DNA from: a virus
Reading direction: 5' to 3' (one strand)
Virus record (IMG/VR): IMGVR_UViG_3300049617_000088
Coordinates: 31,714-95,713 of that record
Length of the DNA: 64,000 nucleotides
Shown one piece after another: positions 1-64,000 of the stretch. Both the position numbers and the translations under genes were made by a program. The notes below the pieces were generated by a model. That model was given only the letters and a program-made list of their open reading frames with translations. It was not told where the DNA came from and did not search any database. Position 1 is the first letter of the stretch; every line of letters begins with the position of its first letter.

Positions 1-99
1 TTTTAGACGATTAACTTCTTTTAAGGCAGCTACAGCCTCTGCAATTTTAGAATTAATTTGTGCAGCAATTACATCAAAATCTTTCTCTAAATCACTCAT
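1..99 (-). CDS. Partial gene (N-terminus) of the W-x-S-S-x-x-C paralogue family; runs off the window
   Basis: Manual translation MSDLEKDFDVIAAQINSKIAEAVAALKEVNRLK matches the LE.EF...K..AA..L.EA core of the other members. Confidence 0.6.
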   Translation of the reverse strand, partial: MSDLEKDFDVIAAQINSKIAEAVAALKEVNRLK

Positions 100-258
100 T
101 ATATTCACTTTCTTTTTGATTTGCGGTGGCGCCACAAATAAGACAAATGATCTTTAATTCCTTGCCAGAGTCCCTGACAAGAACAAAAATAGCCGCTCTC
201 TTTAGAAGAACAAGACATAATTAATACCTCGAATATTAAATGTTAAATGAAGTTAAAA

Positions 259-540
259 GGATGCGGGGAAACTCGTTTCGGCAATACAAACCCGGGGGCT
301 TATATCTGTGTTGTTATCTGAGTAGACCGCTTTTGTATAGCCGGAAAATACCACTTATAATGAATAATGTATTGCTACATTATTTCAAACTTCATGATAA
401 GTACGACTAGCTAGCATCGTTATCCTTGGTACCGAACTGTTATTCTTGTCAGAACTCCTAAGCAAGGGTGGCTTTCCGGTAGCGACTCCGGTTCTTATGG
501 GTTTCCATCCCACTAGCTAGGTGCTGCCCAGCCGCGTCTC
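259..540 (-). ncRNA. Candidate structured non-coding RNA, about 280 nt
   Basis: ORF-free and just downstream of a sigma70-like promoter; ends can pair (GACGCGG/CCGCATC); 9-bp hairpin AATAATGTA-GCAA-TACATTATT; two CTAGCTAG copies can pair. Confidence 0.45.
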
Positions 541-551
541 TTATATACTAG

Positions 552-580
552 AATATATATCATAAAAATTACGGTGTCAA
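552..580 (-). promoter_or_regulatory. sigma70-like promoter TTGACA-N17-TATATT
   Basis: Consensus -35 with 17-bp spacer on the minus strand; overlaps a TGATATATA motif. Confidence 0.6.
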
Positions 581-621
581 GCCCCGTCAATTTTTCAAAT
601 AACTGGCACGAACTTTGCAAT

Positions 622-951
622 TCAAGTGTGAGCGGAATTTTGCCAGTCTTTTTGAGATTCCTCAATAATTAACTCGTCTTCAATCTTCTTTAATTCTTCT
701 TCAACGTCGGCGCGGAGCTTTTGCTTTTCAGCTTCTCGACGCGTTTTAATTCTCTTGACTTCTTTTAACTTTTCTCTAGCTAAACCGGCAGCGAATAATG
801 GTAATAATAAAATAGCTAATGGCCAAATGGACGTGCCAACAAGCAAATCATCTGTATCATTATCAGACCAATTGAACCATCCATCTGAAATGAAAGCAAT
901 ACAGGCGCCCGCTATATAAATGCCAGCAATTAATAATATCTAAAATAACAT
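622..951 (-). pseudogene. Membrane protein interrupted by in-frame TAG at 940-942
   Basis: ATG at 951 gives MLF*ILLIAGIYIAG..., in frame with ORF 622..846; similar to 2150..2461. Confidence 0.55.
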
Positions 952-1155
952 TTATGAACTCCCTCTAGTACTTCCCTTTTGCTGTAAACAGTAGAAGCAT
1001 TCCAATATCCCATGGTTCCCATAAGCTGCCACAAACTCATAGTCATGTCTTCCAATCTTACAGAGAATCCTAGAAACAAAAGGATGCTTATGCCAGTTAG
1101 TAATCGGGCGATAGAAACTAATTCTCTCTAGCCAATCCTTAAATCTTTGAAACAT
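952..1155 (-). CDS. Hypothetical protein with LCKIGRHDY...C..C motif
   Basis: ORF track; start taken at MFQRF. Confidence 0.5.
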   Translation of the reverse strand: MFQRFKDWLERISFYRPITNWHKHPFVSRILCKIGRHDYEFVAAYGNHGILECFYCLQQKGSTRGSS

Positions 1156-1318
1156 TTTTATTTTCCAATTCAAATTCCCAATACAAAACTCCATTATCTA
1201 ATTTATAGTAGAATTCTGTTTGTACATTATAAATTGTCTTAAAATAAATTGGGACAATTTTATGTATCTTTTTAGTACGAATTACTATTACTTCATCACC
1301 AACACTGAATTTAGCCAT

Positions 1319-1951
1319 TTATTCGTCCCATTTTGAATCGGAATATTTATGAGTCATCTGGCGCATAAACTCGTGCATAATGATACCGGAAGCGGTACCA
1401 ACATTCAAGCTGCGAACCGAACCATACTGCTCAATATGAACGATGTTTCGACACATAGCTTGCATAGCGGGAGTCAGTCCGACTCCTTCTTCTCCGAGGA
1501 CAAGAAGGGTATTCTTCGTGAAACTATATGAAGAAACGGGAACAGACCCAGGCACGTTATCAACTCCAATAATAACATATTGATCCCTCAATTTAACAAA
1601 ATCTTCTACGGTAGGAAGCCAAGTCACATCCGTGTAATTAAACGTCCCAACTGCCGCCCTTTTATCCCACTTCTTATCGCCCAGATAAAAAACTTCTTTA
1701 GCATTGAAAGCATTAGCATTTCGAACGACAGTGCCGAAATTGAAATCACCAATCAAATGCTCCATGCAAATGGCAAATGGATTAGCCGTTTCACGAAGTT
1801 CCTTCTTGATATCTTCAACTTCCATGCTCTTAAAACGGTCAGCCACATTGTGTTGCCAGGCACCGAAATGCTTATCACCATCGGTAATAGCCGCTTGATG
1901 AGCAAGCGAAGTAGCAGCCAGGTTCGGAGTTGTACTAATCTTCGGTCTCAT
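1319..1951 (-). CDS. SpoU/TrmH-family RNA 2'-O-methyltransferase
   Basis: SPOUT motifs NFGTVVRNA, LGEEGVGL, SLNVGTASGI. Confidence 0.9.
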   Translation of the reverse strand: MRPKISTTPNLAATSLAHQAAITDGDKHFGAWQHNVADRFKSMEVEDIKKELRETANPFAICMEHLIGDFNFGTVVRNANAFNAKEVFYLGDKKWDKRAAVGTFNYTDVTWLPTVEDFVKLRDQYVIIGVDNVPGSVPVSSYSFTKNTLLVLGEEGVGLTPAMQAMCRNIVHIEQYGSVRSLNVGTASGIIMHEFMRQMTHKYSDSKWDE

Positions 1952-2149
1952 GATCTTTCAATTCGCTATATAGTTATTACCAAACAAAACATTTGCAGCC
2001 TCTTTTGCCACCGCAAGTGTCATTATATTCGCCACAAGTCTTACAAAAATTGTAAGTCCAACCTTCAATCTTAGATAATATCTTTAAGACTTCTGCCGGT
2101 GTAGCTTCGGCAAGAGCATGTTCCAATTCTTCTTCCCACTTCTCTTGAC

Positions 2150-2461
2150 TCATAATCTTCTCTGTTGTTGTATTTCTGCCTCTACCTGCTCCATAGCAGT
2201 CTCTACTTCTCGCTCTGCGGCAACACGAAGCTGTCTTTGATGCTCCTGTTTAGCGATCCTGGTTTCCTTTAAATTTCTTGTATATCTAGCAAAACCAAAA
2301 ACAGCAAGAATAGGAACAGCAATTGACCAAAAAACTGCAACTAAAGCTAAAGGTGGATCATTATATCCATCAAAATCATAACCAAGTCCCACCAGTGCAT
2401 CGAACAAACAGAATCCGATTATAGCAGAAATATATAATCCGATAAATAATAGCGCAATCAT
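2150..2461 (-). CDS. Two-TM membrane protein with coiled-coil tail
   Basis: Hydrophobic segments; abuts neighbouring genes. Confidence 0.6.
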   Translation of the reverse strand: MIALLFIGLYISAIIGFCLFDALVGLGYDFDGYNDPPLALVAVFWSIAVPILAVFGFARYTRNLKETRIAKQEHQRQLRVAAEREVETAMEQVEAEIQQQRRL

Positions 2462-3264
2462 TTTAAATTAAAAACCTTTTGAACATTTTTAGAAAGAGAT
2501 TGTATTGAAAATGCGTCACCAAATTCCCAAATTTGATTTAGTGTATCATGATATGATTTTTGATCTGAAATAGGGAAATCTGTCCCAAATAATAACTTAT
2601 CACTCCCAGCTATTTCTAGGAATTGACCAATCATAATTTTAAATTTTCTAAGATCATCAGCTCGAAATTTACCATAAACGAATCCTGAAATGTCTGTATA
2701 AACATTAGCATTCTTATAACAAACTTCTGCCGTATCCGTCACCCAAGGGAAGCCAACGTGGGCGATAACGAATTTAACATCATCATAATCGACAGCAGCT
2801 TCATCAATATTAAGTGGATGAGAGTATTTTAACTTAGCTTTCTTAACAGAGTTAAGACAGTCTCCGCAATGGAAAATAGCTGGAATCTTTAACTGGCTAC
2901 ATAGTTCTAATGGATTATGATAGATCGCTGAAACAGGAGCGTCTTTTTCATTATCATATAAATCATGGGGATAATAATGTTCGTAGCCAGTGTAGAATTT
3001 GATACCAACAACTTCATTATCCATGGCTTGCTTCTCAAAATCCACCCAACGAAAGTTAGGGTGATGATACGCCATTACGCCATACAATCTATCTCTATGA
3101 GGTTTAATCTGCTCTAACATCCAGTCGTTAGGACAATCATTTAGTTCGCCTGCAAAGACTAAAGACTTATCAATCTTAGCATTATCCATGGATTTCAGAA
3201 GCTGTTTGACCGAACAATTGATATGTTCGTTGCGACCTAAATGCGTATGAGAATCGATTATCAT
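2458..3264 (-). CDS. Amidohydrolase_2-family metallohydrolase
   Basis: IIDSHTHLG, FHCG, IAHVGFPW, YTDISG, LLFGTDFP. Confidence 0.9.
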   Translation of the reverse strand: MIIDSHTHLGRNEHINCSVKQLLKSMDNAKIDKSLVFAGELNDCPNDWMLEQIKPHRDRLYGVMAYHHPNFRWVDFEKQAMDNEVVGIKFYTGYEHYYPHDLYDNEKDAPVSAIYHNPLELCSQLKIPAIFHCGDCLNSVKKAKLKYSHPLNIDEAAVDYDDVKFVIAHVGFPWVTDTAEVCYKNANVYTDISGFVYGKFRADDLRKFKIMIGQFLEIAGSDKLLFGTDFPISDQKSYHDTLNQIWEFGDAFSIQSLSKNVQKVFNLK

Positions 3265-3532
3265 TTTAATTTCTCTTCTAAAATCTGTGTTATCAATTCG
3301 GGCGGCTCAACTGCCAAATTTGTTTTGCGCATCACATCGCCAATCAATTTCCCAAGAACCTGAGTCTTACCCTTCTTGTAAGCTTCTACAATCTTGGGTT
3401 CAATTCAATCGCCTCATCACAAAAAATAGCAACAATTTCGGAGTCAGTTATCGTTCCCATGAACCCACATTCAAGAATAGCTTTCTTGATAAACGGACAT
3501 TCAATTTGAACAATCCAACTATAATCATCCAT
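3261..3532 (-). pseudogene. Stand-alone GatB/YqeY-like tRNA-binding domain, frameshifted near 3395; absent from the ORF track
   Basis: Adding one base joins ...CDEAIELNP to KIVEAYKKGKTQVLGKLIGDVMRKT...PELITQILEEKLK, a typical GatB C-terminal pattern. Confidence 0.7.
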
Positions 3533-3575
3533 ATAGAGACTCTTTATATTTATTCAACACAAAGAGTCTTATTAG

Positions 3576-4166
3576 TTAAGAGGCTATCTTGCTCAATTCA
3601 AGAAAACACTTCTCAAGAATATTATATTCTTGAGGCGTTCTTGTTGAACGAACATGGGGGCAGTTTATAACAGATAAAAGTGCCGCTTTAGCTGCTCTGA
3701 GGTTCTTAGTAGCAGCCCCTTTCTGTCCAGCAACAACTTTGCTAGGAGCAGGTGAGGAGGCTTGAGGTACTTGAATTACCGGCATAGGAACCGCCTTTTT
3801 TTGTGGTAACGGTGTAACAGTAAAGCCACTTTTCTGAAAAGCCTGAGCCATCGTTGTCGGCGCCTTAACTGCTGCTACTGCCGGTTTCGGTTGGCTTGGC
3901 TTTTGTGTCAGATCGTCCCAAAACAAACTTTCGGGCGCAATCTTCCAATCACCGTACTTATCTTGGTAAGCTCGTCCATGAAAAGTAAACCCTTCAATCT
4001 TAGAGAGTAAAGAGGAGTGAACGCCTACACGCTCCAAGAAATCGTCGCGATGATCGAGAGTGTATGCGGATCGTATATGGATCTTCGTGCCCTTCAGGGA
4101 AGTGTTTTCCCAAGTAACCTCGGACCATTCTCCATCATCTCTCGCTTGTCTAACAACTAGTTTCAC
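3576..4166 (-). CDS. Hypothetical protein with Pro/Ala/Lys-rich linker
   Basis: ORF track, 196 aa. Confidence 0.6.
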   Translation of the reverse strand: MKLVVRQARDDGEWSEVTWENTSLKGTKIHIRSAYTLDHRDDFLERVGVHSSLLSKIEGFTFHGRAYQDKYGDWKIAPESLFWDDLTQKPSQPKPAVAAVKAPTTMAQAFQKSGFTVTPLPQKKAVPMPVIQVPQASSPAPSKVVAGQKGAATKNLRAAKAALLSVINCPHVRSTRTPQEYNILEKCFLELSKIAS

Positions 4167-4202
4167 AATTTGATCAGTTATAATATTATCTTTCGTAATG
4201 TG

Positions 4203-4814
4203 TTAAAACCAAGATAGTATTGAAACAATTTTTCGATACCATTTGGGTTTACCAGTAACCATGCAATGGGAATTCCAATACACAATCGACTTGGCAAACT
4301 GTTCCGCCGTGAAATCACCTTGAGTCCCGCCTGCTAAATGCAGAAAATTACGAGCCATGGTATAAGGATCCATTGGTTCTTCTTCCTTATCTGTTCTCGC
4401 TTTAATACAAACAATCTCCCACTCTGCCTCTGTTTCGCGCTCGTTGTTCTCAGCTAATACATCGTGACGATAAAGAACAAAAGAAACGTGCTTAGCAAGC
4501 TGCTTCTTAGCTTTAGCTGAAACCCTAATGAAGGGTACTTCGCCTTCTCTGCGAGGTGCAAAGTTAGCAGTAAGCCTACTCTTATTATCTAAAGAAACAA
4601 TAGCGGAATAGAATTTACGATGGCTCCATCCATAATCCATGTCAACCAGAATTACCCCGTCTCTATATCCTGGTCGAACTAATTGTGACTTACTTAAAGA
4701 GCCCTCTACAATATGTTCCAACTCTTTCCAGGTTCCCTCAAAATGAGAATGTCCTGATTCTTTGGTTTGCCTTTTAACAAAAGCACCACAAGCCACTTTC
4801 TTTGAAAATTTCAT
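4203..4814 (-). CDS. DUF3228-like protein
   Basis: PGYRDGV, RREGE, VLYRHDVL, EPMDPYTMARN...GGT, YW motifs. Confidence 0.7.
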   Translation of the reverse strand: MKFSKKVACGAFVKRQTKESGHSHFEGTWKELEHIVEGSLSKSQLVRPGYRDGVILVDMDYGWSHRKFYSAIVSLDNKSRLTANFAPRREGEVPFIRVSAKAKKQLAKHVSFVLYRHDVLAENNERETEAEWEIVCIKARTDKEEEPMDPYTMARNFLHLAGGTQGDFTAEQFAKSIVYWNSHCMVTGKPKWYRKIVSILSWF

Positions 4815-5299
4815 ATTACCATTCTTTAGTTAAAAGAGTATTTAATTTCTTCATCGCCCTATCGAATCTTTCGCGGGGAGACTCAAAAACAGAACCAGAT
4901 TCGTGTTCAAGAAGTACTCGAATGAATTCTTTATTTTGTTCAGCAATTCTTTCTACAGTTTGAAAATCACTCTCACTCATTTCGCGTCCCGCTTTGACAG
5001 CTAGGTTGCTAATTTTATCTAGAATATCTAGAGCGTAGATAGCCTCTTTCAAAATATCCTTAGCATTTACTTTTCCCCAATTGTCCGGCATCTAACTCTC
5101 CCAAGATAAATCAATTCTGCGTGATGTTTCGTTATCAAATTCCAAATCAGACCAGCCACAACCTTCAAGAAAAGAAGTGTACATAGACCTATAATAATAG
5201 GCTTGTTCCATCGAGCGGGAAGCAGCCATCCGTATAATGAAATGGTCAACTTGCATCGCTACTATATCATAAGGAATACGAGGCATTGATACCTACAAT

Positions 5300-5672
5300 T
5301 TAATCTTCGTCTTGAGCACCCTGCAAAACGCGCAAAGCATCTTCCAAAGCTTCTGTAATCTCATCTACCGTTTCTCTTTTAACTTGACTTGTTTGTTTAA
5401 GAAAATGAATATCAAGACGAAGATGTTCAGCCAAAGGTTCCCAAGCAGGAATGACTTTGGCGGGTGAAGTGAACGTGTTGCCGTATGAATTATCTTTTTG
5501 GATAAAATCTAAACTCTCACAGGCTTTTTTTTTCTGTTTCATAAATGTCAGCGTAAAAAGCATCTTCGGAGCGAAACCAACCATGTGCTCCACCTAACCA
5601 AGTACCATCCACAAACTGTACTGCCCAACCTGGATGTGATTTTTGTTCATGCCTTTTATCTTTACGATTCAT
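5300..5672 (-). pseudogene. Hypothetical protein with a frameshift in the T9 run at 5525-5533
   Basis: ATG at 5672 overlaps the upstream stop; MNRKDKRHEQKSHPGWAVQF...YETEKK joins ACESLDF if one base is removed. Confidence 0.55.
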
Positions 5673-6694
5673 GAGTTGACCAAATTTAACCTATTAACTA
5701 TTTCCTGCATCTTGGTAGCATCAAAAGCCAAGTTCATTCTAACCATCCCTGGCACCCCAAACAAGTCCCCGTTAATAAAATTAATTTTCGACTTGACAAA
5801 GTCGGCTTTATTTCCAACTTTAAACCAGCCAAACATTCCAGGTATTTGCTCGATATCTGAATTAACTTCTAGAATCTCTGTATTAACTTGCTTAATAATT
5901 CTTTTGGATTCTTGTAGGGCAGCGTAGGCTTGACCCTCAAAACTTTCCGTCAAAGTAGGATAGCCCTGCATTCTATTCATCAAATCATAAAGAAAGACTT
6001 GAGAGACCATCGAGACCCCCACCGTCATGGCTTCCATATATTGTAGAATCAAAGTGTAAAATTCTTTGTTGGGACAAACGACGTAGCCCAGCCTAAGACC
6101 AGAAAGACCCAGCATCTTACTTATAGAATAAATCTGAACATCACCAAAAGATTTTAATTGGTAACTAGGATCTATATAAGAGTGAGTATAATAAGCTGCA
6201 TCATGAATAAGTGGAATATGTCTCTCTTTTTCTAAAGAAAGATTACAAGCAATTTTTAATAGTTCCACATTAAAAATGAATCCATCAGGATTATTAGGAG
6301 ATAATGCTAAAAAACTATCCCAAAAATTAGTATTATCATTAATACATTTAAGTCCATGCATTTCAGCAAGAGGAGGTATGAGAGCCCAAAAAGGATTCCT
6401 CATACCTAATCTTTCTTTTTTCATTTGTTTAAGGGCATAGAAGCAAGCGCCTAATCCCTGTTTAGCCCCATTAGTAATAATCACTGGAGCCTGATGTTTC
6501 TGTTCTAACAACTGAACTAATGGTTTATAGCCTTGCGAAGGGGGATACTCAAAGAGATGATCTATCTTGGGCAATTCATAGACAGATAGATCAAATACTT
6601 TGAAAAGAGTATCCCTAACCACATGAGGTTCGCCAACGGAAACGTCAATCCAATCCGGTGGTAGTTGTGGTTTCGCAAGCAATATATCACTCAT
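5669..6694 (-). CDS. PLP-dependent aminotransferase, class I/II
   Basis: TNGAKQGL, SPNNPDG, HDAAY, SISKMLGLSGLRLG (PLP lysine). Confidence 0.9.
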   Translation of the reverse strand: MSDILLAKPQLPPDWIDVSVGEPHVVRDTLFKVFDLSVYELPKIDHLFEYPPSQGYKPLVQLLEQKHQAPVIITNGAKQGLGACFYALKQMKKERLGMRNPFWALIPPLAEMHGLKCINDNTNFWDSFLALSPNNPDGFIFNVELLKIACNLSLEKERHIPLIHDAAYYTHSYIDPSYQLKSFGDVQIYSISKMLGLSGLRLGYVVCPNKEFYTLILQYMEAMTVGVSMVSQVFLYDLMNRMQGYPTLTESFEGQAYAALQESKRIIKQVNTEILEVNSDIEQIPGMFGWFKVGNKADFVKSKINFINGDLFGVPGMVRMNLAFDATKMQEIVNRLNLVNS

Positions 6695-6915
6695 TGTCTT
6701 TTTCTTTTTGAATCTTTAGAGCCTCTTCATGAGAATAAAGAATAGTTTTATCATCCTTATAATCATCACCGGGAGCTACATAATATTTATCTGGAATGCC
6801 ACATAATGTGATCCAACCTCTAGCCCCTAGATAAGTCATCTCAGCTCTCCATAGAAGACGACAAGCTTCTTCTTTAGAATAATTTCTAATATCCAAAGGA
6901 TGTAGTTCTTTCATT

Positions 6916-8529
6916 TTACTTTTCTGGTCTAAGAGTTGGAAACAAGATAACATCCTTGATGGATGTAGTATTGGTTAACAACATAACCAATCGATCAATT
7001 CCCATTCCAAACCCAATAGCAGGCGGCATTCCATGTTCAAGCGCTTCAACATAGTCAGCATCATATGCCATTGGATCTTTACTATTATTTTCCAGTTGTT
7101 CTTGGAAACGTAACGCCTGTTCATCAGGATCATTTAACTCTTGAAATGCATTCGCTAATTCGCGACCCTCAACATACAATTCAAAACGGTCACAAATCTG
7201 TGAGTTGTTATCTCTAGAGCGTGCAAGAGGGCTAATCTCCTTAGGAAACTGAGTAATAAAAACAGGACATGAATGCTTGCCGTCAGCCGTACGATAGTCC
7301 TCGGTAAGAAAAGGCTCAGCTACATATTCAAAAAGGACTGCAAACTTTTCTCCAGTAGATTGACATTCCACCAGAGAATTAAACATTCCTTTGACATCAA
7401 TCTTTTGAAGACGAGTATTATTTGGATCAGAAAAGTTTACACTCTCAAGATCGCCAGAGTTATTAAGAGCAAAGAACAGTGCTAGAGATGCCTTGTCACA
7501 AGCATTCACTACTGCTCTTGACATTGGCATCTCGACGAACTGAGAGAAAGTAAACGGTCTTTCATCATACCACTTATGATAAAAAGGACGAACCACTTCT
7601 GGTAATTCAATCTGACAATATGGATTGATGTGAATTAAAAGCTCCTTGGTATAAGCAATTAGCTCCTTGAAATTACCATAAGCCTGATAGCTTTCCATCA
7701 TAGTAAACTCAGGGTTATGTCGAGTATCAATACCCTCGTTACGATAGTTGCGACCAATCTCATATACCCTATCGAGACCACCAACTAATAATCTCTTGAG
7801 ATAAAGCTCGGGAGCAATCCTCAATGCAAGAGGAATGTCCAAAGCATTGTGGTGTGTCATAAAAGGCTTGGCATTAGCGCCGCTCGCCACACTGTTGAGG
7901 GTTGAAGTCTCAACTTCCAAGAAGTTCTTCTCTTCCATAAACTGTCGAATAGCTCGGATGATATAAGTACGAACCGTAAAACGGGCACGACTCTCTTCCG
8001 AAGACATCAGATCTAAATACCTCTTACGGTACTTGAGTTCTTCGTCAGCAATGCCCGCAAACTTCTCAGGAGGAGGGCGATGTGCCTTGGTCAAAAGCCT
8101 GAGACCATAAAGTAAAAGAGATCTCTCACCCGACTTAGATAGACAAGGAACTCCCCCTGCTTCCACAATATCTCCCAAATCAAATAACTTAAGACCATCG
8201 TACTCAGCGAAGGCAGCCTTACTAACAATCAATTGAACCGAACCAGTTGAGTCAGTAACCTTGATAAAAGTAATAGCGCCCGACTTGCGGAAAGCAGTAA
8301 TACGACCATGAATAGAATACTTCGGAACTTCACCTAGCTCTGCGGGCACAATGGTAGTCTTAAGCTTACCAGCATCTTGCTTACTTTGCATATAAGTCAG
8401 CAAGTAAACAATACTGGTATGATTAATAAAAGGTAAAGAACTGGGATCAACCGCTAGGGGATAGGTTCCGCCATTAGCTTCTTGGTGCTTATCCTTACGA
8501 ATCTGGATGAGAGTATCTTCGGATGACAT
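6916..8529 (-). CDS. lysS: Lysine--tRNA ligase, class II
   Basis: OB-fold N-terminus, YRKRYLDL, LRIAPELYLKRL, RNEGIDTRHNPEFTMME, ELANAFQELNDP, GMPPAIGFGMGIDRL. Confidence 0.97.
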   Translation of the reverse strand: MSSEDTLIQIRKDKHQEANGGTYPLAVDPSSLPFINHTSIVYLLTYMQSKQDAGKLKTTIVPAELGEVPKYSIHGRITAFRKSGAITFIKVTDSTGSVQLIVSKAAFAEYDGLKLFDLGDIVEAGGVPCLSKSGERSLLLYGLRLLTKAHRPPPEKFAGIADEELKYRKRYLDLMSSEESRARFTVRTYIIRAIRQFMEEKNFLEVETSTLNSVASGANAKPFMTHHNALDIPLALRIAPELYLKRLLVGGLDRVYEIGRNYRNEGIDTRHNPEFTMMESYQAYGNFKELIAYTKELLIHINPYCQIELPEVVRPFYHKWYDERPFTFSQFVEMPMSRAVVNACDKASLALFFALNNSGDLESVNFSDPNNTRLQKIDVKGMFNSLVECQSTGEKFAVLFEYVAEPFLTEDYRTADGKHSCPVFITQFPKEISPLARSRDNNSQICDRFELYVEGRELANAFQELNDPDEQALRFQEQLENNSKDPMAYDADYVEALEHGMPPAIGFGMGIDRLVMLLTNTTSIKDVILFPTLRPEK

Positions 8530-8559
8530 AGTGTCCTGTGAATATTTCGATATTTGTTT

Positions 8560-9225
8560 ATGGTTTTAGGTTACAATATTAAACAAAGAATCCAGCAGCT
8601 TGAAGCTTTAGGGGCTAAGAAACTTTCCTTACCCTATAAAGAAATTCCAGGTGTTATTTCTGCCAGAGCTTTAGAAGAACATCTCAAGCTTTTTGAGGGC
8701 TATAAAGATTTATTAAAACGAATTGATGCCCGTTTCGAAACCATGAGTAAAGATGATGTCCCTAAAAAGACTGCCTGGGATCATTCTTTCCGTGCCATTA
8801 AACAAGCCGAAACTTATGCTCTAGGCGGAATCTTATTGCACGATTTATTCTTCAATAACTTAACCACCGAGACCTCAGATTGCAAGGGCTTGGAAATTGA
8901 AAAGTTTATTAAAGGGCAAGGCTTCGCTTCTCTATCAGAGTGGAAACACTGTATGCGCGGTAGCTTAATGGAAGCTAGGGGTTGGGTAATCTTTTCTATA
9001 GATGACCAAGGCGACTATCGTATTTTATTATTAGATGCTCACGATGAAGGAGCAATGTTTGGTCAGACTCCATTGATAGTCATAGATGTTTATGAACACG
9101 CCTACTGGATGGATCATGGAGTTGATCGTGCTACTTATGTGGATGGTATTTTTAAACACCTCAACTGGGAAGAGATCAACCAAAGATATTTGGACGCACG
9201 TGCGCGTCTCAGTGAATCCGTTTAA
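8560..9225 (+). CDS. Fe/Mn superoxide dismutase-family protein
   Basis: EEHLKLF, LHDLFF, DVYEHAYWMD metal ligands. Confidence 0.85.
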   Translation: MVLGYNIKQRIQQLEALGAKKLSLPYKEIPGVISARALEEHLKLFEGYKDLLKRIDARFETMSKDDVPKKTAWDHSFRAIKQAETYALGGILLHDLFFNNLTTETSDCKGLEIEKFIKGQGFASLSEWKHCMRGSLMEARGWVIFSIDDQGDYRILLLDAHDEGAMFGQTPLIVIDVYEHAYWMDHGVDRATYVDGIFKHLNWEEINQRYLDARARLSESV

Positions 9226-9511
9226 CTTTACGAACTACTTTAACAATACGACACTTGGTTGGATCGAAAGTAGATGGCGCTGTATCAGAAGGGGGTTCAA
9301 GAAGAGAATCATAACCAGAATAGTTACGGATAGCAACTTCGCGCTCTCTAATGTCATCAGCCATTTCTTTGTCACCAAATCTAACTGCTAGCTTTCTATT
9401 TTCAGTCAGCATATTTTCAACCTTAGAAAAAGGATTGAAAGATTTCCTGCTCATGTATGGTGCGTAATACTTGTCCTCATATTTAAGAACGTAATAAAGA
9501 GTTTCTTTCAT
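9209..9511 (-). CDS. Hypothetical protein
   Basis: ORF track. Confidence 0.55.
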   Translation of the reverse strand: MKETLYYVLKYEDKYYAPYMSRKSFNPFSKVENMLTENRKLAVRFGDKEMADDIREREVAIRNYSGYDSLLEPPSDTAPSTFDPTKCRIVKVVRKVKRIH

Positions 9512-9544
9512 AATCTTACCTAATTGTTAATATTAAATTATACT

Positions 9545-9580
9545 TGGTGGGCATGGAGGGAGTCGAACCCTCATGACCCA
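9545..9580 (-). pseudogene. Orphan tRNA 3' half (T-arm, acceptor strand, CCA)
   Basis: GAGGG-TTCGACT-CCCTC-CATGCCC-A-CCA; no matching GGGCATG 5' strand nearby upstream. Confidence 0.7.
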
Positions 9581-9796
9581 TATAACCTTATCGATCAAAT
9601 ATGAAGCATGCATGCTTCGTAATAACGTCCAGCGAAGATTCCATGAATATGTTTTCAAGTAAACATAAAATGTCGCTTGGCGATGAAGAAAGGGTTTGAA
9701 TTAACAACTCCTATATAATACTGGGTAGACTATACCACCATACTTATAAACCAAATTAGTAGTGGGTAATCATATTCGATTGATACATAGTTATGT

Positions 9797-10288
9797 ATGC
9801 CAAGTGTAGCTTACAAAGTAAACGATAAAAAATTTTCCGAAGCTGTAAAATCATCCACATCCATCAGACAAGTACTAATGAAACTAGGGCTAAACGAAAC
9901 CGGAAGTGCTTACAGAGTTTTTAAAAAGAGAATAAAAATATTAAAACTCGATATTTCACATTTTACGGGACAAGGACATTTACGTGGCAAATCTCATAAC
10001 TGGGCAATTAAACAGCCAATTGAAGAAATACTGATTGAGAACAGTACTTACGCCAATATTGCCAGTCTGAAGAATAGGCTCGTCAATGAGCATATTGTTC
10101 AATATAAATGTTCTGAATGTGCAATAACTAATGAATGGAATAATAAACCGATAGCATTACAACTCGATCATATTAACGGTATCTATGATGATCATAGAAT
10201 TGAGAATCTTAGGTTTTTATGTCCCAATTGTCATTCACAAACTTCTACTTTTGCTTTTGCTGGTAAAAATATTGGGAAGAATAAATAA
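9797..10288 (+). CDS. Free-standing HNH endonuclease
   Basis: CSEC...LQLDHING..DDHRIENLRFLCPNCH; paralogue of 20152..20652. Confidence 0.9.
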   Translation: MPSVAYKVNDKKFSEAVKSSTSIRQVLMKLGLNETGSAYRVFKKRIKILKLDISHFTGQGHLRGKSHNWAIKQPIEEILIENSTYANIASLKNRLVNEHIVQYKCSECAITNEWNNKPIALQLDHINGIYDDHRIENLRFLCPNCHSQTSTFAFAGKNIGKNK

Positions 10289-10290
10289 AT

Positions 10291-10376
10291 TGGTGCCAAC
10301 GGTGGGACTTGAACCCACACCCCATTTCTGGGACTTGGTTTTGAATCAAGCGCGGCTGCCATTACGCCACGTTGGC
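10291..10376 (-). tRNA. tRNA-Leu(CAA)
   Basis: Cloverleaf GCCAACG...CGTTGGC-A-CCA, loop TTCAAAA, long variable arm, GTTCAAGT T-loop. Confidence 0.92.
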
Positions 10377-10379
10377 AAG

Positions 10380-10458
10380 TTAGAATAAGATATCTTTTTT
10401 ATAATAGCCGTAGCAAAAAGGAGGGGAAATGCCGTAGCTGAAAGATATCTTATTCTAA
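10380..10458. repeat. 18-bp perfect inverted repeat around a 43-nt loop
   Basis: TTAGAATAAGATATCTTT / AAAGATATCTTATTCTAA; loop holds two GCCGTAGC copies flanking AGGAGGGG. Confidence 0.85.
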
Positions 10459-10494
10459 GATCTATATATCATTATCCCCATTTGTTCTAAAGAT

Positions 10495-10803
10495 TTACAT
10501 TAGCGAATGCACTATCCAGCCAATGCCCCAGGTAATCAAAAAGCCACCAATATGGGTTCCGAGGTTTCTGCCCAAAGATTCTACATTCAAAGTTTCTTTT
10601 CCCTCATCATATTCTCTTTTAGAATAAATCTGCCAAGGTTTTACGGCAACAACAAACAAAGAGATTCCGATACAGGCAACTAAATGCAGTTGCGGTAGCG
10701 CTGGAAATGAGGATAATACAAACCAAGCCCAAAAAGTCTTGATGAGGAAAGCTCTCATCAGAGTGACAGAAACATACATAATCCAGTAAAAAATGAACGT
10801 CAT
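10495..10803 (-). CDS. Membrane protein
   Basis: About three hydrophobic segments; directly downstream of motif copy 1. Confidence 0.6.
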   Translation of the reverse strand: MTFIFYWIMYVSVTLMRAFLIKTFWAWFVLSSFPALPQLHLVACIGISLFVVAVKPWQIYSKREYDEGKETLNVESLGRNLGTHIGGFLITWGIGWIVHSLM

Positions 10804-10817
10804 GATCTTTGATCCTC

Positions 10818-10848
10818 AACTATAAGGTAGGAGCGTTTTACGATGGGT
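10818..10848 (-). promoter_or_regulatory. Bipartite motif copy 1 (ACCCATCGTAAAACG-N9-TATAGTT)
   Basis: One of eight co-oriented copies. Confidence 0.75.
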
Positions 10849-10885
10849 AGAATTTTATAACTTAATTTTTAGGGCTGCCGAATGT

Positions 10886-11305
10886 TTAGCAGTTAAAAGA
10901 AGATGTGTTCCAGCCACAATCATCCATAGCGCGAATCAGCGGTCCAGTGAGATCATATACTTCTACCAAAGCATGTCCATGACTTTGGGTAATCTCACCA
11001 GCTTCACGAAGCAACTGAGCGGCGGCAGCCACTTTCTCTTTAGCTTGATCTGACCAAACATTGAACTCAGCCTCTAACTTGGTTAGCTTCTCTTCAGCTT
11101 CAACTTCGGAACAAAGACTGATAGAATCCACTTCTTCTATCTTGCCCTTCTTATAATAGTTGGTAGTCCATTGAACAAGAATCTTTCCCTCTTTGGGAGA
11201 CTGAGCTACGACAATTCCTCTAGTGGAATTTTCTTCATCAAGATTATATTTCTCTAACGACTGGTCAAGTAAAACAACTTTATCATTAATTTCAAATGTT
11301 TTCAT
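10886..11305 (-). CDS. W-x-S-S-x-x-C family paralogue
   Basis: Ends AMDDCGWNTSSFNC. Confidence 0.7.
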   Translation of the reverse strand: MKTFEINDKVVLLDQSLEKYNLDEENSTRGIVVAQSPKEGKILVQWTTNYYKKGKIEEVDSISLCSEVEAEEKLTKLEAEFNVWSDQAKEKVAAAAQLLREAGEITQSHGHALVEVYDLTGPLIRAMDDCGWNTSSFNC

Positions 11306-11748
11306 CTTAACTTTCCTTCATTCTTCAATTGTCTATATGTTTTATGTGGAACCCAGGAACCATCCCTCAAACGATATCCCCAATCCCTATCACGTCCCGA
11401 CGTAAATACTAATGCCCAAACCTCGCCACTAATTAGTGTCAGCTTGTGAACATCCTCCGCTTTATGAACTATTACATCGCCGGAATAATAGGTCTTAAAC
11501 TGAGAACCCACGAAGTCAGGAGCATAGCTAGTTTGTTCTTGATAGGCTCCCTCTAGAATAACACTAGAGAAGTCCCAAGGATGGTCATGCATATCAGCAT
11601 CTAAATCTGATCCCATAATCTGATGGATATAAACAGCTCGCCAGGGAGTCTGCAACAAACGGAAACGTCGAAAACGAACCTGACCATTCTTGGCAACAAT
11701 CTCCTTGACCAAGAAAAGCTTGCGAATAATTTTTGTGAATAAACTCAT
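11302..11748 (-). CDS. Cupin-fold protein
   Basis: HDHPW...S.ILEG.Y.E...H...WG pattern. Confidence 0.65.
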   Translation of the reverse strand: MSLFTKIIRKLFLVKEIVAKNGQVRFRRFRLLQTPWRAVYIHQIMGSDLDADMHDHPWDFSSVILEGAYQEQTSYAPDFVGSQFKTYYSGDVIVHKAEDVHKLTLISGEVWALVFTSGRDRDWGYRLRDGSWVPHKTYRQLKNEGKLR

Positions 11749-12155
11749 ACGTCTTCCTCTGGGAAACTGAGAGCTTGTTGTAGCTTTCGATCTAGATCGT
11801 GTTTCTCACATAGAGTTACAACCCAACCACCGCTACGACGAGAACCTTTCTCACCACATCTCTCGCAGATATGAAAGCTCATATTCTCTGCCAGCGCGAT
11901 TGCACCACTGATGTAGGGAGTCTCTTGATTCATATAGAATCGGAGACCACCGAATTTTTCCTTCACTTGGGAACAATATACTTCTCCACGAATCTCTTCA
12001 GGAAGATTCATGATCTTATGCTCTAGAATAAAACAGAGACCATGAACTAGTTTGTCCCAACCATCTGGCAGAGAGAATCCACTACGGGGATGCTCCCTAA
12101 AAAGAGTAGGATATTTACTTTGAAATAGATTAAATTTATCTTTATAGTCACTCAT
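11745..12155 (-). CDS. Conserved phage protein with C-terminal Zn ribbon
   Basis: QVKEKFGGLRFY, CERCG...TLCEKH. Confidence 0.65.
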   Translation of the reverse strand: MSDYKDKFNLFQSKYPTLFREHPRSGFSLPDGWDKLVHGLCFILEHKIMNLPEEIRGEVYCSQVKEKFGGLRFYMNQETPYISGAIALAENMSFHICERCGEKGSRRSGGWVVTLCEKHDLDRKLQQALSFPEEDV

Positions 12156-12484
12156 AGTTCGTCTCTAAACTTTAGAATTACTTCATTGCTGATTTTATAA
12201 CAGAGAACGGCTAATTGATCGTAATATTCAAGAGTTAAATCTACCACCTTTTCAATCTCTTTCCTAGTAGCCATAACTCTAACTGGAATCATTCTCTCTC
12301 TAAAAAGCTCACCAGTTGCAGGATGAATCCATTGACCGCGAGCTGGAGCCATTACCGTTAAACCACCAGTAATGACCCTAACTTTGGCGTCCCAAACACG
12401 ATGATACCTGGTAGTATAATATCTACCAGGTCTCAATCTACGTTCAGTTGGTACTAGGATTTCCCATATTCTTTTGGTGGTCAT
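12152..12484 (-). CDS. Hypothetical protein, possibly PII/DUF3574-like fold
   Basis: GGLTVMAPARGQW...E...Q.AV pattern. Confidence 0.45.
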   Translation of the reverse strand: MTTKRIWEILVPTERRLRPGRYYTTRYHRVWDAKVRVITGGLTVMAPARGQWIHPATGELFRERMIPVRVMATRKEIEKVVDLTLEYYDQLAVLCYKISNEVILKFRDEL

Positions 12485-12640
12485 GATTCTTTTCAGCTTG
12501 CTGAATTAAACGAAGACGTAATTCGAAATGCTTCTTTTGCTTCTCGTACTTCTTAAGTCGTTTGTTGATTCGGTTAAGTCTATCTTGAATATGTTTCTTC
12601 TTTTTTTTCCAATCATCAATTACTTCTTCAGGCACTTTGC

Positions 12641-12940
12641 TCATGGCGGAAATGGTTTCGCTTTTAACGGTAGATCTATTGTAATATAAATTGGTTTTAT
12701 CTCAAGAGATTTAAGATCAGCTTGATACGTTAGGACAGGTACGATCCAATCATTTTCATCTATGTCTAATAATAATGCATCAGCCTCTTTCTTGGAAAGA
12801 AATTTAGCTTCAGCTAAATCTTTAGTAAAAAAGTGCTGCTGCAACTACTCCTTTAGAAGACCACCATAATGGTATCCAGCTCTATAGAATAATTTCTTTT
12901 TAATGTCAACTAAAATATAATGTTTATTTATCTTTTTCAT
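12641..12940 (-). pseudogene. Hypothetical protein interrupted by in-frame TAG at 12845-12847
   Basis: MKKINKHYILVD...GLLKE*LQQHFF continues in frame. Confidence 0.55.
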
Positions 12941-13930
12941 GCTCACAACATTCATCATGAACTTCTACGTGTTCGACATGCTCGTCTTGGCAAGTTTTCT
13001 CATGACATTTGTGATGAAATTTGGAGTGCCACCACACATGGAGGCGACGAAAGAACATTCCAATGAAAGGAATCATCGCCATAACGGCTAGAGTCTCATC
13101 CATACACCAATGAAAAGGCATAATCTATCTCCTCAATATAGCATCGCTTCTTTAACTGCATCGTCAATCAAATCATCTTCCCAACAACAAACGGTTTTGA
13201 TACACTTCCTGAATCTCTTTTCATTCTCGCAGGCATCGCCCCATTTGGCTTCATAAACGAACTCTCCACCTTCAGCATAAAGACCATCTCTAATATGATC
13301 CATGCCTACTCGGAGCATCCAAGCTTTAGCTTTGTAGATATCCCATTTTATTTAATCCGCCACAATCCAACGAGTTTTTCCAGACTTCATCTTGATCTTT
13401 TTAAAGGTACCGATAAGGAATCCATCATGTTTAATACCGCTGAAATGAACTCTCAACTCCGCATAATTGCTAGCGTCGAATGATTGATACACCAACCAAT
13501 CATTAATACTGTCACACGATACATCACTTTTATAATCCTGGATTTCAAAATCAACCGTGTCATGCACACTGAGCTTACCACCACGTTTGAGTTCGCCTAT
13601 CTTAAGAACAAGTCTAGTATTAATCATCGCCGCGACCATAGCCTATGTGATGTAATGGATTGTCATCTAGATCACCCAACGATTGTAAATCCATTTTGTT
13701 TAGCGCCTCGGCTTCTTTTTCAGCAATAGCCTCTTGAATAGCTTCTTTGCGCATCTTTCTCGTTTCTTCTTCTCTAAACTGTTCATTAAAAAAGTCACTA
13801 GCCTGCAAAGTATCACGAGGTTCAATTGCTTTTAAAGCACGATCAATTTCCGCCAGCTCTTGCATCAGAAGAAGTTTGCGTTGAATAAGCATCTCGACTG
13901 TTTTTGATTGAGACATATGATATATTCCTT

Positions 13931-14004
13931 TGTCTCTCCGACAGGACTCGAACCTGTATAAAGCAGCTTAGAAGGCTGCCGCCCTTCCATTAGACCACGG
14001 AGAG
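13931..14004 (-). tRNA. tRNA-Arg(TCT); CCA not encoded
   Basis: CTCTCCG/CGGAGAG acceptor, GCAGC-CTTCTAA-GCTGC anticodon arm, GTTCGAGT T-loop. Confidence 0.92.
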
Positions 14005-14096
14005 TCGCGAGACAACCTAATCTCTATAAATTGGTTGTCAAGCCCTACAGGGCGCCTGCCAGCCAAATAATTGATAAGCTGGTTATATTTAATGTG

Positions 14097-14675
14097 ATGA
14101 GTAAAAAAGACTATACAAATTTAAAAGTAAATAGATTAACTTTTATTAAGGCAACTAACAAAAAGAGTGGTGGTAAAATTGTTTGGGAATTACTTTGTGA
14201 ATGCGGAAATATCACATATGCTATTGTATATAAAGTAACATCTGGACGAACTAAAAGTTGCGGATGTTATGCTTTACAAGTAGCCTCAAAAATTGCCACT
14301 AAGCGCGGATTAGCCAATAGAAAATACCCTCCTATTATAAGCAGTGCCCGACGAGTATGGGAGTACTATAAAGATGGATGTGATTTTGAAACATTCTTTA
14401 AACTATCTCAATTGTCCTGTGATTATTGCGGTAGAAAACCATATAGAATATTTAATATTGGATCGAAACAACGTAAAAGTGAGTGTACGAGTGACTTCCA
14501 AAAAACAGAAGGAAATTTTATATACAACGGTTTAGATCGTATTGATAGTTCAAAAACTCATACACCAGATAATGTGGTTCCATGTTGTTGGGATTGTAAT
14601 GATATGAAAAAAGATCGTACACGTGATGAATTTATATCACATATAAAACGTATACATACTCACCTTACCCCTTGA
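14097..14675 (+). CDS. Free-standing HNH-type endonuclease
   Basis: CECGN...SCGC N-terminus, CDYCG, NGLDRIDSS..H...NVVPCC..CN; paralogue of 46513..47214. Confidence 0.85.
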   Translation: MSKKDYTNLKVNRLTFIKATNKKSGGKIVWELLCECGNITYAIVYKVTSGRTKSCGCYALQVASKIATKRGLANRKYPPIISSARRVWEYYKDGCDFETFFKLSQLSCDYCGRKPYRIFNIGSKQRKSECTSDFQKTEGNFIYNGLDRIDSSKTHTPDNVVPCCWDCNDMKKDRTRDEFISHIKRIHTHLTP

Positions 14676-16173
14676 CAGTACAAAGGGGCATGAGTTTAGC
14701 CACTACTCTAGCAATCCCTGCCTCTTCAATAGAGTTGATTACTGGAGTAATCGGCTTGTAAGCATAAGGCGCCTCTTCTTTAATTCGAGCCTTATACTTT
14801 TTGAGAATGTCTTTCCTTAATTGCATCTGAGGTGACTTAGGATCTATCGCCGTCACCAATCGAAGTGTCTCTGTTTCTTTATCGAATATATCATCCGAGA
14901 CATGAGATGCTTCACCACGAGGCATCATCCTTCCAGCACCATGACAAGCACTAGAAAGTGCTTCCTCATTACCAGTTCCAGTCAATAGATAACTAGCACT
15001 TCCCATCGAGCCAGGAATGATCACAGGTCGACCCATCCAGTCAGATTCAGTCAATGGTCCCTCAGCAGGAGTTGCCCCTTTTCGATGAAGGAAAGAACCC
15101 TCCCGTTTGAAAACAAGATTGTGGGGAGCGTCATAGATTAATCGAAAATCAATCTCAATTCCTAACACCTCCTGAATAGCTCGTACCGCCATTAATCCTA
15201 AAAACAAACGGTTAGCAAAGGCGAAGTTGGCTGCATTATACATGCTATCCAAGTAGAATTCGCCTTCCTTCTGATACTCGCCGGACATAGGAAGAACATA
15301 GAAATCATTCTTCGGATGCTTAATGCCATGAGGAAATAACTCTCGGGCACGATCCATGAAGTGACCGCCCACAACGTGACCTAAAGCCACTGAACCAGAA
15401 TGAATCATGATGGCAAGATTGCCTTTGGTCAGGTTCATCTGACGAGCAGATTCACCACAAACAATCTCATCAATCTTTTGCAGTTCCACAAAATGATTAC
15501 CACCACCTACACAACCAATCTGCGGGTCACGACCATCCACTTCACCAGAAGATTGAATGAACTTCTCAAATCCAAACAATCGTTTGGTTTCAAAACCACC
15601 ATGATTGTTGATTCTATTCAAATCATCGGCTTGAGTTCTGGCATCATAATACTTGTAGATGCCAGTACCTTGATTGTCTTTGGAGTGACGTAGAAGACCG
15701 GGCAATCCATCGCGCAAGACAGCTTCTCTTTGTTGAGGAGACATAGGAATATCTCTTTGACCCTGAAAGAAAAGGGCGCGAAGCTTCTTTTGAATAGCAT
15801 CCCAATGATCATCCAGTTTGCTAACAGGCAAATCAGTGGCAAGCAATCGCATTCCACAACAGATATCATTTCCAATAGCCTTAGGAACAACGAACCCGTA
15901 AGCCTCCGCCACCGTTCCAACAGGTACGCCAGAACCTTTGTGGAAGTCGGGAGTCAGAACCACTCGGTTGATTCTAGCATCCTTATCTAGGAAAGTGGAT
16001 TGGCTAGCATGAATATCACGAACGGCTCGTTCAACATCAAGGAATCCAAACAGTTCTTCAAATGCATCGTTCTCAACGAAGACATCTTTGTTGGCAAAGA
16101 GCTTGACATCGAGATTGAGATCATTAGTAATCTCGCAGCAGGCATCAGAGGTTCTTTTGACTTTATAGTTCAT
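14665..16173 (-). CDS. rtcB: RtcB-family RNA ligase
   Basis: PDFHKG, NDICCGMR, GGGNHF, IHSGS, HN, HRKGATP, IPGSMG, SACHGAGR, EEAPYAYK. Confidence 0.95.
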   Translation of the reverse strand: MNYKVKRTSDACCEITNDLNLDVKLFANKDVFVENDAFEELFGFLDVERAVRDIHASQSTFLDKDARINRVVLTPDFHKGSGVPVGTVAEAYGFVVPKAIGNDICCGMRLLATDLPVSKLDDHWDAIQKKLRALFFQGQRDIPMSPQQREAVLRDGLPGLLRHSKDNQGTGIYKYYDARTQADDLNRINNHGGFETKRLFGFEKFIQSSGEVDGRDPQIGCVGGGNHFVELQKIDEIVCGESARQMNLTKGNLAIMIHSGSVALGHVVGGHFMDRARELFPHGIKHPKNDFYVLPMSGEYQKEGEFYLDSMYNAANFAFANRLFLGLMAVRAIQEVLGIEIDFRLIYDAPHNLVFKREGSFLHRKGATPAEGPLTESDWMGRPVIIPGSMGSASYLLTGTGNEEALSSACHGAGRMMPRGEASHVSDDIFDKETETLRLVTAIDPKSPQMQLRKDILKKYKARIKEEAPYAYKPITPVINSIEEAGIARVVAKLMPLCTVKG

Positions 16174-16925
16174 GACTTAGTTCTCATTATCCATTTGAAA
16201 TGACAGCCACTCGGCTTATCCTTATTGTCGGTTCCTTTACATTCTGTATGAAAATGACCATCATGATAATCGTCACATTCACAATACTTAATTTGACCAA
16301 ACTTCCAAGCCATACCGCATTTGGGACAGTACGTACAATCAAAGTTTTGAAACCCATATGATCCATCTTCTATGGGAGTAACAGTCTTATCTATTTTCAA
16401 TTTTCTAATTAGACTGTTAGCACAATGGTATGCTGTACCGCCGCCAATAAGGAAAAACTATGTCAACTATGACGCTCATTTGTTTTCTAGCTCGTTAATC
16501 TTGTCATAAGCAAGGAGTAATTCTTGCACCAAAGCATTTTTGCTTAGAACGAAACATTCTTTCTTTGAACCTGACCATTTACATCCACAATTATATTCAT
16601 CATGACAATGATAAGTGCTATTGTTTCCACGGTAAACGGAACCAAAATGACTACTACCACACTTAGGGCAATCAAAATCATAGTGATGAGTTTCAGTATC
16701 AATGGATTCAATATAAGATGACTGCCCATTAATCATTGCTTCTAGCACTTTTCGATCAATCATTTGGCTAGTTCCAATCCCCAAGGAGTCTCCACGTATT
16801 TTCGTTCCATATCCTTTTGGGACTTAGTGCGCTTGAACTTAAACTTATGCCCGCAGCTTGTCAATTTTTCGCCTTTGGGTGTAGAACCAATAACACACAT
16901 CATCTGTTTACAGATAGGACAGGGC

Positions 16926-17321
16926 TTACTTGATATCTTGTTCATGTTTTCTTTTCTCTAACAAATTCGAGACTGACATACCCAGTTCTTTTTCAGTCGG
17001 TTGTCGACCTTCCCAAAGGTCCCTGGCAAATTCCAGAGCTTTGATTACTTTCTCATAACCATCTGGACCATCATTGACTGTTTAAATTACTTGACCATCG
17101 TACAGATGTTCTGATACTCTCTGCAAACAACAGACAGCCATACCTTGTAGATGGTCATTAAAATGCTGAACGGCTCCAAGAGCACAAAAAGAGTAGCCAT
17201 CTACAATTGATGACTTATTTCCATTCTTATCGTACTGGTAATACCCTTGAGCAAATCTACTACGATCTTGATAAAGATCAATAATCTGAGCGTAAACCTG
17301 AGCTACTGGAATTATGTTCAT
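16926..17321 (-). pseudogene. Phage protein (FCALGA...ND motif) interrupted by in-frame TAA at 17082-17084
   Basis: GQVI*TVNDGPDGYEKVIKALEFARDLW stays open for about 50 more codons. Confidence 0.55.
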
Positions 17322-17476
17322 TATTCTTTCCTATTCAATTTATTCGATTGTCGGAGAAGATAATCATCCTGGGATGCATGGTCAAGTCTCCGACAATTTA
17401 TACGGTTGGCAATCTTTACTAATTGCCAACCATCTCTCGACAAACCAATGGGGATCTATAGGGGAAGTAGAATATC

Positions 17477-18187
17477 TTATCTGCCGAAGATGGCAGCGAA
17501 GCCAACTCCTGGCATTCCTTTCAAGAAGAAATACAACTGACCTAGAAGGAAGATAGTTGCAGACCAACCAGCAGTAGTTAAAAACATCTGTCCAGGAGTC
17601 AATCGTTTAGGAGGATTCCAGTCAGTTATCTCTCTCCAGATAGATGCACCACCAAACAGAATAACCATAATAGCGATTAGATAGTTGAAGAACCAAAGAA
17701 CCACTGCCGCTACAACTGTAGAGATGATATGCATTACCATACCAAACGTTCTATTAGTGGAATAGGTTAGTGTATCTAACAATTGACCACCATCCAAAAA
17801 GGATAGGGGTAATAGGTTAAATAGATTAAGGAAGCACATCCAGTAGGCAGCCGAAGCAAGATAAGGGTATCCGGTCAAGTAGTAGGCTCCTGCGGTTACA
17901 CCAGCAAGAAGACCACCACCTACTGGTCCTAAGAGTACCACGAAGGCTTGTTGCCCATAGGTTTTATATCTATCTGAAACTAAGGCAACTCCACCCATGA
18001 AAGGGATAAAGAAGAACCCGCTAGTTCTCAGATGCATTCTTTTCGCTGCCCACAAATGACTATATTCGTGGAAGCCTACGCCTACTAAAAGAAGTAAAGC
18101 GGCTTTCCAATTGAGAATTGAAGTATAAATTAGAAATGTAAAGATAGCTGATAAAATTTGTTTCTGTCTGAATGATAAATTTGGCAT
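17477..18187 (-). CDS. Site-2 protease (peptidase M50)
   Basis: HEYSH, LLGP, NLFNLLP..LDGG, multiple TM segments. Confidence 0.88.
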   Translation of the reverse strand: MPNLSFRQKQILSAIFTFLIYTSILNWKAALLLLVGVGFHEYSHLWAAKRMHLRTSGFFFIPFMGGVALVSDRYKTYGQQAFVVLLGPVGGGLLAGVTAGAYYLTGYPYLASAAYWMCFLNLFNLLPLSFLDGGQLLDTLTYSTNRTFGMVMHIISTVVAAVVLWFFNYLIAIMVILFGGASIWREITDWNPPKRLTPGQMFLTTAGWSATIFLLGQLYFFLKGMPGVGFAAIFGR

Positions 18188-18197
18188 TAAATTCCTG

Positions 18198-18611
18198 TTA
18201 TTTCTTGGCACTGAAAAAATAAAAGCTGGCGAAGGCACACAATATGCCACCCATTTTTCTCCATGAGAGATTCTCTCCCATAAACAAAAAAGATAGTAGG
18301 ATGGTAACGCCAGGATATAACCCCGTGACGAACGTTGTTGAGCCAGCATCATTCTTCTGCAATGCATAGAAATAAGCGATAGAACCAATTCCCATCATTA
18401 TTCCACACAAAATAGAATAAACTACACCAGTCGTATTAATTGTATAGTTAACTTTAAAAATAAGAAACAAGAAGGGAGTCATTAACATATGTAATAGGCT
18501 ACCAATAGCAATGACCATGATAGGATGCATTGCACTGTTAGCTGTTTTACAAAAGAAAGATCCAATTCCCCATCCAAGGATACAAATTGCGACCAGTAAA
18601 GTGCTAGACAT
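18198..18611 (-). CDS. EamA/DMT-family membrane transporter
   Basis: Five TM segments; YP.VTILLS.LF.GE.LS..K..G. Confidence 0.85.
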   Translation of the reverse strand: MSSTLLVAICILGWGIGSFFCKTANSAMHPIMVIAIGSLLHMLMTPFLFLIFKVNYTINTTGVVYSILCGIMMGIGSIAYFYALQKNDAGSTTFVTGLYPGVTILLSFLFMGENLSWRKMGGILCAFASFYFFSAKK

Positions 18612-18620
18612 GAGATACTT

Positions 18621-18791
18621 TCAAGGATGAAAACTAAATCCCATCCGCATTAGAAAACTAACGACTGCCCAAACAGTCATCAAAAAGAATCACATCTTCA
18701 AAAAGATGTTTAAGAAACCCTCTTTAGACCAAATGATTGTCATAAACACGAATGACAAAAAGGCGGCAAAACAAAATCCTGTGATTACCAT
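18621..18791 (-). pseudogene. Small membrane protein interrupted by in-frame TGA at 18690-18692
   Basis: MVITGFCF...IFLKM*FFLMTVWAVV... Confidence 0.5.
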
Positions 18792-19033
18792 GATCTGTAC
18801 CCCTTCTTATCTCTGCTTCTCCTTCTTAGATAGTCTATCAGAATTACTAATCCGACAAAGCCAAGAACAACACCAACTATCGAGAGATAGAAAGCAAAAC
18901 TAATCCATAACGGACTGAGCACCCACAACCATGACCAATCAATATAGTGAGTTAACTTGAGTCCGATGAAGAGAACAGTAAGCAATCCCCCAAAACCGAT
19001 ACCAACCGCCGAAGCGTTATTTGAATCAGACAT
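18785..19033 (-). CDS. Small phage membrane protein
   Basis: LFIGLKLT..IDWSWLWVLSPLW. Confidence 0.7.
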   Translation of the reverse strand: MSDSNNASAVGIGFGGLLTVLFIGLKLTHYIDWSWLWVLSPLWISFAFYLSIVGVVLGFVGLVILIDYLRRRSRDKKGYRSW

Positions 19034-19488
19034 TATTTATTCCTTAGAATTTTAATATTGGGAATCTTTTTAATTTTCGCAAGTCCGTTCTTATGAGAAC
19101 CGTTAGAGCTACAAGCATCTGCGATTACTTCAATCTTAGCTTGAGGAAGTTTCTCTCGTAAACCTTGCACCGTCTCGAACACACAATAGTCGGTATTAAC
19201 TCCAACCACTTTGAGATGACTCTTATTGAAACGACGCTTATGAAGCTGATCAAATACATTAGCCGAACCATCATTGCGGCTCTTGGTAACGCGACTGGCT
19301 CGCTTATTCTTTCTGGTCAAATAAGTTAGTTCTGGTTTAGTAGAACCATAACCATCGAACTCTACATAGAGAATCCCAGCCCCATTTTTCATGGCTTGTC
19401 GAAGCTCTCGTTGAACACTTCTCTGTACCGAAAGCTTGTTCGAAGCACTAAAAAACGACTGCATATCCACTACGACTAGTGTATACAT
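19033..19488 (-). CDS. Isochorismatase/nicotinamidase-like cysteine hydrolase
   Basis: VVVDMQ, K, GVNTDYCV, DAC. Confidence 0.85.
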   Translation of the reverse strand: MYTLVVVDMQSFFSASNKLSVQRSVQRELRQAMKNGAGILYVEFDGYGSTKPELTYLTRKNKRASRVTKSRNDGSANVFDQLHKRRFNKSHLKVVGVNTDYCVFETVQGLREKLPQAKIEVIADACSSNGSHKNGLAKIKKIPNIKILRNK

Positions 19489-19948
19489 TATTGTAATCCT
19501 TGTTATTTAATTGAAGAATAAACCGGCTAAAAATAGAGGAACTATTAACATTCCGTAAGCACAACCAATTAAACACCACCAAAGAATCTTCTCTGGTAAT
19601 GGATCTTCCATCTTATGCTACCGTTGGTGGATTAACGATATCAAGAATATCTTTAGGAGATCCGCGCATTAACCGACCAGCTCTGGTTCTAGCATTGGGA
19701 GACGCATCTAGGTGCTCAACTAACTTATCGAAACGACCGTTATCCAGGTGAAGACCATGTTGACGATCAATCTCTGCGGCAAGAGCGTAGCTAGTTGGTT
19801 CCATATCATCCTCTTCGTAGAAATCATCTTCTAGATAATCGTTATCTTTTTTATCGGACTTCATCTTGCCCGCTTTGCGCGCCATTGCTGGAACGGCAAA
19901 GGGATTCCTAAAAGGTTCTGTGGTTTTCTTTTTCATGACAGATCATCT

Positions 19949-20035
19949 TGGTACAGGTAGAGGGACTCGAACCCCCACTCTATTTCTAGAAATTGCTCTT
20001 AAGGCAATCGCGGCTGCCGATTTCGCCATACCTGC
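19949..20035 (-). tRNA. tRNA-Leu(TAA)
   Basis: GCAGGTA/TACCTGT-A-CCA, ATTGC-CTTAAGA-GCAAT, long variable arm. Confidence 0.92.
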
Positions 20036-20048
20036 ATGTATTTAGTAC

Positions 20049-20136
20049 TGGTTGGGGATGTTGGATTCGAACCAACGATGCTGTTAAGCGGGAGATTCAA
20101 AGTCTCCTGGGTTAAACCGGGCTGCCCCAATCCCCA
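20049..20136 (-). tRNA. tRNA-Gln(TTG) with an unusual 14-nt variable region
   Basis: TGGGGAT/ATCCCCA-A-CCA, GGAGA-CTTTGAA-TCTCC, variable CGCTTAACAGCATC, GTTGG-TTCGAAT-CCAAC. Confidence 0.85.
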
Positions 20137-20151
20137 ATACAATGCTGTATA

Positions 20152-20652
20152 TTATATCTTGTCTTGCCTATGTTTATTCTTTCCTGCAAAATTTTCAGTT
20201 TGTGAATGACAATGTGGACAAAGTACTCTAAGATTTTTTAGTCTGTTGTCGTCGCTTATTCCGTTGATATGGTCCAATTGTAAAGACAAGGGTTTATTAT
20301 TCCACACCGGAAGTTGACCACAAATGGTACATTCATTTTTAAGAATACCTTCTTTTAGAAGCCTTATCTTTAGATGGTTTCTATTGAAAGTTGAGTGTTC
20401 AACAAGAACATCCTCCAATGGAATCTTTTTGGCATTAGGAAACTTTCTATTCTTATTTGAAGAAACTCCTAATTTAATGTTGGAATAATTAATTGAATCT
20501 TCATCTAATCTTTTTTTGAGGGTACGATAATTATGACCTTTATTCTGTAAAGAAAAATGTAATAATATTTCACTGATAGAGTTAGATTCTAATACAATCT
20601 TGGACAATTGTTCTTTATCAATTTTCCAAATTAAACTAGTTCGTTTTTTCAT
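20152..20652 (-). CDS. Free-standing HNH endonuclease
   Basis: CTICG...LQLDHING..DDNRLKNLRVLCPHCH. Confidence 0.9.
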   Translation of the reverse strand: MKKRTSLIWKIDKEQLSKIVLESNSISEILLHFSLQNKGHNYRTLKKRLDEDSINYSNIKLGVSSNKNRKFPNAKKIPLEDVLVEHSTFNRNHLKIRLLKEGILKNECTICGQLPVWNNKPLSLQLDHINGISDDNRLKNLRVLCPHCHSQTENFAGKNKHRQDKI

Positions 20653-21120
20653 AAAGAGAGGTTTCCGGGTAGCGGATACTGCGTCCTCTCTTTATATATC
20701 AACCTATTACTAGGTTTACTGTCTAGATCGCAGTAGCAGATGCCTCATTAAACAGGCAGTACAGCGCGCTTGATGTCCATTTTCCTTATCTTTTTTATTC
20801 ACCATCACCGAGATGTTGCAATCAGGTTCACAACATACATCCATGGTAAGATTGGGATCAACCTTTTCCATACGAATGGTGGGCTTAGCTTCGTTTCTTC
20901 CGGTACTCATTTAATTTTAGACTCCATATTGTTCTAAGAATACGGGCTTCTTAGGTACCCTAATGTACTTATTATCCGAGGCTTTAAGATGTAATTTGCA
21001 AGCCCACGTTTCGGCTTGATCATACTGAACATCAGTCCAAGTAGACACTACCTCTTCAGTGACAACAACTGAAACCAAAGAAAGAATATCTACGAGGACT
21101 GAATTATCTCTCATGGTTTA

Positions 21121-21504
21121 TTACTTCGCCAGCTCTTGAAGCTTATCAAAGCTCTCGCCCGACAAAGCCTGCTCAACAGCCTTCTCCAGCTTAGCCAGAG
21201 CTTCCTCAGCCTTGCTCTTCTTATCCCAAGCATCCTTACTGAAGGTCTCATTCTTGGTGCCATCACCAGAAATGCTGACCTGATCAGGACGCATCTTTTT
21301 CAGCTCGTTACGAGCATCTGTCAGCTTAGTCAAGCCCTTATCCAAAAGGTCAACTCGACTAGCCAGCTTGCGTTCTACTAGCGTTTGAGTAAGTCGAGCA
21401 CGAGCCGTATCGGTTGAGTTCTTGAGGGTCTCAGCCACGCTAGCCAACAGGTCAGTGGCAACGCTCTGCTTAGAACCGTTATTCGTTGAATCGTTTTGCG
21501 ACAT
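21121..21504 (-). CDS. Coiled-coil hypothetical protein
   Basis: ORF track; GC-richer codon usage than neighbours. Confidence 0.6.
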   Translation of the reverse strand: MSQNDSTNNGSKQSVATDLLASVAETLKNSTDTARARLTQTLVERKLASRVDLLDKGLTKLTDARNELKKMRPDQVSISGDGTKNETFSKDAWDKKSKAEEALAKLEKAVEQALSGESFDKLQELAK

Positions 21505-21773
21505 AATAATTTCTCCTGGCTTCCTTGATTTTAGTGTTTAGTGAATGTAGTTTACCGTAATAATCGTCATTAGACATAGTTAAGTTGCAGTCCCAAAATC
21601 TTTTACGAAAATGATGTCTTGTCATTTTAAGCGCGACATAATATCGTAGTCGATCTCCGACTGAAGAAAGTTCTATTCGATCCAATTTATCCAGCAAAAG
21701 AAAAAGAACGTCGAGGCTTCTTTCATTTGCCTGACGCTCTACTTCTGCTTCTAAAGATTCTAGGTTGGAATTA

Positions 21774-22265
21774 TTACCAGACCATTCGACATCCATAGCA
21801 AATAAAATCCTTTCCTATAGGCGTTTCCGCATAAGGATATAATTCGTTACATTTAGTGCAAGTACAACCATTAGAAGAAGAATCTTTTTTCATTTCTACT
21901 GGTGTCGCGGGATCAGGACACCATCCGTTAAATGAAGTGGATATCCAAGTGATAGGTTGGTTAAGTTGAATTACATAGCCTGTACTAGAACCACCACCTC
22001 CGCCACCTGAACCAGTTGGTCCTGTGGAACCATTAGCACCTGTTCCATTGATAGGAACATAATTACTTCCAGTTACCCCAGAAACAGAAGTTATAACTGA
22101 GTAACCATCAATTCCTACTATGCCGTTAGAAGGAATAGGGTCAGTATTAGCGCTGGCAACTGTTTGTCTTGCTGTTTGCTTGGCACTAATTTCTGCTAAT
22201 TCGTCATATAGTTTGGCGATTTCTGTTACAGATGTTTCATAAAAATCTACGGTGGTACAAGGCAT
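21774..22265 (-). CDS. Gly/Ser-rich protein with C-terminal Zn ribbon
   Basis: GSGGGGGGSS; CTKCNELYPYAE...FICYGC. Confidence 0.6.
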   Translation of the reverse strand: MPCTTVDFYETSVTEIAKLYDELAEISAKQTARQTVASANTDPIPSNGIVGIDGYSVITSVSGVTGSNYVPINGTGANGSTGPTGSGGGGGGSSTGYVIQLNQPITWISTSFNGWCPDPATPVEMKKDSSSNGCTCTKCNELYPYAETPIGKDFICYGCRMVW

Positions 22266-22329
22266 AACAACTCCTATAGGTGGACACGTTTATATCCACC
22301 TATATGTCAGGTCTTGAATTTATTTTAAT

Positions 22330-22551
22330 TCAATCTTCGTCATCCTCTTCATCTTCAAGGGGCTCGAAATCGGGATCAACATCTAGATCCTCCTCATCAT
22401 CGCCACCTTCAAAGTCAACCAATTCGCCATCAGCATCTTCATCTTCCATCAGGTTAGTGTAGATAACTACTTGACCATGATCATCAGTAACAATTTGAAA
22501 ACCTACTGGTAGAATTTGTTCCAGCGCTTCTTCTAACTCTTCAAGATTCAT
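22330..22551 (-). CDS. Highly acidic small protein
   Basis: D/E-rich, no Lys or Arg. Confidence 0.6.
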   Translation of the reverse strand: MNLEELEEALEQILPVGFQIVTDDHGQVVIYTNLMEDEDADGELVDFEGGDDEEDLDVDPDFEPLEDEEDDED

Positions 22552-22681
22552 TTAACTATCTCCTTCCTTTGGGTGAATAAATTATTGTTCATCACACAAT
22601 TAGGGCTACGCCAGGTTGTGAACCTGCTTGTCTCTTATGAGACAAGATGCACATATACGCAGCCTTTTAGATTGCCTAGAA

Positions 22682-23080
22682 TTAGGCAGTCTTGCTGGGA
22701 CGAGCCGGAATCGACTGACCCGGAGTTGCAAGGCGGAGAACACCACCACCCTTGCCCTTGCCGATATCCAAACGACCACGGCACGCCTTGGTCTCAGGAT
22801 CACGATCCGCCTGACCAACGATATACGCATGAATGCGCTTCGTCAGTGCGCCATGCTGCGCAGGAGCAACACCCAGGCTCGAAACCGCAGCCGACACCAA
22901 TGCAGGCATCGGAAGACGATCACTGGGGAACTGATCAAAAACAGCCTCAACAGCCGTCTCAATCGTCTCCACCGGGGTCTCATTCTCCACCTTCCAATCG
23001 GCAAGAGCAGCTCGGTAAGCCGCAGCCGAAAGATCCAAATCCGCCGAACCATCACTACCCAAACGTGTAAACTTATCCAT
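22682..23080 (-). CDS. Putative winged-helix DNA-binding protein; paralogue of 62948..63397
   Basis: AV.AVFD.(F/Y)P....MPAL...H.AL..R...GKGGGV shared with its paralogue. Confidence 0.6.
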   Translation of the reverse strand: MDKFTRLGSDGSADLDLSAAAYRAALADWKVENETPVETIETAVEAVFDQFPSDRLPMPALVSAAVSSLGVAPAQHGALTKRIHAYIVGQADRDPETKACRGRLDIGKGKGGGVLRLATPGQSIPARPSKTA

Positions 23081-23142
23081 TGTGAAATTCTCCTTTGGTT
23101 TTAACCAAAATTTAAAACGTAACATTAACGTGACAATACCCA

Positions 23143-23190
23143 ATCTAGATTATTCTGGCTTGGATACTTTTGATCTAGATTATTCTAGAT
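23143..23190. promoter_or_regulatory. Operator-like direct repeat ATCTAGATTATTCT (2 copies, 30-bp period); second copy palindromic
   Basis: Copies at 23143 and 23173; ATCTAGA-N4-TCTAGAT. Confidence 0.5.
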
Positions 23191-23198
23191 GCAAACTT

Positions 23199-23504
23199 TT
23201 ACTGACCATCAACCGCATCATCGGGAGGCGGCGCAGGAATGGTAGTTGGCTCCGCAACAGGAGCAACTTTGAAGATGCCACCATGAGCACCTTTCCGAAC
23301 ATCGACATTCGGATAACCATCGAAAAGAAACTTGAGAGTCGGATACAACTGGGGACCTGTCATTCCGTATTCCTTGGCAATATCACCTGCCAACTTGGTC
23401 GCCGGAATCTTCTCCCCAGGCTTAATAGCCTCGATCCGCTCAGAAGCCTTCTCAAAGATGATACGAATTTTGGCAAGACTATTTTCAATATGAGCTGAAT
23501 TCAT
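23199..23504 (-). CDS. Putative winged-helix protein with Rrf2-like wing
   Basis: Helix-turn-helix pattern followed by VRKGAHGGIF. Confidence 0.5.
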   Translation of the reverse strand: MNSAHIENSLAKIRIIFEKASERIEAIKPGEKIPATKLAGDIAKEYGMTGPQLYPTLKFLFDGYPNVDVRKGAHGGIFKVAPVAEPTTIPAPPPDDAVDGQ

Positions 23505-23566
23505 TGATATGTAATTCCTTTTTAGAAAGGTTGAAGAAATGAGACTGTATTGGCTACGGGCGCCTC

Positions 23567-23597
23567 ATCTATAGGCGCCCTCCGTTTTACGATGGGT
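23567..23597 (-). promoter_or_regulatory. Bipartite motif copy 2 (N9-TATAGAT), overlapped by a GGGCGCCT/AGGCGCCC hairpin
   Basis: Exact 15-mer match. Confidence 0.75.
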
Positions 23598-23623
23598 AGT
23601 GTAATCACCCGTTCACGATTCAA

Positions 23624-23938
23624 TTACCAGCTACGGTAACGAAGCCAAAGCTTGGCGCCCTTAACTGCACGCGAAGGAGCAGTTTTAGACTTGGCAAGAC
23701 TATACATAACTGCTTCCGAAATGTCATACATGGAAGCAAACTCTGGCAGAAGAACCGTAATCGGCTTTTCCACCAAACGAGACAGCGCCACCAAACGACC
23801 TTCTCTACGGTCAAACTTATCTAGTGGATTGAGAACAGACAACTGATACTCAGCCGTGTTCTTCTGACGGTTAACGGTAATTGCCAACGTGCCCACAGGA
23901 CGATAGTTGGCGTCACGAAGATACATAATTCTAGTCAT
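23624..23938 (-). CDS. Hypothetical phage protein
   Basis: S..NP.D.FDR..GR..A..R pattern. Confidence 0.6.
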   Translation of the reverse strand: MTRIMYLRDANYRPVGTLAITVNRQKNTAEYQLSVLNPLDKFDRREGRLVALSRLVEKPITVLLPEFASMYDISEAVMYSLAKSKTAPSRAVKGAKLWLRYRSW

Positions 23939-23975
23939 TGTAATAACCTAATCTTTCTTTTTGTTTAAATGTTAA

Positions 23976-24467
23976 TTAGCAAACTGCGGAATGTTCCCAT
24001 CCTTCATAACCATATTCGTTGTAAGTTCCGGTAACACTTTCAACAAACTCTTTGTCTAACTCTTCAGGCACTGAACCTGGAGTATAACTTTGACTAAGGA
24101 AAGAAATGCTTGCCGAAAAAGGAACGCCATAATCTTCTGAAAGAGCAACGGCTTCCGATAAATACTTCTTTGCTTTTGCCAGCTTAGCATTAATCTTTTC
24201 AGTAGCTTCGGCAACCGTACTCCTAAACTCTCGTTCTAACTCAGAGTCTCGTGGATCCAAAGTGTCAGTGGAAACAGTTTCGACAGAACCGTCGTCCCAT
24301 TTAACTTCAGCATGAGCTGTCATCTCAGCTTGCTCTTCCTTGGAGAGACCCCAATAACTATTGGTTCGAGCAACTCTAGCGGGGAAGAATTGGAGAACAA
24401 CTCCATCCTATAGGTTTCCATCTTCGTCATGAGTCTGAACGAGATCGTTAACTTTACAGTCTTCCAT
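23976..24467 (-). pseudogene. W-x-S-S-x-x-C family paralogue with in-frame TAG at 24408-24410
   Basis: MEDCKVNDLVQ...GNL*DGVVLQ, in frame to ...EGWEHSAVC. Confidence 0.6.
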
Positions 24468-24473
24468 GTTAAT

Positions 24474-25079
24474 TTATTCTTTCAATAGGGTTAATAGTTT
24501 GTTGATGATTACTTCTGTTTGTGCTATTGAGCTTTCGATAGTGCCGGAGGTGTCGATAACATAATCTGCTAGAGCAACCTTTTGTTCCAGCGCCATCTGA
24601 ACCTCAATTCTAGCCACCGCCTCGTCCCGCGTCAAGCTATTGCGCGACATTAGGCGCGCAAGCTGCGTATCTCGCGGACATGACACAACAATCAGGGGAC
24701 GATACTTCTCTACATCGCCCATTTCACAGATCAAAGCAGCATCATATCCTACCATACCATGTCCGTCCTGATGATACTTCTGGAATTGAAGGGCTACTTC
24801 CTGCTGAATCAAAGGTAACATAATGCTATTAACTTCATTCAAACGATCTTGATTACCAAAAACTAACTTAGCCAGTTTAGGACGATCCAACATCCCATCC
24901 TGGTTAAGATATTCTTTACCGAAATGATTAATCATTTGGTCAAGACCCTTAGATCCGGGCTCAACTACTTGACGAGCCACAATATCAGCATCAATCATAG
25001 GGATGTTATAACGGCGGAAGGTTTTAGTGACAGTGCTCTTGCCACACGCAATACCGCCAGTTAATCCAAAGGTAATCAT
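24474..25079 (-). CDS. coaE: Dephospho-CoA kinase
   Basis: GLTGGIACGKST, IDADIVARQVV, LDRPKLAKLVF, RLMSRN, ADYVID. Confidence 0.93.
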   Translation of the reverse strand: MITFGLTGGIACGKSTVTKTFRRYNIPMIDADIVARQVVEPGSKGLDQMINHFGKEYLNQDGMLDRPKLAKLVFGNQDRLNEVNSIMLPLIQQEVALQFQKYHQDGHGMVGYDAALICEMGDVEKYRPLIVVSCPRDTQLARLMSRNSLTRDEAVARIEVQMALEQKVALADYVIDTSGTIESSIAQTEVIINKLLTLLKE

Positions 25080-25718
25080 TTTACATTCCCCAATTACTTT
25101 TACATACTTCCAAATCTTTAAAACAGGCTGCGTTCCAATCTTCTACTGACCAGGAAGAATTCTTCGTACTAGAATATGCTTCTAAACAATATTGTAAATT
25201 CTTCTGACAGATACTAGGAATCCGAGAACCAGTTGTAGCACAAGCGGTGCCAACTAATAATAGAATTAGAAGAGTTTTCATTCTCAATGCCTGCGCCAAA
25301 TCATAAATACAATTGCTATAATTATAAATATAATTGGCATGATACCATGAGTAATATGGTGATTATCTTTATTGCTATTCATTAAAGTACTCCTAAAAAT
25401 TAGGTAGTTTATGGTTCACTACCAACCGGGGCAATCGGTTTTGGACACCGATGCCTCCACCAGCTATCAAGCTTAAACACTTAATAGCGATGTCTGTCCT
25501 GTTTCCCAGGTTACTCCGTCATGAGTAAGGATCTTCTTACCACATACTGTCCATTTTTAACAGAGAACCAAACTTGGTCACCAGTATTATATTTAATATA
25601 AGTATATAAACCATTCACTTCAATGGTATGAACTCCATTTTTATGTTTAGTAATAATGGTTTGATCATAATCCAATGAACCTGGGACAATCTCGGCATCC
25701 AAATTATTTGTCATAACG

Positions 25719-26234
25719 TTAAATCTTTTTAGATACTTGACCAGTAGCACTTAAACACATCGTGCCATTAAGAATTGGAACAACAGTAGGAATACTTCCA
25801 CTTAAAGTAAAGGTTAGAGTAACTGCTCCTGAACTGAAATATTGATTCAATACTGCTTCACTAGCTTGCACTGGCAAATTAATGTTAGATGATTGTTGCT
25901 CTGTCGAAGTCAGAGTGAAATCAATCATTGACACACTTGGCAATGTTTGGGTAGAAATTAATACATCAATCTTATTGACCCAAGACATATCACCAGTAGT
26001 ATTATCCAAACTTAATTGAGTTAAATTAATAACTGTTTTGTTATCAACATTATTAATATTGTTTAGAGTACTTGAAATGTTTACGTCTTGAGTAAAAGTA
26101 AAAGAAGGGACTGGACCAGGCGGATCTCCCAGAGAATTTAAAGATCCGCTGTAACAGATAGAAGGTTCATCAACCGAAACTGTTACGCAACCTGTCATCA
26201 AGAGACATGCAGCTAAAGCTAAAAGTTTATTCAT
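25719..26234 (-). CDS. Putative lipoprotein
   Basis: Signal peptide with lipobox LMTGC. Confidence 0.65.
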   Translation of the reverse strand: MNKLLALAACLLMTGCVTVSVDEPSICYSGSLNSLGDPPGPVPSFTFTQDVNISSTLNNINNVDNKTVINLTQLSLDNTTGDMSWVNKIDVLISTQTLPSVSMIDFTLTSTEQQSSNINLPVQASEAVLNQYFSSGAVTLTFTLSGSIPTVVPILNGTMCLSATGQVSKKI

Positions 26235-26247
26235 GGTCGTATAATCC

Positions 26248-26781
26248 TTAAAAATAAACGGTAAATCCTAATTTACCAGTGGGGACTGCCGAAACATTTG
26301 CTGAAGGATTACCAATTCTCAATGCTGGATTGGCATCTACAACTGATTGAAAATCAAAAGTAGAAGCATGAATCCAACTTGGACCACCTTGAAGAAAAAA
26401 TCTCCATCTATTACGACGACCAAACTCTAATCCCAAATGAAGATTAACATAATCATAATCGAAACTTGGCAAAGAATTTGCACCCGGTACCTTCCCTTCG
26501 AAAGCATGACCGCCTTCTAAAGTCAAGGTTGGAGCAATGGGAAAGTTAATTGGGTCTAAAGTGAAGCCACCACGAATGCCCGGAGCCATTACATTATGAG
26601 TTCCAGCTACTGTTAATCGTAACCAATTAACAGGGCGAACAACCACACCTAATGCTACTCCATCGGGAGCACCCACATCTGCTTGAACTCCAATCCATTT
26701 GTGTCTAGTTTCGTCGGCAGATGAAGATCGGTTTACTAAAATAACTAATAAAAACAGGGCGATATATAATATTTTGCGCAT
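26248..26781 (-). CDS. Putative outer-membrane beta-barrel protein
   Basis: Signal peptide, amphipathic beta strands, C-terminal LGFTVYF. Confidence 0.7.
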   Translation of the reverse strand: MRKILYIALFLLVILVNRSSSADETRHKWIGVQADVGAPDGVALGVVVRPVNWLRLTVAGTHNVMAPGIRGGFTLDPINFPIAPTLTLEGGHAFEGKVPGANSLPSFDYDYVNLHLGLEFGRRNRWRFFLQGGPSWIHASTFDFQSVVDANPALRIGNPSANVSAVPTGKLGFTVYF

Positions 26782-26816
26782 ACCTTCACATATAACCGTT
26801 AACTGCAAAGGCTATA

Positions 26817-27704
26817 ATGTTTTACATTTACTTAATTTTTAATAAAGAAAACGGCAAAATATATGTTGGTAAAACTAACAATCCAAAATATAGATTACGT
26901 ACTCATTTAAAAATAGCTAAAGGTGGTAGAGAAAAATATCCTAGAATGTTTAGCGTGATTCATGCCGCTATAAATAAATACGGCAAAGAAAATTTTGTTT
27001 TCAAACTTATTGAAAAAACAATAACTGAATCAGAAATTTTGATTAAAGAAAGTCAGTGGATAAAATCATTAAAAGATTCTGGATACATTTTATACAATCT
27101 AACTGATGGTGGAGATGGTGTTTCAGGATGGCATCATACAGAAAAAACTAAAAGAAATATGTCTTTAAACAAAAGTGGAGCTAATAATCCTATGTTCGGA
27201 ACACATAGACCCGAATCTGTTAAAAAAGATATCTCAAATTTTAGAAAAGAAAACTTTAATTATTATTCTAATCTTAATAGAGGTAGCAAAAATCCCAACG
27301 CAAAGCTAACAGAAAACAAAGTTATCGCAATTAAAAAACTTATCTCAGAAGGTCTCAAAGATATTGAAATTGCAAATCTATTTTCTGTTAGCAAAAAATT
27401 AATAAATGATATTAGAAATACCATGAACATGCTTTGGTTTCGCTGGCTGTTGAGATACCACATGGTTTGGAATCGTCTTATCAGCATCGCGTTGCTTGCG
27501 ATAGGCGACATACTCTTGATAGTCAATACGATGACGACGTTTACGGAAGCCTCGCTTACTCATTATTCACCTGCCAATCCGAAAAAAGTCACATCACCCA
27601 AACCAAGTTCAAACTCTTTCTCTGGATTGCGAGCAAACTCATGCTTGAACACCAAGCATTGTTCCTTTAAAGTACCAACATCATTGATCTTTATCTTGAG
27701 TTGA
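26817..27704 (+). CDS. GIY-YIG endonuclease with NUMOD3-like/HTH tail; C-terminus after about 27420 looks aberrant
   Basis: FYIYLI.N..NGKIYVGKT...R...H, E, YNLTDGGDG, HTEKTK, NPMFG. Confidence 0.85.
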   Translation: MFYIYLIFNKENGKIYVGKTNNPKYRLRTHLKIAKGGREKYPRMFSVIHAAINKYGKENFVFKLIEKTITESEILIKESQWIKSLKDSGYILYNLTDGGDGVSGWHHTEKTKRNMSLNKSGANNPMFGTHRPESVKKDISNFRKENFNYYSNLNRGSKNPNAKLTENKVIAIKKLISEGLKDIEIANLFSVSKKLINDIRNTMNMLWFRWLLRYHMVWNRLISIALLAIGDILLIVNTMTTFTEASLTHYSPANPKKVTSPKPSSNSFSGLRANSCLNTKHCSFKVPTSLIFILS

Positions 27705-27903
27705 TCCATTCGATTATCATTATTACTAACTCTCATATCCTTCATGAGACTAGCAATTTCATTCCTAGCAGACTCTTCTTCAGAACGATATCTCTTATAT
27801 AGAGAAGTAGCTGGACCAACTAATTCTGAACCCTTATACTTATAAGTCCATTTAGTACGACCCATTGAAACATGATCATTATACATTCCCATAATTCACT
27901 TCC

Positions 27904-28714
27904 TTATTCTTCTAATTGTTCAGACTCTTTATTCTCAGCTTCTAATTCTAGGATATCTTGTAGACTTAAATTATCTCCATCCTCCAACCCTCTGAAATAA
28001 GCCATGATATCTTTGATTAAATTATTCTGATTTATGTCAACAGATTCTTCTTTAGGTTTTTCTATCTTAGGTGTTGCGGTAGAAAGATTACTTTTTCCAT
28101 TATTAAGAATTTTTTCTTCTTGTTTAATGGATCGAGTTGCTTGTTTGGATTCTGGAATATCTACTCCGTGCAATGCCATATTCTTTTTAATTGATTCGAC
28201 AACTCCTTGGCAATAGGAATCAATATAAATTGGACCTCGTCCCAAACATTTGGTATCGATTAAAGTATTAATCTTTTTGAAAAAAGTGGCAAAAACAAAC
28301 TTAGTATATTCGGCGTCTTCATCATCGCCATAAACATAATAATTAAATTCTTCATCTCCTGAAGCGGGATGAATAGTTTCTTGTACCACATAACAATAAA
28401 AATGTTTAGAGCAAACTAAAGCTAACGCTTGCATCCAACCAATGACTTTAAAAGTAACGCTTGCATCCAACCAATGACTTTAAAAGTAACGCTTGCATCC
28501 AACCAATGACTTTAAAAGTATGGTATAATAATTCGTTTTGACTGTAGCTAACCTCTTGCTTTTCCAGGCTAGCCAGCTCCTCTGGAGTAATGTTATACTT
28601 TTCAATCAACCTATCAGCTATCGCAGACGCTGCCGAAGCCTCGTTGCTATTGGGAGAATTAGATAAATTGCGGAGGAGCTTTACTTTAGTTAGTATGGCT
28701 GGTGGAGTTGGCAT
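27904..28714 (-). pseudogene. DUF2786-like protein split by a 32-bp tandem triplication
   Basis: ILTKVKLLRNLSNSPNSNEA.AA...A..LIEKYNI; a single repeat copy gives one continuous ORF. Confidence 0.7.
28423..28518. repeat. Perfect 32-bp tandem repeat, 3 copies
   Basis: TAACGCTTGCATCCAACCAATGACTTTAAAAG x3. Confidence 0.95.
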
Positions 28715-28733
28715 CTTGCTATAACTATATCAA

Positions 28734-29435
28734 TCACCAACTGAAATTAGTTGGAGCATAAACCTGACTTTGCATCCTAATAATCTCCCTCAGATCAGAA
28801 CGGGGTTGATAATAATCCGATTCAGCTACTCGAATCAGATAGCGCCACTCATTAGCGGAAGCTACCACACCAGTGTGAATATCCCACCAATCAAACTCTA
28901 CTACTGTAGCTGATGGAACAGTCATAGTTCTAAAAACTGGCTTGGAGGTCAAATCTTGAACATACTGCGACATCATATTATAGACCTCATAAGAGGGTTC
29001 CGAGGGAATCGGAACATACAGAGGGCTATTAACGAACTTGGTTAGACATCCTGTACCAGTAACCAGCAGATGATATCTATTGGGACGAGGATCATTCTCC
29101 TGCGCAAAGATATCAGGCTTCCCAGAACCACCCGGATTCTTGGTATTATCCCTTGGAGCACCATCTGTATGCCAACCAGGGATAGCTGGAGACATTCCCT
29201 TCATCAACATATGAATTTTGGTGTCAACGATAACATGCTTCCTATCATGACGGATGTTCATTGCACGCAAAGCGAGACGAGTAATTTCTCCACCATAACG
29301 AACAGCATCATCCAGAGAGGCATTCCAAAGACCGAAAGTATTCTTCAGTTCATTGGTCGGAGGCTGCTCAATGGAGCCGCCAATCACCAATGGATTACGA
29401 TTAAAAAGAACCTTGGTTGTCTTCTCGTTATTCAT
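28734..29435 (-). CDS. Phage 2OG-Fe(II) oxygenase-like protein
   Basis: PAIPGWHTDG (HxD), distal DIHTG and WRYLIR. Confidence 0.55.
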   Translation of the reverse strand: MNNEKTTKVLFNRNPLVIGGSIEQPPTNELKNTFGLWNASLDDAVRYGGEITRLALRAMNIRHDRKHVIVDTKIHMLMKGMSPAIPGWHTDGAPRDNTKNPGGSGKPDIFAQENDPRPNRYHLLVTGTGCLTKFVNSPLYVPIPSEPSYEVYNMMSQYVQDLTSKPVFRTMTVPSATVVEFDWWDIHTGVVASANEWRYLIRVAESDYYQPRSDLREIIRMQSQVYAPTNFSW

Positions 29436-30885
29436 TGCCTTTTCTTTCATCGTACAAACATTGATCGCATTTACTATCTTCATACAATTCATCGGAATCA
29501 ATCGGAATCAAATAGCTTTTGACATGCAGCACAGCATACATAGTTCTCAGGGAAACATTCCTTATGAATCTCATCGCATGCCATGCAGGTTGAAGACCAA
29601 CTACGCTCGTGCTCACACATTCTAGGATCTAATGCCCGCATCTCACTTGAGAGTTGACGAGCTAATTCTTTTTCTCCACTGTTATAAGCTGCACATATTC
29701 TTTCAATTAAAGATTTTCGTTTATCACAAGTATTAAACCACTCTTGTCGGCGTCTAGATATTTCTTCTTTACTTAAAGTAGACATCTTAACCTGTCACAT
29801 ATGCAATGATCACATCTACCATCTTCATATAATTCATCGGGGTCGAGTGGTATTTTACATTCGATACAGCGAGATATTCGTGTTGAACCAGTTTGGTCAG
29901 GATCACATTCCGTACAGGTACAAGTATTTTTCGCAACTAAACCGTGGTTAATTCCACGCGGCGAATTGCATGGGCATCCATCTGCAATGCAACGATTCTC
30001 TGGCAACAATGTTTCGCCACAAGCACGACAGCTATCACAATCGGTATAGATGTTTTCACCTTCCATTGGATGGAAATCGTTGGGATTCATTTTGTAATCA
30101 TCCGACATTAGATTTAGTTAGGTTACAGATGAAGTATTCTTGGTCAGTTGGCTCTCGAACTGAGCCACAAAAAAACTGTGTGTTGTACTGGACAGTAACC
30201 AATCTGTCCTGGGAATTGATTCTTGTAAGCATTTTCTTCTGTGACATAAACGTGAGATAGCCTACCGGACTTGAAGGGATCTTTAACTTCTGAGTCGGGA
30301 ACTATCTTCTCACATTCAACACAGAACCAAGTCATTTCTTTTCCTCAAGGTACTTAACTACTTCCTGGCTAGACTCTTGAACTTTTTGAATCTTTTCACT
30401 TAACTTCTTATCAGGAATAGTTTTCGTAATCTCGGTAGATTTTCTACCGATTTCTTTATAAAATTCCTTGACATCATTCGCATGTTTTTTAGTTTCTTCA
30501 CTCATAATTTTCTACCTTTTTATTTTTGCTCTCCGACTAAATGTTTGACAATTGTGTACCCCATGTATTTATTGGGAATTAATTGGCAAACTTCGGCGGA
30601 GGATTCTATTTCAATATGGAAGCCATCCTTTTCAAAACGGGTTGAGAGGATACCTCCACGTGTACTAGTAACCCAGGAATCGGAGAAGTCAATGGCGAAC
30701 TGTTGTTTAATATTACGACGCCTATTTTCTTCTTTTAATTTATCGTGATGGTCAGCACGCCAACAATCCCAACAAATCCAACCCTCTAAATAAGGAATAG
30801 GCTTACCAGAATGGTAGATATATTTATTATGTATTTCACAACGAAAGACTTTAATGTCTTCTAATCGAAACATGTATTCCTTTTC

Positions 30886-30962
30886 TGGTGGGTCCAGTGG
30901 GACTTGAACCCACAACAAGACGGATTAAAAGTCCGCTACTCTGCCAATTGAGTTATAGACCC
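30886..30962 (-). tRNA. tRNA-Lys(TTT)
   Basis: GGGTCTA/TGGACCC-A-CCA, GCGGA-CTTTTAA-TCCGT. Confidence 0.93.
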
Positions 30963-31422
30963 AGTTTTGTACCAACCTTGAATGTCAGAAGTTTTTTTAC
31001 GATGACAGTTGGCACACCTGACATCGCACTTCTTTATCTCTAATTTTATTCTATTTAAAGAACAAACATTAGAGATAAGCTTTGAAACATTATTGCTTTT
31101 CTTTCCTCGAACATGATCGAATTCTAAACATCTAATGTCTGATTCGCCGCAATCAACACAAGAATGTGTTGATAAATATTCGCGAATGTGTTGATAAATA
31201 TTCGCGAAGCCATTGATAGTTGCTATCTTTAGTTTCTTGTTTTCGGAGCCCACAAATTTTGATATGCTTTTCACGATTAGCAGCATAGTATTCCCTAGAA
31301 CGCTGCCTACCACATTCTTTACAATGTGGCTGCTTACCATCTGGACTGGTTTTCTTTTTATTAAAATCGTCTTTTAATGATTTAGGTAATTTACAGATAG
31401 AACATTTCTTTTGTATTAGCAT
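30936..31422 (-). pseudogene. HNH endonuclease frameshifted by a 22-bp duplication; 3' end overlaps tRNA-Lys
   Basis: Zn finger (CSIC...CKEC) plus CVDCGE...LEFDHV...CANCH, joined when one repeat copy is removed. Confidence 0.8.
31162..31205. repeat. Perfect 22-bp tandem duplication
   Basis: GAATGTGTTGATAAATATTCGC x2. Confidence 0.95.
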
Positions 31423-32600
31423 GCCTTTTAATATAACATGCCGGATTAAAAGCTATTGGATGCTCGCTTTAACTACTTGTTGATTTGCAATCTCAACACA
31501 TAAACGATCCTCTCGTTTATCTTCGGGATAAGGAAGGAAAGGTTCTCCATCCACTGAAATGAGTCGGAAGATTAAATACTTAGCCTCTGCGGTATCCTGT
31601 GCCTTCTTCTTACTCATACCAAGAAATTGCGTCGCATCCATTTTATTCTTCCTTATCAGCTAGAATTACACCAACAATTTGTTTCTCTACCACATATTCA
31701 TCATCATAGTGATCTTCACATCCCAATGCGGGGTCAACATATATTTCATAACGAACCGTATTGATATCCCAATCCAATCCCTCAAACTCTCTGTCGGCAA
31801 TGATGATAAATCCTAAGCTGCCAGTCCACATGACATCAGCTTTAAACGCACAATCATGCATCGTATTGATGATGCAGGTGCGAATATAATCGTGCCGTCC
31901 TATATAGGAATGATTATTTCTTGCAATAAAATCTACTGCTGCATTTAATTCAATTTGATTATAACTAATTTCTACAGTCGGCATTATTCAATCAAATCGA
32001 ATTGCTGAACAATATTTCTCAATCCACTTGCTTCTAAATCAAGTGCTTCTAATTTTTTGAGAATTTGATTTCCCTTAATAAGGAGACCATATTCTTTAAT
32101 GAAGGGAGAAATATCATTCGTATTTTGGAAACTGATAGATAGAATTGAGTCATCGAAACGCAAATCGATATCAGGAGACACTTCAAAAGAGGAATGCCAA
32201 CCATCCCAAGTTAATTTTTGAAGAGGTGCAACTTGTTCATCCTGAACACTACCAGTATATTCAAGATATAATCCACTAGCCTGTTCATTTTTATACGGCT
32301 TCAAAAACCAAGTAGTCCCATTGAGTAGCTTTTCTTCTTTGATAAGCTGGAGAACTAATGCCTTCTTCTCTTCTTGAAGATGATATTTAGCTACACGAAG
32401 CTCAGCTTGATTCTTATCGTTTTGTTTCAATCTGCTTTCGACAAGATCAAACTGTTCTCTAAGGGGCGATTTCATTCCAGTCCTCCCAAATCTTTTTAAC
32501 GTCCAAGTAACCCGGAATATCCCTCAGGATTTCTTCTGTCAATTCTTCTTCCAGATCGTAGAAGTAAACATCACTACCTTCTTCGTCTAGGATTTCTATA

Positions 32601-33047
32601 TCAACGCTTTCTCTTGGCACGGCTTTTTTCTTTCTGATATGCTAAAAAATGAACACCACCATCAGCCCTAGTAAAAGTCCTGATGCGATGATATTTTCGA
32701 ATCTTTTTTCCCTCCCAAACACGGCAAGCATCCGAGGAAGGACCGTCAGATGACCTGACTCTATAGCCACGACTCAGACCCCATTGAATTGCCTTGGCAT
32801 ATAACAAAGCTCCAAAACCTTTGTTGCGGTACTCACAATTCAACCACGAATGAGTCTCTATAATCTTTCCCTTAGGATTATTATAATACTTTTCAATTAG
32901 GTCAATGGCGCCAACGGTCGCGCACGTAGAAGAGTGACATAGCCTGACAACTCTTACCGCAGAGTCATAAGGGTCTTTCATGACCTCAAAACGAAAACCC
33001 CTGGGAGCCCTGATTCTTGCCTTGTTAGTAGAAGATTTCTTTTTCAT
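32601..33047 (-). CDS. GNAT-like acetyltransferase
   Basis: EYRNKGFGALLY acetyl-CoA motif; S..A..VW. Confidence 0.7.
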   Translation of the reverse strand: MKKKSSTNKARIRAPRGFRFEVMKDPYDSAVRVVRLCHSSTCATVGAIDLIEKYYNNPKGKIIETHSWLNCEYRNKGFGALLYAKAIQWGLSRGYRVRSSDGPSSDACRVWEGKKIRKYHRIRTFTRADGGVHFLAYQKEKSRAKRKR

Positions 33048-33876
33048 TTAAATAAACCTATTTATCCTCTTGCAGCTTGATTGTAATAACTAATTAACAG
33101 TTCAACCTTTTTTTTGAACTTGAAGTGGCAGAGCACTATACCATTCTTTAGCTACTGCAAGCTCTTCTTTACCCGGAGAATATTCCCAGGGAGACATCCA
33201 GCGCAACTCATCTTCAGTTGGAGGATTCTTTACATAAGAATACTCAGCGTAATCTTTAAGTTGATCAGCCAAGATGCTAGGATCATAATAACATTCAGGT
33301 AAAGTATATGGCAGATTTTTTTCTATTGCCACTACCTCTGCTAGAGAACTTCCCCAAGCTCGTAAGACCACAAGAAATTTAATTCTATTGGATACTTTAG
33401 TAACAGTTAAAGTATAGTTCATTATTCAGTCCTCAGCGTATTCTTCCCAATCTTTACCTTCTTCGATTCCTTCTTCAGCGTATCCATATTCACAACATGG
33501 ATAGAACCTACCACGATCATCTACATCTTCCACACCAGTGTTGGGATCTACATTGCAGGAACAGCCGCGAGGAACACATTCATCACAATAATCTCCGCCA
33601 CCATCGCTTGGCATGTACCACCAAACGGCTATGTTAGGACAGTTTTGACAAACTGTTTTCATCGTAGCTTATACCATAGTAAAGCAAGCCCACCAAAAAA
33701 GAATGTCATTGCACACATGTGAGCAATGAATCCCTCTTTGGTTCCCAAACTTCTTTGCTCAGGAGGGAGATTATATGAAACGATATATCTATCGAAAAGC
33801 CATCCCACACAAGTGATTGGTAGTGCTGGTAGCCCTAGGATAAACATGATGGTAAGCTTGATGTTTTGTTTGGACA

Positions 33877-34263
33877 TCAAACACCAAAATCGTTTTTTAA
33901 TGTAGCTCCACCAAGAAGATGCATATGTAAATGCTTAACAGTTTGACCAGCATCTTTACCTGTATTAATTAGAATACGATATCCAGATTCATTTAGATGA
34001 TTTGATAATGCATATTCATTTAGCAGCGCCAACATATGACCAGTAATTTTACCCAATAAAAACCTGCTAGTGCCTAAATCGCTAACATCAACGAAATGTT
34101 GTCTAGCAATGGATAGAATGTGATGTGGTGCCATAGGATTACGATCCCTGATCAGGTAGGCTTCGCTATTGTAATTGATGATGTGAGGTGGAAGTGCTAC
34201 TCTACCTTCAAAAGCAGCATCATCTTTCAATTTACAAAAAATACAATCGTTCATGGTGCTCAC
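33877..34263 (-). CDS. HIT-family (Hint-like) nucleotide hydrolase
   Basis: CIFC, D.NP.APHH, NTGKDAGQTVKHLHMHLLGG. Confidence 0.92.
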   Translation of the reverse strand: MSTMNDCIFCKLKDDAAFEGRVALPPHIINYNSEAYLIRDRNPMAPHHILSIARQHFVDVSDLGTSRFLLGKITGHMLALLNEYALSNHLNESGYRILINTGKDAGQTVKHLHMHLLGGATLKNDFGV

Positions 34264-35357
34264 TTCTGAAGGTTATAACCTTCTCCTACCAGTTTGACTT
34301 GCATACGAGAATCCAGTTTAGGTTCGTAGCGTTCGACAAGGGTGTTGAGTACCCACCCCTCTCTTATATGGCTCCCGCCGAGCGTTGTCAAGCCCTCGGC
34401 ATACGGATACATTGCTTCCTTACCTTGCCATACACCTCGGTATAACTCGGGTACTGAATCCAAACCTGCCCCCATGAGGGCAATGATACGATGATCATAA
34501 TTGAGATACCTAAGCACTTTGGTATCCCACACATCGAAGAAACGAACCTTGGTCATCAGGCGCTTCTCCTCAATGAGAGTATCATATCGGAAACCTTTAA
34601 CCTGACCGTAGACCTCACCGAAGAAAACAAAATTAGGATAATGCTTGAGCTTGTTCTCCAAATCATATCGAAGAGCAATATCCCACCACATATCATCTGG
34701 ATCCATCTTCTTGTAGAAGTTACGAGACTTTACCCACAAGCGTTCGCCGTCATGACAGAAGGCAGCATTGCTACCATGAAGCTTCTCCGTCAGAACAATC
34801 TCTTCTCCTTCTTGCAAACAAGAAATGTACTTGCGAACACCATCAATATCATAGTGAGGGATTGCCCAACCTTGCGGAGCCTTCTCTGCATTGGTCCGAG
34901 TCTTCTCGAGACCAGGAAGGTTCTCTTCCTCAAGCTCTTCCCACTTTTTGAGTTGGAAGAAGTTGACAATGGAATCACCAATTCCCACAACGTCAGTTAG
35001 TGGAAGTTGGACCAGCATTCCTTGACTGTAAGTCCCGCGAATCTTCTTTGCCTTGATGATACGATATTTCTCGGGGACACTACCTACCGGGAACTTCGGA
35101 CCAACCATACGCTGGAGAACTTCCCCGTAATCACCTTCGTACTTCTCATATGTTTTGGGGCACAGAAAGTAGAACTGATCCGTATCGGGAACAATAGAAT
35201 CGATAGGAATATAACCAGCCAGATCCCCAATGATATACTCGTCGCGCTTGGTGATGACTGGATAATCTCCAAGCACAGTACATACATCTAGCGTATCAGC
35301 ATCGGGATGCTTAATTACATTTTCAATTTGAACTACTTGGGGCATCCAATCAGTCAT
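34260..35357 (-). CDS. ATP-dependent RNA ligase (DRB0094/Rnl2-like) with N-terminal OB domain
   Basis: HPDADTL, IRGTYSQG, TEKLHGSN (motif I), FGEVYG, FFDV, REG, VK. Confidence 0.88.
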   Translation of the reverse strand: MTDWMPQVVQIENVIKHPDADTLDVCTVLGDYPVITKRDEYIIGDLAGYIPIDSIVPDTDQFYFLCPKTYEKYEGDYGEVLQRMVGPKFPVGSVPEKYRIIKAKKIRGTYSQGMLVQLPLTDVVGIGDSIVNFFQLKKWEELEEENLPGLEKTRTNAEKAPQGWAIPHYDIDGVRKYISCLQEGEEIVLTEKLHGSNAAFCHDGERLWVKSRNFYKKMDPDDMWWDIALRYDLENKLKHYPNFVFFGEVYGQVKGFRYDTLIEEKRLMTKVRFFDVWDTKVLRYLNYDHRIIALMGAGLDSVPELYRGVWQGKEAMYPYAEGLTTLGGSHIREGWVLNTLVERYEPKLDSRMQVKLVGEGYNLQK

Positions 35358-35868
35358 CTTATTACCTTTAAATTATTTTAATTTCCATTCGGAATGTATC
35401 TTTTTATATCCGGGGAGCTGGGAAGTTTTATCCGTGGAAAAGATTATTTTATGACTTGGCCAAAGCATAAAGCAACCACCTTGGTTAATCAAATGACATA
35501 ACTGGTTGTCATCCTGCCAGTCAAAAGTCATCATATACGATCCGACTCCCCTCCAACTGCCATCCTTATTATAGACCTGACAGTATTCATCGTCTAGTGA
35601 TTCGAAAGTATGGACAGTTAGCTGTCCTGAAGGACAATTGAAATAGCTATATTCTTCCATGAAGCCGGAGAATCTAATAGGAAACTCTACCAAAGCATGA
35701 ACCGGAACGTATGAATAAAGATACTTATCCTCTACCAATACTTGGAATGTTGGAACATGCCCGGGATAGGAAGAGACCGCAAAAACTTTGCAAGGATAAT
35801 ACTTACCATGATTAGATTGGAAGTCAAACAGAAACTCTCCACGAATCAAACAAGTGAATGGTTTGATA

Positions 35869-36399
35869 TCAAAATGGATTGATTGCATCTTTCCAAGCTT
35901 TCTCGTAAGGATCAAACTCGGCTACGATAGCGAAAACGATATGACCAGACGGCAACCAAGCGGCAGATGTTTCACGAACAATGATACCAACACCTTCACG
36001 TTCGGAGTTATCTCGATAAGCTGCGTGAATGTACTTAGCTTCAACGAAGTCACCAAAAACATTTGTGTTAATGTAACGCTCGATATGCCAACCAGCCTCA
36101 GTTAAAGACGGGCAATCTTCTTCTGTAATTGGATCACCAAAGGTAATTTAGGAGCGAGGAAGGATTTGAAAGCCCCAACCAAATTCGTAAGCTACTCGCT
36201 CATTAAGATACTGGGCTCGATAGCTAAAACCGATTCGCTTGTTCTTTCGGAGAGTGCCAGAGGCATGTTTATCTATCCATTCCTCCTCTGGCATGTTACG
36301 AATCTGATCTCGATGTGCAGCCCTCTTCATCAGAAAGTCTAGCTTATCTGTCAATGTCTCATAATCTTTGGGATCAAACTTCTTAACAAGAGTTTCCAT
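35869..36399 (-). pseudogene. Hypothetical protein interrupted by in-frame TAA at 36148-36150
   Basis: ILPRS*ITFGDPITEEDCP... stays open for about 90 more codons. Confidence 0.6.
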
Positions 36400-37435
36400 T
36401 TTTAATAAATGCTTTCTACTTTGAAAGTCTTCCAGACCTTTCGTGTATTCTGCCTTATAAGTTTCCGTGTCGGCATCATTGGCATTCTTAATACATTAGG
36501 ATCAGAGCCACCTCCCTCGATAGAGGAATCATCAATCAAACCCATGTCGAACTGTTCCAGACTGAACGGCTTGAACATGGATTGATAAGCAGGATTGCCA
36601 GCATCAATCACGGGAGTCCAAAGACTCTCGACATTAAATTCAATGTCATTATCAGTCTTCTTGAAAACGGGTTGACTGTATCGAATCTCAGAGACCGAAG
36701 AGTGGTTACTATAGCCAGCGTGGTTCATTATATTCCATTATTCTATCTCATCATTGAACAGGGCTCTAATTGTTGTCCCCGCTACAAACTCGCTGCCGTC
36801 TTGTGAAGATGGAATAATACAATTGACCTTAACTTTTTGATACTGCCCAAATAGTTCAACGCTATACACTTCCAGGCTTCGACCATCTTCTTTACGAATG
36901 ATCCAGTCTCCCTTTTTCAGAAGACGAGCAACACGATATTTCATTTAATTATCCAATGTCCCAAGAGCCTTCTTTAGCTCCGCGATCTGACGTTCATCAG
37001 AAGCAATCTTTTCAGTTAGCTTCTGTCTCAGCATCTTGAAGAGACCTGTTGCCGCAGAGATTACACTTACATCTGCATATTCGTGTGAGTCTACGCGAAT
37101 GATCCATGGCTTAGTAACGCCAGAAGAATTACTTTTGTAAAAGATAATTACATCAGCATCTGCTTTACCAGAAAAGCTAATGTATATCTGTCTGATATTC
37201 TTCACTAAAGATTCTAGTTCTGTAGAACTTTCAACCCCATTCTGACCAACAGGTTGTTTGATCGCATTCATCAAAGTCATCGTCCCAACGCCCTTTAACA
37301 TAGCCACGCTCGGGCACAGGCGCAACCTTTATAATTGGACAGGGAATTTTTTCCGTTGGCAACAGGAGTGTTGTCAACATGATATCTAGATGAATCATCA
37401 TGGATAATACCATGACAATAATCTTAGCTTCTCTG

Positions 37436-37771
37436 TTAGTTACTGTTGACGATGCGAGCCAGTCTTTTACAGACTTGAATAGCTGCGGCAGAAGCTTCGT
37501 TTGCATTGGCTTTACCAGTCGCTAGTTTCAGCAAATCCTTTGTTTTAGGATCCAAAATATGATTGACAGGCTTAACTGCTAGCTTGAGTTCAGCACCAGC
37601 TAACTGATTCTGCATAGCAACTAGAGCGCCATACATTTTAGTATGGGAGGTAATGAGACGATTACGCAGTCTCGCTTCTCTAACCCTATCAACTAAACAA
37701 AAAATAGCTACTGGTCCGGTGACAGCCGACAAGATGGTAAGAACCATAATAGTAATTTGATTGTGATCCAT
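37436..37771 (-). CDS. Membrane-anchored protein with C-terminal DUF2786-like helix pair
   Basis: N-terminal TM; LLKLATGKANANEASAAA. Confidence 0.5.
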   Translation of the reverse strand: MDHNQITIMVLTILSAVTGPVAIFCLVDRVREARLRNRLITSHTKMYGALVAMQNQLAGAELKLAVKPVNHILDPKTKDLLKLATGKANANEASAAAIQVCKRLARIVNSN

Positions 37772-38086
37772 TAAAGTTCTCCATAGAAATTGATCCCTCG
37801 TTATCATAGCCCCACTCACCGCTTGCTTGCAATGCAAAATAAGAGGTGGGCTATCCTTTTACAACTGGATGAAACGAGGAGAAAGTTAGTTGCCTTGTTT
37901 GGTTATGGAACGGAACGTGGAGAAACAACCCTCTAGTTTATCTTCGCTCATCGAGAAGAGCTAGTCGATTTTTTGAGACCGGCAAAACGAAGAACTAAAA
38001 AGACCGGAGCGTATTTAAGCGGATATGCTAGCGCTATCATACAATTATGGACGTATGATATACCATGCGATCTCCTTGTTGAAGGG

Positions 38087-38109
38087 AAAAGCTAACTGTA
38101 CGGGTTAGC
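38087..38109 (-). terminator. Possible intrinsic terminator
   Basis: GCTAAC-N7-GTTAGC followed by TTTT, just after the stop of 38115..38393. Confidence 0.45.
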
Positions 38110-39781
38110 CCCAATTACTTAGCAGCGTCCTGCTTTGTAGTTGAATCAACATCCTTTGACATCTCAGCTCCAATCGTGAGCTTCAATTCAAATGTGTACT
38201 GTTCCTCATCCGAAACCTGGAGAGCAACCCAAGAGTGTTCTCCATTAAAATAGGCGGATGGAAACTTATGACCCACTGGAAACTTTCCGATCGGAACGAC
38301 CAGTGTAACATTATAAAATACAAAGGATGCAGGACCACCTTCGTCCCAACTCTCCCAATCAAACAACTGCTGCTCAAGCGTCATAGGTTCCATGTTTATC
38401 TCCAGAATGAAAATGAATTGGTTTTACGATGGTCTTTAAAAATCTTATCAATATCCACGCGATCATCTGGGCTATGACCCAGTGCTGCTGCCAAACATTT
38501 CTCAGCAACATAGATGAGCTTAACGCTCTTGTCCTCATCACCTAGAGCCTCTTCAATGCTAACCGGCTCCCAACGAGCTTCATCATCATACGGAACAATC
38601 TCTCCGCTATAGGAATCAGCGTCGGCTCCTCCAATGTCTCTAACGAAATCGATGAAGGCATCGGCATCAAACTCTTTTTCTAAGAGAGAAAGACCACATT
38701 TGCCACAGTATTCCATTGGTTCTCCACCCAACTTGGAAGACATATCCAATGTCTTTTCGCAACAAGCCTTGAGCTTAACCTCGGGCTCCGACATAAAAGC
38801 ATTCTTGAAAAAGGAAGCTAGATCCACAAAAGCTTCTTTGGTTGAAGAGAACTTCTTATTAGAATGGAAGGGAACATATCCCAGCATTCCGCTCTCGGCA
38901 TATCCAAAATTAAGTAGAAATGTATACGCTTTCATGTGTGTCCTTTTGATTTACGCCACGACTCTGTCGCTCCAACTGCATCCAAACAATGATGGAAATT
39001 AGTAGAGTTACAATGCGCCCACCGATGTCCACCATCCCAACGAATGGTATTCAGTGTGTATCCTCTGAGCCAATCTTCTACCATTTGGTAGTCCACAATC
39101 TGACTGCAACCATCGTAGAACATTACCTTTTTGCCATTGATAAAAGCATATCTGATATCAACACAGACAGGTCGATGATCTACTTCACCAATTTGGATGC
39201 CCTTCCCCATGGAAACTTCTTTCCAATCAGGAACACTAATCTCGTCACGCCTCGGCTCATGATGATGAGCCTTCCAAAGCATAAACTGTTCCTCATTAGA
39301 AGCTTCCACTAGGAAGACTACGTCCTCGAAAAGCTTCTCATCCAACTGGTTGATTGGATAGAGAATCGCTGTCGACTTCGGCTTCTTTTTCTTGAAGACT
39401 GACTTTAGCATTTTCGATTCGTTCCCTTAGCTGACATGAGGTTAGTAGATGATTCTGCCCTGCGTCCATCAAAGTGTCGGCATCCTTTGCTTCCATGCCC
39501 GTTGCCATAGTTATCCACTTACCATTGAAAAAGATGGTGTAGACGCGCTTGTCTCCGAATCGAGTTCTGATCCTAATCATGGCTTTCTTCCAAACGGCAA
39601 AGGTCTCTTTGCTAGTTCTTTCTTCTGTTCTTCTAGTCCATCATAAAGATTTTGTCCAGCCTTAATAGCTAGGAAAGCATCTTCTCCACTCCAGCCCTTG
39701 GCTATGATGGCTTTATGAATAGCATCTATGGATGAACCATTCTCTAGGGCTTCGAAGACTGCTTTAATTAACTCGTCCATC

Positions 39782-40123
39782 TTAACCTAGAAGCGCCCCG
39801 TCAGCAGCACCAGGGCAACTAACCAAAGCCACTGAACCAAACTCTCCGATACAAGCCAGAATCATACCATGAGACATGATACCCTTCATCTCACGAGGGG
39901 CAAGATTGAGAACAGCAACTACCTGCTTGTTGAGTAGAACATCAAGATTATCTTGATAGGCAGGGTCTTTACCAATGCCAGCCAGGATAGTTCGACAACC
40001 AATCTCAAGTCCAAAATTAACTTCTAGCTTCAGAAGCTTGCTCTTGGGCACAGCTTCCACCTTGATAATAGTTCCCGAACGCATTTCTACTTTGAGAAAA
40101 TCTTCGTAATTAATTTGGTCCAT
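39782..40123 (-). CDS. tRNA-binding OB-fold protein (Trbp111/CsaA/MetRS C-terminal type)
   Basis: DF.KVEMR.G.I, KLLKLEV, RTILAGI, NLAPREMKGIMSHGMIL. Confidence 0.9.
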   Translation of the reverse strand: MDQINYEDFLKVEMRSGTIIKVEAVPKSKLLKLEVNFGLEIGCRTILAGIGKDPAYQDNLDVLLNKQVVAVLNLAPREMKGIMSHGMILACIGEFGSVALVSCPGAADGALLG

Positions 40124-40647
40124 CTTACACCAGACTTTCAAGATACTTAGAAAGAAAATCTTCAGCGAACTTCTGGGCGTTTTCCACCGACCAGTTATCT
40201 TTGTTCAGATAGAAACGAGTTTCATCCAAGAAGGTTTCCTTCTCCAAGACATCCACACCATGAAGAGTAATTTCCCAATTATAAGGACGTCCCCAGGTCT
40301 TGTTCACCTCTTCTAGAAGAAGATGAAAAGTCTCATGGTCTCGTTTAAACGAGGCTTTGAAAGTTAGGAAGCTACTGTTTTTTATCTGAAATATCTTTCC
40401 AAGGATTGTTCATGTAATATCTCCGTAGTTTACTTATATCGTGCTGGGGCAAACTTGCTTTGTTTGACTACCACTTCGTTGCTCATTTGAATTGCCCACC
40501 GCACCATAACATTTACTTGAGAGGGGAGGAAACCGTCCTCTAACATAATCTGTCGAATTTTAGAAATGGATAACCCTTTTAACATTGCCTTTGAAGCTTG
40601 CTTAACTGTTACCTCGATTGTGTTGTTCGCCATCTTGTCTTCCTTAC

Positions 40648-40678
40648 ATCACTAGGGTGCAACCGTTTTACGATGGGT
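40648..40678 (-). promoter_or_regulatory. Bipartite motif copy 3 (N9-TAGTGAT)
   Basis: Followed by AAGGA and ATG at 40633. Confidence 0.75.
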
Positions 40679-41215
40679 AGCGATACAGCCTCACAGGATT
40701 TCAATTTCTAATTGATCCGTTTGATTTACCGCCGCCATCTTGACAGTTGGTGTCTTGTTAATTAACTCCAGGTTCATAATATATAAAGCCTGTTGAGCAA
40801 GTAGAAGATGTTGCTGGATAGTCGTAACCTCTTCTTCTTGCCTAGCAATTTTCCATTTCAGTAGAGACTTACGCTCTTCTTCTTTCAGGGCGGAAGGGTC
40901 ATCCAAAAGTAATTCTTTTGATTCAGGATGGAGTTGACCATGGTAATGGATATTACATTCGATCCAATCTCCCTGCCAGCCCCAACCGGAACCATTGCAA
41001 GGACATTCATTAGCTTCTAAGTAATCAAATGCCATCTTTCTTTTCCAACTCTAGGAGTTTATCCCAAACAAAAACTCCTGCAATCCAAAGACCAGTTGCA
41101 ATTAAAAAGATGGTTGTCATCTCACTATCTGCGATTGCCCATGAATAGCATACGCCTACTATACTAACTAGTACCATGACTAGGGCAACTTGCAACATCT
41201 TTTTGGTTTTCATTT

Positions 41216-41762
41216 TTATTCTCTTGTGATCCAGCTATGACATGGAGAATTAAACTCTCCATACATGAACCCTTCGATATCTATGATGCGATAGTTTTCC
41301 TCACAATCCATCATAATGTTTCCACAATGACGATCCATATAACGATTTTGAATTATTACTTTATCCAAAAAATCTGCCAGAACAGGAAAGTCTTTTCTAC
41401 CTGCAATTACTTTTGCATTAGTAGAAGAAGAGAGCGAATAACTTTCGTTACAATAACCAAATACAGCGCTAATGAATGTTTTTTCCTCTTCACTTAGCAT
41501 TCCCATTAGTTCCATTTCATTAGGAATACCAAAGCCAGTCACGACAATAGTTAGCTTGAGGATCCGGTATAGATCGAAAACTGTAAATGGGAACTACTAG
41601 CGGGTCGGGATGACGAATGAAATGATTCGCCAATGCCTGCACAAATTCAAAAGAATCAGGACGGGAAAAGTTTCCTGTCTTAAGAACCCTGGTCGAAGAT
41701 ACAATTTCCACATTGGATTGTGGTAAAGACTTAGGATAGTTAATCATTTGAATATCGATCAA
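41216..41762 (-). pseudogene. Kinase-like protein split by a 1-nt insertion near 41520
   Basis: VLK...VVPIY N-lobe; DRHCGNIM...IIDIE catalytic loop; WYS-Y-EMELM restored by deleting one base. Confidence 0.55.
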
Positions 41763-41802
41763 AAGGGTTTAAGGTATCTCTATTAGTGATTATAATAAAA
41801 CT

Positions 41803-41977
41803 CAGGGGACTTGCTAGTCCAACATATTTGATATCGCGTTGGGGTAGGTTTAAATTTACTTCACTCCACCAAGGTCCTATCCAATATACTCAACTAGCCA
41901 AGCCCCTGTCGTTTACCCCGAATTGCCCAAGGTAAACAACTAGCGCAGATCATGTCGGGCTATCGATCCCTGCGTTA
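41803..41977. ncRNA. Candidate structured RNA: long rod plus two hairpins
   Basis: CAGGGG..CTTG.CTAGT pairs with ACTAG.CAAG.CCCCTG; GTTTACC/GGTAAAC; GCGCAG/CTGCGT. Confidence 0.45.
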
Positions 41978-42942
41978 TTTCCTAATCTTCTTCCGGCTCA
42001 TCTGGAGTATCTTCATACTCCACATCTAGCATCTCCACACTACCTAGTTGTGGCTTGCCAGAATAGTGCGGGAACAACTTGAGAAGAAGTTGATACTCTT
42101 CTTCAGAGATCTCCTTCACCTTGAAGCAACGAAGATATTCATCAAAACCTTCGAAAATGAGAGCTTCATTAGTACCGAAATACTTTTCAATGGCGCCCTC
42201 TTCAGTGAAGCGCTTTTGTGCCGCCTGCTTATGAAGTTCCCATTCAATTCCGGTCATGACAATGAAACCAGATAGATCAAATTCATCAGCATAGTTCGAA
42301 TCGAACTTGATGAATTGCCACGAATGCCTTGCCATCTTACTTCTTCTTCATCTTCTTGGAACGACGAAGCGCAATAGCCGCATGATACTTGGCTTGTGCC
42401 TCGGTAGTGTTCTTATGACGCTTCTTGTTAGAACCGGCACGAAGATGCTTAGACGACTTGGGACGCTGACCACCATGATTAATGCCTGCCATGTGAGACT
42501 CCTTTTATTTGATCCAATATGTATCCGTAGCAGTGGGGAAGTCCAACGCTACCACCTCTTTGTAAGCATGATCGACTAACCAAACAATCGCTTCTGCCTG
42601 GCTATCAAACGTATCTACCTCATCCATGTAGTTAAAAGGTTGAACATACCATTCACCTTCGAACTCCTCAATGTAAGCAAAATCCTTTGGAAGATTAACT
42701 CTAGGCAGAGCTGCTGTTCTGGTTTGGAACTCTTCTCTATTGGCTAGAGCTAGCAATTGCTCACCCTTCAAATAGAAGGGAAGCAATGGAAGAGTAACGA
42801 TTGCCAAGGGTATCGCCCAAAGCAAAGTAGATGGCTTACCCTCTGCTGTTCCTATGGAAGCTAAACCCAAAGCAGCTAAGGCTGCGGGAGATCCAATGGT
42901 TACTAATAGTTCACCGACATCTCTGTTATCCATTGATTTTCC

Positions 42943-43404
42943 TTAACACATGAGAGATGAAGTGCGCCAACCAGCATTCTCCATTGCAGAGTAAAGTGGT
43001 CCAAGATCACTATCAAAATCATATCCAGTAATTGATTTATTATGTTGAGCAGCTAGATCAATTGCTTCTTGAAAAACAGTGCCGGCTTCTTTTAGCTTAG
43101 CTGCAATCTTATGTTTAACAACTTGAAACTCTGCTTCAAGTCGAGCCTCCTCGGCTTCCTTGGCTGCCTTCTTTTCGGCTGCTTTCTTCTTGGCAAGAAC
43201 TTGAGCCTCTCGAAGATTCTTTTCTTCAAGAAGTCCATCAGCTTCCGACATTAGGTTGTTTTCCGTACACTTCTGAATCGTTCCACTATCAGTCTCGATA
43301 ATGTAATAGATATTATTAATCGTCACCCCTTGAACAGTTCCTTTAACCAGAGGAACACTTTTACCTTTCAAAGCTACACGATCACCAGTTGCAAAATTAG
43401 TCAT
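42943..43404 (-). CDS. W-x-S-S-x-x-C family paralogue
   Basis: FATGDRV N-terminus; ends AMENAGWRTSSLMC. Confidence 0.7.
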   Translation of the reverse strand: MTNFATGDRVALKGKSVPLVKGTVQGVTINNIYYIIETDSGTIQKCTENNLMSEADGLLEEKNLREAQVLAKKKAAEKKAAKEAEEARLEAEFQVVKHKIAAKLKEAGTVFQEAIDLAAQHNKSITGYDFDSDLGPLYSAMENAGWRTSSLMC

Positions 43405-43405
43405 C

Positions 43406-44587
43406 TTATTCTCCCATATGTTCTTTACACTTGGCAAGATACCAAGCACGAGCTTTTTCACCAAGTGGTTTGGAAACCTGCTTCCAATCCAGCTTGCTAG
43501 CTTCCAACTCATCCTGAGTTTCCTTTTGGACATCTGCTGTAATCCAAGTAAGGAATTTTCCGGTCTGCTTATTATTGTAGGTAAGTGCGCCCGTCGTACA
43601 AAACAAGCATCGTAGCGAGTCTTCGTGCTTATGTTCTCCAAGGATAGCCCTGGCTCCTTGCTCCAATCGAGCCGGAGTTAGGACCATCTCCACGAAGGCA
43701 GTAATATTAGCCGCTGCTGCCACATTGACTTGTGCAGGAGCCGAAGTCTTAACCACACGATGCTTATCACCTTTGGCTTTGAAAGTTAGGTTCTTGAAAT
43801 TTTCATATCCCAAATGCTCTTTCGAGATGGGATAGAAAACCAAACCCTCTCCGGTTCCATTGATTCCAAAAACTCGTGCAATCCAAGGATCCTTAGCTTC
43901 AATCGCCATGACCCATTCATTAATCTTGTCGGTCTGCTTGGTCAAGTCTTCATCACCCAGAGTCCAATCAACCTCAACTCTAGCAGCAATACGAGTATCG
44001 CTACCATGCATCGCGGCAACATTGTGCCAGTCAATAACATAGGTATCTGGGATGCTATGCACCAGCGCTTCCAGAGCAGTTGGCTCAACAATCAAGTCAG
44101 GAGCATAAGCATAGTTCTCTCGGAAGGCAAGCTGTCCTTCCTTGTTAAAATAAGTTTCAGCTTGAACAGTCTTGGGATTCGGTTCTCCCATAGGACGAGC
44201 AGCGAAGACACAAAAAACCTTCTTGGGAATCTCGGAACAAGCAACGCCCTTCTGCACACCAGGACCAATCCATTCGCCAAAGATAATCATTCCCTTACGC
44301 TGATCCGCAGTAGGAGATTGTTCCTTGTTGGCTCGCCAATAATCCTCATTAGCCTTGACCCACTTGGCAAAGCCTTCGTTGTCTTTCTCTACCGACAATT
44401 CAACCGTACGGCTTTGAGCAGTGATAGTACCGTCAGCATGACACTGAATAGCATGGTTCTGCCCATGCAGTTTTACCTTACAAGAATAGCGTACGATGTT
44501 GTTTCCATTAAGGATTTCGGGATGAGCCGCAGCATACTTTCTAATGTTAGCGAAGCCTTCGATCTCAGTCCATGCAAAGAGTGTCAT
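43406..44587 (-). CDS. Second ATP-dependent RNA ligase (Rnl2-like)
   Basis: KVKLHGQN (motif I), QSR, DN.GFA, FGEW.GPGVQKG, GEGLV, FKAKG. Confidence 0.82.
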   Translation of the reverse strand: MTLFAWTEIEGFANIRKYAAAHPEILNGNNIVRYSCKVKLHGQNHAIQCHADGTITAQSRTVELSVEKDNEGFAKWVKANEDYWRANKEQSPTADQRKGMIIFGEWIGPGVQKGVACSEIPKKVFCVFAARPMGEPNPKTVQAETYFNKEGQLAFRENYAYAPDLIVEPTALEALVHSIPDTYVIDWHNVAAMHGSDTRIAARVEVDWTLGDEDLTKQTDKINEWVMAIEAKDPWIARVFGINGTGEGLVFYPISKEHLGYENFKNLTFKAKGDKHRVVKTSAPAQVNVAAAANITAFVEMVLTPARLEQGARAILGEHKHEDSLRCLFCTTGALTYNNKQTGKFLTWITADVQKETQDELEASKLDWKQVSKPLGEKARAWYLAKCKEHMGE

Positions 44588-44835
44588 ATTATTTTGTCCT
44601 ATTTAATATTTCTACGTCCTCTTTAGAGAGGTCATTAGTTCTTGGATCGTCACGATTATAAGGACTGTATTCAGTATCCAAATAATCTAGTCGATGGTAA
44701 AGGTCATATATCTCAGAACTAATAGAAGCTGCAAAGTCTGTTTCGATAGTGGAAACAGAATCAGATATCTCCATAGCCAAATCTAATAGCATACGAACCT
44801 GACGCAGCTTCTTATCTCTATTCTGGGTGGTCATC

Positions 44836-45132
44836 TTAGCAACGCATCGAAGAAGCAGACCAGCCTGCAACAGAAAGAGCATTCATCAGTGGGCGCATAG
44901 CATCATACATCTCGTAATGATATGTCCTGAGGGGTGCCACTTGAGTCTCATCATCAGCATCATCTTTATAAGAAATGATACCATCATCATAGTCTCGTTC
45001 AGTAGCTTCTCCCTTGAGACCAGAAGCCTTCACCAATTCATCTGCTTCAGCGAGTAGTTTTGCCGCCGACTCCATCTTCTGGCGAACTTGAGACTTCAAA
45101 TCATTAAATTCTTTATCCAACTTATCGACCAT
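44836..45132 (-). CDS. W-x-S-S-x-x-C family paralogue
   Basis: Ends ALSVAGWSASSMRC. Confidence 0.7.
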   Translation of the reverse strand: MVDKLDKEFNDLKSQVRQKMESAAKLLAEADELVKASGLKGEATERDYDDGIISYKDDADDETQVAPLRTYHYEMYDAMRPLMNALSVAGWSASSMRC

Positions 45133-45668
45133 GATATTATCCCTTTTACCAAAATACCTTTAGTTTTATTTTTCTTTCAAACTCTTCTTGAGAAGAACAA
45201 TAGATGCGTTCTCCATTATACCACCATTCCTGAAGCCCATCGTTCCAAATAATAGCGGGACCAGTTTCATTATGAAGCTGACCTTTGAGATTATGAATCT
45301 CTCTTTCGATATAAAGTTCAGTACGCGGCATTTAATCCCTATACTCCCTAAGAAACCCAGCCAGAGCAGGCATATGTTCTACCTTCATATTGAAATCATA
45401 GAACATTCTACCACTGCTGAAACAAACATTTCTACTTCCTTCATCAGCTCCTTCTAGAATCATATTAAGATCACCTATCACATAGGACTCAATATAATCG
45501 TCAGTAGTTGACGCACGATCAAGTAGTTGGCAAAATTCTTCTACTGGAAATTGAGAGATGGAAACTTCTGTTTTATGACCTGAAATCCAAAGATTACCAT
45601 CAGCCATCCAGCATTCAATGCTAGTGCCAATAGAACGAGCTTCCCCTGTTTCTAGATTGAAAAACATC

Positions 45669-46586
45669 TCAATATGCCTTTTCTGGATTGTGAGGCTTGA
45701 CTACCCCACTTGTCAACCCTGCTTGGAATTTATCGAAATACTTATAGGTTGAATACAATTTAAGAATTTCCGGTGCGTTGTCATAGGCAAACTCTCGGAA
45801 CCAGCCCGAAGTAATGCTAGAACAAACTTTAGAGTATGCCAAGCACCATGCCTGGTCAATCGTCAATACACCAGGGTGAGGTACCAATGACCTCTCCACT
45901 GCTAGAACCGCTGCCTCTTCCAAGACACCAGCCAAACGAATGTCCCTAGAGCAATCAAAGAACTTCTGCTTGCTCGTCTGAACCTCTGCTCCATCCTTCT
46001 GATAATAGGTATAAGCAGGATGCTCATAAATCTTTACCGACTCATGAATCGAATCATGGTCATGAACATACTGCAAACCATCATCCGAGAAGAAGTGCTT
46101 CTTATTCTGATTCAGCTTGGGATGAGCATAGGTATAAGTCTCCTTCTCGCGAAGCTTATAGAAGTCCATATACTCAGGACGAATCTTCGCCCCAGACATC
46201 TTCATCCCATGGTAATCACCCATGGTCTTCCAGAAGTGAGGACTATTCTTCAGATACTTGTGAGAAGACTTAAGAGTAAAAAGCATATCGAAAGACGGAA
46301 TCATTCCGAGGGGAGTGTCAATATGATCTTCCTTGACTAGCTTCTCAAACATCTCTAGAGAAGTTCCAGGAGTAATCATTTCAAACTCACAGATAGAAGT
46401 TCCCTCGGCAATTACCTTCTTGCCACCATCCAGTGGATAGATCTTCTTTGCTTCAATCTTGGCAGAGTTAGCATCCAGCCAAGAATCACATTCCTCCTGC
46501 GAACAAACAAAATCAAAGTCGCGTGGCGGTCTGTTTAGTATCTGGGGCGCTCGTAACGCCAATGCCCTGCTCCCAACTAGTATCAT
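45669..46586 (-). CDS. Phage nucleotidyltransferase-like protein
   Basis: VGSRAL...RDFD (Pol-beta GS..DxD), HDHDSIH, SGWFREFA. Confidence 0.6.
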   Translation of the reverse strand: MILVGSRALALRAPQILNRPPRDFDFVCSQEECDSWLDANSAKIEAKKIYPLDGGKKVIAEGTSICEFEMITPGTSLEMFEKLVKEDHIDTPLGMIPSFDMLFTLKSSHKYLKNSPHFWKTMGDYHGMKMSGAKIRPEYMDFYKLREKETYTYAHPKLNQNKKHFFSDDGLQYVHDHDSIHESVKIYEHPAYTYYQKDGAEVQTSKQKFFDCSRDIRLAGVLEEAAVLAVERSLVPHPGVLTIDQAWCLAYSKVCSSITSGWFREFAYDNAPEILKLYSTYKYFDKFQAGLTSGVVKPHNPEKAY

Positions 46587-47214
46587 TTAGCTTATCCTTT
46601 AAGTGTAGGTTATAAATCTTTTCTATCCAGAAAAAGAAATCTTTTATAGAGCAATCCATTTTGCCGGTATTGCATCTAAAACAACAGGCGACTACGTTTA
46701 ATTTTGTGTGGCGTAACGAAGAATCAATTCTATCTAAACCATTGTATGTAAAGTATCCATCTTTAATACCTCTCGCGGAAGGATGATCTTTTTCATACTT
46801 TCCAACATAAGTATTATATACATTACATGGTTTAGCTCCACAATAGAAACAATCTTTTTGAGATAGATCTAAAAAATCTTCAAAAGATAAATCTCCATCT
46901 TCGTATCTATTACGATAGACTCTACGAGCCGACGCAATTCTCGGCTCTCTTTTGAACATTTTAGCCTGAGCTTTTTGCAAATTCAAAAGAATAATATCCT
47001 GATTAAGACAGCCGCAACTTTGGGTATGTCCTAATTTAATTGGGGATAATCTTGTCAGAAATTCTTTTGAACAATCACATAAACATTTAACTAAAATTTT
47101 ACCATCTTTAGATCTTTGATCTGTTACTTCTTTGATTATCAATCTACCAAATCTTTGGTTGATAAATTTTGATGCTCTTAAAATAGCTCTTGTTGCTTTT
47201 TTTGGATATCTCAT
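46513..47214 (-). CDS. Free-standing HNH-type endonuclease
   Basis: RFGRL, CLCDC, SCGC, CFYCG, NGLDRIDSS..H...NVVACC..CN. Confidence 0.85.
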   Translation of the reverse strand: MRYPKKATRAILRASKFINQRFGRLIIKEVTDQRSKDGKILVKCLCDCSKEFLTRLSPIKLGHTQSCGCLNQDIILLNLQKAQAKMFKREPRIASARRVYRNRYEDGDLSFEDFLDLSQKDCFYCGAKPCNVYNTYVGKYEKDHPSARGIKDGYFTYNGLDRIDSSLRHTKLNVVACCFRCNTGKMDCSIKDFFFWIEKIYNLHLKDKLNDTSWEQGIGVTSAPDTKQTATRL

Positions 47215-48029
47215 TGCTGCATACCTTTCATAGGCATATCAGCTTATGTATAGATTAATCTAAAGCACGAGAGCCAACAAGAATCATTCTACAATCTCCA
47301 GTATATCAACGTTAAAGTAAGTGTCTGTTCGAGCCGAACGGGCACAGTAAGGAACTACTTCTAGTAGTTCAGTAGGAGGAAGATAATTATCATCCTTCCA
47401 TTTAGCTTCGGCATCAGTTTTCTTGATGTACCATTCGGTCTGAATCTTACTAGCCGCATCATATTTCTGTTGCCAGTCAGCTAAAACTTTTCTATGTTCA
47501 GCGTCCAGCTTACGAAGCATGTTCTTATTTTCTGGCAATATATTTTTATAACCGCACACCGCAATGTAATGGGCGTGTTCTTTAGTCGGTTTTGGACGAT
47601 CCGTATTGTGATAGAACTGATATGGTTCTGGATTAGCTTCTACCCAAGGAATAGTAAACTCAGGATCAACTCTCCTCGCAAACTCTTCATTGTAAATACA
47701 AAGCTTTTCCAGCTTGCTGACTAGTTCCTTAGCACGCTCCTCGGTCCTAACGGCACAGACATTCCAATCACTACGATCAGAGTATTCTCCCTGAGTACCA
47801 GTCACAACGTAGATTTTCATGATGCCTTATTCTCTTCCTCATAGGCTACCAGGGCAGCCATACCAGCTTCAGTCTTAGGTTGATTGCAACAAGCCATGGC
47901 ATGTCGAATGCCGGGGAAAACGTGGCACTTGCAAGTACTCGGAACTTCCATGTAATTCTCCGTAGAGACTCTTACAAGTTTCACACCACGTTTATTAGTA
48001 TTCATTTGCAATACCCCGCACTTATCCAT

Positions 48030-48173
48030 TTACATAGAACAACCAGAATCGTTCCACGAATCAACCTCATAGTCAGAACTGGTATAGCAACCTGAGTTAT
48101 CCCAATAGGTCAGAGGATCAGTTTGATTGTGATCAATCACTCCCAAACGATCACGAACCATATTGGCTACCAT
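48030..48173 (-). CDS. Short ORF with duplicated W-x-x-S-G-C motif; below the ORF-track cutoff
   Basis: ...YWDNSGCYTSSDYEVDSWNDSGCSM. Confidence 0.45.
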   Translation of the reverse strand: MVANMVRDRLGVIDHNQTDPLTYWDNSGCYTSSDYEVDSWNDSGCSM

Positions 48174-48339
48174 CCTGGCATCAGAGTCGCTCAGTTGATT
48201 AAGCTCCACAGCATGGAGAAGAAGACCAATGCCCCTATCCCTGCTATAAAATACTGTTCAGTGAAAGCTCCTAGCACCATACATAGGAAGCCCCCGGCTA
48301 ATCCAACATACAAAGCATACTTTCTAATTGGAGACATTT

Positions 48340-48576
48340 TTACCAACACTGCTGAGAAGATGACCAAGAGTCTTCGTACTCAGGAATAACTCCGATGTCA
48401 TCCAATAGATTACGAAGTTCAACTGAGAGCGAAGGATCAATGCTATTGATTGTATCACCAGTACGAGAGGCAAGCTTGGAAGACTCAAGAATCAATTCCA
48501 TTGCCTTCTGTACATTCTCATGAATCTGCGTCCTGGTCTTCTCAAAATCCTCTTCCAACTTCTTATCCTCGTTCAT
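48340..48576 (-). CDS. W-x-S-S-x-x-C family paralogue
   Basis: LEEDFEK...; ends DSWSSSQQCW. Confidence 0.65.
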   Translation of the reverse strand: MNEDKKLEEDFEKTRTQIHENVQKAMELILESSKLASRTGDTINSIDPSLSVELRNLLDDIGVIPEYEDSWSSSQQCW

Positions 48577-48781
48577 ATTTTTCTCCTAAAATTAGATTGG
48601 GTAAACAAACAAACGAACGCCTCGACTATGAAGCCATGCCAAGGCGAGTTGATAATGAGACTCATCATGGATGCTAACCCAATCACTATTACATTGAGCG
48701 AAACAAAGGTTAGTAGAAACTCCCCACCTAATGAAGTCCCGCATATGCTGCTCATACACCAATAGCATTGGACGTTTCATT

Positions 48782-49168
48782 TTAACAACCCAGAGAAGAA
48801 GTAGACCAACCCGCCCGCTTAATCTGCTGGAAGATAGGATACAATGTAACGCCCGTCTCCCCTTCGTTGTCCCATTCCAAATCACGAATGGACTTACCCC
48901 GAGTCTTTGCCATTTCATTTGCCTCATTCAACAGGGCAGAAGCGGCATAAATCTTTTCCATCAGCTTAGCTTGGAAAATCTCAAAATCATTATCAAGAGA
49001 AACCAGCTTCAAATCATTGACGTTCTCCTTGGAAAGAACCCCATTGTCCCACTCAATGGCGACAACCTCATCACCATCAGAAACCTTATTACCAATCACG
49101 GTTCCCTTATAGTCATGGTCGTCATACATTCTAACCACCGCCCCAACTTCCATCTCATTCGCCTTCAT
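48782..49168 (-). CDS. W-x-S-S-x-x-C family paralogue
   Basis: Ends IKRAGWSTSSLGC. Confidence 0.7.
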   Translation of the reverse strand: MKANEMEVGAVVRMYDDHDYKGTVIGNKVSDGDEVVAIEWDNGVLSKENVNDLKLVSLDNDFEIFQAKLMEKIYAASALLNEANEMAKTRGKSIRDLEWDNEGETGVTLYPIFQQIKRAGWSTSSLGC

Positions 49169-49647
49169 TCTTCTTTGCCTTTCTTGGACGAAGAAAACTC
49201 TTCGCGTGGTTTTTCCCCTGCTTAGGATTCTTTCTTGAATCCTTTTGAGCTTCCCTAAGAGCAGGTGGAATCTCTTTGATTGCTTCTGTCAGAGCTTTGG
49301 CTGCGTCGAAAGCTACACAATAAACAGTTGCATAACTATCTTCATCGGGCATATCGACCATGAAAGATTTCAGTGCCCTCTTGGCTTGCTTCATCTTCTC
49401 GACTACATATTTGCTCATGCGAAGATATCCTGGTTCTGCTCACCAACAATCGGATTCCATTGGTCTACAATTTCGTCGTTCTCAATGAACAAGACATCGG
49501 CGGTAGGAAAAGGATAATCTTCATTGGCTTCCAACGCATCCAGAAATGCACCATGATCGGCATCCTTAACATTAAGGACATACATGGTGAATGGCGTGGC
49601 ATTTCTACAATAGTAAACGGCAATCATTTCAATGACCTAGCAGGAGG

Positions 49648-50103
49648 TTATGCTTCGTTGGTAGCAACCTCAAGCTCAGGTTGCATATCCGGGTTTAGTT
49701 TCTCGACAGTAAGCCTATTCATTTCCGCATGCAATTCATCAGCCACATGCCCAAGCACAGACTCGTCAATCCAGCGGTCTTTGGTTACCTCAACCAAATC
49801 CATGGAAGGATCAATTACCTCATAGGCAATCAGGTTAAGTGCGGGCTCACGCAGCAACGCATTGTTGAATGCGTAGACAATGGTGAGTGAGTGTGTAGTC
49901 ACGACTGTAAGAACTTCAGGAGTCTTTAGCTCACTCTTGACCATACGCTCAACAAATCGAATCTGATCCTCTGGGTGAGCATTGTGTTCGGGATGCTCCC
50001 AATAGGCTTTCTTACTGTCACGGTTCTGAGAGTAATGTTTAAAGACAGCCCCACCTAGAAGCTGCTTATTCTTTCCATGTCGTTGCATTAGAAGATGAAT
50101 CAT
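49648..50103 (-). CDS. Protein resembling the C-terminal half of an ABC/AAA_15 ATPase
   Basis: EHPEHNAHPEDQ and VVTTHS resemble the Walker-B/D-loop and H-loop; no Walker A. Confidence 0.5.
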   Translation of the reverse strand: MIHLLMQRHGKNKQLLGGAVFKHYSQNRDSKKAYWEHPEHNAHPEDQIRFVERMVKSELKTPEVLTVVTTHSLTIVYAFNNALLREPALNLIAYEVIDPSMDLVEVTKDRWIDESVLGHVADELHAEMNRLTVEKLNPDMQPELEVATNEA

Positions 50104-51546
50104 TGATATCTCTCTTACAGGTAAGTGGGCTCGTGTGGTTTTGGACAAACCTTTGGAACGACAACCGTTGGATGCTGCGGAAACATATAGTAAGCATCGC
50201 GATGGTGCATGGCAACCCCTCCGATAATGATTCCGAGCATCAAACAGAATATGTACCTCATGCTGCCTTTTTAGATTCCATCCAGTCCCGAAGGTAATCC
50301 AATCGAATCTCCCACTCATGTCGGATTCGATCCAAACTCCAGGCATTGGAAGTCTTCTCCCGAAGATCATTGCTCCAATGTTTGATATCTTTAGGAGACT
50401 TGAATCGTCCAAAATGAAGGCGAGCCCTAGACTCCTCATCCCAATAAGGATTGTTGGTGATATTGTACATCGTAGATTTAGGATGATTATCCTTAGGTTG
50501 CATGTGCAATTCAATTGCACGAACTCTAATTTTTCGTGCCATTGCTGCAAAGAAGCCTCCAGGCGATTGCCAACCCTTTTGATGAATCTCTGGAGTTTTC
50601 ATTCCCCAATCTTTCTTGGTCAATCGAGAGAAGTTATTCATCTCTACGATATGGGAAATTTGATGCGTACCACGAGGAAAATCTACCGGGAACATAATTT
50701 GTTTCTTGGTAGGAATATAGCCAACCTTTTCTTCTACATCTTCATAGAAGGAGTAATCCTTAATCCGAGGATCCATTTCCATCAAAGAAAGGATAAATCC
50801 CTCAACCCCTGCCTCACAAGGAGAAACGGGTTTCACGTGAGTCGGACCAGATTTCTTAACCATCATGACTAGGCGATTCCGAAAGGATTGGTTGCCGTGA
50901 TACATGCTACATCAATAGCATTTTCTGCATTGAGACGATCACCAATCAACCAGTAATATATGCCGATAACGAACAGCGCTGTAACTTGCTCTTGTTTAGA
51001 AAGGACAGTCATTTGATTTTCTTTAACAGTTCAGGGTAAAGTGCGTTGAAACGTTCAGATTCTTTTTGTTGTTCAGTTTGAGCATGACTAACCGAAGTAG
51101 CTCGCAAAACTCGCAGAGCTTCTAGCAAGGCTTCTTTACCAAGAACGATTGTTATTAATTCCGATTCTCGTTCTAAAATAGTTTTCTTGAGAGAAGATAC
51201 CTTACGGCGAGCCTGCGCCTCATCAGCTTCGGCTTCTTTAATTCTGTCCAGCAATTCCTGTTCCCGAGGAAGCATGAGATAATTCTTTCATGGGAAGTAT
51301 ATCCCATTTGATGGTGGTAGAACGTAATCAACTGTCACCCCTTCTTCGTCAGTTAAGGGGCAGAGAATCTGATGTGTTCCCATATCGCAACCCCAATCTG
51401 AATCAGGCTCCCATGATAGTCCGTCTTCGGCATCATAGACTTCCTCTAATCGAGAATCCAATTCCTCGAAAGAAGGCGCTTCAACTACTACTGTTTTAAC
51501 TTCTCTAACCAGCCTAGCCAATTCAACTTTGAACTTCATATCCTGC

Positions 51547-51577
51547 ACCTATGGTGACGAACCATTTTACGATGGGT
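51547..51577 (-). promoter_or_regulatory. Bipartite motif copy 4 (one mismatch; N9-CATAGGT)
   Basis: ACCCATCGTAAAATG; ATG 7 nt after the box. Confidence 0.7.
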
Positions 51578-52450
51578 CAAGCGGCACGGCAAGAACCGTG
51601 CCAGCTTCATTCTTCTGTTTCTTCCTTAACCGGAGTGATCAATACGTAAACGAAAACATATACCATGACACTTAGTATCAGGCTACCAGGAGCCACCAGC
51701 TCTTTTCCTGCCAAGGCAAGCCAAAGATGGATTGCCATTTGGATCACAAAAGAGATGATTAGCGCATGGAGGATTCGTTTCATATTGACCGGCTTAATTG
51801 GTTCCGGCAAAGAGACGCTCCACATGAGCCGTGCGCTCTTCAGGAGTCAGACCATCCCAAACTTTGACACCAGAATCGGTGGCATTGATCTCTCGCACAA
51901 TCTCCGTGCCATAAGAGAACCATTCCTCCTCCGCCTCTCGGTCCCAATTCTTGTATTCTACCTGCCTGGTGGCTACAACAATCTTGTTCAGCTTCTCGCC
52001 CAGCTTACTCATACGACCCGTGACTTGGCAACGATACATTTGATTATCCTTTAGTTATTGAGCCTTAGCTCGATTAGATTTGACCTTTATCATCAACAGC
52101 TTCGATGTGAATGACAACATCCCCATCTTTATTATGATCCGCAAACTCATCAATCTTATCCCAAGTGACCTGATAACTTTTAATCTGTAAACGTAAATGA
52201 CGAATATAGATTAAAAAAATTATATTACTAATAATCAGTAAACCAATCATGTAATATATCATTTGGAACTTGGCATCCAGAATCTCATTCCAATGATTGC
52301 ACAAACGGCACAAATCAAAAGAACTTTAAACTCTATATAATAACCTTCGGTATGCACCGCTTGCTGGATGGTATACAAGCAAGCCATTGTCACTACTAAT
52401 CGAATGGCAAACCATCCAGCTTTTTGGATCATCCAGGCTATCATTGCTTC

Positions 52451-53119
52451 CTACTTCTGCAATTGAAAAATGGAAGGACTAACCACCGAACCCAGCTCAA
52501 CATACTGGATGTCATAGAGAGGAGCATTGAAAGCCTCGCACTCGAAAGTTCCACTAGGATTAGTTTGCATATTCCAAACTAGTCCCATATCGGTAGGGCT
52601 CCAAATATTCCCCAGATTGTAGATCACCAGTAACATTCCTGTCTGACCAGAATCGGGCTGAGCTTCTGACATGATTCCCATATACCTTGGAAGGGGACCA
52701 TCAGGAAGAAAAACCAGTGGCTGAAGGCAAGAGTCATCAGTATACATTGGTGACTCTTGCCAATCATTCGGAAGACAGCGAGTCTGATCATCCGTGCCAG
52801 TATCCCAATTGCAAGTGATACCTAGCTTGTTATCCAGATAACTATCCAGATAAGTATTGCCGGTAGAATCAGTACAATACTTGGCTGCCAAACGAGGGTA
52901 CTCGGTTGCCTCCAACTTAGAAGTAACGCACGGAAGATATGGTGCCTCAACATCAGCAAGAGCCACGGAGGCAACATCTGGGCTTGTATCTGGAGTGCTA
53001 GCGTCGAGATGCGAAGGAGTGTATGGAGTGCCACCGTTATCGGTAAACTCTGACACTGGTGTTCCCGCACTGGTACAACCAATGCAAGCTAGCAATCCAA
53101 CAATGATGATGCGTTCCAT
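52451..53119 (-). CDS. Cys-rich putative lipoprotein
   Basis: Lipobox-like IGC; D.KLG..C...D...RCLP...YTD..C. Confidence 0.6.
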   Translation of the reverse strand: MERIIIVGLLACIGCTSAGTPVSEFTDNGGTPYTPSHLDASTPDTSPDVASVALADVEAPYLPCVTSKLEATEYPRLAAKYCTDSTGNTYLDSYLDNKLGITCNWDTGTDDQTRCLPNDWQESPMYTDDSCLQPLVFLPDGPLPRYMGIMSEAQPDSGQTGMLLVIYNLGNIWSPTDMGLVWNMQTNPSGTFECEAFNAPLYDIQYVELGSVVSPSIFQLQK

Positions 53120-53907
53120 TTTATTCCTCTTCGGGAGTCGGCTTGCGACGACTGCGCTTCTCGACGTGAAGATCCTTCTCTTCCTTCAGGTGACCTTGAA
53201 ACTTGGTGATAGAGTGAACCTCGTCAAGAATGTAGTCATCCTTGTCGAAAGCAACCACAACCTCGTTCTCCGCATTCTGAACATGGGCAATCACTTCGCC
53301 CAACTGTCCAGCCAATTCCTTCGCATACTTCTTACCGCAGTAAGAAACCTTGTCACCGTTGTAAAACTTGAGATTCTGAGCCATGATATTTATTCCTTAG
53401 TTGGGTGTATGTTTTTAACCAACGTATAATGAACCGCAGTTCCCGGTTGGAAAAACATACAAATTTTATTTTTTCTTATCAGAAGAAGGTTCGTCTTCCT
53501 GTTCCCAGGAAGCAAACCTATATTTCAGTTCCTCGATTCCCCATTCCACCAACTTAGTAGTGATCTGGGTAATCGCAACTGTAATGAGGGCTGTTGCTGC
53601 TACCTTCCCGAGAGAAGGTTGATTGGGATCCTTTGCTTCAATCATCATCGTTGTCTCCCTGATCCAGCCAAGTACAGGGATCATTCTTCATTGAACGAAT
53701 CTGACAACAATTCAGGTTAGACAGTTCGACCACTTCAGGCTGAATGAAGTCTTCATATCTAAACTTGCGGTCAAACCAATCCTTCGCTTTCTTGGCGGAA
53801 GAAAAGATCTTGGGTCGAACGAACTCAACTTCCTCCGAGTTTGGCTGCGTATGATACACTACAGCATAAACAGCCAAACGAATGTAAACATTGGAGAGAC
53901 GCATTTT

Positions 53908-54228
53908 TTACTTCTGCGCCTTCTTCTTACGACGCTCCGTATGAGTCGCCACTGCTGCCTCACGAGCCGCCTTGATGTTGGCATCGGTTCGCGCCTGATT
54001 GAGCGAACCCTTCTTGTGGGCAAACCAATCCTTGGCAGCCTGATCACCAGACTTGGCAAGCGTACGAGCGAAAACCTTAAGGCTAACGTGAGAAGTGCTA
54101 GCCTTCCACTTCTGCTTGATAGTCAGTCCAGCCGTAGCTGTACCAACCTCTCCCCTCTCACCACGAACGGGCTCCGAATTGGGAAGCTCAACCACCACTG
54201 CAACCGACGTACTCTCTTGATTATCCAT
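53908..54228 (-). CDS. Basic hypothetical protein
   Basis: Lys/Arg/Ala-rich. Confidence 0.55.
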   Translation of the reverse strand: MDNQESTSVAVVVELPNSEPVRGERGEVGTATAGLTIKQKWKASTSHVSLKVFARTLAKSGDQAAKDWFAHKKGSLNQARTDANIKAAREAAVATHTERRKKKAQK

Positions 54229-54865
54229 TGTCCTGCTCCTATGCACTCGCGTTATGCGATTCAGGTTTAATTGTTTAATTGTTAATAACTGCTTCTCAGT
54301 CAACTATTACTATCTCTTCCACCATATTATTTGACCTTAAATTTCTCTTGGAGACGAAGGAACTCTGCATATTCTGGATCAGATTCAACCTTAGCCTTGG
54401 TTGAGTAGTCCTTCCATTCAGAAGGCATAACATGAGCCAAACCATATCGAAAAAACTTTACCTGTTCTTCTAATTTTGTTGCTCCGTTATCGTCCCATTT
54501 ACCATCATAGCCAGCAGATCGTTTGCGTTCACTGGCGTCATCCAGAATCAAATTGATTACTTTATCAAAATCCATGTTCGATAACGTAAGGCACTTCGGT
54601 GGGCTTGTCAAGGGGACGGGCTTTTTATCTTCACCAACTTCACGAATCTCCCAAGGAATTGGGAACATCGACTCCAACAAACTTGCACCAGGAGCCAGAT
54701 GTTCTAGAACCTTTTTTAGCTTCTTCCAAAGAAAGAAGCCAGGGATCGCTCATGGGTTGATTATAATTAGTCCAACACTTTCTTTCCTTGTGCCAAACAT
54801 TGTAGTGAACCATGTTATTTCCTTAATGAAAACGCTGAGAGACACCGAACCCAATGACTTCCTAC

Positions 54866-54896
54866 ACCTATGGTATCACACCGTTTTACGATGGGT
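54866..54896 (-). promoter_or_regulatory. Bipartite motif copy 5 (N9-CATAGGT)
   Basis: Exact 15-mer match, intergenic. Confidence 0.75.
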
Positions 54897-56526
54897 ACGT
54901 TTTACAGTCAGGGTGTCATTTATTTTTATGAATCTCTGCTAGAATCTCTCGCAGCCTAGCTTCACTAAGGTCAAGTTCTTTTTCCAAAGAACGATTGTAT
55001 TCCTGACAATTATGGAGCTGACTATTTTTAGCAATACAGCCGCATGAAAACAAAAGTATTCCCAGAAATAGGAATTTCATATCATACCGCCAGCCACCAA
55101 AACAGTACGTTTATGATACTCCAAAACGAATAGACGAAACTGTTCTACATTCTCATGGAGCTTAACTAAGTCTTCAGTGTTAGGACCACAACCATCTTCC
55201 CAACAAGTTCGAGCATGAACATACTCTTCGGTCTTCTTCAGAAGATCATTGAGCATCTCCTCGAACTTGTTGTCGGGTTTGACGTCTGGATTAATTACCG
55301 GATACATTTAAAAACTCTTCTTCCTTAAGATGGCGAATCCATCGCCTCATGATGTATCCAATCCATTTGAGTTGTAAAGTATCAAATGGATGTCGTTTAC
55401 AACCAAGAGTAATTAGTATTCCCAATACAGAAAGCAGATGAAGTGGAATACAAACGATATCTCTTATCAATCTAAATTTTAGATTCAGATTCATTTTAGT
55501 TCGTCTCCCCATAGTACCAACGATGCATGTAGCTGTCAATATCCCAGCCACTCGATTCAATCAGATTTTGAATCTCTAGACAATGCTTCTCAATCTCCTG
55601 AGTCTCATGGTCTTCGAAATTCTTTTGATACATCGCCTCTACCAAAGGATAGAGAATCTGATACGGTACTTTGTTATTAGTGGTAGCCATTAGCTTGAAC
55701 CAAAACCTTCCGGGCTTGAGAATACAAATCCTCCCAAGTGGTTGAGAAGCGATCTGTTTGCGCAGCCCACTCTTTCTTGAATTGAGTTAGACTTAGGCGC
55801 CGACCAATTGATCGATGATCAATCATCGGATTAGAAAGACGTGCTGGACGAATTGATGCAATACAAGGAAGCTTTCTATAATCATCAGTGCCTCGCAAGG
55901 TCTCGGAATCATAGAATTTTTCTTTGTATTTAATGAAAGCATGAACGGGACAGCCCCATAGTTCAAGACCTTTGAAGGTATGGAAGGAGAGGTAAGCCCA
56001 CATAAAGCACCTACCCCAATTGATCTCGTTCGGTGGGATATCTGGAAAGTAGAACTCAGTTACAAACTTGGGTTGGAATTTCTGAATTTTCCTCACGACC
56101 CATTTCCTCCAGCACCTGATCCCAATTCCAACCACAAGCTTCAATGTAAGCGTCAATGGTATCTGCCCGCTCCATTGCCAATTCATCTGTTGAGAGGTCG
56201 CCCTCAAAGAACAACTTCTCCAAACCCATTGACATTTGACTATACGGTACCCGCTTCATGTTCAATGTTTTCCTTCAGTTTCGATCCGCTTGAGATATTC
56301 CTTCTCAGCAGTTTTCAGGTTATCAGAATAGGAAGTCCAATATTTGCAAGAAGGTTCCCAAACACCATCGACCAAATGCATGTTCTCGCGACAAGCCTCG
56401 AATGGTTCTGATCCATACTTCAGCAAACGAAGTACATAACGATACTTAGTAAAAGCATTCTTATACAGGTGAGACGACTTGAGAATCGTCTCGTCTTCTT
56501 TGATCGTTTCCATTGTCGCCCTCCGT

Positions 56527-56557
56527 ATCTGTAGGGCAAACCCGTTTTACGATGGGT
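56527..56557 (-). promoter_or_regulatory. Bipartite motif copy 6 (N9-TACAGAT)
   Basis: Overlaps the stop of 56547..56849; GGAGG and ATG at 56513 follow. Confidence 0.75.
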
Positions 56558-57374
56558 ACTTTTCCGGTGGAGGTGTAAATGTAATCTCGTCACCCTCACT
56601 AGGTTTATCATTGTGCCCGACAGGAACCAACATTAAAGAATGCAAACGATTGATTGGTGTGGCTTTCTTTACAAGATTGGCGATGTAATTAGTGCCCAAC
56701 ATTGTTGGGTATAGAATTATCGCAAGTGGCCAAAAGATTCCGATGAGCACCCACGGCACCTCATTCTCGTGAGGATCAAAAGCCTTGGCAACGCCAGTGG
56801 CTATCCCCATTCCCAACAGATAGCCAAGAACACACAATGCGATAATCATCTGCCTCGATACCTTTCAATCGTATTGTTTAGAAACGAATTGATTGCAACC
56901 GCAGCCAGAGCATAGAGATCATCCTCCGCCCTCGCCTTGCGATTGAAGAAGTTTTGAACGAACCTTCTGTCTTCATCAGGACAATCTAATCCCTTTAGCT
57001 CTGCCATGACATACTGGCTAAGAACATAGAGATCCTTAGTTCGCTGATCACAACTCCAGTTGTCAGACTTGCCAACTTTTAATTCGGCTGCCCAAATTTT
57101 GTACCAAGTTTGGTGTGGAGGTGTTCCTACTTCCGTGGGAAGTTCCCAATCCAAATCTTCTTTAACTGATTTGGCGGTGTATTGATCGGGCATAGCTCTT
57201 GGATATTCCACGGGTTCTCCGAATTTAGTTTCGTTACCTTCACCCCCAGAACCAACCACATTTAGTTGGACCAGCACAAGGAGTCTTGCCGCAAAAACGA
57301 AAGACCATCCACGGCTTGGAATCTTCTGATTGAGATTCCTTGTGTTTCTTACCAGACATTGATTGCCTTTTAAA

Positions 57375-57851
57375 TTATTTATTGAGAATACGAACGGCTT
57401 CCCGAACATGATGATCTTGCAAGCCATCTTCAAAAAGAGTTTTAATATGAAAAGCTCTTAGCTCATCCATCCACTCATCATCCAAGATGACGAAAGCTTC
57501 TGGCTTCTCATTCATTCCTAACCAAGCTTTGATTTCAAACTCCCTATCATGCGCTACATAAAGAGTAGAATTTTCAGCAAGCTGTGGTTCAGGAGTCATC
57601 CCAATGATTGGGGCAAGAATGTTATAACTTGCCATAGACTCCTGGCACTTATCCAAACGATTTTTAAAAGCATAACGCCAGGTGGAACTGAGAACTATGC
57701 AAGAACCCGTTTGAGCTGCAATGGCATTCAATCGAATGACTGCTTCTGAATCAATTTGATTGGCAGGGTCATCCCAAGCCTCGCCAATGGAGCGCATATA
57801 TTTTCGGGAATTTAAAACTCCGTCAATGTCTAGAAATATTACCTTTGCCAT
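57375..57851 (-). CDS. HAD-family phosphatase of the type linked to RNA repair
   Basis: IFLDIDGVLN, LSSTWR, R..EI..WL, FVILDD. Confidence 0.85.
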   Translation of the reverse strand: MAKVIFLDIDGVLNSRKYMRSIGEAWDDPANQIDSEAVIRLNAIAAQTGSCIVLSSTWRYAFKNRLDKCQESMASYNILAPIIGMTPEPQLAENSTLYVAHDREFEIKAWLGMNEKPEAFVILDDEWMDELRAFHIKTLFEDGLQDHHVREAVRILNK

Positions 57852-58256
57852 GCTAGCTTTATATCAGAAGATTAGCTGCTGAATTTTCTTTTCAATCAGC
57901 AGGAAAAGCTTTGTCGAATTTTCCTAAAAATTCTGGCGTAGCGCCAGCCTCTACCAAAGATTTACGAATAGTAGAAATTAGTTCTTTCCGAGCTTTAGCT
58001 AGTCTATCCAAACCATTAGAGGAACAACCATAATCGTAATGAAGAGTCATACAAGTCAGTTGTAGATCATCTATCGCTGGCTTGAGAAACTCTTCTATAA
58101 CTAGACGGGGAACTTTCATTTCAATGCAACCTTGCTTCAGCCACCTTGATTGCATCAACTTTTAGCTGCATGTTGATGAAGCGTTGGTAATCTCCAACAA
58201 TCAATGCTTCATCCATCCAAGCAGTAAGAATGTCTAATGCTTCGCGGGTAGACATT

Positions 58257-58568
58257 TTACTTCTGCTTGCGACAAGCTTTGGTGTCTGCCAGGCAATTCT
58301 TCAGCTTGTTATACTCAAGCTCTGCCTGAGCCTTAACAGCAGTCAAAGCCTCATCAGCCGAATGCTTGAGCTGCTCCTTGTAAACTGCCATCTGAGTAGC
58401 AGCCTCATCAGTTGCCGTCTCACGAACACGGGCAAGTTGCTCGCCCAAGTCTTCCTTCTTCTGCTCAATCTGCTTCTGAGCGTCAGCCATGCCACGCTCA
58501 TACTCGCTATGATTAGTAGCGCAAGCAGCCAGTGCAACCATCCCAAGTGCAAAAATAAAATTCTTCAT
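58257..58568 (-). CDS. Putative coiled-coil lipoprotein
   Basis: Lipobox LAAC. Confidence 0.65.
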   Translation of the reverse strand: MKNFIFALGMVALAACATNHSEYERGMADAQKQIEQKKEDLGEQLARVRETATDEAATQMAVYKEQLKHSADEALTAVKAQAELEYNKLKNCLADTKACRKQK

Positions 58569-59007
58569 GGTACGAAAGTTCCTTTGTTAGAGATAATGCT
58601 AAGCTATTACTTTCATTGGGAAGACTACTTCCTTTCTTACAATTACAGTTGGTACACATCGTTTGAAGATTTTCAATCTGGTTGGTACCACCCAATGATT
58701 TCGGAATGATATGATCCTTAGTCATAAGAATCAAATTTCCACTATCTCCATGCGCAAACAGATTCAAATGCGGAATGATATCCTGTGGCACAAGACCATT
58801 CTTACGTGCTTGATATTCCAAGGAGAATGTTTTCCCAATCAAACCACACGAAACACACTTGAGATTACGTTTGAAACATTCCAAACGTTCGCTGTTCATG
58901 TTAGAACTAACCATTCCCTGCGGAGTATCAAAATCCATTCTTGGCATACCAAAACCAATGAAGGGAAGAATATACTCCACAGGAAATCTTGCTAGTACGA
59001 TCATCAT
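58513..59007 (-). CDS. HNH endonuclease-domain protein
   Basis: CVSCG, TKDHIIPKSLGG....NLQTMCTNCN. Confidence 0.88.
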   Translation of the reverse strand: MMIVLARFPVEYILPFIGFGMPRMDFDTPQGMVSSNMNSERLECFKRNLKCVSCGLIGKTFSLEYQARKNGLVPQDIIPHLNLFAHGDSGNLILMTKDHIIPKSLGGTNQIENLQTMCTNCNCKKGSSLPNESNSLALSLTKELSYHEEFYFCTWDGCTGCLRY

Positions 59008-59016
59008 TCCAAAACC

Positions 59017-59614
59017 TTAGTTGTTAGAAGAAACTAATTTACACAAACTAATCCACTTATTAAGTGGAAAACTATATTTAGATCTATTACAATCTAAACA
59101 AGAAATGTTTATGTTTTCATTAACATTTTGACCGCCCAAACAAACAGGAATTATATGATCTAAACTCTTTGGATTATCTTCTGAAAATAATCTAGTACAA
59201 TAGCAACACGCAGTTGCATGCACATATCTTCTAGAGACTTCAAGTAGAGTTATAGAATCAACTTTCCTTTCCCAGCCATCAGTTTGGCGATCTGAACACA
59301 ATGCATGATGTACTATATTTCGTGCTATGTATGAACAATCATCGCACCTCTTATGTCCCGTTCTAAATGGGAAAAATTTATTTCCACAAATCTCACAATC
59401 ATATATAAAATAGATATTGGAATCTTTTTTCTGAATATCCATTCTTAACTGAAAGGAAAATTTTACCTTTCTTGCGAGTCGCCTTTGCTTTTTTCAAAGA
59501 CTTACATTCTTTACAAATGTAATCTAATCCATCAGATTGCTGGCGATTTATAGTAAAATTTTCTTTTATGGATTTCTTTTTATTACAGTTGGCACACACC
59601 TTGTACTTTTTCAT
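59017..59614 (-). pseudogene. HNH endonuclease, probably one gene with a frameshift near 59460
   Basis: Zn finger (CANC...CKEC) at 59399..59614 plus CCYC...LDHIIP...GG....N...SC..CN at 59017..59442. Confidence 0.7.
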
Positions 59615-59665
59615 ACAAAGTATATATCGACTCTTTCCAAGATTAAATTAGCAACATAGAAAGAA

Positions 59666-61171
59666 CTACGCCGATTTACTAACTAGATAGAGTTCACGTC
59701 TAGCTCTAGTAACGGCAACGTAATACAGATTGGCTTCCTCAATCCCCTTAGTGGGGCGATAAGTATCCGTCAACATGAAGACGCGATTGCGCTCCAAACC
59801 CTTTGCCTTGTGCGTAGTAGAAAGAATGACGCGACTGTCATCATCCTTATCCGTGAACAAGTCATTGAGATTGCTCTTGACTTCATCCAGCGTACGAGTG
59901 CCTTCACACAAGGTTTCCAAACATTCCACCTTGTCTTCCAGAATAGAAGGATCGCGCTTGGCTTTTACCAAACGTTCCACCTCAATCGCCTTGTACTCCG
60001 ACAACCATCCCAAGAAAGAATCCACGCTCTTTGCCTTGGATCGCTTGATCAATGACATGAGATTTTTTCCCATATCATTTCCTTGAATATTTGCTGGTAT
60101 TCTAGCCTTGAGCAGATTGAGGCAGCCACGAATCAAAGGCGCATTGGTACGTGAGAGAATGAAATCTCCGGGACGAACCATTGACTCTACCTTCTCACCA
60201 CTAATCTCGGAAACCAAACCCTCCTCTGCATTGGGAGCGTACTGGATATCCGGGACAATCGTTTGCGCCAATTGAACAATCGCCTTGGCACAACGATAGG
60301 TAACACTCAGAGGCAATCGCTTGGAGTTGCAACGAGTGACGATGTTCTGAATGGCATTGGAGTCAGCACCACGGAAACCGTAGATGGCTTGACGTTCATC
60401 ACCAACAGAGATGATGCGACCATTAGCACCGCAAGAGTTGATAGCCAGATTGATCTGCGCAACGTTGAGATCCTGCGCCTCATCAATGAAGACCATCCCA
60501 TACTTGTCGAGCTTGATATCAAGCACGTTCGGGAGCCAGATCATATCATCGAAGTCAATACGATTGAGATCCTTCTTGCAAGCATTCATCACCTTGATGA
60601 TGGTAGTAACGAAAGCTTCGCGAGAATCCTCGCAGGTATCGATCCCATGACGATCCAGAATCGGATCAATCTCTTCGGGAGTCGCTGCCAGATATCCCTT
60701 GCAAAGAGAAACTGCCTTGGCAAGGGAAGCCCGAACCTCATACGTTTCAGGATCCGTTCCACGTTCAGCAGAAACGAATCCTTCCAACTTATTCCCCTTC
60801 TCCTTCTCGATCTGAGCAAAAGGATACGTCCGCTTAGTTGCACGCCAGCCCAGAGAATGCAGAGTAAGAACCGTCACCTTCTCGGGTGCCTTCTTCTCAA
60901 GCTCGATCTGAATCGGCTTGGCGAAAGCGCACATCAAAGACTCGCGACCGGCAGGAACATGATAGAAGCCTTCGACAATAGAAGAAGACTTGCCGCTTCC
61001 GGCGTAGGCATCTACCTGCGTGTTGCCAGTTCCCTTGGCGATATCTGCAAAGATATCGATCTGAAAGTTACTCCACTCACGAACCACTCGCGGAGCTTTG
61101 ACGATAGGAGGCTTGACCCAAGGCTTCTTGGCAGCCGTACCCTTTGAAGCATAGGAGCGATTGTACGCCAT
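59666..61171 (-). CDS. UvrD/Rep-like superfamily 1 helicase
   Basis: AYAGSGKS, TLHSLG, IDEAQD, VGDERQAIYGFRGA, TYRC, STTHKAKGLE, YVAVTRAR. Confidence 0.95.
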   Translation of the reverse strand: MAYNRSYASKGTAAKKPWVKPPIVKAPRVVREWSNFQIDIFADIAKGTGNTQVDAYAGSGKSSSIVEGFYHVPAGRESLMCAFAKPIQIELEKKAPEKVTVLTLHSLGWRATKRTYPFAQIEKEKGNKLEGFVSAERGTDPETYEVRASLAKAVSLCKGYLAATPEEIDPILDRHGIDTCEDSREAFVTTIIKVMNACKKDLNRIDFDDMIWLPNVLDIKLDKYGMVFIDEAQDLNVAQINLAINSCGANGRIISVGDERQAIYGFRGADSNAIQNIVTRCNSKRLPLSVTYRCAKAIVQLAQTIVPDIQYAPNAEEGLVSEISGEKVESMVRPGDFILSRTNAPLIRGCLNLLKARIPANIQGNDMGKNLMSLIKRSKAKSVDSFLGWLSEYKAIEVERLVKAKRDPSILEDKVECLETLCEGTRTLDEVKSNLNDLFTDKDDDSRVILSTTHKAKGLERNRVFMLTDTYRPTKGIEEANLYYVAVTRARRELYLVSKSA

Positions 61172-61248
61172 GACTTCGATAACCATTATAGCCGGTTGGG
61201 CTATTCCTTTATGTTGAGTGTCAATTGAGAGCTAACGTCGGTTGTGTC

Positions 61249-61279
61249 GTCTGTGCCTTCGATGCGTTTTACGATGGGT
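61249..61279 (-). promoter_or_regulatory. Bipartite motif copy 7 (N9-CACAGAC), inside the 3' end of 61201..61701 and upstream of the helicase
   Basis: Exact 15-mer match. Confidence 0.65.
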
Positions 61280-61725
61280 TGATACGTTGGCTGCGCAGAC
61301 CTACACCAGTCTACATAGTTGCTATGGGCGTCATGCCAATCAGCAACCAATTCATCTTCTGGAAGATTGTTCGTGACATCCAAACTAATCAATTGATTAT
61401 GAATGAAGGGAAGTAAAAACTTCTTCATTCTTTCTCCGAGCTTCCATTCAATCTCTCGGAGACGAGCTTCTGCTTTTTCTTTCGCGTCGATACAATCTTC
61501 TTCCGTTTCCAATGGAGCTGGAGGATTGCGAATTACTATCTCCCAAGAAACTAGATGACGACCATCCCAATCCTTGTTGACATAAGAAGCGTTGGCAGCA
61601 CCGGGAGAAAGCTGGCGCACATCCTTACTTGCTTGTGCCAACAGATCCACTACATCATCAACAGTTAGACGTTCGGATTCTATATTGAGAATTAGTTTCA
61701 TTTGAACTTTCTAAAAAGAATTGAT

Positions 61726-61889
61726 CTAGCACACGGCTGCGAGGTCTTCCTTTACCTTGATCCGGTAATGGATTCGCCGTTTCCTGAAAGTTGGTGGCAG
61801 CCATTTTCAGGCATCATAACTCGCCCAATCATCCTGCCCGACGACAGGACATGCTAGGATAGTTTCGCTTCTCTTGGAAGGCTACTATC
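61726..61889 (-). ncRNA. Candidate structured RNA or cis-regulatory leader
   Basis: Nested helices CTAGCA/TGCTAG, GCGAG/CTCGC, CCTGAAA/TTTCAGG, TCCTGTC/GGCAGGA, TTACC/GGTAA, GATAGT/ACTATC. Confidence 0.5.
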
Positions 61890-62197
61890 AAACTAAGTCT
61901 AATACCATACCTTTAGAATCTGCGGCTTCTTGTGTCCAGCTTTAATTAGCTGAGCAAGAACCTTGTCTCTTACCTTGATGGTAGTAGGGAAATCAAGCTC
62001 ACGTCCATGACAGGATGTGTGTCCAGTTTTGGAATTGATCTTGAAAACAGAATATCGATCATCGTGACCAGCCATGGGATCATACGCGCAGAAAACAATG
62101 TAGCCATGATCCAATCCATCCTTGGAAGGCAGGGCAACAATGCTTTGCCACACTATTGAAATATGGTAGCGATAGCTTTATCTTTTTTCATATCTTT

Positions 62198-62689
62198 TCA
62201 GGTACCAAAAATTCCCTTGAATGTTTTGCATTGAAAACAGATATGCGTTCCATCTTGTTGATCTGCGTATGCAAACTCATTGTAGTTTTTACAGGGACCG
62301 CGACAAGTCGCACCAGGAGTTGATGCCTTAAAAGCAAGGGCTGTATTACAATCCGCTGTTTGCGGATTAACTTCATCACCATTCTCGTTCTTTACTTTGC
62401 GAGAATACACTGTCCAGTACTGAGTATAATCAGATTCATAATTATCCTGGTAATCATTAAAATGTCTGATTACTTTTTTGTAATGTTTCTGGCTAAGGTA
62501 AATATGAATTTGATCACCATATTCTTGTTTCTGCTCATCGTTACTATCCCAATGATTATCAATGTGATCTACAATTTCATCGGCTGCTTGTTTCAAGGCA
62601 GCTTGTTCTGAATCAAAAATGCTGATATTACATTCATTGTCAGAGGGATACTTCCATTCACAGACCCAGACTTCCATTTGAATCTCCAA
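62198..62689 (-). CDS. Hypothetical protein with C-terminal Zn ribbon
   Basis: CRGPCKNYNEFA...HICFQC. Confidence 0.6.
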   Translation of the reverse strand: MEIQMEVWVCEWKYPSDNECNISIFDSEQAALKQAADEIVDHIDNHWDSNDEQKQEYGDQIHIYLSQKHYKKVIRHFNDYQDNYESDYTQYWTVYSRKVKNENGDEVNPQTADCNTALAFKASTPGATCRGPCKNYNEFAYADQQDGTHICFQCKTFKGIFGT

Positions 62690-62700
62690 AAGAAAAGAGA

Positions 62701-62911
62701 ATGCTTATCCGCATCCGGTTGTCTCCTCATGCAAGCATGGGGCTACGCCTTCGCCGCTTCGTTGGCTCTCGCGTTCAACGCCTAAATTGTCCGTAGCAAC
62801 CTTCCGATAAACAGCCTCAGAACTATGAGATTGAAATCATCTCACTCATAGTTAGACTCGATAGCTGGGCTTGGCGAACCATCTCATACTATCGGATAAA
62901 TAAACTTATCC
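62701..62911 (-). ncRNA. Candidate structured RNA
   Basis: TCCGATA/TATCGGA encloses AACTATGAG/CTCATAGTT; GGTTG/CAACC domain; terminal hairpin plus T-rich tract. Confidence 0.45.
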
Positions 62912-62947
62912 TAATTTATTTACCTTTATCCCCGATTCCCTTCCTGA

Positions 62948-63397
62948 TTACGCCGAAGCCGTCGCCTCAGTCTCCGAAGCCGGAACATCACTCCAGCGCT
63001 TGACACCACCACCCTTGCCATTGGTAATGCAGAAGAGGCGCGTACGAGGAGCCTCCGCCGCCTGAAGAATCGCCTTGGTCTTCTTGTCCGTCTTCTGATG
63101 ACGGTCAGCATTCTCGCGAACATAAGCGAGAACCCGCTCACTCAGAGCAGCATGATTGCTCGGCAGAGCATTCAGCTCCTGCATAGCATAGTTGTTGAGA
63201 GCCGGCATGTTGATGTTGACGCCGGGGTACTTGTCGAAGACGGCATTGACCGCCTCCGCAATCGTCTCATCCTGAGTGTCCTTCTCGGCAATGAACTGAT
63301 CGAGAGCCGTCTCACAAGCAGTGAGAGACGCCTCACGGTCAACACGACCAGAAGCAGCGAGCGTAGCAAGCGTAACAGTGAGAGTAAGAGTAGCCAT
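62948..63397 (-). CDS. Putative winged-helix DNA-binding protein; paralogue of 22682..23080
   Basis: AVNAVFDKYP...MPAL...HAAL..R...NGKGGGV. Confidence 0.6.
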   Translation of the reverse strand: MATLTLTVTLATLAASGRVDREASLTACETALDQFIAEKDTQDETIAEAVNAVFDKYPGVNINMPALNNYAMQELNALPSNHAALSERVLAYVRENADRHQKTDKKTKAILQAAEAPRTRLFCITNGKGGGVKRWSDVPASETEATASA

Positions 63398-63496
63398 GAT
63401 GTTGTACCATCCTTTATATACGAAACATTGTATCTTCACTATCCCAACCTAACAAAATGTTAGTGCTGCTAGTTCAGATACGGGTTGCAGACTCGA

Positions 63497-63525
63497 AACA
63501 TAAGTAAGACTCGTTGCGATGTCAA
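63497..63525 (-). promoter_or_regulatory. sigma70-like promoter TTGACA-N17-TATGTT
   Basis: Consensus -35 with 17-bp spacer upstream of 63397. Confidence 0.65.
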
Positions 63526-63583
63526 CCCCGTTTCGGACGAATCGGGGCTAAAGCAGAGCGCGGCTTCTTTCCGCCTTGCTCAC

Positions 63584-63614
63584 ACCCTTACCAACCAACC
63601 GTTTTACGATGGGT
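63584..63614 (-). promoter_or_regulatory. Bipartite motif copy 8 (N9-TAAGGGT)
   Basis: Exact 15-mer match. Confidence 0.7.
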
Positions 63615-63715
63615 CATTGCCCAATCTCAGCGGAATCCGTTGGGACTGAACAATTCGGTAAGGTATGCTTGGAATGACGAAGGGCGCTCAATCTGTCGCC
63701 CCATTCTAAGTGACC
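63612..63715 (+). ncRNA. Candidate plus-strand multi-way-junction RNA
   Basis: GGTCAT/GTGACC closes TCTCAGCGG/CCGTTGGGA, ACTGAA/TTCGGT and CTTGGAATG/CATTCTAAG; non-Watson-Crick pairs are G-U on the plus strand. Confidence 0.5.
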
Positions 63716-63856
63716 GTTATTGTTATTCTTTATTACTATCGTTACACTAAATGACCATACATTACACTAAATGACAATATATGACCATACATCCTTCCCT
63801 TTTACATCTAATTGCTGCCCAGCTTGCTGGACTTGGGTAGGTGTGGCGTGCTTAAA

Positions 63857-63902
63857 CTTTGGGCAACAACTGGTAGCTGTCCGCACCAGTTGTTGCCCAA
63901 AG
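63857..63902. repeat. 18-bp perfect inverted repeat with 10-nt loop
   Basis: CTTTGGGCAACAACTGGT / ACCAGTTGTTGCCCAAAG. Confidence 0.9.
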
Positions 63903-64000
63903 CAAAATTGCAATTATGACATAGGACTCTAAATATATCTGGATAATTATTATTAATAATCCAGTGGATTATATGTGATCCTACTTGTTTACGATGAATG

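Follow-up and report, generated by a model that had tools for sequence, protein, structure and literature searches.

The DNA analysed here, hereafter the window, is a 64-kb stretch (positions 31,714–95,713) of IMGVR_UViG_3300049617_000088, a 95.7-kb IMG/VR virus record. Because CheckV puts the completeness of this record at 21%, the whole phage genome is probably about 450 kb in size. The window carries RNA-repair and translation genes that are separated by 4 to 14 kb among roughly 135 open reading frames (ORFs). As all of the confirmed genes lie on the minus strand, some co-transcription may occur. The features are as follows:

1319–1951, minus strand: SpoU/TrmH-superfamily RNA 2′-O-methyltransferase (PF00588, E 9e-24)
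5669–6694, minus strand: class I/II aminotransferase, downstream neighbour of the lysyl-tRNA synthetase (LysRS) gene and listed for context (PF00155, E 4e-18)
6916–8529, minus strand: class II LysRS with an anticodon-binding OB domain (TIGR00499; PF00152 and PF01336)
10291–10376, minus strand: tRNA-Leu(CAA), just upstream of LysRS (ARAGORN and Rfam)
13932–14004, minus strand: tRNA-Arg(UCU)
14665–16173, minus strand: RtcB RNA ligase (PF01139, E 1e-90, 305 bits)
19949–20136, minus strand: tRNA-Leu(UAA) and tRNA-Gln(UUG)
30886–30962, minus strand: tRNA-Lys(UUU) with a CUUUUAA anticodon loop, A73 and an encoded CCA
33877–34263, minus strand: Hint-branch HIT hydrolase (PF01230, E 3e-17)
34260–35357, minus strand: ATP-dependent RNA ligase of the Rnl5 (DraRnl/NgrRnl) type (PF21189 and PF09414; TIGR02306; phrog_968)
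39782–40141, minus strand: stand-alone tRNA_bind OB-fold protein (Trbp111/CsaA/MetRS-C-like; PF01588)
43406–44587, minus strand: ATP-dependent RNA ligase, distantly Rnl2-like, whose C-terminal domain is helical (PF09414, E 6e-11; phrog_548)
57375–57851, minus strand: stand-alone HAD phosphatase of the ‘Swiss Army Knife’ RNA-repair family (HAD_SAK_2; PF18143)

The initial annotation described three RNA ligases of two chemistries, and that distinction holds: RtcB joins 3′-phosphate or 2′,3′-cyclic-phosphate ends to 5′-OH, whereas ATP-dependent RNA ligases join 3′-OH to 5′-phosphate. Judged by its sequence, RtcB is intact, with metal-binding and His-nucleophile motifs that align to Thermus thermophilus RtcB (PDB 2epg; also 1uc2). 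Its closest homologues (67–86% identity) are encoded on contigs of 460–470 kb, followed by bacterial RtcB at about 63%. Both ATP-dependent ligases had been assigned to the Rnl2 type, which fits only that at 43406–44587, itself a distant Rnl2-like enzyme. The ligase at 34260–35357 combines an N-terminal PHA02142 OB domain with a PF09414 nucleotidyltransferase domain, has TIGR02306 (DRB0094 type, E 6e-29) as its best NCBIfam model and finds its sole PDB sequence matches in the Naegleria gruberi RNA ligase (5cot/6vt4, E ~3e-6); we therefore rejected the Rnl2 assignment in favour of the Rnl5 type. Its motifs EKxHGSN, FFGEvYG, EGwV and KLVGEGY are kept in orthologues, which occur on 11 IMG/VR contigs at 55–72% identity. 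The Rnl2-like ligase matches phrog_548 over its full length (E 1e-40) and TIGR02307 with only 24 bits, and its AF2 model (pLDDT 82) has full-length T4 Rnl2 as the best match (E 2e-10); more than 600 homologues were found, many on contigs of 290–490 kb. Neither enzyme is of the Rnl1 type, which is known for anticodon-loop repair. Those Rnl2- and Rnl5-type enzymes that have been characterised act preferentially on nicks in duplex RNA; from the Shuman-laboratory literature, neither type is known to have an established biological substrate, even among its model enzymes.

The only touching gene pair of the repertoire is formed by the Rnl5-type ligase and the HIT hydrolase, which the initial annotation had already described as abutting: the GTG start codon of HIT and the TGA stop codon of the ligase overlap. 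The histidine triad (HLHMHLL) is intact and the PDB matches are Hint/HinT proteins. The HIT gene is absent from all nine related genomes searched, and a search by tblastn and histidine-triad pattern did not find it within 4 kb of the ligase at 13 orthologous loci. The HAD phosphatase was likewise confirmed, matching PF18143 (E 1e-26, 94 bits versus a cut-off of 27.5) with its DIDGV motif present; ‘Swiss Army Knife’ systems were reportedly described by Burroughs and Aravind in 2016.

The proposed LysRS, SpoU methylase, Trbp111-type protein and tRNA-Lys(UUU) are all borne out. LysRS scores above the TIGR00499 cut-off (477 versus 427.6 bits), with homologues at 60–71% identity on many contigs of up to 498 kb. 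The SpoU protein has a tRNA G18 2′-O-methyltransferase as its top PDB match (E 3e-10), and its best NCBIfam matches (RlmB, TrmH and TrmL) are all far under cut-off; the Trbp111-type protein matches PF01588 (E 3.5e-17, 58.9 bits versus a cut-off of 27), with NCBIfam matches under equivalog cut-offs. The contig carries at least 17 tRNA genes of many specificities, five in the window and twelve or more upstream. One tRNA-Pro(UGG)-like gene on the contig (Rfam tRNA, 54.8 bits) is interrupted between positions 33 and 34 by 26 inserted nucleotides. The anticodon loop of tRNA-Lys(UUU) is canonical, with no evasion change visible; a syntenic tRNA-Lys (L007) has an identical loop and compensatory stem changes, and copies of tRNA-Lys occur in the relatives G005 (CUU), G007 and G008.

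Pfam scans covered a greedy, non-overlapping selection of ORFs of at least 60 amino acids (about 40 + 96 ORFs), with the minus-strand ORFs 50258–50905 (215 amino acids) and 53908–54303 (131 amino acids) outside the selection. Interspersed among the repertoire are an aminotransferase, an amidohydrolase, CoaE, an M50 peptidase, EamA, a UvrD helicase and several HNH/GIY-YIG endonucleases. Upstream of the window, the contig carries Ro60 and an AlkB-like dioxygenase, as well as a weak 2H match. Two genes that the initial annotation named without coordinates were not recovered: a six-frame search of the entire contig with PF09424 (YqeY) gave no match at E ≤ 1, and a nucleotidyltransferase-like protein was found neither with RlaP (PF10127) or NTP_transf_2 (PF01909) nor in the Pfam scans of selected ORFs. 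Pfam scans also found no 5′-kinase or Rnl1 in the window; the contig represents 21% of the genome.

We searched nine relatives, five of them 97–100% complete and one (G009) a distant outgroup. Co-occurrence in related phages, to which the initial annotation had tied its reading, is partial. SpoU is present in eight of eight clade relatives, each time within a few kilobases of LysRS, and was not found in the outgroup; PF09414 ligases number one to five per clade member; and LysRS (G002–G007) is kept by all clade members except two incomplete records. Most clade members keep Ro60; it, the Trbp111-type protein (G001, G002 and G004 only) and the HAD phosphatase are patchy among relatives. The phosphatase occurs in three of nine (G002, G003 and G005, one copy each, placed near LysRS, unlike the copy in the window) and RtcB in G005 alone; in G005 both show synteny, with RtcB in the syntenic position. 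The conserved block comprises tRNA-Leu, LysRS, the aminotransferase and SpoU: tRNA-Leu holds the same position beside LysRS at L024, L025, L029, L030 and L031, and the aminotransferase at L024, L025, L027, L029 and L030; tRNA-Leu is the tRNA next to LysRS in six genomes. Among the Pfam synthetase families tested (counted as eight; 2, 2b, 1, 1c, 1b, 1d and 2c, but not 2d), LysRS alone occurs in every one of the four near-complete clade genomes; besides it, G004 and G006 have none, G002 has two of class Ib and G005 has one of class Ic. The complete relative G002 also packs into 9 kb a compact T4-like cassette of two Pnkp-like genes, an Rnl1 gene and two more ligase genes, in a genome region outside that covered by our contig.

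These genes had been read as one lysine-centred counter-defence in several layers, directed at nucleases that cut the anticodon of tRNA-Lys (such as PrrC, RloC and PARIS), in which the ligases repair, tRNA-Lys replaces, SpoU and Trbp111 protect, LysRS recharges and HIT clears lysyl-adenylate. The persistence of LysRS, alone among the synthetase families tested, in every near-complete clade genome, the recurrence of tRNA-Lys genes with conserved loops and covarying stems, the invariable linkage of SpoU to LysRS and an intact RtcB all fit such a system. However, the layout is not centred on lysine, as LysRS lies 22 kb from tRNA-Lys and 27 kb from HIT and has tRNA-Leu, the aminotransferase and SpoU as its neighbours, nor do the genes form a single module, since the one adjacent pair is particular to this phage. 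Neither ATP-dependent ligase is of the Rnl1 type and no 5′-kinase lies in the window. RtcB is missing in eight of nine relatives, the tRNA-Lys loop is of the ordinary form and the tRNA genes cover at least 11 further specificities; moreover, lysine ranks second in residue usage (7.3%), a non-defence reason for boosting its decoding. We consider this reading quite unlikely. Also very unlikely is a functional HIT–ligase pair, in which HIT, as a phosphoramidase of the Hint type, would undo ligase-lysyl-AMP or abortive 5′-adenylylated RNA in the manner of aprataxin. Hint enzymes do cleave AMP-lysine phosphoramidates, aprataxin is a HIT enzyme (acting on DNA) and the start and stop codons overlap, but the pairing recurs at none of the orthologous loci or relatives, and the protein lacks the aprataxin zinc finger and matches the Hint branch.

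It is unlikely, too, that the ligases and Ro60 serve mainly the phage’s own nucleic-acid processing, joining intron-bearing or permuted tRNAs or Y-RNA-like elements, or sealing RNA:DNA duplex nicks during replication, rather than repairing defence damage. In archaea and eukaryotes, protein-catalysed tRNA splicing has RtcB as its ligase, and the tRNA-Pro(UGG)-like gene with its insertion, the duplex-nick preference of Rnl2 and Rnl5 enzymes, a Rnl2-like homologue (L009) adjoining a 5′-3′ exonuclease/FEN homologue and the retention of Ro60 point in this direction. Yet Pfam scans found no splicing endonuclease in the contig, no Y RNA reached the Rfam threshold (YrlA, 22.8 bits versus 69), and an essential processing enzyme would hardly be expected to be absent, as RtcB is, from most relatives.

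A rich phage RNA-repair and translation-support gene set is supported, and we think it likely that the window belongs to the accessory arm of a huge phage (roughly 450 kb), holding such a repertoire in dispersed form with no single coordinated module. RtcB would be the only enzyme in the window able by itself to reseal the 2′,3′-cyclic-phosphate and 5′-OH ends that metal-independent tRNA nucleases generate. Both ATP-dependent ligases would require 3′-OH and 5′-phosphate ends and hence end-healing partners, namely the HAD phosphatase together with a kinase encoded outside the window; the clade’s compact repair cassette would lie in the genome region beyond the contig. The phage tRNAs may substitute for depleted host tRNAs, with LysRS, SpoU and Trbp111 acting in tRNA charging, modification or binding. 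The clade has a conserved core of LysRS, PF09414 ligases and SpoU, joined in the majority of members by Ro60; RtcB, the HAD phosphatase and Trbp111 vary between members, and HIT would be a one-off acquisition.

The T4 Pnkp–Rnl1 pathway, which restores tRNA-Lys against PrrC, has the same proposed purpose, and G002 holds such a cassette, unlike this window and contig. In bacteria, rsr (Ro60), Y RNA and rtcB form operons; here Ro60 and RtcB share a contig with many tRNA-like genes but are about 35 kb apart rather than in one operon, with no RtcR or RtcA seen. Repertoires of this kind are known from earlier work on jumbo and huge phages (Iyer et al. 2021; Al-Shayeb et al. 2020). Section 3.4.9 of Iyer, Anantharaman, Krishnan, Burroughs and Aravind (2021; PMC7824862) describes for jumbo phages (>200 kb) RtcB–Rnl combinations, TROVE (Ro60), stand-alone HAD-SAK and tRNA arrays; our contig likewise pairs RtcB with ATP-dependent ligases and has a stand-alone HAD-SAK phosphatase, a Ro60 protein and a large tRNA complement. 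Against that account, which names Rnl1 and Rnl2 as the common ligase families, our contig has a Rnl5-type ligase, a conserved LysRS and a HIT gene, and neither an RlaP nucleotidyltransferase nor a CCA-adding enzyme was found on it. Al-Shayeb et al. (2020; PMC7162821) report the same classes of translation genes in huge phages (>200 kb): tRNAs, synthetases, enzymes of tRNA modification and genes for tRNA ligation; in contrast to the up to 15 synthetases per genome there, this clade has essentially one. That LysRS alone among the synthetase families tested is conserved in the clade is the most interesting residue of the analysis, and suggests more specificity than would be expected of a generic toolkit.

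Profile searches and motif inspection bear out most of the genes that the initial annotation had read as a layered, lysine-centred defence against tRNA-cleaving abortive infection: a SpoU methylase, a lysyl-tRNA synthetase (LysRS), RtcB, a HIT protein, a HAD phosphatase, a Trbp111-type protein and tRNA-Lys(UUU), as well as three RNA ligases of two chemistries, although these ligases fall into three separate families. Two other assignments found no counterpart. Six-frame searches of the entire contig (E ≤ 1) returned no PF09424 match for the proposed YqeY domain and no PF10127 (RlaP) or PF01909 (Pol-beta) match for the proposed nucleotidyltransferase, nor was either of the two seen in Pfam scans of selected ORFs. 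The ORFs scanned (about 40 directly and 96 in a second batch) came from a greedy non-overlapping selection of those of at least 60 aa, which omitted minus-strand 50258–50905 (215 aa) and 53908–54303 (131 aa).

RNA-repair and translation features, in window coordinates (both ATP-dependent ligases are on the minus strand)
1319–1951, SpoU methylase (profile search)
6916–8529, LysRS (above the TIGR00499 equivalog cut-off)
14665–16173, RtcB (profile search)
30886–30962, tRNA-Lys(UUU)
33877–34263, HIT protein (profile search)
34260–35357, minus strand, Rnl5-type ligase (profile search)
39782–40141, stand-alone tRNA_bind protein, Trbp111-like (profile search)
43406–44587, minus strand, Rnl2-like ligase (profile search)
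57375–57851, HAD_SAK_2 phosphatase (profile search)

The window covers bases 31714–95713 of an IMG/VR virus record of 95,713 bp. The record is 21% complete by CheckV, implying a genome of roughly 450 kb, with a G+C content of 38–46% and almost all sizeable ORFs on the minus strand. A 22-kb megablast query found no match among 50,697 phage records, and no nucleotide similarity to cultured or deposited phage was seen; at the protein level, no match of RtcB or the ligases to phage records exceeded 30% identity. The protein genes confirmed here number nine and, with five tRNAs, are scattered across 56 kb and about 135 ORFs, the sole adjacent pair being HIT and the Rnl5-type ligase, in which the GTG start of the former overlaps the TGA stop of the latter. 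The remaining ORFs include an aminotransferase, an amidohydrolase, DUF3228, CoaE, an M50 peptidase, an EamA transporter, an isochorismatase-like protein, a UvrD helicase and at least five HNH and one GIY-YIG endonuclease genes. Upstream of the window, the first 31.7 kb of the contig carry at least 12 further tRNA genes, Ro60 (TROVE + vWA), an AlkB-like dioxygenase, and weak matches to 2H-SAK and a P-loop kinase; Rfam searches for a Y RNA returned only a sub-threshold YrlA match lying across two tRNAs.

HNH endonuclease paralogues occur at 9797–10288 (+) and 20152–20652 (−), alongside at least four more HNH or GIY-YIG genes in the window; one paralogue is wedged on the opposite strand between tRNA-Leu and LysRS, an insertion shared with two related loci (L029 and L030). 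A paralogue family without a Pfam match has copies at 14031–14675 (+; between tRNA-Arg and RtcB, in opposite orientation), 46513–47214 (−) and contig 2227–2658 (−), all three matching one region (8640–9197) of the related locus L008; it may be a mobile-element gene. Phage-encoded steps in the synthesis of a cofactor, CoA or NAD, are suggested by the dephospho-CoA kinase at 24474–25079 (CoaE, E = 1e-53) and, at contig 5437–5973, a cytidylyltransferase-like protein.

Each enzyme inspected for its catalytic motifs (RtcB, HIT, HAD and both ATP-dependent ligases) has them intact. RtcB scores 305 bits to PF01139 (cut-off 27) and, when aligned to Thermus thermophilus RtcB (2epg), retains the metal-binding Cys, His and Asp residues and the His nucleophile (PDfHkG, DIcCG, GNHF, HSGS..GH and SaCHGAGR); it is predicted to seal 3′-phosphate or 2′,3′-cyclic phosphate ends to 5′-OH ends in a GTP- and Mn-dependent reaction. 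The HAD_SAK_2 protein (94.4 bits; Pfam cut-off 27.5) has its DxD motif, FLDIDGV, at residues 6–12. The HIT protein carries the HxHxHxx triad as HLHMHLL and has Hint/HinT proteins as its best PDB and NCBIfam matches, the NCBIfam scores lying under the equivalog cut-offs. The Trbp111-like protein is a stand-alone PF01588 OB domain (58.9 bits; cut-off 27) and is predicted to bind tRNA.

The initial annotation had assigned both ATP-dependent ligases to the Rnl2 type, a call that holds, loosely, for one of them. The ligase at 34260–35357 has a PHA02142-type OB domain (PF21189) at residues 8–75 followed by PF09414 at 185–343 and no C-terminal domain. Its sole PDB sequence matches are to the Naegleria gruberi RNA ligase (NgrRnl; alignment 20–286), and its top-scoring NCBIfam is TIGR02306, the Deinococcus DRB0094 type (100.9 bits, under the equivalog cut-off of 151). 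TIGR02307 gave no match to this protein, which has an N-terminal OB domain in place of a C-terminal helical one. Four orthologues show no variation in EKxHGSN, FFGEvYG, EGwV and KLVGEGY, the covalent nucleotidyltransferase motifs (I, III, IV and V). Judged by this domain layout, the enzyme is of Rnl5 architecture, not Rnl2. The ligase at 43406–44587 matches phrog_548 over its full length (E = 1e-40) and carries the motifs KVKLHG, EGLV and FKAKG. Its AF2 model (pLDDT 82) has full-length T4 Rnl2 (2hvr/2hvq) as its top PDB match (E = 2e-10, probability 1.0, with a TM score of only 0.37–0.46), and the match takes in the helical C-terminal domain of T4 Rnl2. TIGR02307 scores 24 bits, far short of the equivalog cut-off of 197; the protein is a distant relative of Rnl2 and is best called Rnl2-like. 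In L008, an Rnl2-like homologue is preceded, 2.5 kb upstream, by two segments resembling the Rnl5-type ligase (4894–5484 and 6829–7473), which are separated by 1.3 kb and may represent a split or duplicated ligase gene.

Homologue searches place LysRS, RtcB and both ligases in large families on metagenomic contigs of 290–498 kb. Relatives were found by an alignment-based scan of IMG/VR with LysRS; single-protein queries there with RtcB, HIT and LysRS gave no related loci. Four of the nine records are near-complete clade genomes (G002, 481 kb; G004, 448 kb; G005, 433 kb; G006, 361 kb), four are fragments or partial records (G001, G003, G007 and G008) and G009 is a distant outgroup; genome-wide presence and absence counts leave out the 340-kb record from which loci L007 and L029 derive. 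Gene order in the relatives is colinear with the window. SpoU is present in eight of eight clade records, LysRS in all but the incomplete G001 and G008, PF09414 ligases in every record (one to five copies) and Ro60 in most. Co-occurrence in the relatives thus stands for this core and not for RtcB, HAD-SAK, Trbp111 or HIT. Trbp111 and HAD_SAK_2 are each found in three records, the latter adjoining LysRS, unlike its position in the window, and RtcB is found only in G005, in a syntenic position 9 kb from LysRS. HIT is absent from all nine relatives and from within 4 kb of the ligase at 13 orthologous loci, which rules out HIT–ligase coupling as a conserved feature. The island that the window holds in dispersed form is more compact in G005, where RtcB, HAD-SAK, tRNA-Leu, LysRS, a class Ic (Glu/Gln) synthetase and SpoU fit within 17 kb (G005:C1:362000–381000). 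The window offers a well-resolved example of how RNA-repair and translation genes distribute in an uncultured clade of phages of about 450 kb: a stable core of LysRS, SpoU, multiple ligases and, mostly, Ro60, against a fluid shell of RtcB, HAD-SAK, Trbp111 and HIT.

Neither a Pnkp-type kinase nor Rnl1 was found on the contig, window included, leaving T4-type healing and sealing incomplete there. Two kinase candidates were rejected: the weak P-loop kinase at contig 16569–17168, in which AAA_33 matches the first 45 residues only, and the ORF beside HAD at 56846–57433, which has no P-loop and no family match. By contrast, the complete genome G002 holds a T4-like cassette within 9 kb (146.5–155.8 kb; locus G002:C1:145000–156000), comprising two kinase-phosphatases (AAA_33 + PNK3P, and AAA_33 + HAD_PNKP at E = 2e-47), a PF09414 ligase, an Rnl1-type ligase, a second PF09414 ligase and a calcineurin-like phosphoesterase; G003, G004 and G005 have kinase–ligase pairings akin to it. 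In G002, about 135 kb separate the cassette from LysRS; the region that holds it is outside the present contig. The canonical Pnkp and Rnl1 cassette of the clade is thus located elsewhere in the genome, and the ATP-dependent ligases of the window are on this evidence extra copies rather than the dedicated tRNA-repair unit.

On the reading we favour, RtcB would by itself reseal tRNAs that metal-independent nucleases have cut, HAD-SAK would remove a terminal phosphate, and the Rnl5-type and Rnl2-like ligases would need healed ends and, by analogy with characterised relatives, favour nicks in duplex regions. The many phage tRNAs may stand in for depleted host species, and LysRS, SpoU and Trbp111 would aid tRNA charging, modification or stability. 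The locus is of a kind already described by Iyer et al. and Al-Shayeb et al., and a passage of the former (PMC7824862) reads such repertoires as counter-measures against attacks on the translation apparatus. Alternatively, the ligases may also, or instead, process unusual RNAs of the phage itself, a view favoured by a tRNA-Pro(UGG)-like gene upstream of the window (L004:4698–4797; Rfam tRNA, 54.8 bits; no ARAGORN call) whose anticodon loop is interrupted by a 26-nt hairpin between positions 33 and 34. Provided that an endonuclease exists, RtcB could be the enzyme that rejoins this tRNA. Four further ARAGORN tRNAs in the same upstream segment (L004:1805–1879, 2153–2236, 5122–5196 and 5222–5297) have unusual A34 anticodons (ATT, ACC and AAA) or, in one case, a four-base anticodon (GGAA); either the loops are called out of register or the tRNAs may be truly odd. 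Taken together, the observation behind the initial annotation is partly confirmed and its counter-defence interpretation partly supported.

Its lysine-centred character is not apparent from position, as LysRS sits beside tRNA-Leu and 22 kb from tRNA-Lys, nor from tRNA-Lys itself, whose CUUUUAA loop is canonical, with A73 present and CCA encoded. The syntenic copy in the closest relative has the same loop and compensatory stem changes, which argues for a working tRNA; no evasion feature is visible. What speaks for lysine is the clade-wide conservation of LysRS, which scores 477 to TIGR00499 (cut-off 427.6), combines an anticodon-binding OB domain (PF01336) with PF00152, and has class II motifs (YRNEG and GxGxGxDR) invariant in 17 clade sequences. 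Of the eight Pfam synthetase families searched, LysRS alone is represented in each of the four near-complete clade genomes; G004 and G006 lack any other, two of class Ib are added in G002 and one of class Ic in G005, and the outgroup G009 has many. The surroundings of LysRS are also conserved: just upstream lies tRNA-Leu, and downstream come an aminotransferase, DUF3228, an amidohydrolase and SpoU, which directly adjoins LysRS in G006. In the window this block spans 1319–10376 (tRNA-Leu, LysRS, an 88-aa ORF, aminotransferase, DUF3228, amidohydrolase_2 and SpoU), and its synteny extends to five relatives or more; the aminotransferase, the amidohydrolase and DUF3228 make up its metabolic part. 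More than 120 clusters are 59–71% identical to this LysRS, compared with about 38–44% for the bacterial-type enzymes found in the phage-record search; on this divergence, the lineage is an old one. In the contig ORFs, lysine ranks second among residues in frequency (7.3%), which provides a reason unrelated to defence for supporting its decoding.

We regard the solitary LysRS found across the clade, with its link to SpoU, as the best lead. Tentatively, and with the odds against it, we propose that this clade of 360–480 kb phages has a vertically inherited, strongly diverged LysRS that is the one synthetase always kept and is always linked to SpoU and tRNA-Leu, in an island that may be a dedicated device for sustaining lysine decoding or a specific tRNA modification state under host attack on, or shutdown of, tRNA-Lys. 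The lone conserved LysRS gives a testable handle on the choice of synthetases by huge phages and, if the proposal is true, lysine decoding would be a preferred battleground well beyond T4 and PrrC.

Follow-up and report, generated by a model that had tools for sequence, protein, structure and literature searches.

Promoters read by the host primary sigma factor carry a -35 element near TTGACA and a -10 element near TATAAT, whose second base is A and whose sixth is T. Sigma-54 promoters have GG at -24 and GC at -12, 10 bp apart (TGGCAC-N5-TTGC), and the -10 consensus of sigma-32 is CCCCATnT. The T4 late promoter is a single TATAAATA element at -10, with no -35, and at T4 middle promoters the phage DNA-binding protein MotA, with AsiA, replaces the -35 contact. 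In SPO1-type cascades, the phage sigmas gp28 and gp33/34 have their own -35 and -10 consensus. In phiEco32, the phage-encoded sigma gp36 and the host core polymerase recognise the middle/late promoters through one element, AATGTA, centred at -11.5 (PMC12276001).

The repeated element described here, from an uncultured giant phage, is like that of phiEco32 in its strong conservation within the phage and in that a small phage protein of the sigma-70 family (here a candidate) would redirect the host core to a phage-only consensus unused by the host sigma. It differs in having its strong element in the -35 region, with a weak box in the -10 region, and in its unrelated consensus. As in T4 middle promoters, and on a putative start, a phage-specific box would stand for the -35 hexamer at about -30 with a -10-type hexamer at normal spacing, and the promoters would define a temporal class; by contrast, the MotA domain (PF09158) has no match in this clade, the box is 14-15 bp long and invariant instead of about 9 bp and degenerate, and the second box makes a poor primary-sigma -10. 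The SPO1 promoters also combine two elements at sigma-family spacing with both hexamers off the host consensus, in a large phage dependent on the host core polymerase, but their consensus sequences are unrelated, and one sigma was detected per genome in the present clade. Finally, a long and near-identical sequence at each copy, the co-orientation of all copies and nested transcription units without evident terminators recall the T7 group, except that no T7-type polymerase gene was found and that, in this phage, the 9 nt that would stand for a specificity region vary between copies. Given the versions that related giant phages have at the same places (see below), the element is almost certainly a phage-specific promoter class, a system of known kind, and no published description of the motif sequence was found.

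Copies of the motif and their gene context

The window is a stretch of 64,000 nucleotides (bases 31714-95713 of a 95,713-bp IMG/VR record), and the whole contig of 95.7 kb was also scanned. This contig is a 21%-complete piece of a megaphage genome of about 350-480 kb, four fifths of which are missing. The eight plus-strand starts of a 15-mer given in a preliminary description of this DNA (10834, 23583, 40664, 51563 with one mismatch, 54882, 56543, 61265 and 63600) were all recovered, and no further match with up to two mismatches was found on either strand of the window. The elements, including one decayed copy, are as follows:

10817..10848, minus strand: copy 1, promoter-like element; 15-mer at 10834-10848, second box TATAGTTG at 10817-10824
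23566..23597, minus strand: copy 2; 15-mer at 23583-23597, second box TATAGATG
38420..38434, minus strand: decayed sense-strand copy with 3 mismatches; second box not recognisable
40647..40678, minus strand: copy 3; 15-mer at 40664-40678, second box TAGTGATG
51546..51577, minus strand: copy 4, the sole variant (C14 to T); 15-mer at 51563-51577, second box CATAGGTG
54865..54896, minus strand: copy 5; 15-mer at 54882-54896, second box CATAGGTG
56526..56557, minus strand: copy 6; 15-mer at 56543-56557, second box TACAGATA
61248..61279, minus strand: copy 7; 15-mer at 61265-61279, second box CACAGACG
63583..63614, minus strand: copy 8; 15-mer at 63600-63614, second box TAAGGGTG

Such repetition is far above chance, with 0.04 copies of the 15-mer expected per window and none of 100 shuffles reaching eight; no other 11- or 12-mer recurs nearly as often on the contig. 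The orientation with the genes, previously claimed for all copies, extends to the whole contig, where 11 of 11 copies lie on the gene strand and none runs against the genes. The pattern CCCATC-N3-WAAC was likewise found 10 times in sense and 0 times in antisense on this contig, and the reversed pattern, used as a control, gave 0. In 6 of the 11 copies, a start codon preceded by a Shine-Dalgarno sequence lies within 45 nt of the core, versus 15% of random positions (p = 0.003).

The distance to the next gene varies. The 15-mer precedes the ATG by 30 nt in copy 3 (67-aa ORF 40430-40633), by 23 nt in copy 4 (ATG at 51539) and by 29 nt in copy 6 (83-aa ORF 56262-56513), and the ATG of ORF 38115-38393 comes 26 nt after the decayed copy. 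Copy 1 stands upstream of a 102-aa ORF (10495-10803) and tRNA-Leu. Copy 2 is followed by a 78-nt leader with a strong hairpin and then a 101-aa ORF (23199-23504), copy 5 by a 68-nt leader and a small ORF, and copy 8 by about 200 nt without an ORF and then ORF 62948-63397. As described earlier, one copy supplies an upstream stop codon (the TAA in the copy at 56543 is the stop of ORF 56547-56849) and another lies in coding sequence, the copy at 61265 being within ORF 61201-61701, 78 nt ahead of the ATG of a UvrD-type helicase (59666-61186). A strong hairpin lies upstream of three copies of this phage, ending 5 nt before the motif at copy 4 and 1 nt before it at copy 8.

From sequence comparison, we infer that the eleven elements of the contig form one phage-specific promoter class, at which transcription would be initiated, each element heading a unit of about 2 to 17 kb.

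Geometry of the two boxes

The second box was found exactly 9 nt past the 15-mer, with the strings previously listed (TATAGTT, TATAGAT, TAGTGAT, CATAGGT, CATAGGT, TACAGAT, CACAGAC and TAAGGGT). The second box is significant by itself: positions 25-32 of the element hold 5.3 bits, whereas 3000 controls, placed at matching distances from real start codons, reached 3.5 at most. Its consensus, TAnAGnTG, begins 17 nt past CCCATC, with a purine at position 32 in 11/11 copies and T at position 31 in 9/11.

The preliminary description had set this element apart from sigma-70, sigma-54 and T4-late geometry. For sigma-54 and T4 late promoters, this was borne out, since the conserved columns lack a GG-N10-GC pattern, and the consensus lacks TATAAATA and comprises two elements. 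For sigma-70, it held for the sequences of both boxes, which differ, but not for the layout: CCCATC at positions 2-7 and the TA-initial box from position 25 leave a 17-nt spacer, which is exact -35/-10 spacing, and two hexamer-sized elements 16-19 bp apart are characteristic of the sigma-70 family. A promoter of the host primary sigma (sigma-70/SigA) was nevertheless rejected, the first box being CCCATC instead of TTGACA and T occurring at position 6 of the second box in only 3/11 copies; A at position 2, as in a sigma-70 -10 element, is present in 10/11. A consensus scan of the 44-64 kb region gave no enrichment of sigma-70 sites (51 vs 40 +/- 6).

In the proposed mechanism, the invariant 15-mer, with its clade-wide core CCCATC, would take the -35 place and the weaker box TAnAGnTG the -10 place.

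Lineage-specific versions in related megaphages

The scan of relatives proposed in the preliminary description revealed that each of five related megaphages carries a version of the motif particular to its lineage, in every case with CCCATC as the core and in co-orientation with the genes. Sense to antisense counts of CCCATC-N3-WAAC were 15:0 for G1 and 9:1 for G6, and the reversed control pattern gave 0 in both; the second box is poorly kept in these two phages, and the two-box layout is weaker in G1. In G2, exact copies of CTCCCATTCAC numbered 48 in sense to 0 in antisense (62:2 with one mismatch allowed). G008 has 50 copies, 0 of them antisense, with the consensus ACCCATCGGTCAAC, 10 nt, RTAnGTGA, which is the same two-block layout with an 18-nt spacer, conserved end to end over about 33 bp. 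The bare hexamer CCCATC reached 352:4 in G3. Across these phages, CCCATC itself is invariant and the extension that follows it (8 nt) differs.

The motif is block-specific: in G1 it is confined to 31-81 kb, in G2 to about 100 kb and in G008 to the last 63 kb, and in each phage its copies are limited to the accessory, early-like genome end. Copy density rises to one per 110-350 bp at the end of the genome. The block marked in this way contains tRNAs, Ro60/Y-RNA and genes of RNA repair. Metagenomes are, to our knowledge, almost the sole source of megaphages of 350-480 kb, and we are aware of no account of how their gene expression is timed; the motif family offers a sequence handle on one transcription class in at least six such genomes.

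Positional orthology links the versions to one another. Four genes have an upstream motif in both this phage and G1, where copies 1 and 2 have their positional orthologues at 44987 and 50793, respectively, and one more gene has it in both G1 and G6. At these five orthologous sites, only the motif is conserved, in each phage's own version, between intergenic flanks that cannot be aligned. Such dispersed sites have changed in concert, which points to a co-evolving phage-encoded reader, and this concerted change constitutes a natural experiment on promoter-reader co-evolution.

A register with sigma-70 promoters was also observed. Ahead of the 182-aa gene that precedes Ro60, the orthologue in L342 has a near-consensus sigma-70 promoter, TTGACA-17-TATATT (11/12), and that in L348 has TTGACG-16-TATATT, these signals ending 60 and 51 nt, respectively, before the start codon. 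In this phage, the same gene has CCCATC-17-TACAAT, which ends 56 nt ahead of its start codon; CCCATC stands where the relatives have their -35 hexamer and the second box where they have their -10 hexamer. This register, together with the relatives' versions and the orthology, supports the regulon with a phage-encoded reader suggested earlier.

Two readings that dispense with promoters can be weighed on these data. The motif could act at the RNA level as a 5' untranslated signal, either a processing site at which polycistronic transcripts are cut or the binding site of a translational regulator, in line with the sense orientation of every copy near ribosome sites, with the core-to-start-codon distance that peaks at 23-24 nt in G2 and G3, and with the three hairpins of this phage, which could shield an upstream 3' end. 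However, no conserved secondary structure was found in the 15-mer, the motif is in register with the relatives' sigma-70 promoter, and the 446-kb genome of G3 is depleted of antisense CCCATC (4 seen vs about 75-82 expected), and its structural module lacks the hexamer in either orientation (0 found vs about 30 expected). Selection of this kind is not expected for an RNA signal outside transcribed sense sequence, which makes this reading unlikely. Still less likely is a signal in the DNA itself, i.e., a strand-specific nick site, a polar sequence for a translocase or DNA entry, or sites kept in one orientation to evade a Type III restriction enzyme. Strand-specific nick sites are a feature of T5 or phiKMV-type phages, and the strict one-strand orientation in every phage, the 352:4 bias of G3 and the many bare sense hexamers inside its genes would suit such a function, which nevertheless leaves unexplained the siting just before start codons, the second box at a fixed distance, the orthology before the same genes and the sigma-70 register. 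Restriction evasion would, moreover, predict depletion, whereas a 10-fold enrichment was seen.

A host alternative sigma, e.g., of the heat-shock sigma-32 type, was also considered as the reader, given that CCCAT is common to the motif core and the sigma-32 -10 element and that, with 23-24 nt to the start codon, the core of G2 and G3 is suitably placed for a -10. This appears highly improbable, as the core has no conserved -35 element ahead of it, the core aligns with the -35 hexamer and not the -10 in this phage, and a conserved host factor would not impose an extension that varies between phages.

Candidate readers of the motif

The preliminary description had called for a search for phage sigma or RNA polymerase genes, and only the former yielded a candidate. 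One sigma per genome (PF04542, TIGR02937 at 53 bits, phrog_351) was detected in G1, G2, G3, G4, G008 and G011, i.e., in each of the six relatives with a completeness of at least 49%. This 209-aa protein of the sigma-70 family has regions 2 and 4, is 67-74% identical among phages, and is nearly invariant in these two regions, which matches the invariance of CCCATC. Its gene was not found on the present 21%-complete contig and would sit on the missing four fifths of the genome. We therefore propose, with a probability of roughly 45%, that the promoters are read by the host core RNA polymerase and that a phage-encoded factor sets its specificity; this factor is most likely the 209-aa sigma, a named candidate that can be expressed and assayed with core polymerase without phage culture.

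Several observations sit uneasily with such a sigma. The second box lacks the last-position T that sigma-70 needs. A well-spaced Shine-Dalgarno sequence begins 0-3 nt past the second box in six copies here and in several of G008, and the conserved hairpin of the Ro60-operon leader begins directly past it; a sigma-family start 6-8 nt past the box would deprive the transcripts of the Shine-Dalgarno-adjacent copies of their ribosome site, which counts against a sigma. In G2 and G3, the start codon at 23-24 nt past the core leaves no room for a -10 box, which implies another geometry in these phages or another role for the core. Lastly, the sigma is almost identical between phages that differ in the 8 nt past CCCATC, and alone it fails to explain the invariance of this extension within a phage.

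This last point bears on a second type of promoter, in which a phage protein bound to CCCATC-N3-WAAC(G) would replace the -35 contact and the host primary sigma would read the second box, by sigma appropriation or activation. The first box, bipartite and 14-15 bp long, exceeds a sigma region-4 site, its second half varies between phages although the sigma does not, and it stands in register for the -35 hexamer of a sigma-70 promoter; centred near -29 from a putative start and followed by a -10-like hexamer, it would also match the T4 middle layout. An activator is nonetheless somewhat unlikely, since the second box ends in TG and not in the T required by the primary sigma, this contig and G1, G2, G3, G4 and G6 all lack a match to the MotA C-terminal domain (PF09158), and no binding-protein candidate was identified among the genes exclusive to motif-bearing phages.

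The phage-encoded RNA polymerase suggested in the preliminary description found less support. An unrecognised enzyme starting directly past the second box, with the purine of position 32 as +1, would account for the ribosome sites and the conserved leader hairpin that begin there, for T at position 31 before this purine (a pyrimidine/purine start) and for the 33 bp or so conserved end to end in G008; its leaders would be very short and start at the ribosome site, as proposed earlier, and such leaders may exist. However, three near-complete relatives gave no candidate for a T7-type, beta-prime-type or two-barrel polymerase. PF00940 (T7-type) matched neither this contig nor any of G1-G4, of which two are 100% complete and the others partial (control genomes were likewise without a match, so that this search may lack sensitivity), and PF00623 (beta-prime) had none in G1-G4, a search that very divergent subunits could escape. 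The only ORFs with a DFDGD-type motif were those of ligase, DnaE and small unrelated proteins, and none of the large proteins showed a DxDxD polymerase signature; the giant ORFs encode baseplate, tail, terminase or ribonucleotide reductase proteins, and large ORFs lack the polymerase metal-binding motif, although very divergent polymerases could again be missed. Since no candidate was found and each of the six relatives of at least 49% completeness encodes a sigma, an RNA polymerase ranks last among the phage-encoded readers and is quite unlikely in itself.

It is also rather unlikely, if less so, that CCCATC represents a new way to mark and start early transcription, or to orient DNA entry, in megaphages, through a reader without a detectable relative. 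Features that would fit such a system are the possible start directly past the second box, the apparent sufficiency of the bare hexamer in G3, its purging there from the antisense strand and from the whole structural module, and the rising copy density.

The motifs can also serve to mark off operons and to place the starts of the many tiny genes in megaphage genomes. As a minor observation, the variant base of copy 4 yields a sigma-70-like match, TTGCCG-17-TAAAAT.

Repetition and orientation of the two-box element

Eight plus-strand copies of a 15-mer had been reported in the preliminary description, and all were recovered, seven exact and one with a single mismatch, while no further match at up to two mismatches was found on either strand of the window, where shuffles gave an expectation of 0.04 copies. 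The co-orientation with genes noted for the window indeed extended to the whole 95,713-bp record, in which 11 of 11 copies followed the genes and where, among 11- and 12-mers, the motif was the most repeated by a wide margin. On the gene strand, every copy consists of ACCCATCGTAAAACG, nine variable bases and a box with the consensus (C)TAnAGnTG. This second box, also described previously, carries 5.3 bits of information, versus at most 3.5 bits across 3000 sets of control positions taken at matching distances from actual start codons, and is thus a real second element. Two earlier observations on placement were confirmed as well, namely that one copy supplies an upstream stop codon (56547-56549) and that another lies in coding sequence ahead of the helicase (inside ORF 61201-61701). 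Neither intrinsic terminators nor sigma-70 sites were enriched around the motif copies.

Some copies displayed particular features. In the variant copy (51564-51592, minus strand), C14 is changed to T, which converts TAAAAC into TAAAAT; with TTGCCG located 17 nt upstream, it scores as sigma-70-like, and this promoter match overlaps the motif. A decayed copy was also present. Numbering along the gene strand, positions 30-32 are NTG in 8 of the 11 copies, and three of these are start-stop pairs, which may reflect chance or a start-stop element. Reading NTG as the start codon of an upstream mini-ORF was dropped, as no ribosome site precedes it.

Window 38420-38434, gene strand: decayed sense copy of the motif
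Window 40647-40654: second box ending in a start codon with an immediate stop, ATG TAA
Window 54865-54872: second box ending in a start codon with an immediate stop, GTG TAG
Window 63583-63590: second box ending in a start codon with an immediate stop, GTG TGA

Versions of the motif in related megaphages

The source record, of which the window covers bases 31714-95713, has a CheckV completeness of 21%, and its genes lie almost entirely on the minus strand and are small and mostly without assigned function, those annotated including a UvrD-type helicase, two RNA ligases, tRNAs and other accessory functions. A megablast search with 22 kb retrieved no cultured phage, and protein searches retrieved distant cultured relatives only (45% identity or less). 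By contrast, the helicase matched, at ~50% identity, IMG/VR contigs of 354 (G1), 359 (G4), 447 (G3) and 481 kb (G2), which have 23-51 of the ~209 crude contig ORFs in common with this contig, again at ~50% identity; the contig thus represents part of a megaphage from an uncultured clade. The exact 15-mer occurred at 29 loci in IMG/VR, each a single chance-level match, and the exact 16-mer at at least 80 loci in metagenome contigs, with single chance-level matches only among those listed; no near-identical relative was found among the listed 15- and 16-mer matches.

Scanning the relatives, as had been proposed, revealed strongly one-stranded and lineage-specific versions of the motif, of which CCCATC is the common element.

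Versions of the motif in relatives (gene strand versus opposite strand)
G1 (354 kb): (A/T)CCCATCATGAAAC(A/G), 16 versus one chance match; all copies within 31-81 kb
G6 (67-kb fragment): TCCCATC-NNN-TAACGG, 9 sense, 1 antisense
G008 (361 kb, 97% complete): CCCATCGGTCA, 50 versus 0; all copies in the last 63 kb, density increasing toward the contig end, where it reaches one copy per 350 bp
G2 (481 kb, complete): CTCCCATTCAC, 62 to 2 with one mismatch allowed; spread over ~100 kb spanning the record ends; also on two further contigs, in the orthologous place
G3 (IMGVR_UViG_3300036715_004471, loci L190-L212; 447 kb, complete): bare CCCATC, 352 versus 4

The motif was missing from G4, but this record lacks the whole ~120-kb block and is thus uninformative. 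For CCCATC-N3-WAAC, sense to antisense counts were 10:0 in this phage, 15:0 in G1 and 9:1 in G6, with zero for reversed controls. CCCATC is the most skewed 6-mer of G3, where the non-gene strand contains 4 copies versus about 75-82 expected and the structural module (150 kb, 140-290 kb) contains none on either strand, with ~30 expected. In the GC-rich (52-59%) 80-140 kb region of G3, made of tiny genes, CCCATC recurs once per ~110-250 bp, in all reading frames. A different repeat was observed in G1 (positions 491-353057), a ~23-base word, TATCTTTAGCTAATAAAGCTAAT, present in ~45 copies clustered at 337-353 kb, all on the strand opposite most genes.

This contig and G1 are syntenic, and four orthologous genes are closely preceded by the motif in both phages, each of which carries its own version, within intergenic DNA that is unalignable around these sites; a fifth orthologous pair was found between G1 and G6. 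Dispersed sites which keep their places yet change alike point to selection by a reader that changes with them, and these sequence comparisons indicate that the reader is phage-encoded. Such lineage-specific extensions contradict a host sigma-32-type reading, with which the motif shares CCCAT and nothing more. Nick sites, polar translocase signals or restriction evasion would account for the one-strand rule, but these DNA-level readings leave the placement, the second box, the orthology and the enrichment unexplained.

Register with sigma-70 promoters and possible position of the start site

One of the three copies outside the window, at contig 12373, lies ahead of a 182-aa gene and Ro60, and relatives of this gene were collected for upstream comparison. 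Near-consensus sigma-70 promoters lie ahead of it in two of these relatives: TTGACA-17-TATATT (11/12 matches) in L342, ending 60 nt before the start codon, and TTGACG-16-TATATT in L348, ending 51 nt before it. In this phage, the corresponding arrangement is CCCATC-17-TACAAT, with 56 nt separating its end from the start codon, and the leader which follows has a hairpin and a ribosome site matching those of the relatives. This register with sigma-70 promoters therefore puts the first box in the -35 place and the second in the -10 place. The two-box layout recurred in G008, with far better statistics than here, as ACCCATCGGTCAAC, ten bases, (A/G)TAnGTGA and then G. Taken as sequence evidence, the element would be hard to explain otherwise than as a promoter. 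A signal acting at the RNA level is disfavored both by this register with a DNA promoter and by the purging of CCCATC from untranscribed sense sequence in G3.

The leader hairpin, with a GGAGA/GGTGA loop, was located at L001:1427-1485 (contig 12285-12343, outside the window), L342:2484-2502 and L348:2958-2974, and compensatory stem changes preserve it in the three phages. In L348, a T run follows, giving a terminator-like score. This hairpin may be an attenuator.

A sigma using the second box as its -10 element would start transcription 6-8 nt past it. Yet six copies of this contig, and several of G008, have a well-spaced ribosome site beginning 0-3 nt beyond the second box, and the hairpin conserved in the leader of the 182-aa gene starts there as well. 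Either these ribosome sites serve read-through transcripts only, or the start directly follows the box, in line with the very short leaders supposed in the preliminary description; the bases at positions 31 (T) and 32 (a purine) would suit the latter.

In G2 and G3, the distance to the start codon peaks at 23-24 nt after the core, which an upstream stop codon often abuts. A -10 box would not fit between the two, which counts against a model combining a MotA-like box with a host -10. In these two phages, a -10-like role would suit the core better, unless it does something different. The reading of the core as -10-like, with a start inside the 15-mer, is weakened by the two-box layout of the 50 G008 copies and by the L342/L348 register, and fits best in G2 and G3 only. 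Taking TAAAAC inside the 15-mer as the -10 hexamer was rejected because the A in second position is not kept in G6.

From sequence spacing, leaderless starts seem to be used elsewhere in the clade; in G3, TGATATAT often has an ATG 7-8 nt downstream, as expected for leaderless mRNAs. The word resembles an extended -10 element; G2, G3 and G4 all show enrichment of it ahead of genes, and it precedes tRNA genes too.

G3, 280-446 kb, positions 416320, 409236, 409117, 408430 and 395838: examples of TGATATAT

Candidate reader of the motif

A phage RNA polymerase, sigma factor or activator had been proposed as the reader. On this contig, about a fifth of a genome, searches for a sigma, MotA or a T7-type polymerase gave no match. 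In the relatives, the search for sigma or polymerase genes succeeded for the former only: no T7-type polymerase, beta-prime or MotA match and no large protein with the polymerase metal-binding motif was found, the giant ORFs being baseplate, tail, intein-bearing terminase and ribonucleotide reductase, and a single sigma-70-family protein of 209 aa, containing regions 2 and 4, was present in all six relatives at least about half complete (G1, G2, G3, G4, G008 and G011). Its overall identity is 67-74%, with nearly invariant DNA-reading helices, and its region-4 helix appears to depart from primary sigmas at the residues reading TTGACA. Inteins were also observed in G1 (IMGVR_UViG_3300028735_000003), one in the terminase large subunit (L166:6453-10454, minus strand), with LAGLIDADG endonuclease domains, and one in the ribonucleotide reductase large subunit (L214:303-3788, minus strand).

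An invariant sigma is consistent with an invariant CCCATC, but does not explain the eight bases after it, which are fixed within a phage and different between phages. A second phage factor of the MotA kind, evolving faster than the sigma, would account for this variation and is therefore a serious rival, against which stands the lack of any MotA match in the contig or in five relatives (G1, G2, G3, G4 and G6). Profiling of genes confined to motif-bearing phages yielded NUDIX, SpoU methylase, DUF7227, DUF3228 and others without assigned function, and no DNA-binding candidate.

Phage-specific promoter classes read via a phage-encoded specificity factor are well known, and one documented example is gp36 of phiEco32, a small phage-encoded sigma that has a promoter consensus of its own (PMC12276001). 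No description of the present consensus was found in the literature on huge-phage and jumbo-phage promoters and phage sigmas, and the geometry of the motif could make this putative class more than a further case of that kind.

Upstream of the sigma gene itself, G1-G4 share a conserved block (e.g., L133:1240-1326) composed of GTATCAATAA, four bases and GTATA; in each of the four it lies ~45 nt ahead of the sigma start codon, and it may be a third type of promoter or operator, controlling the sigma.
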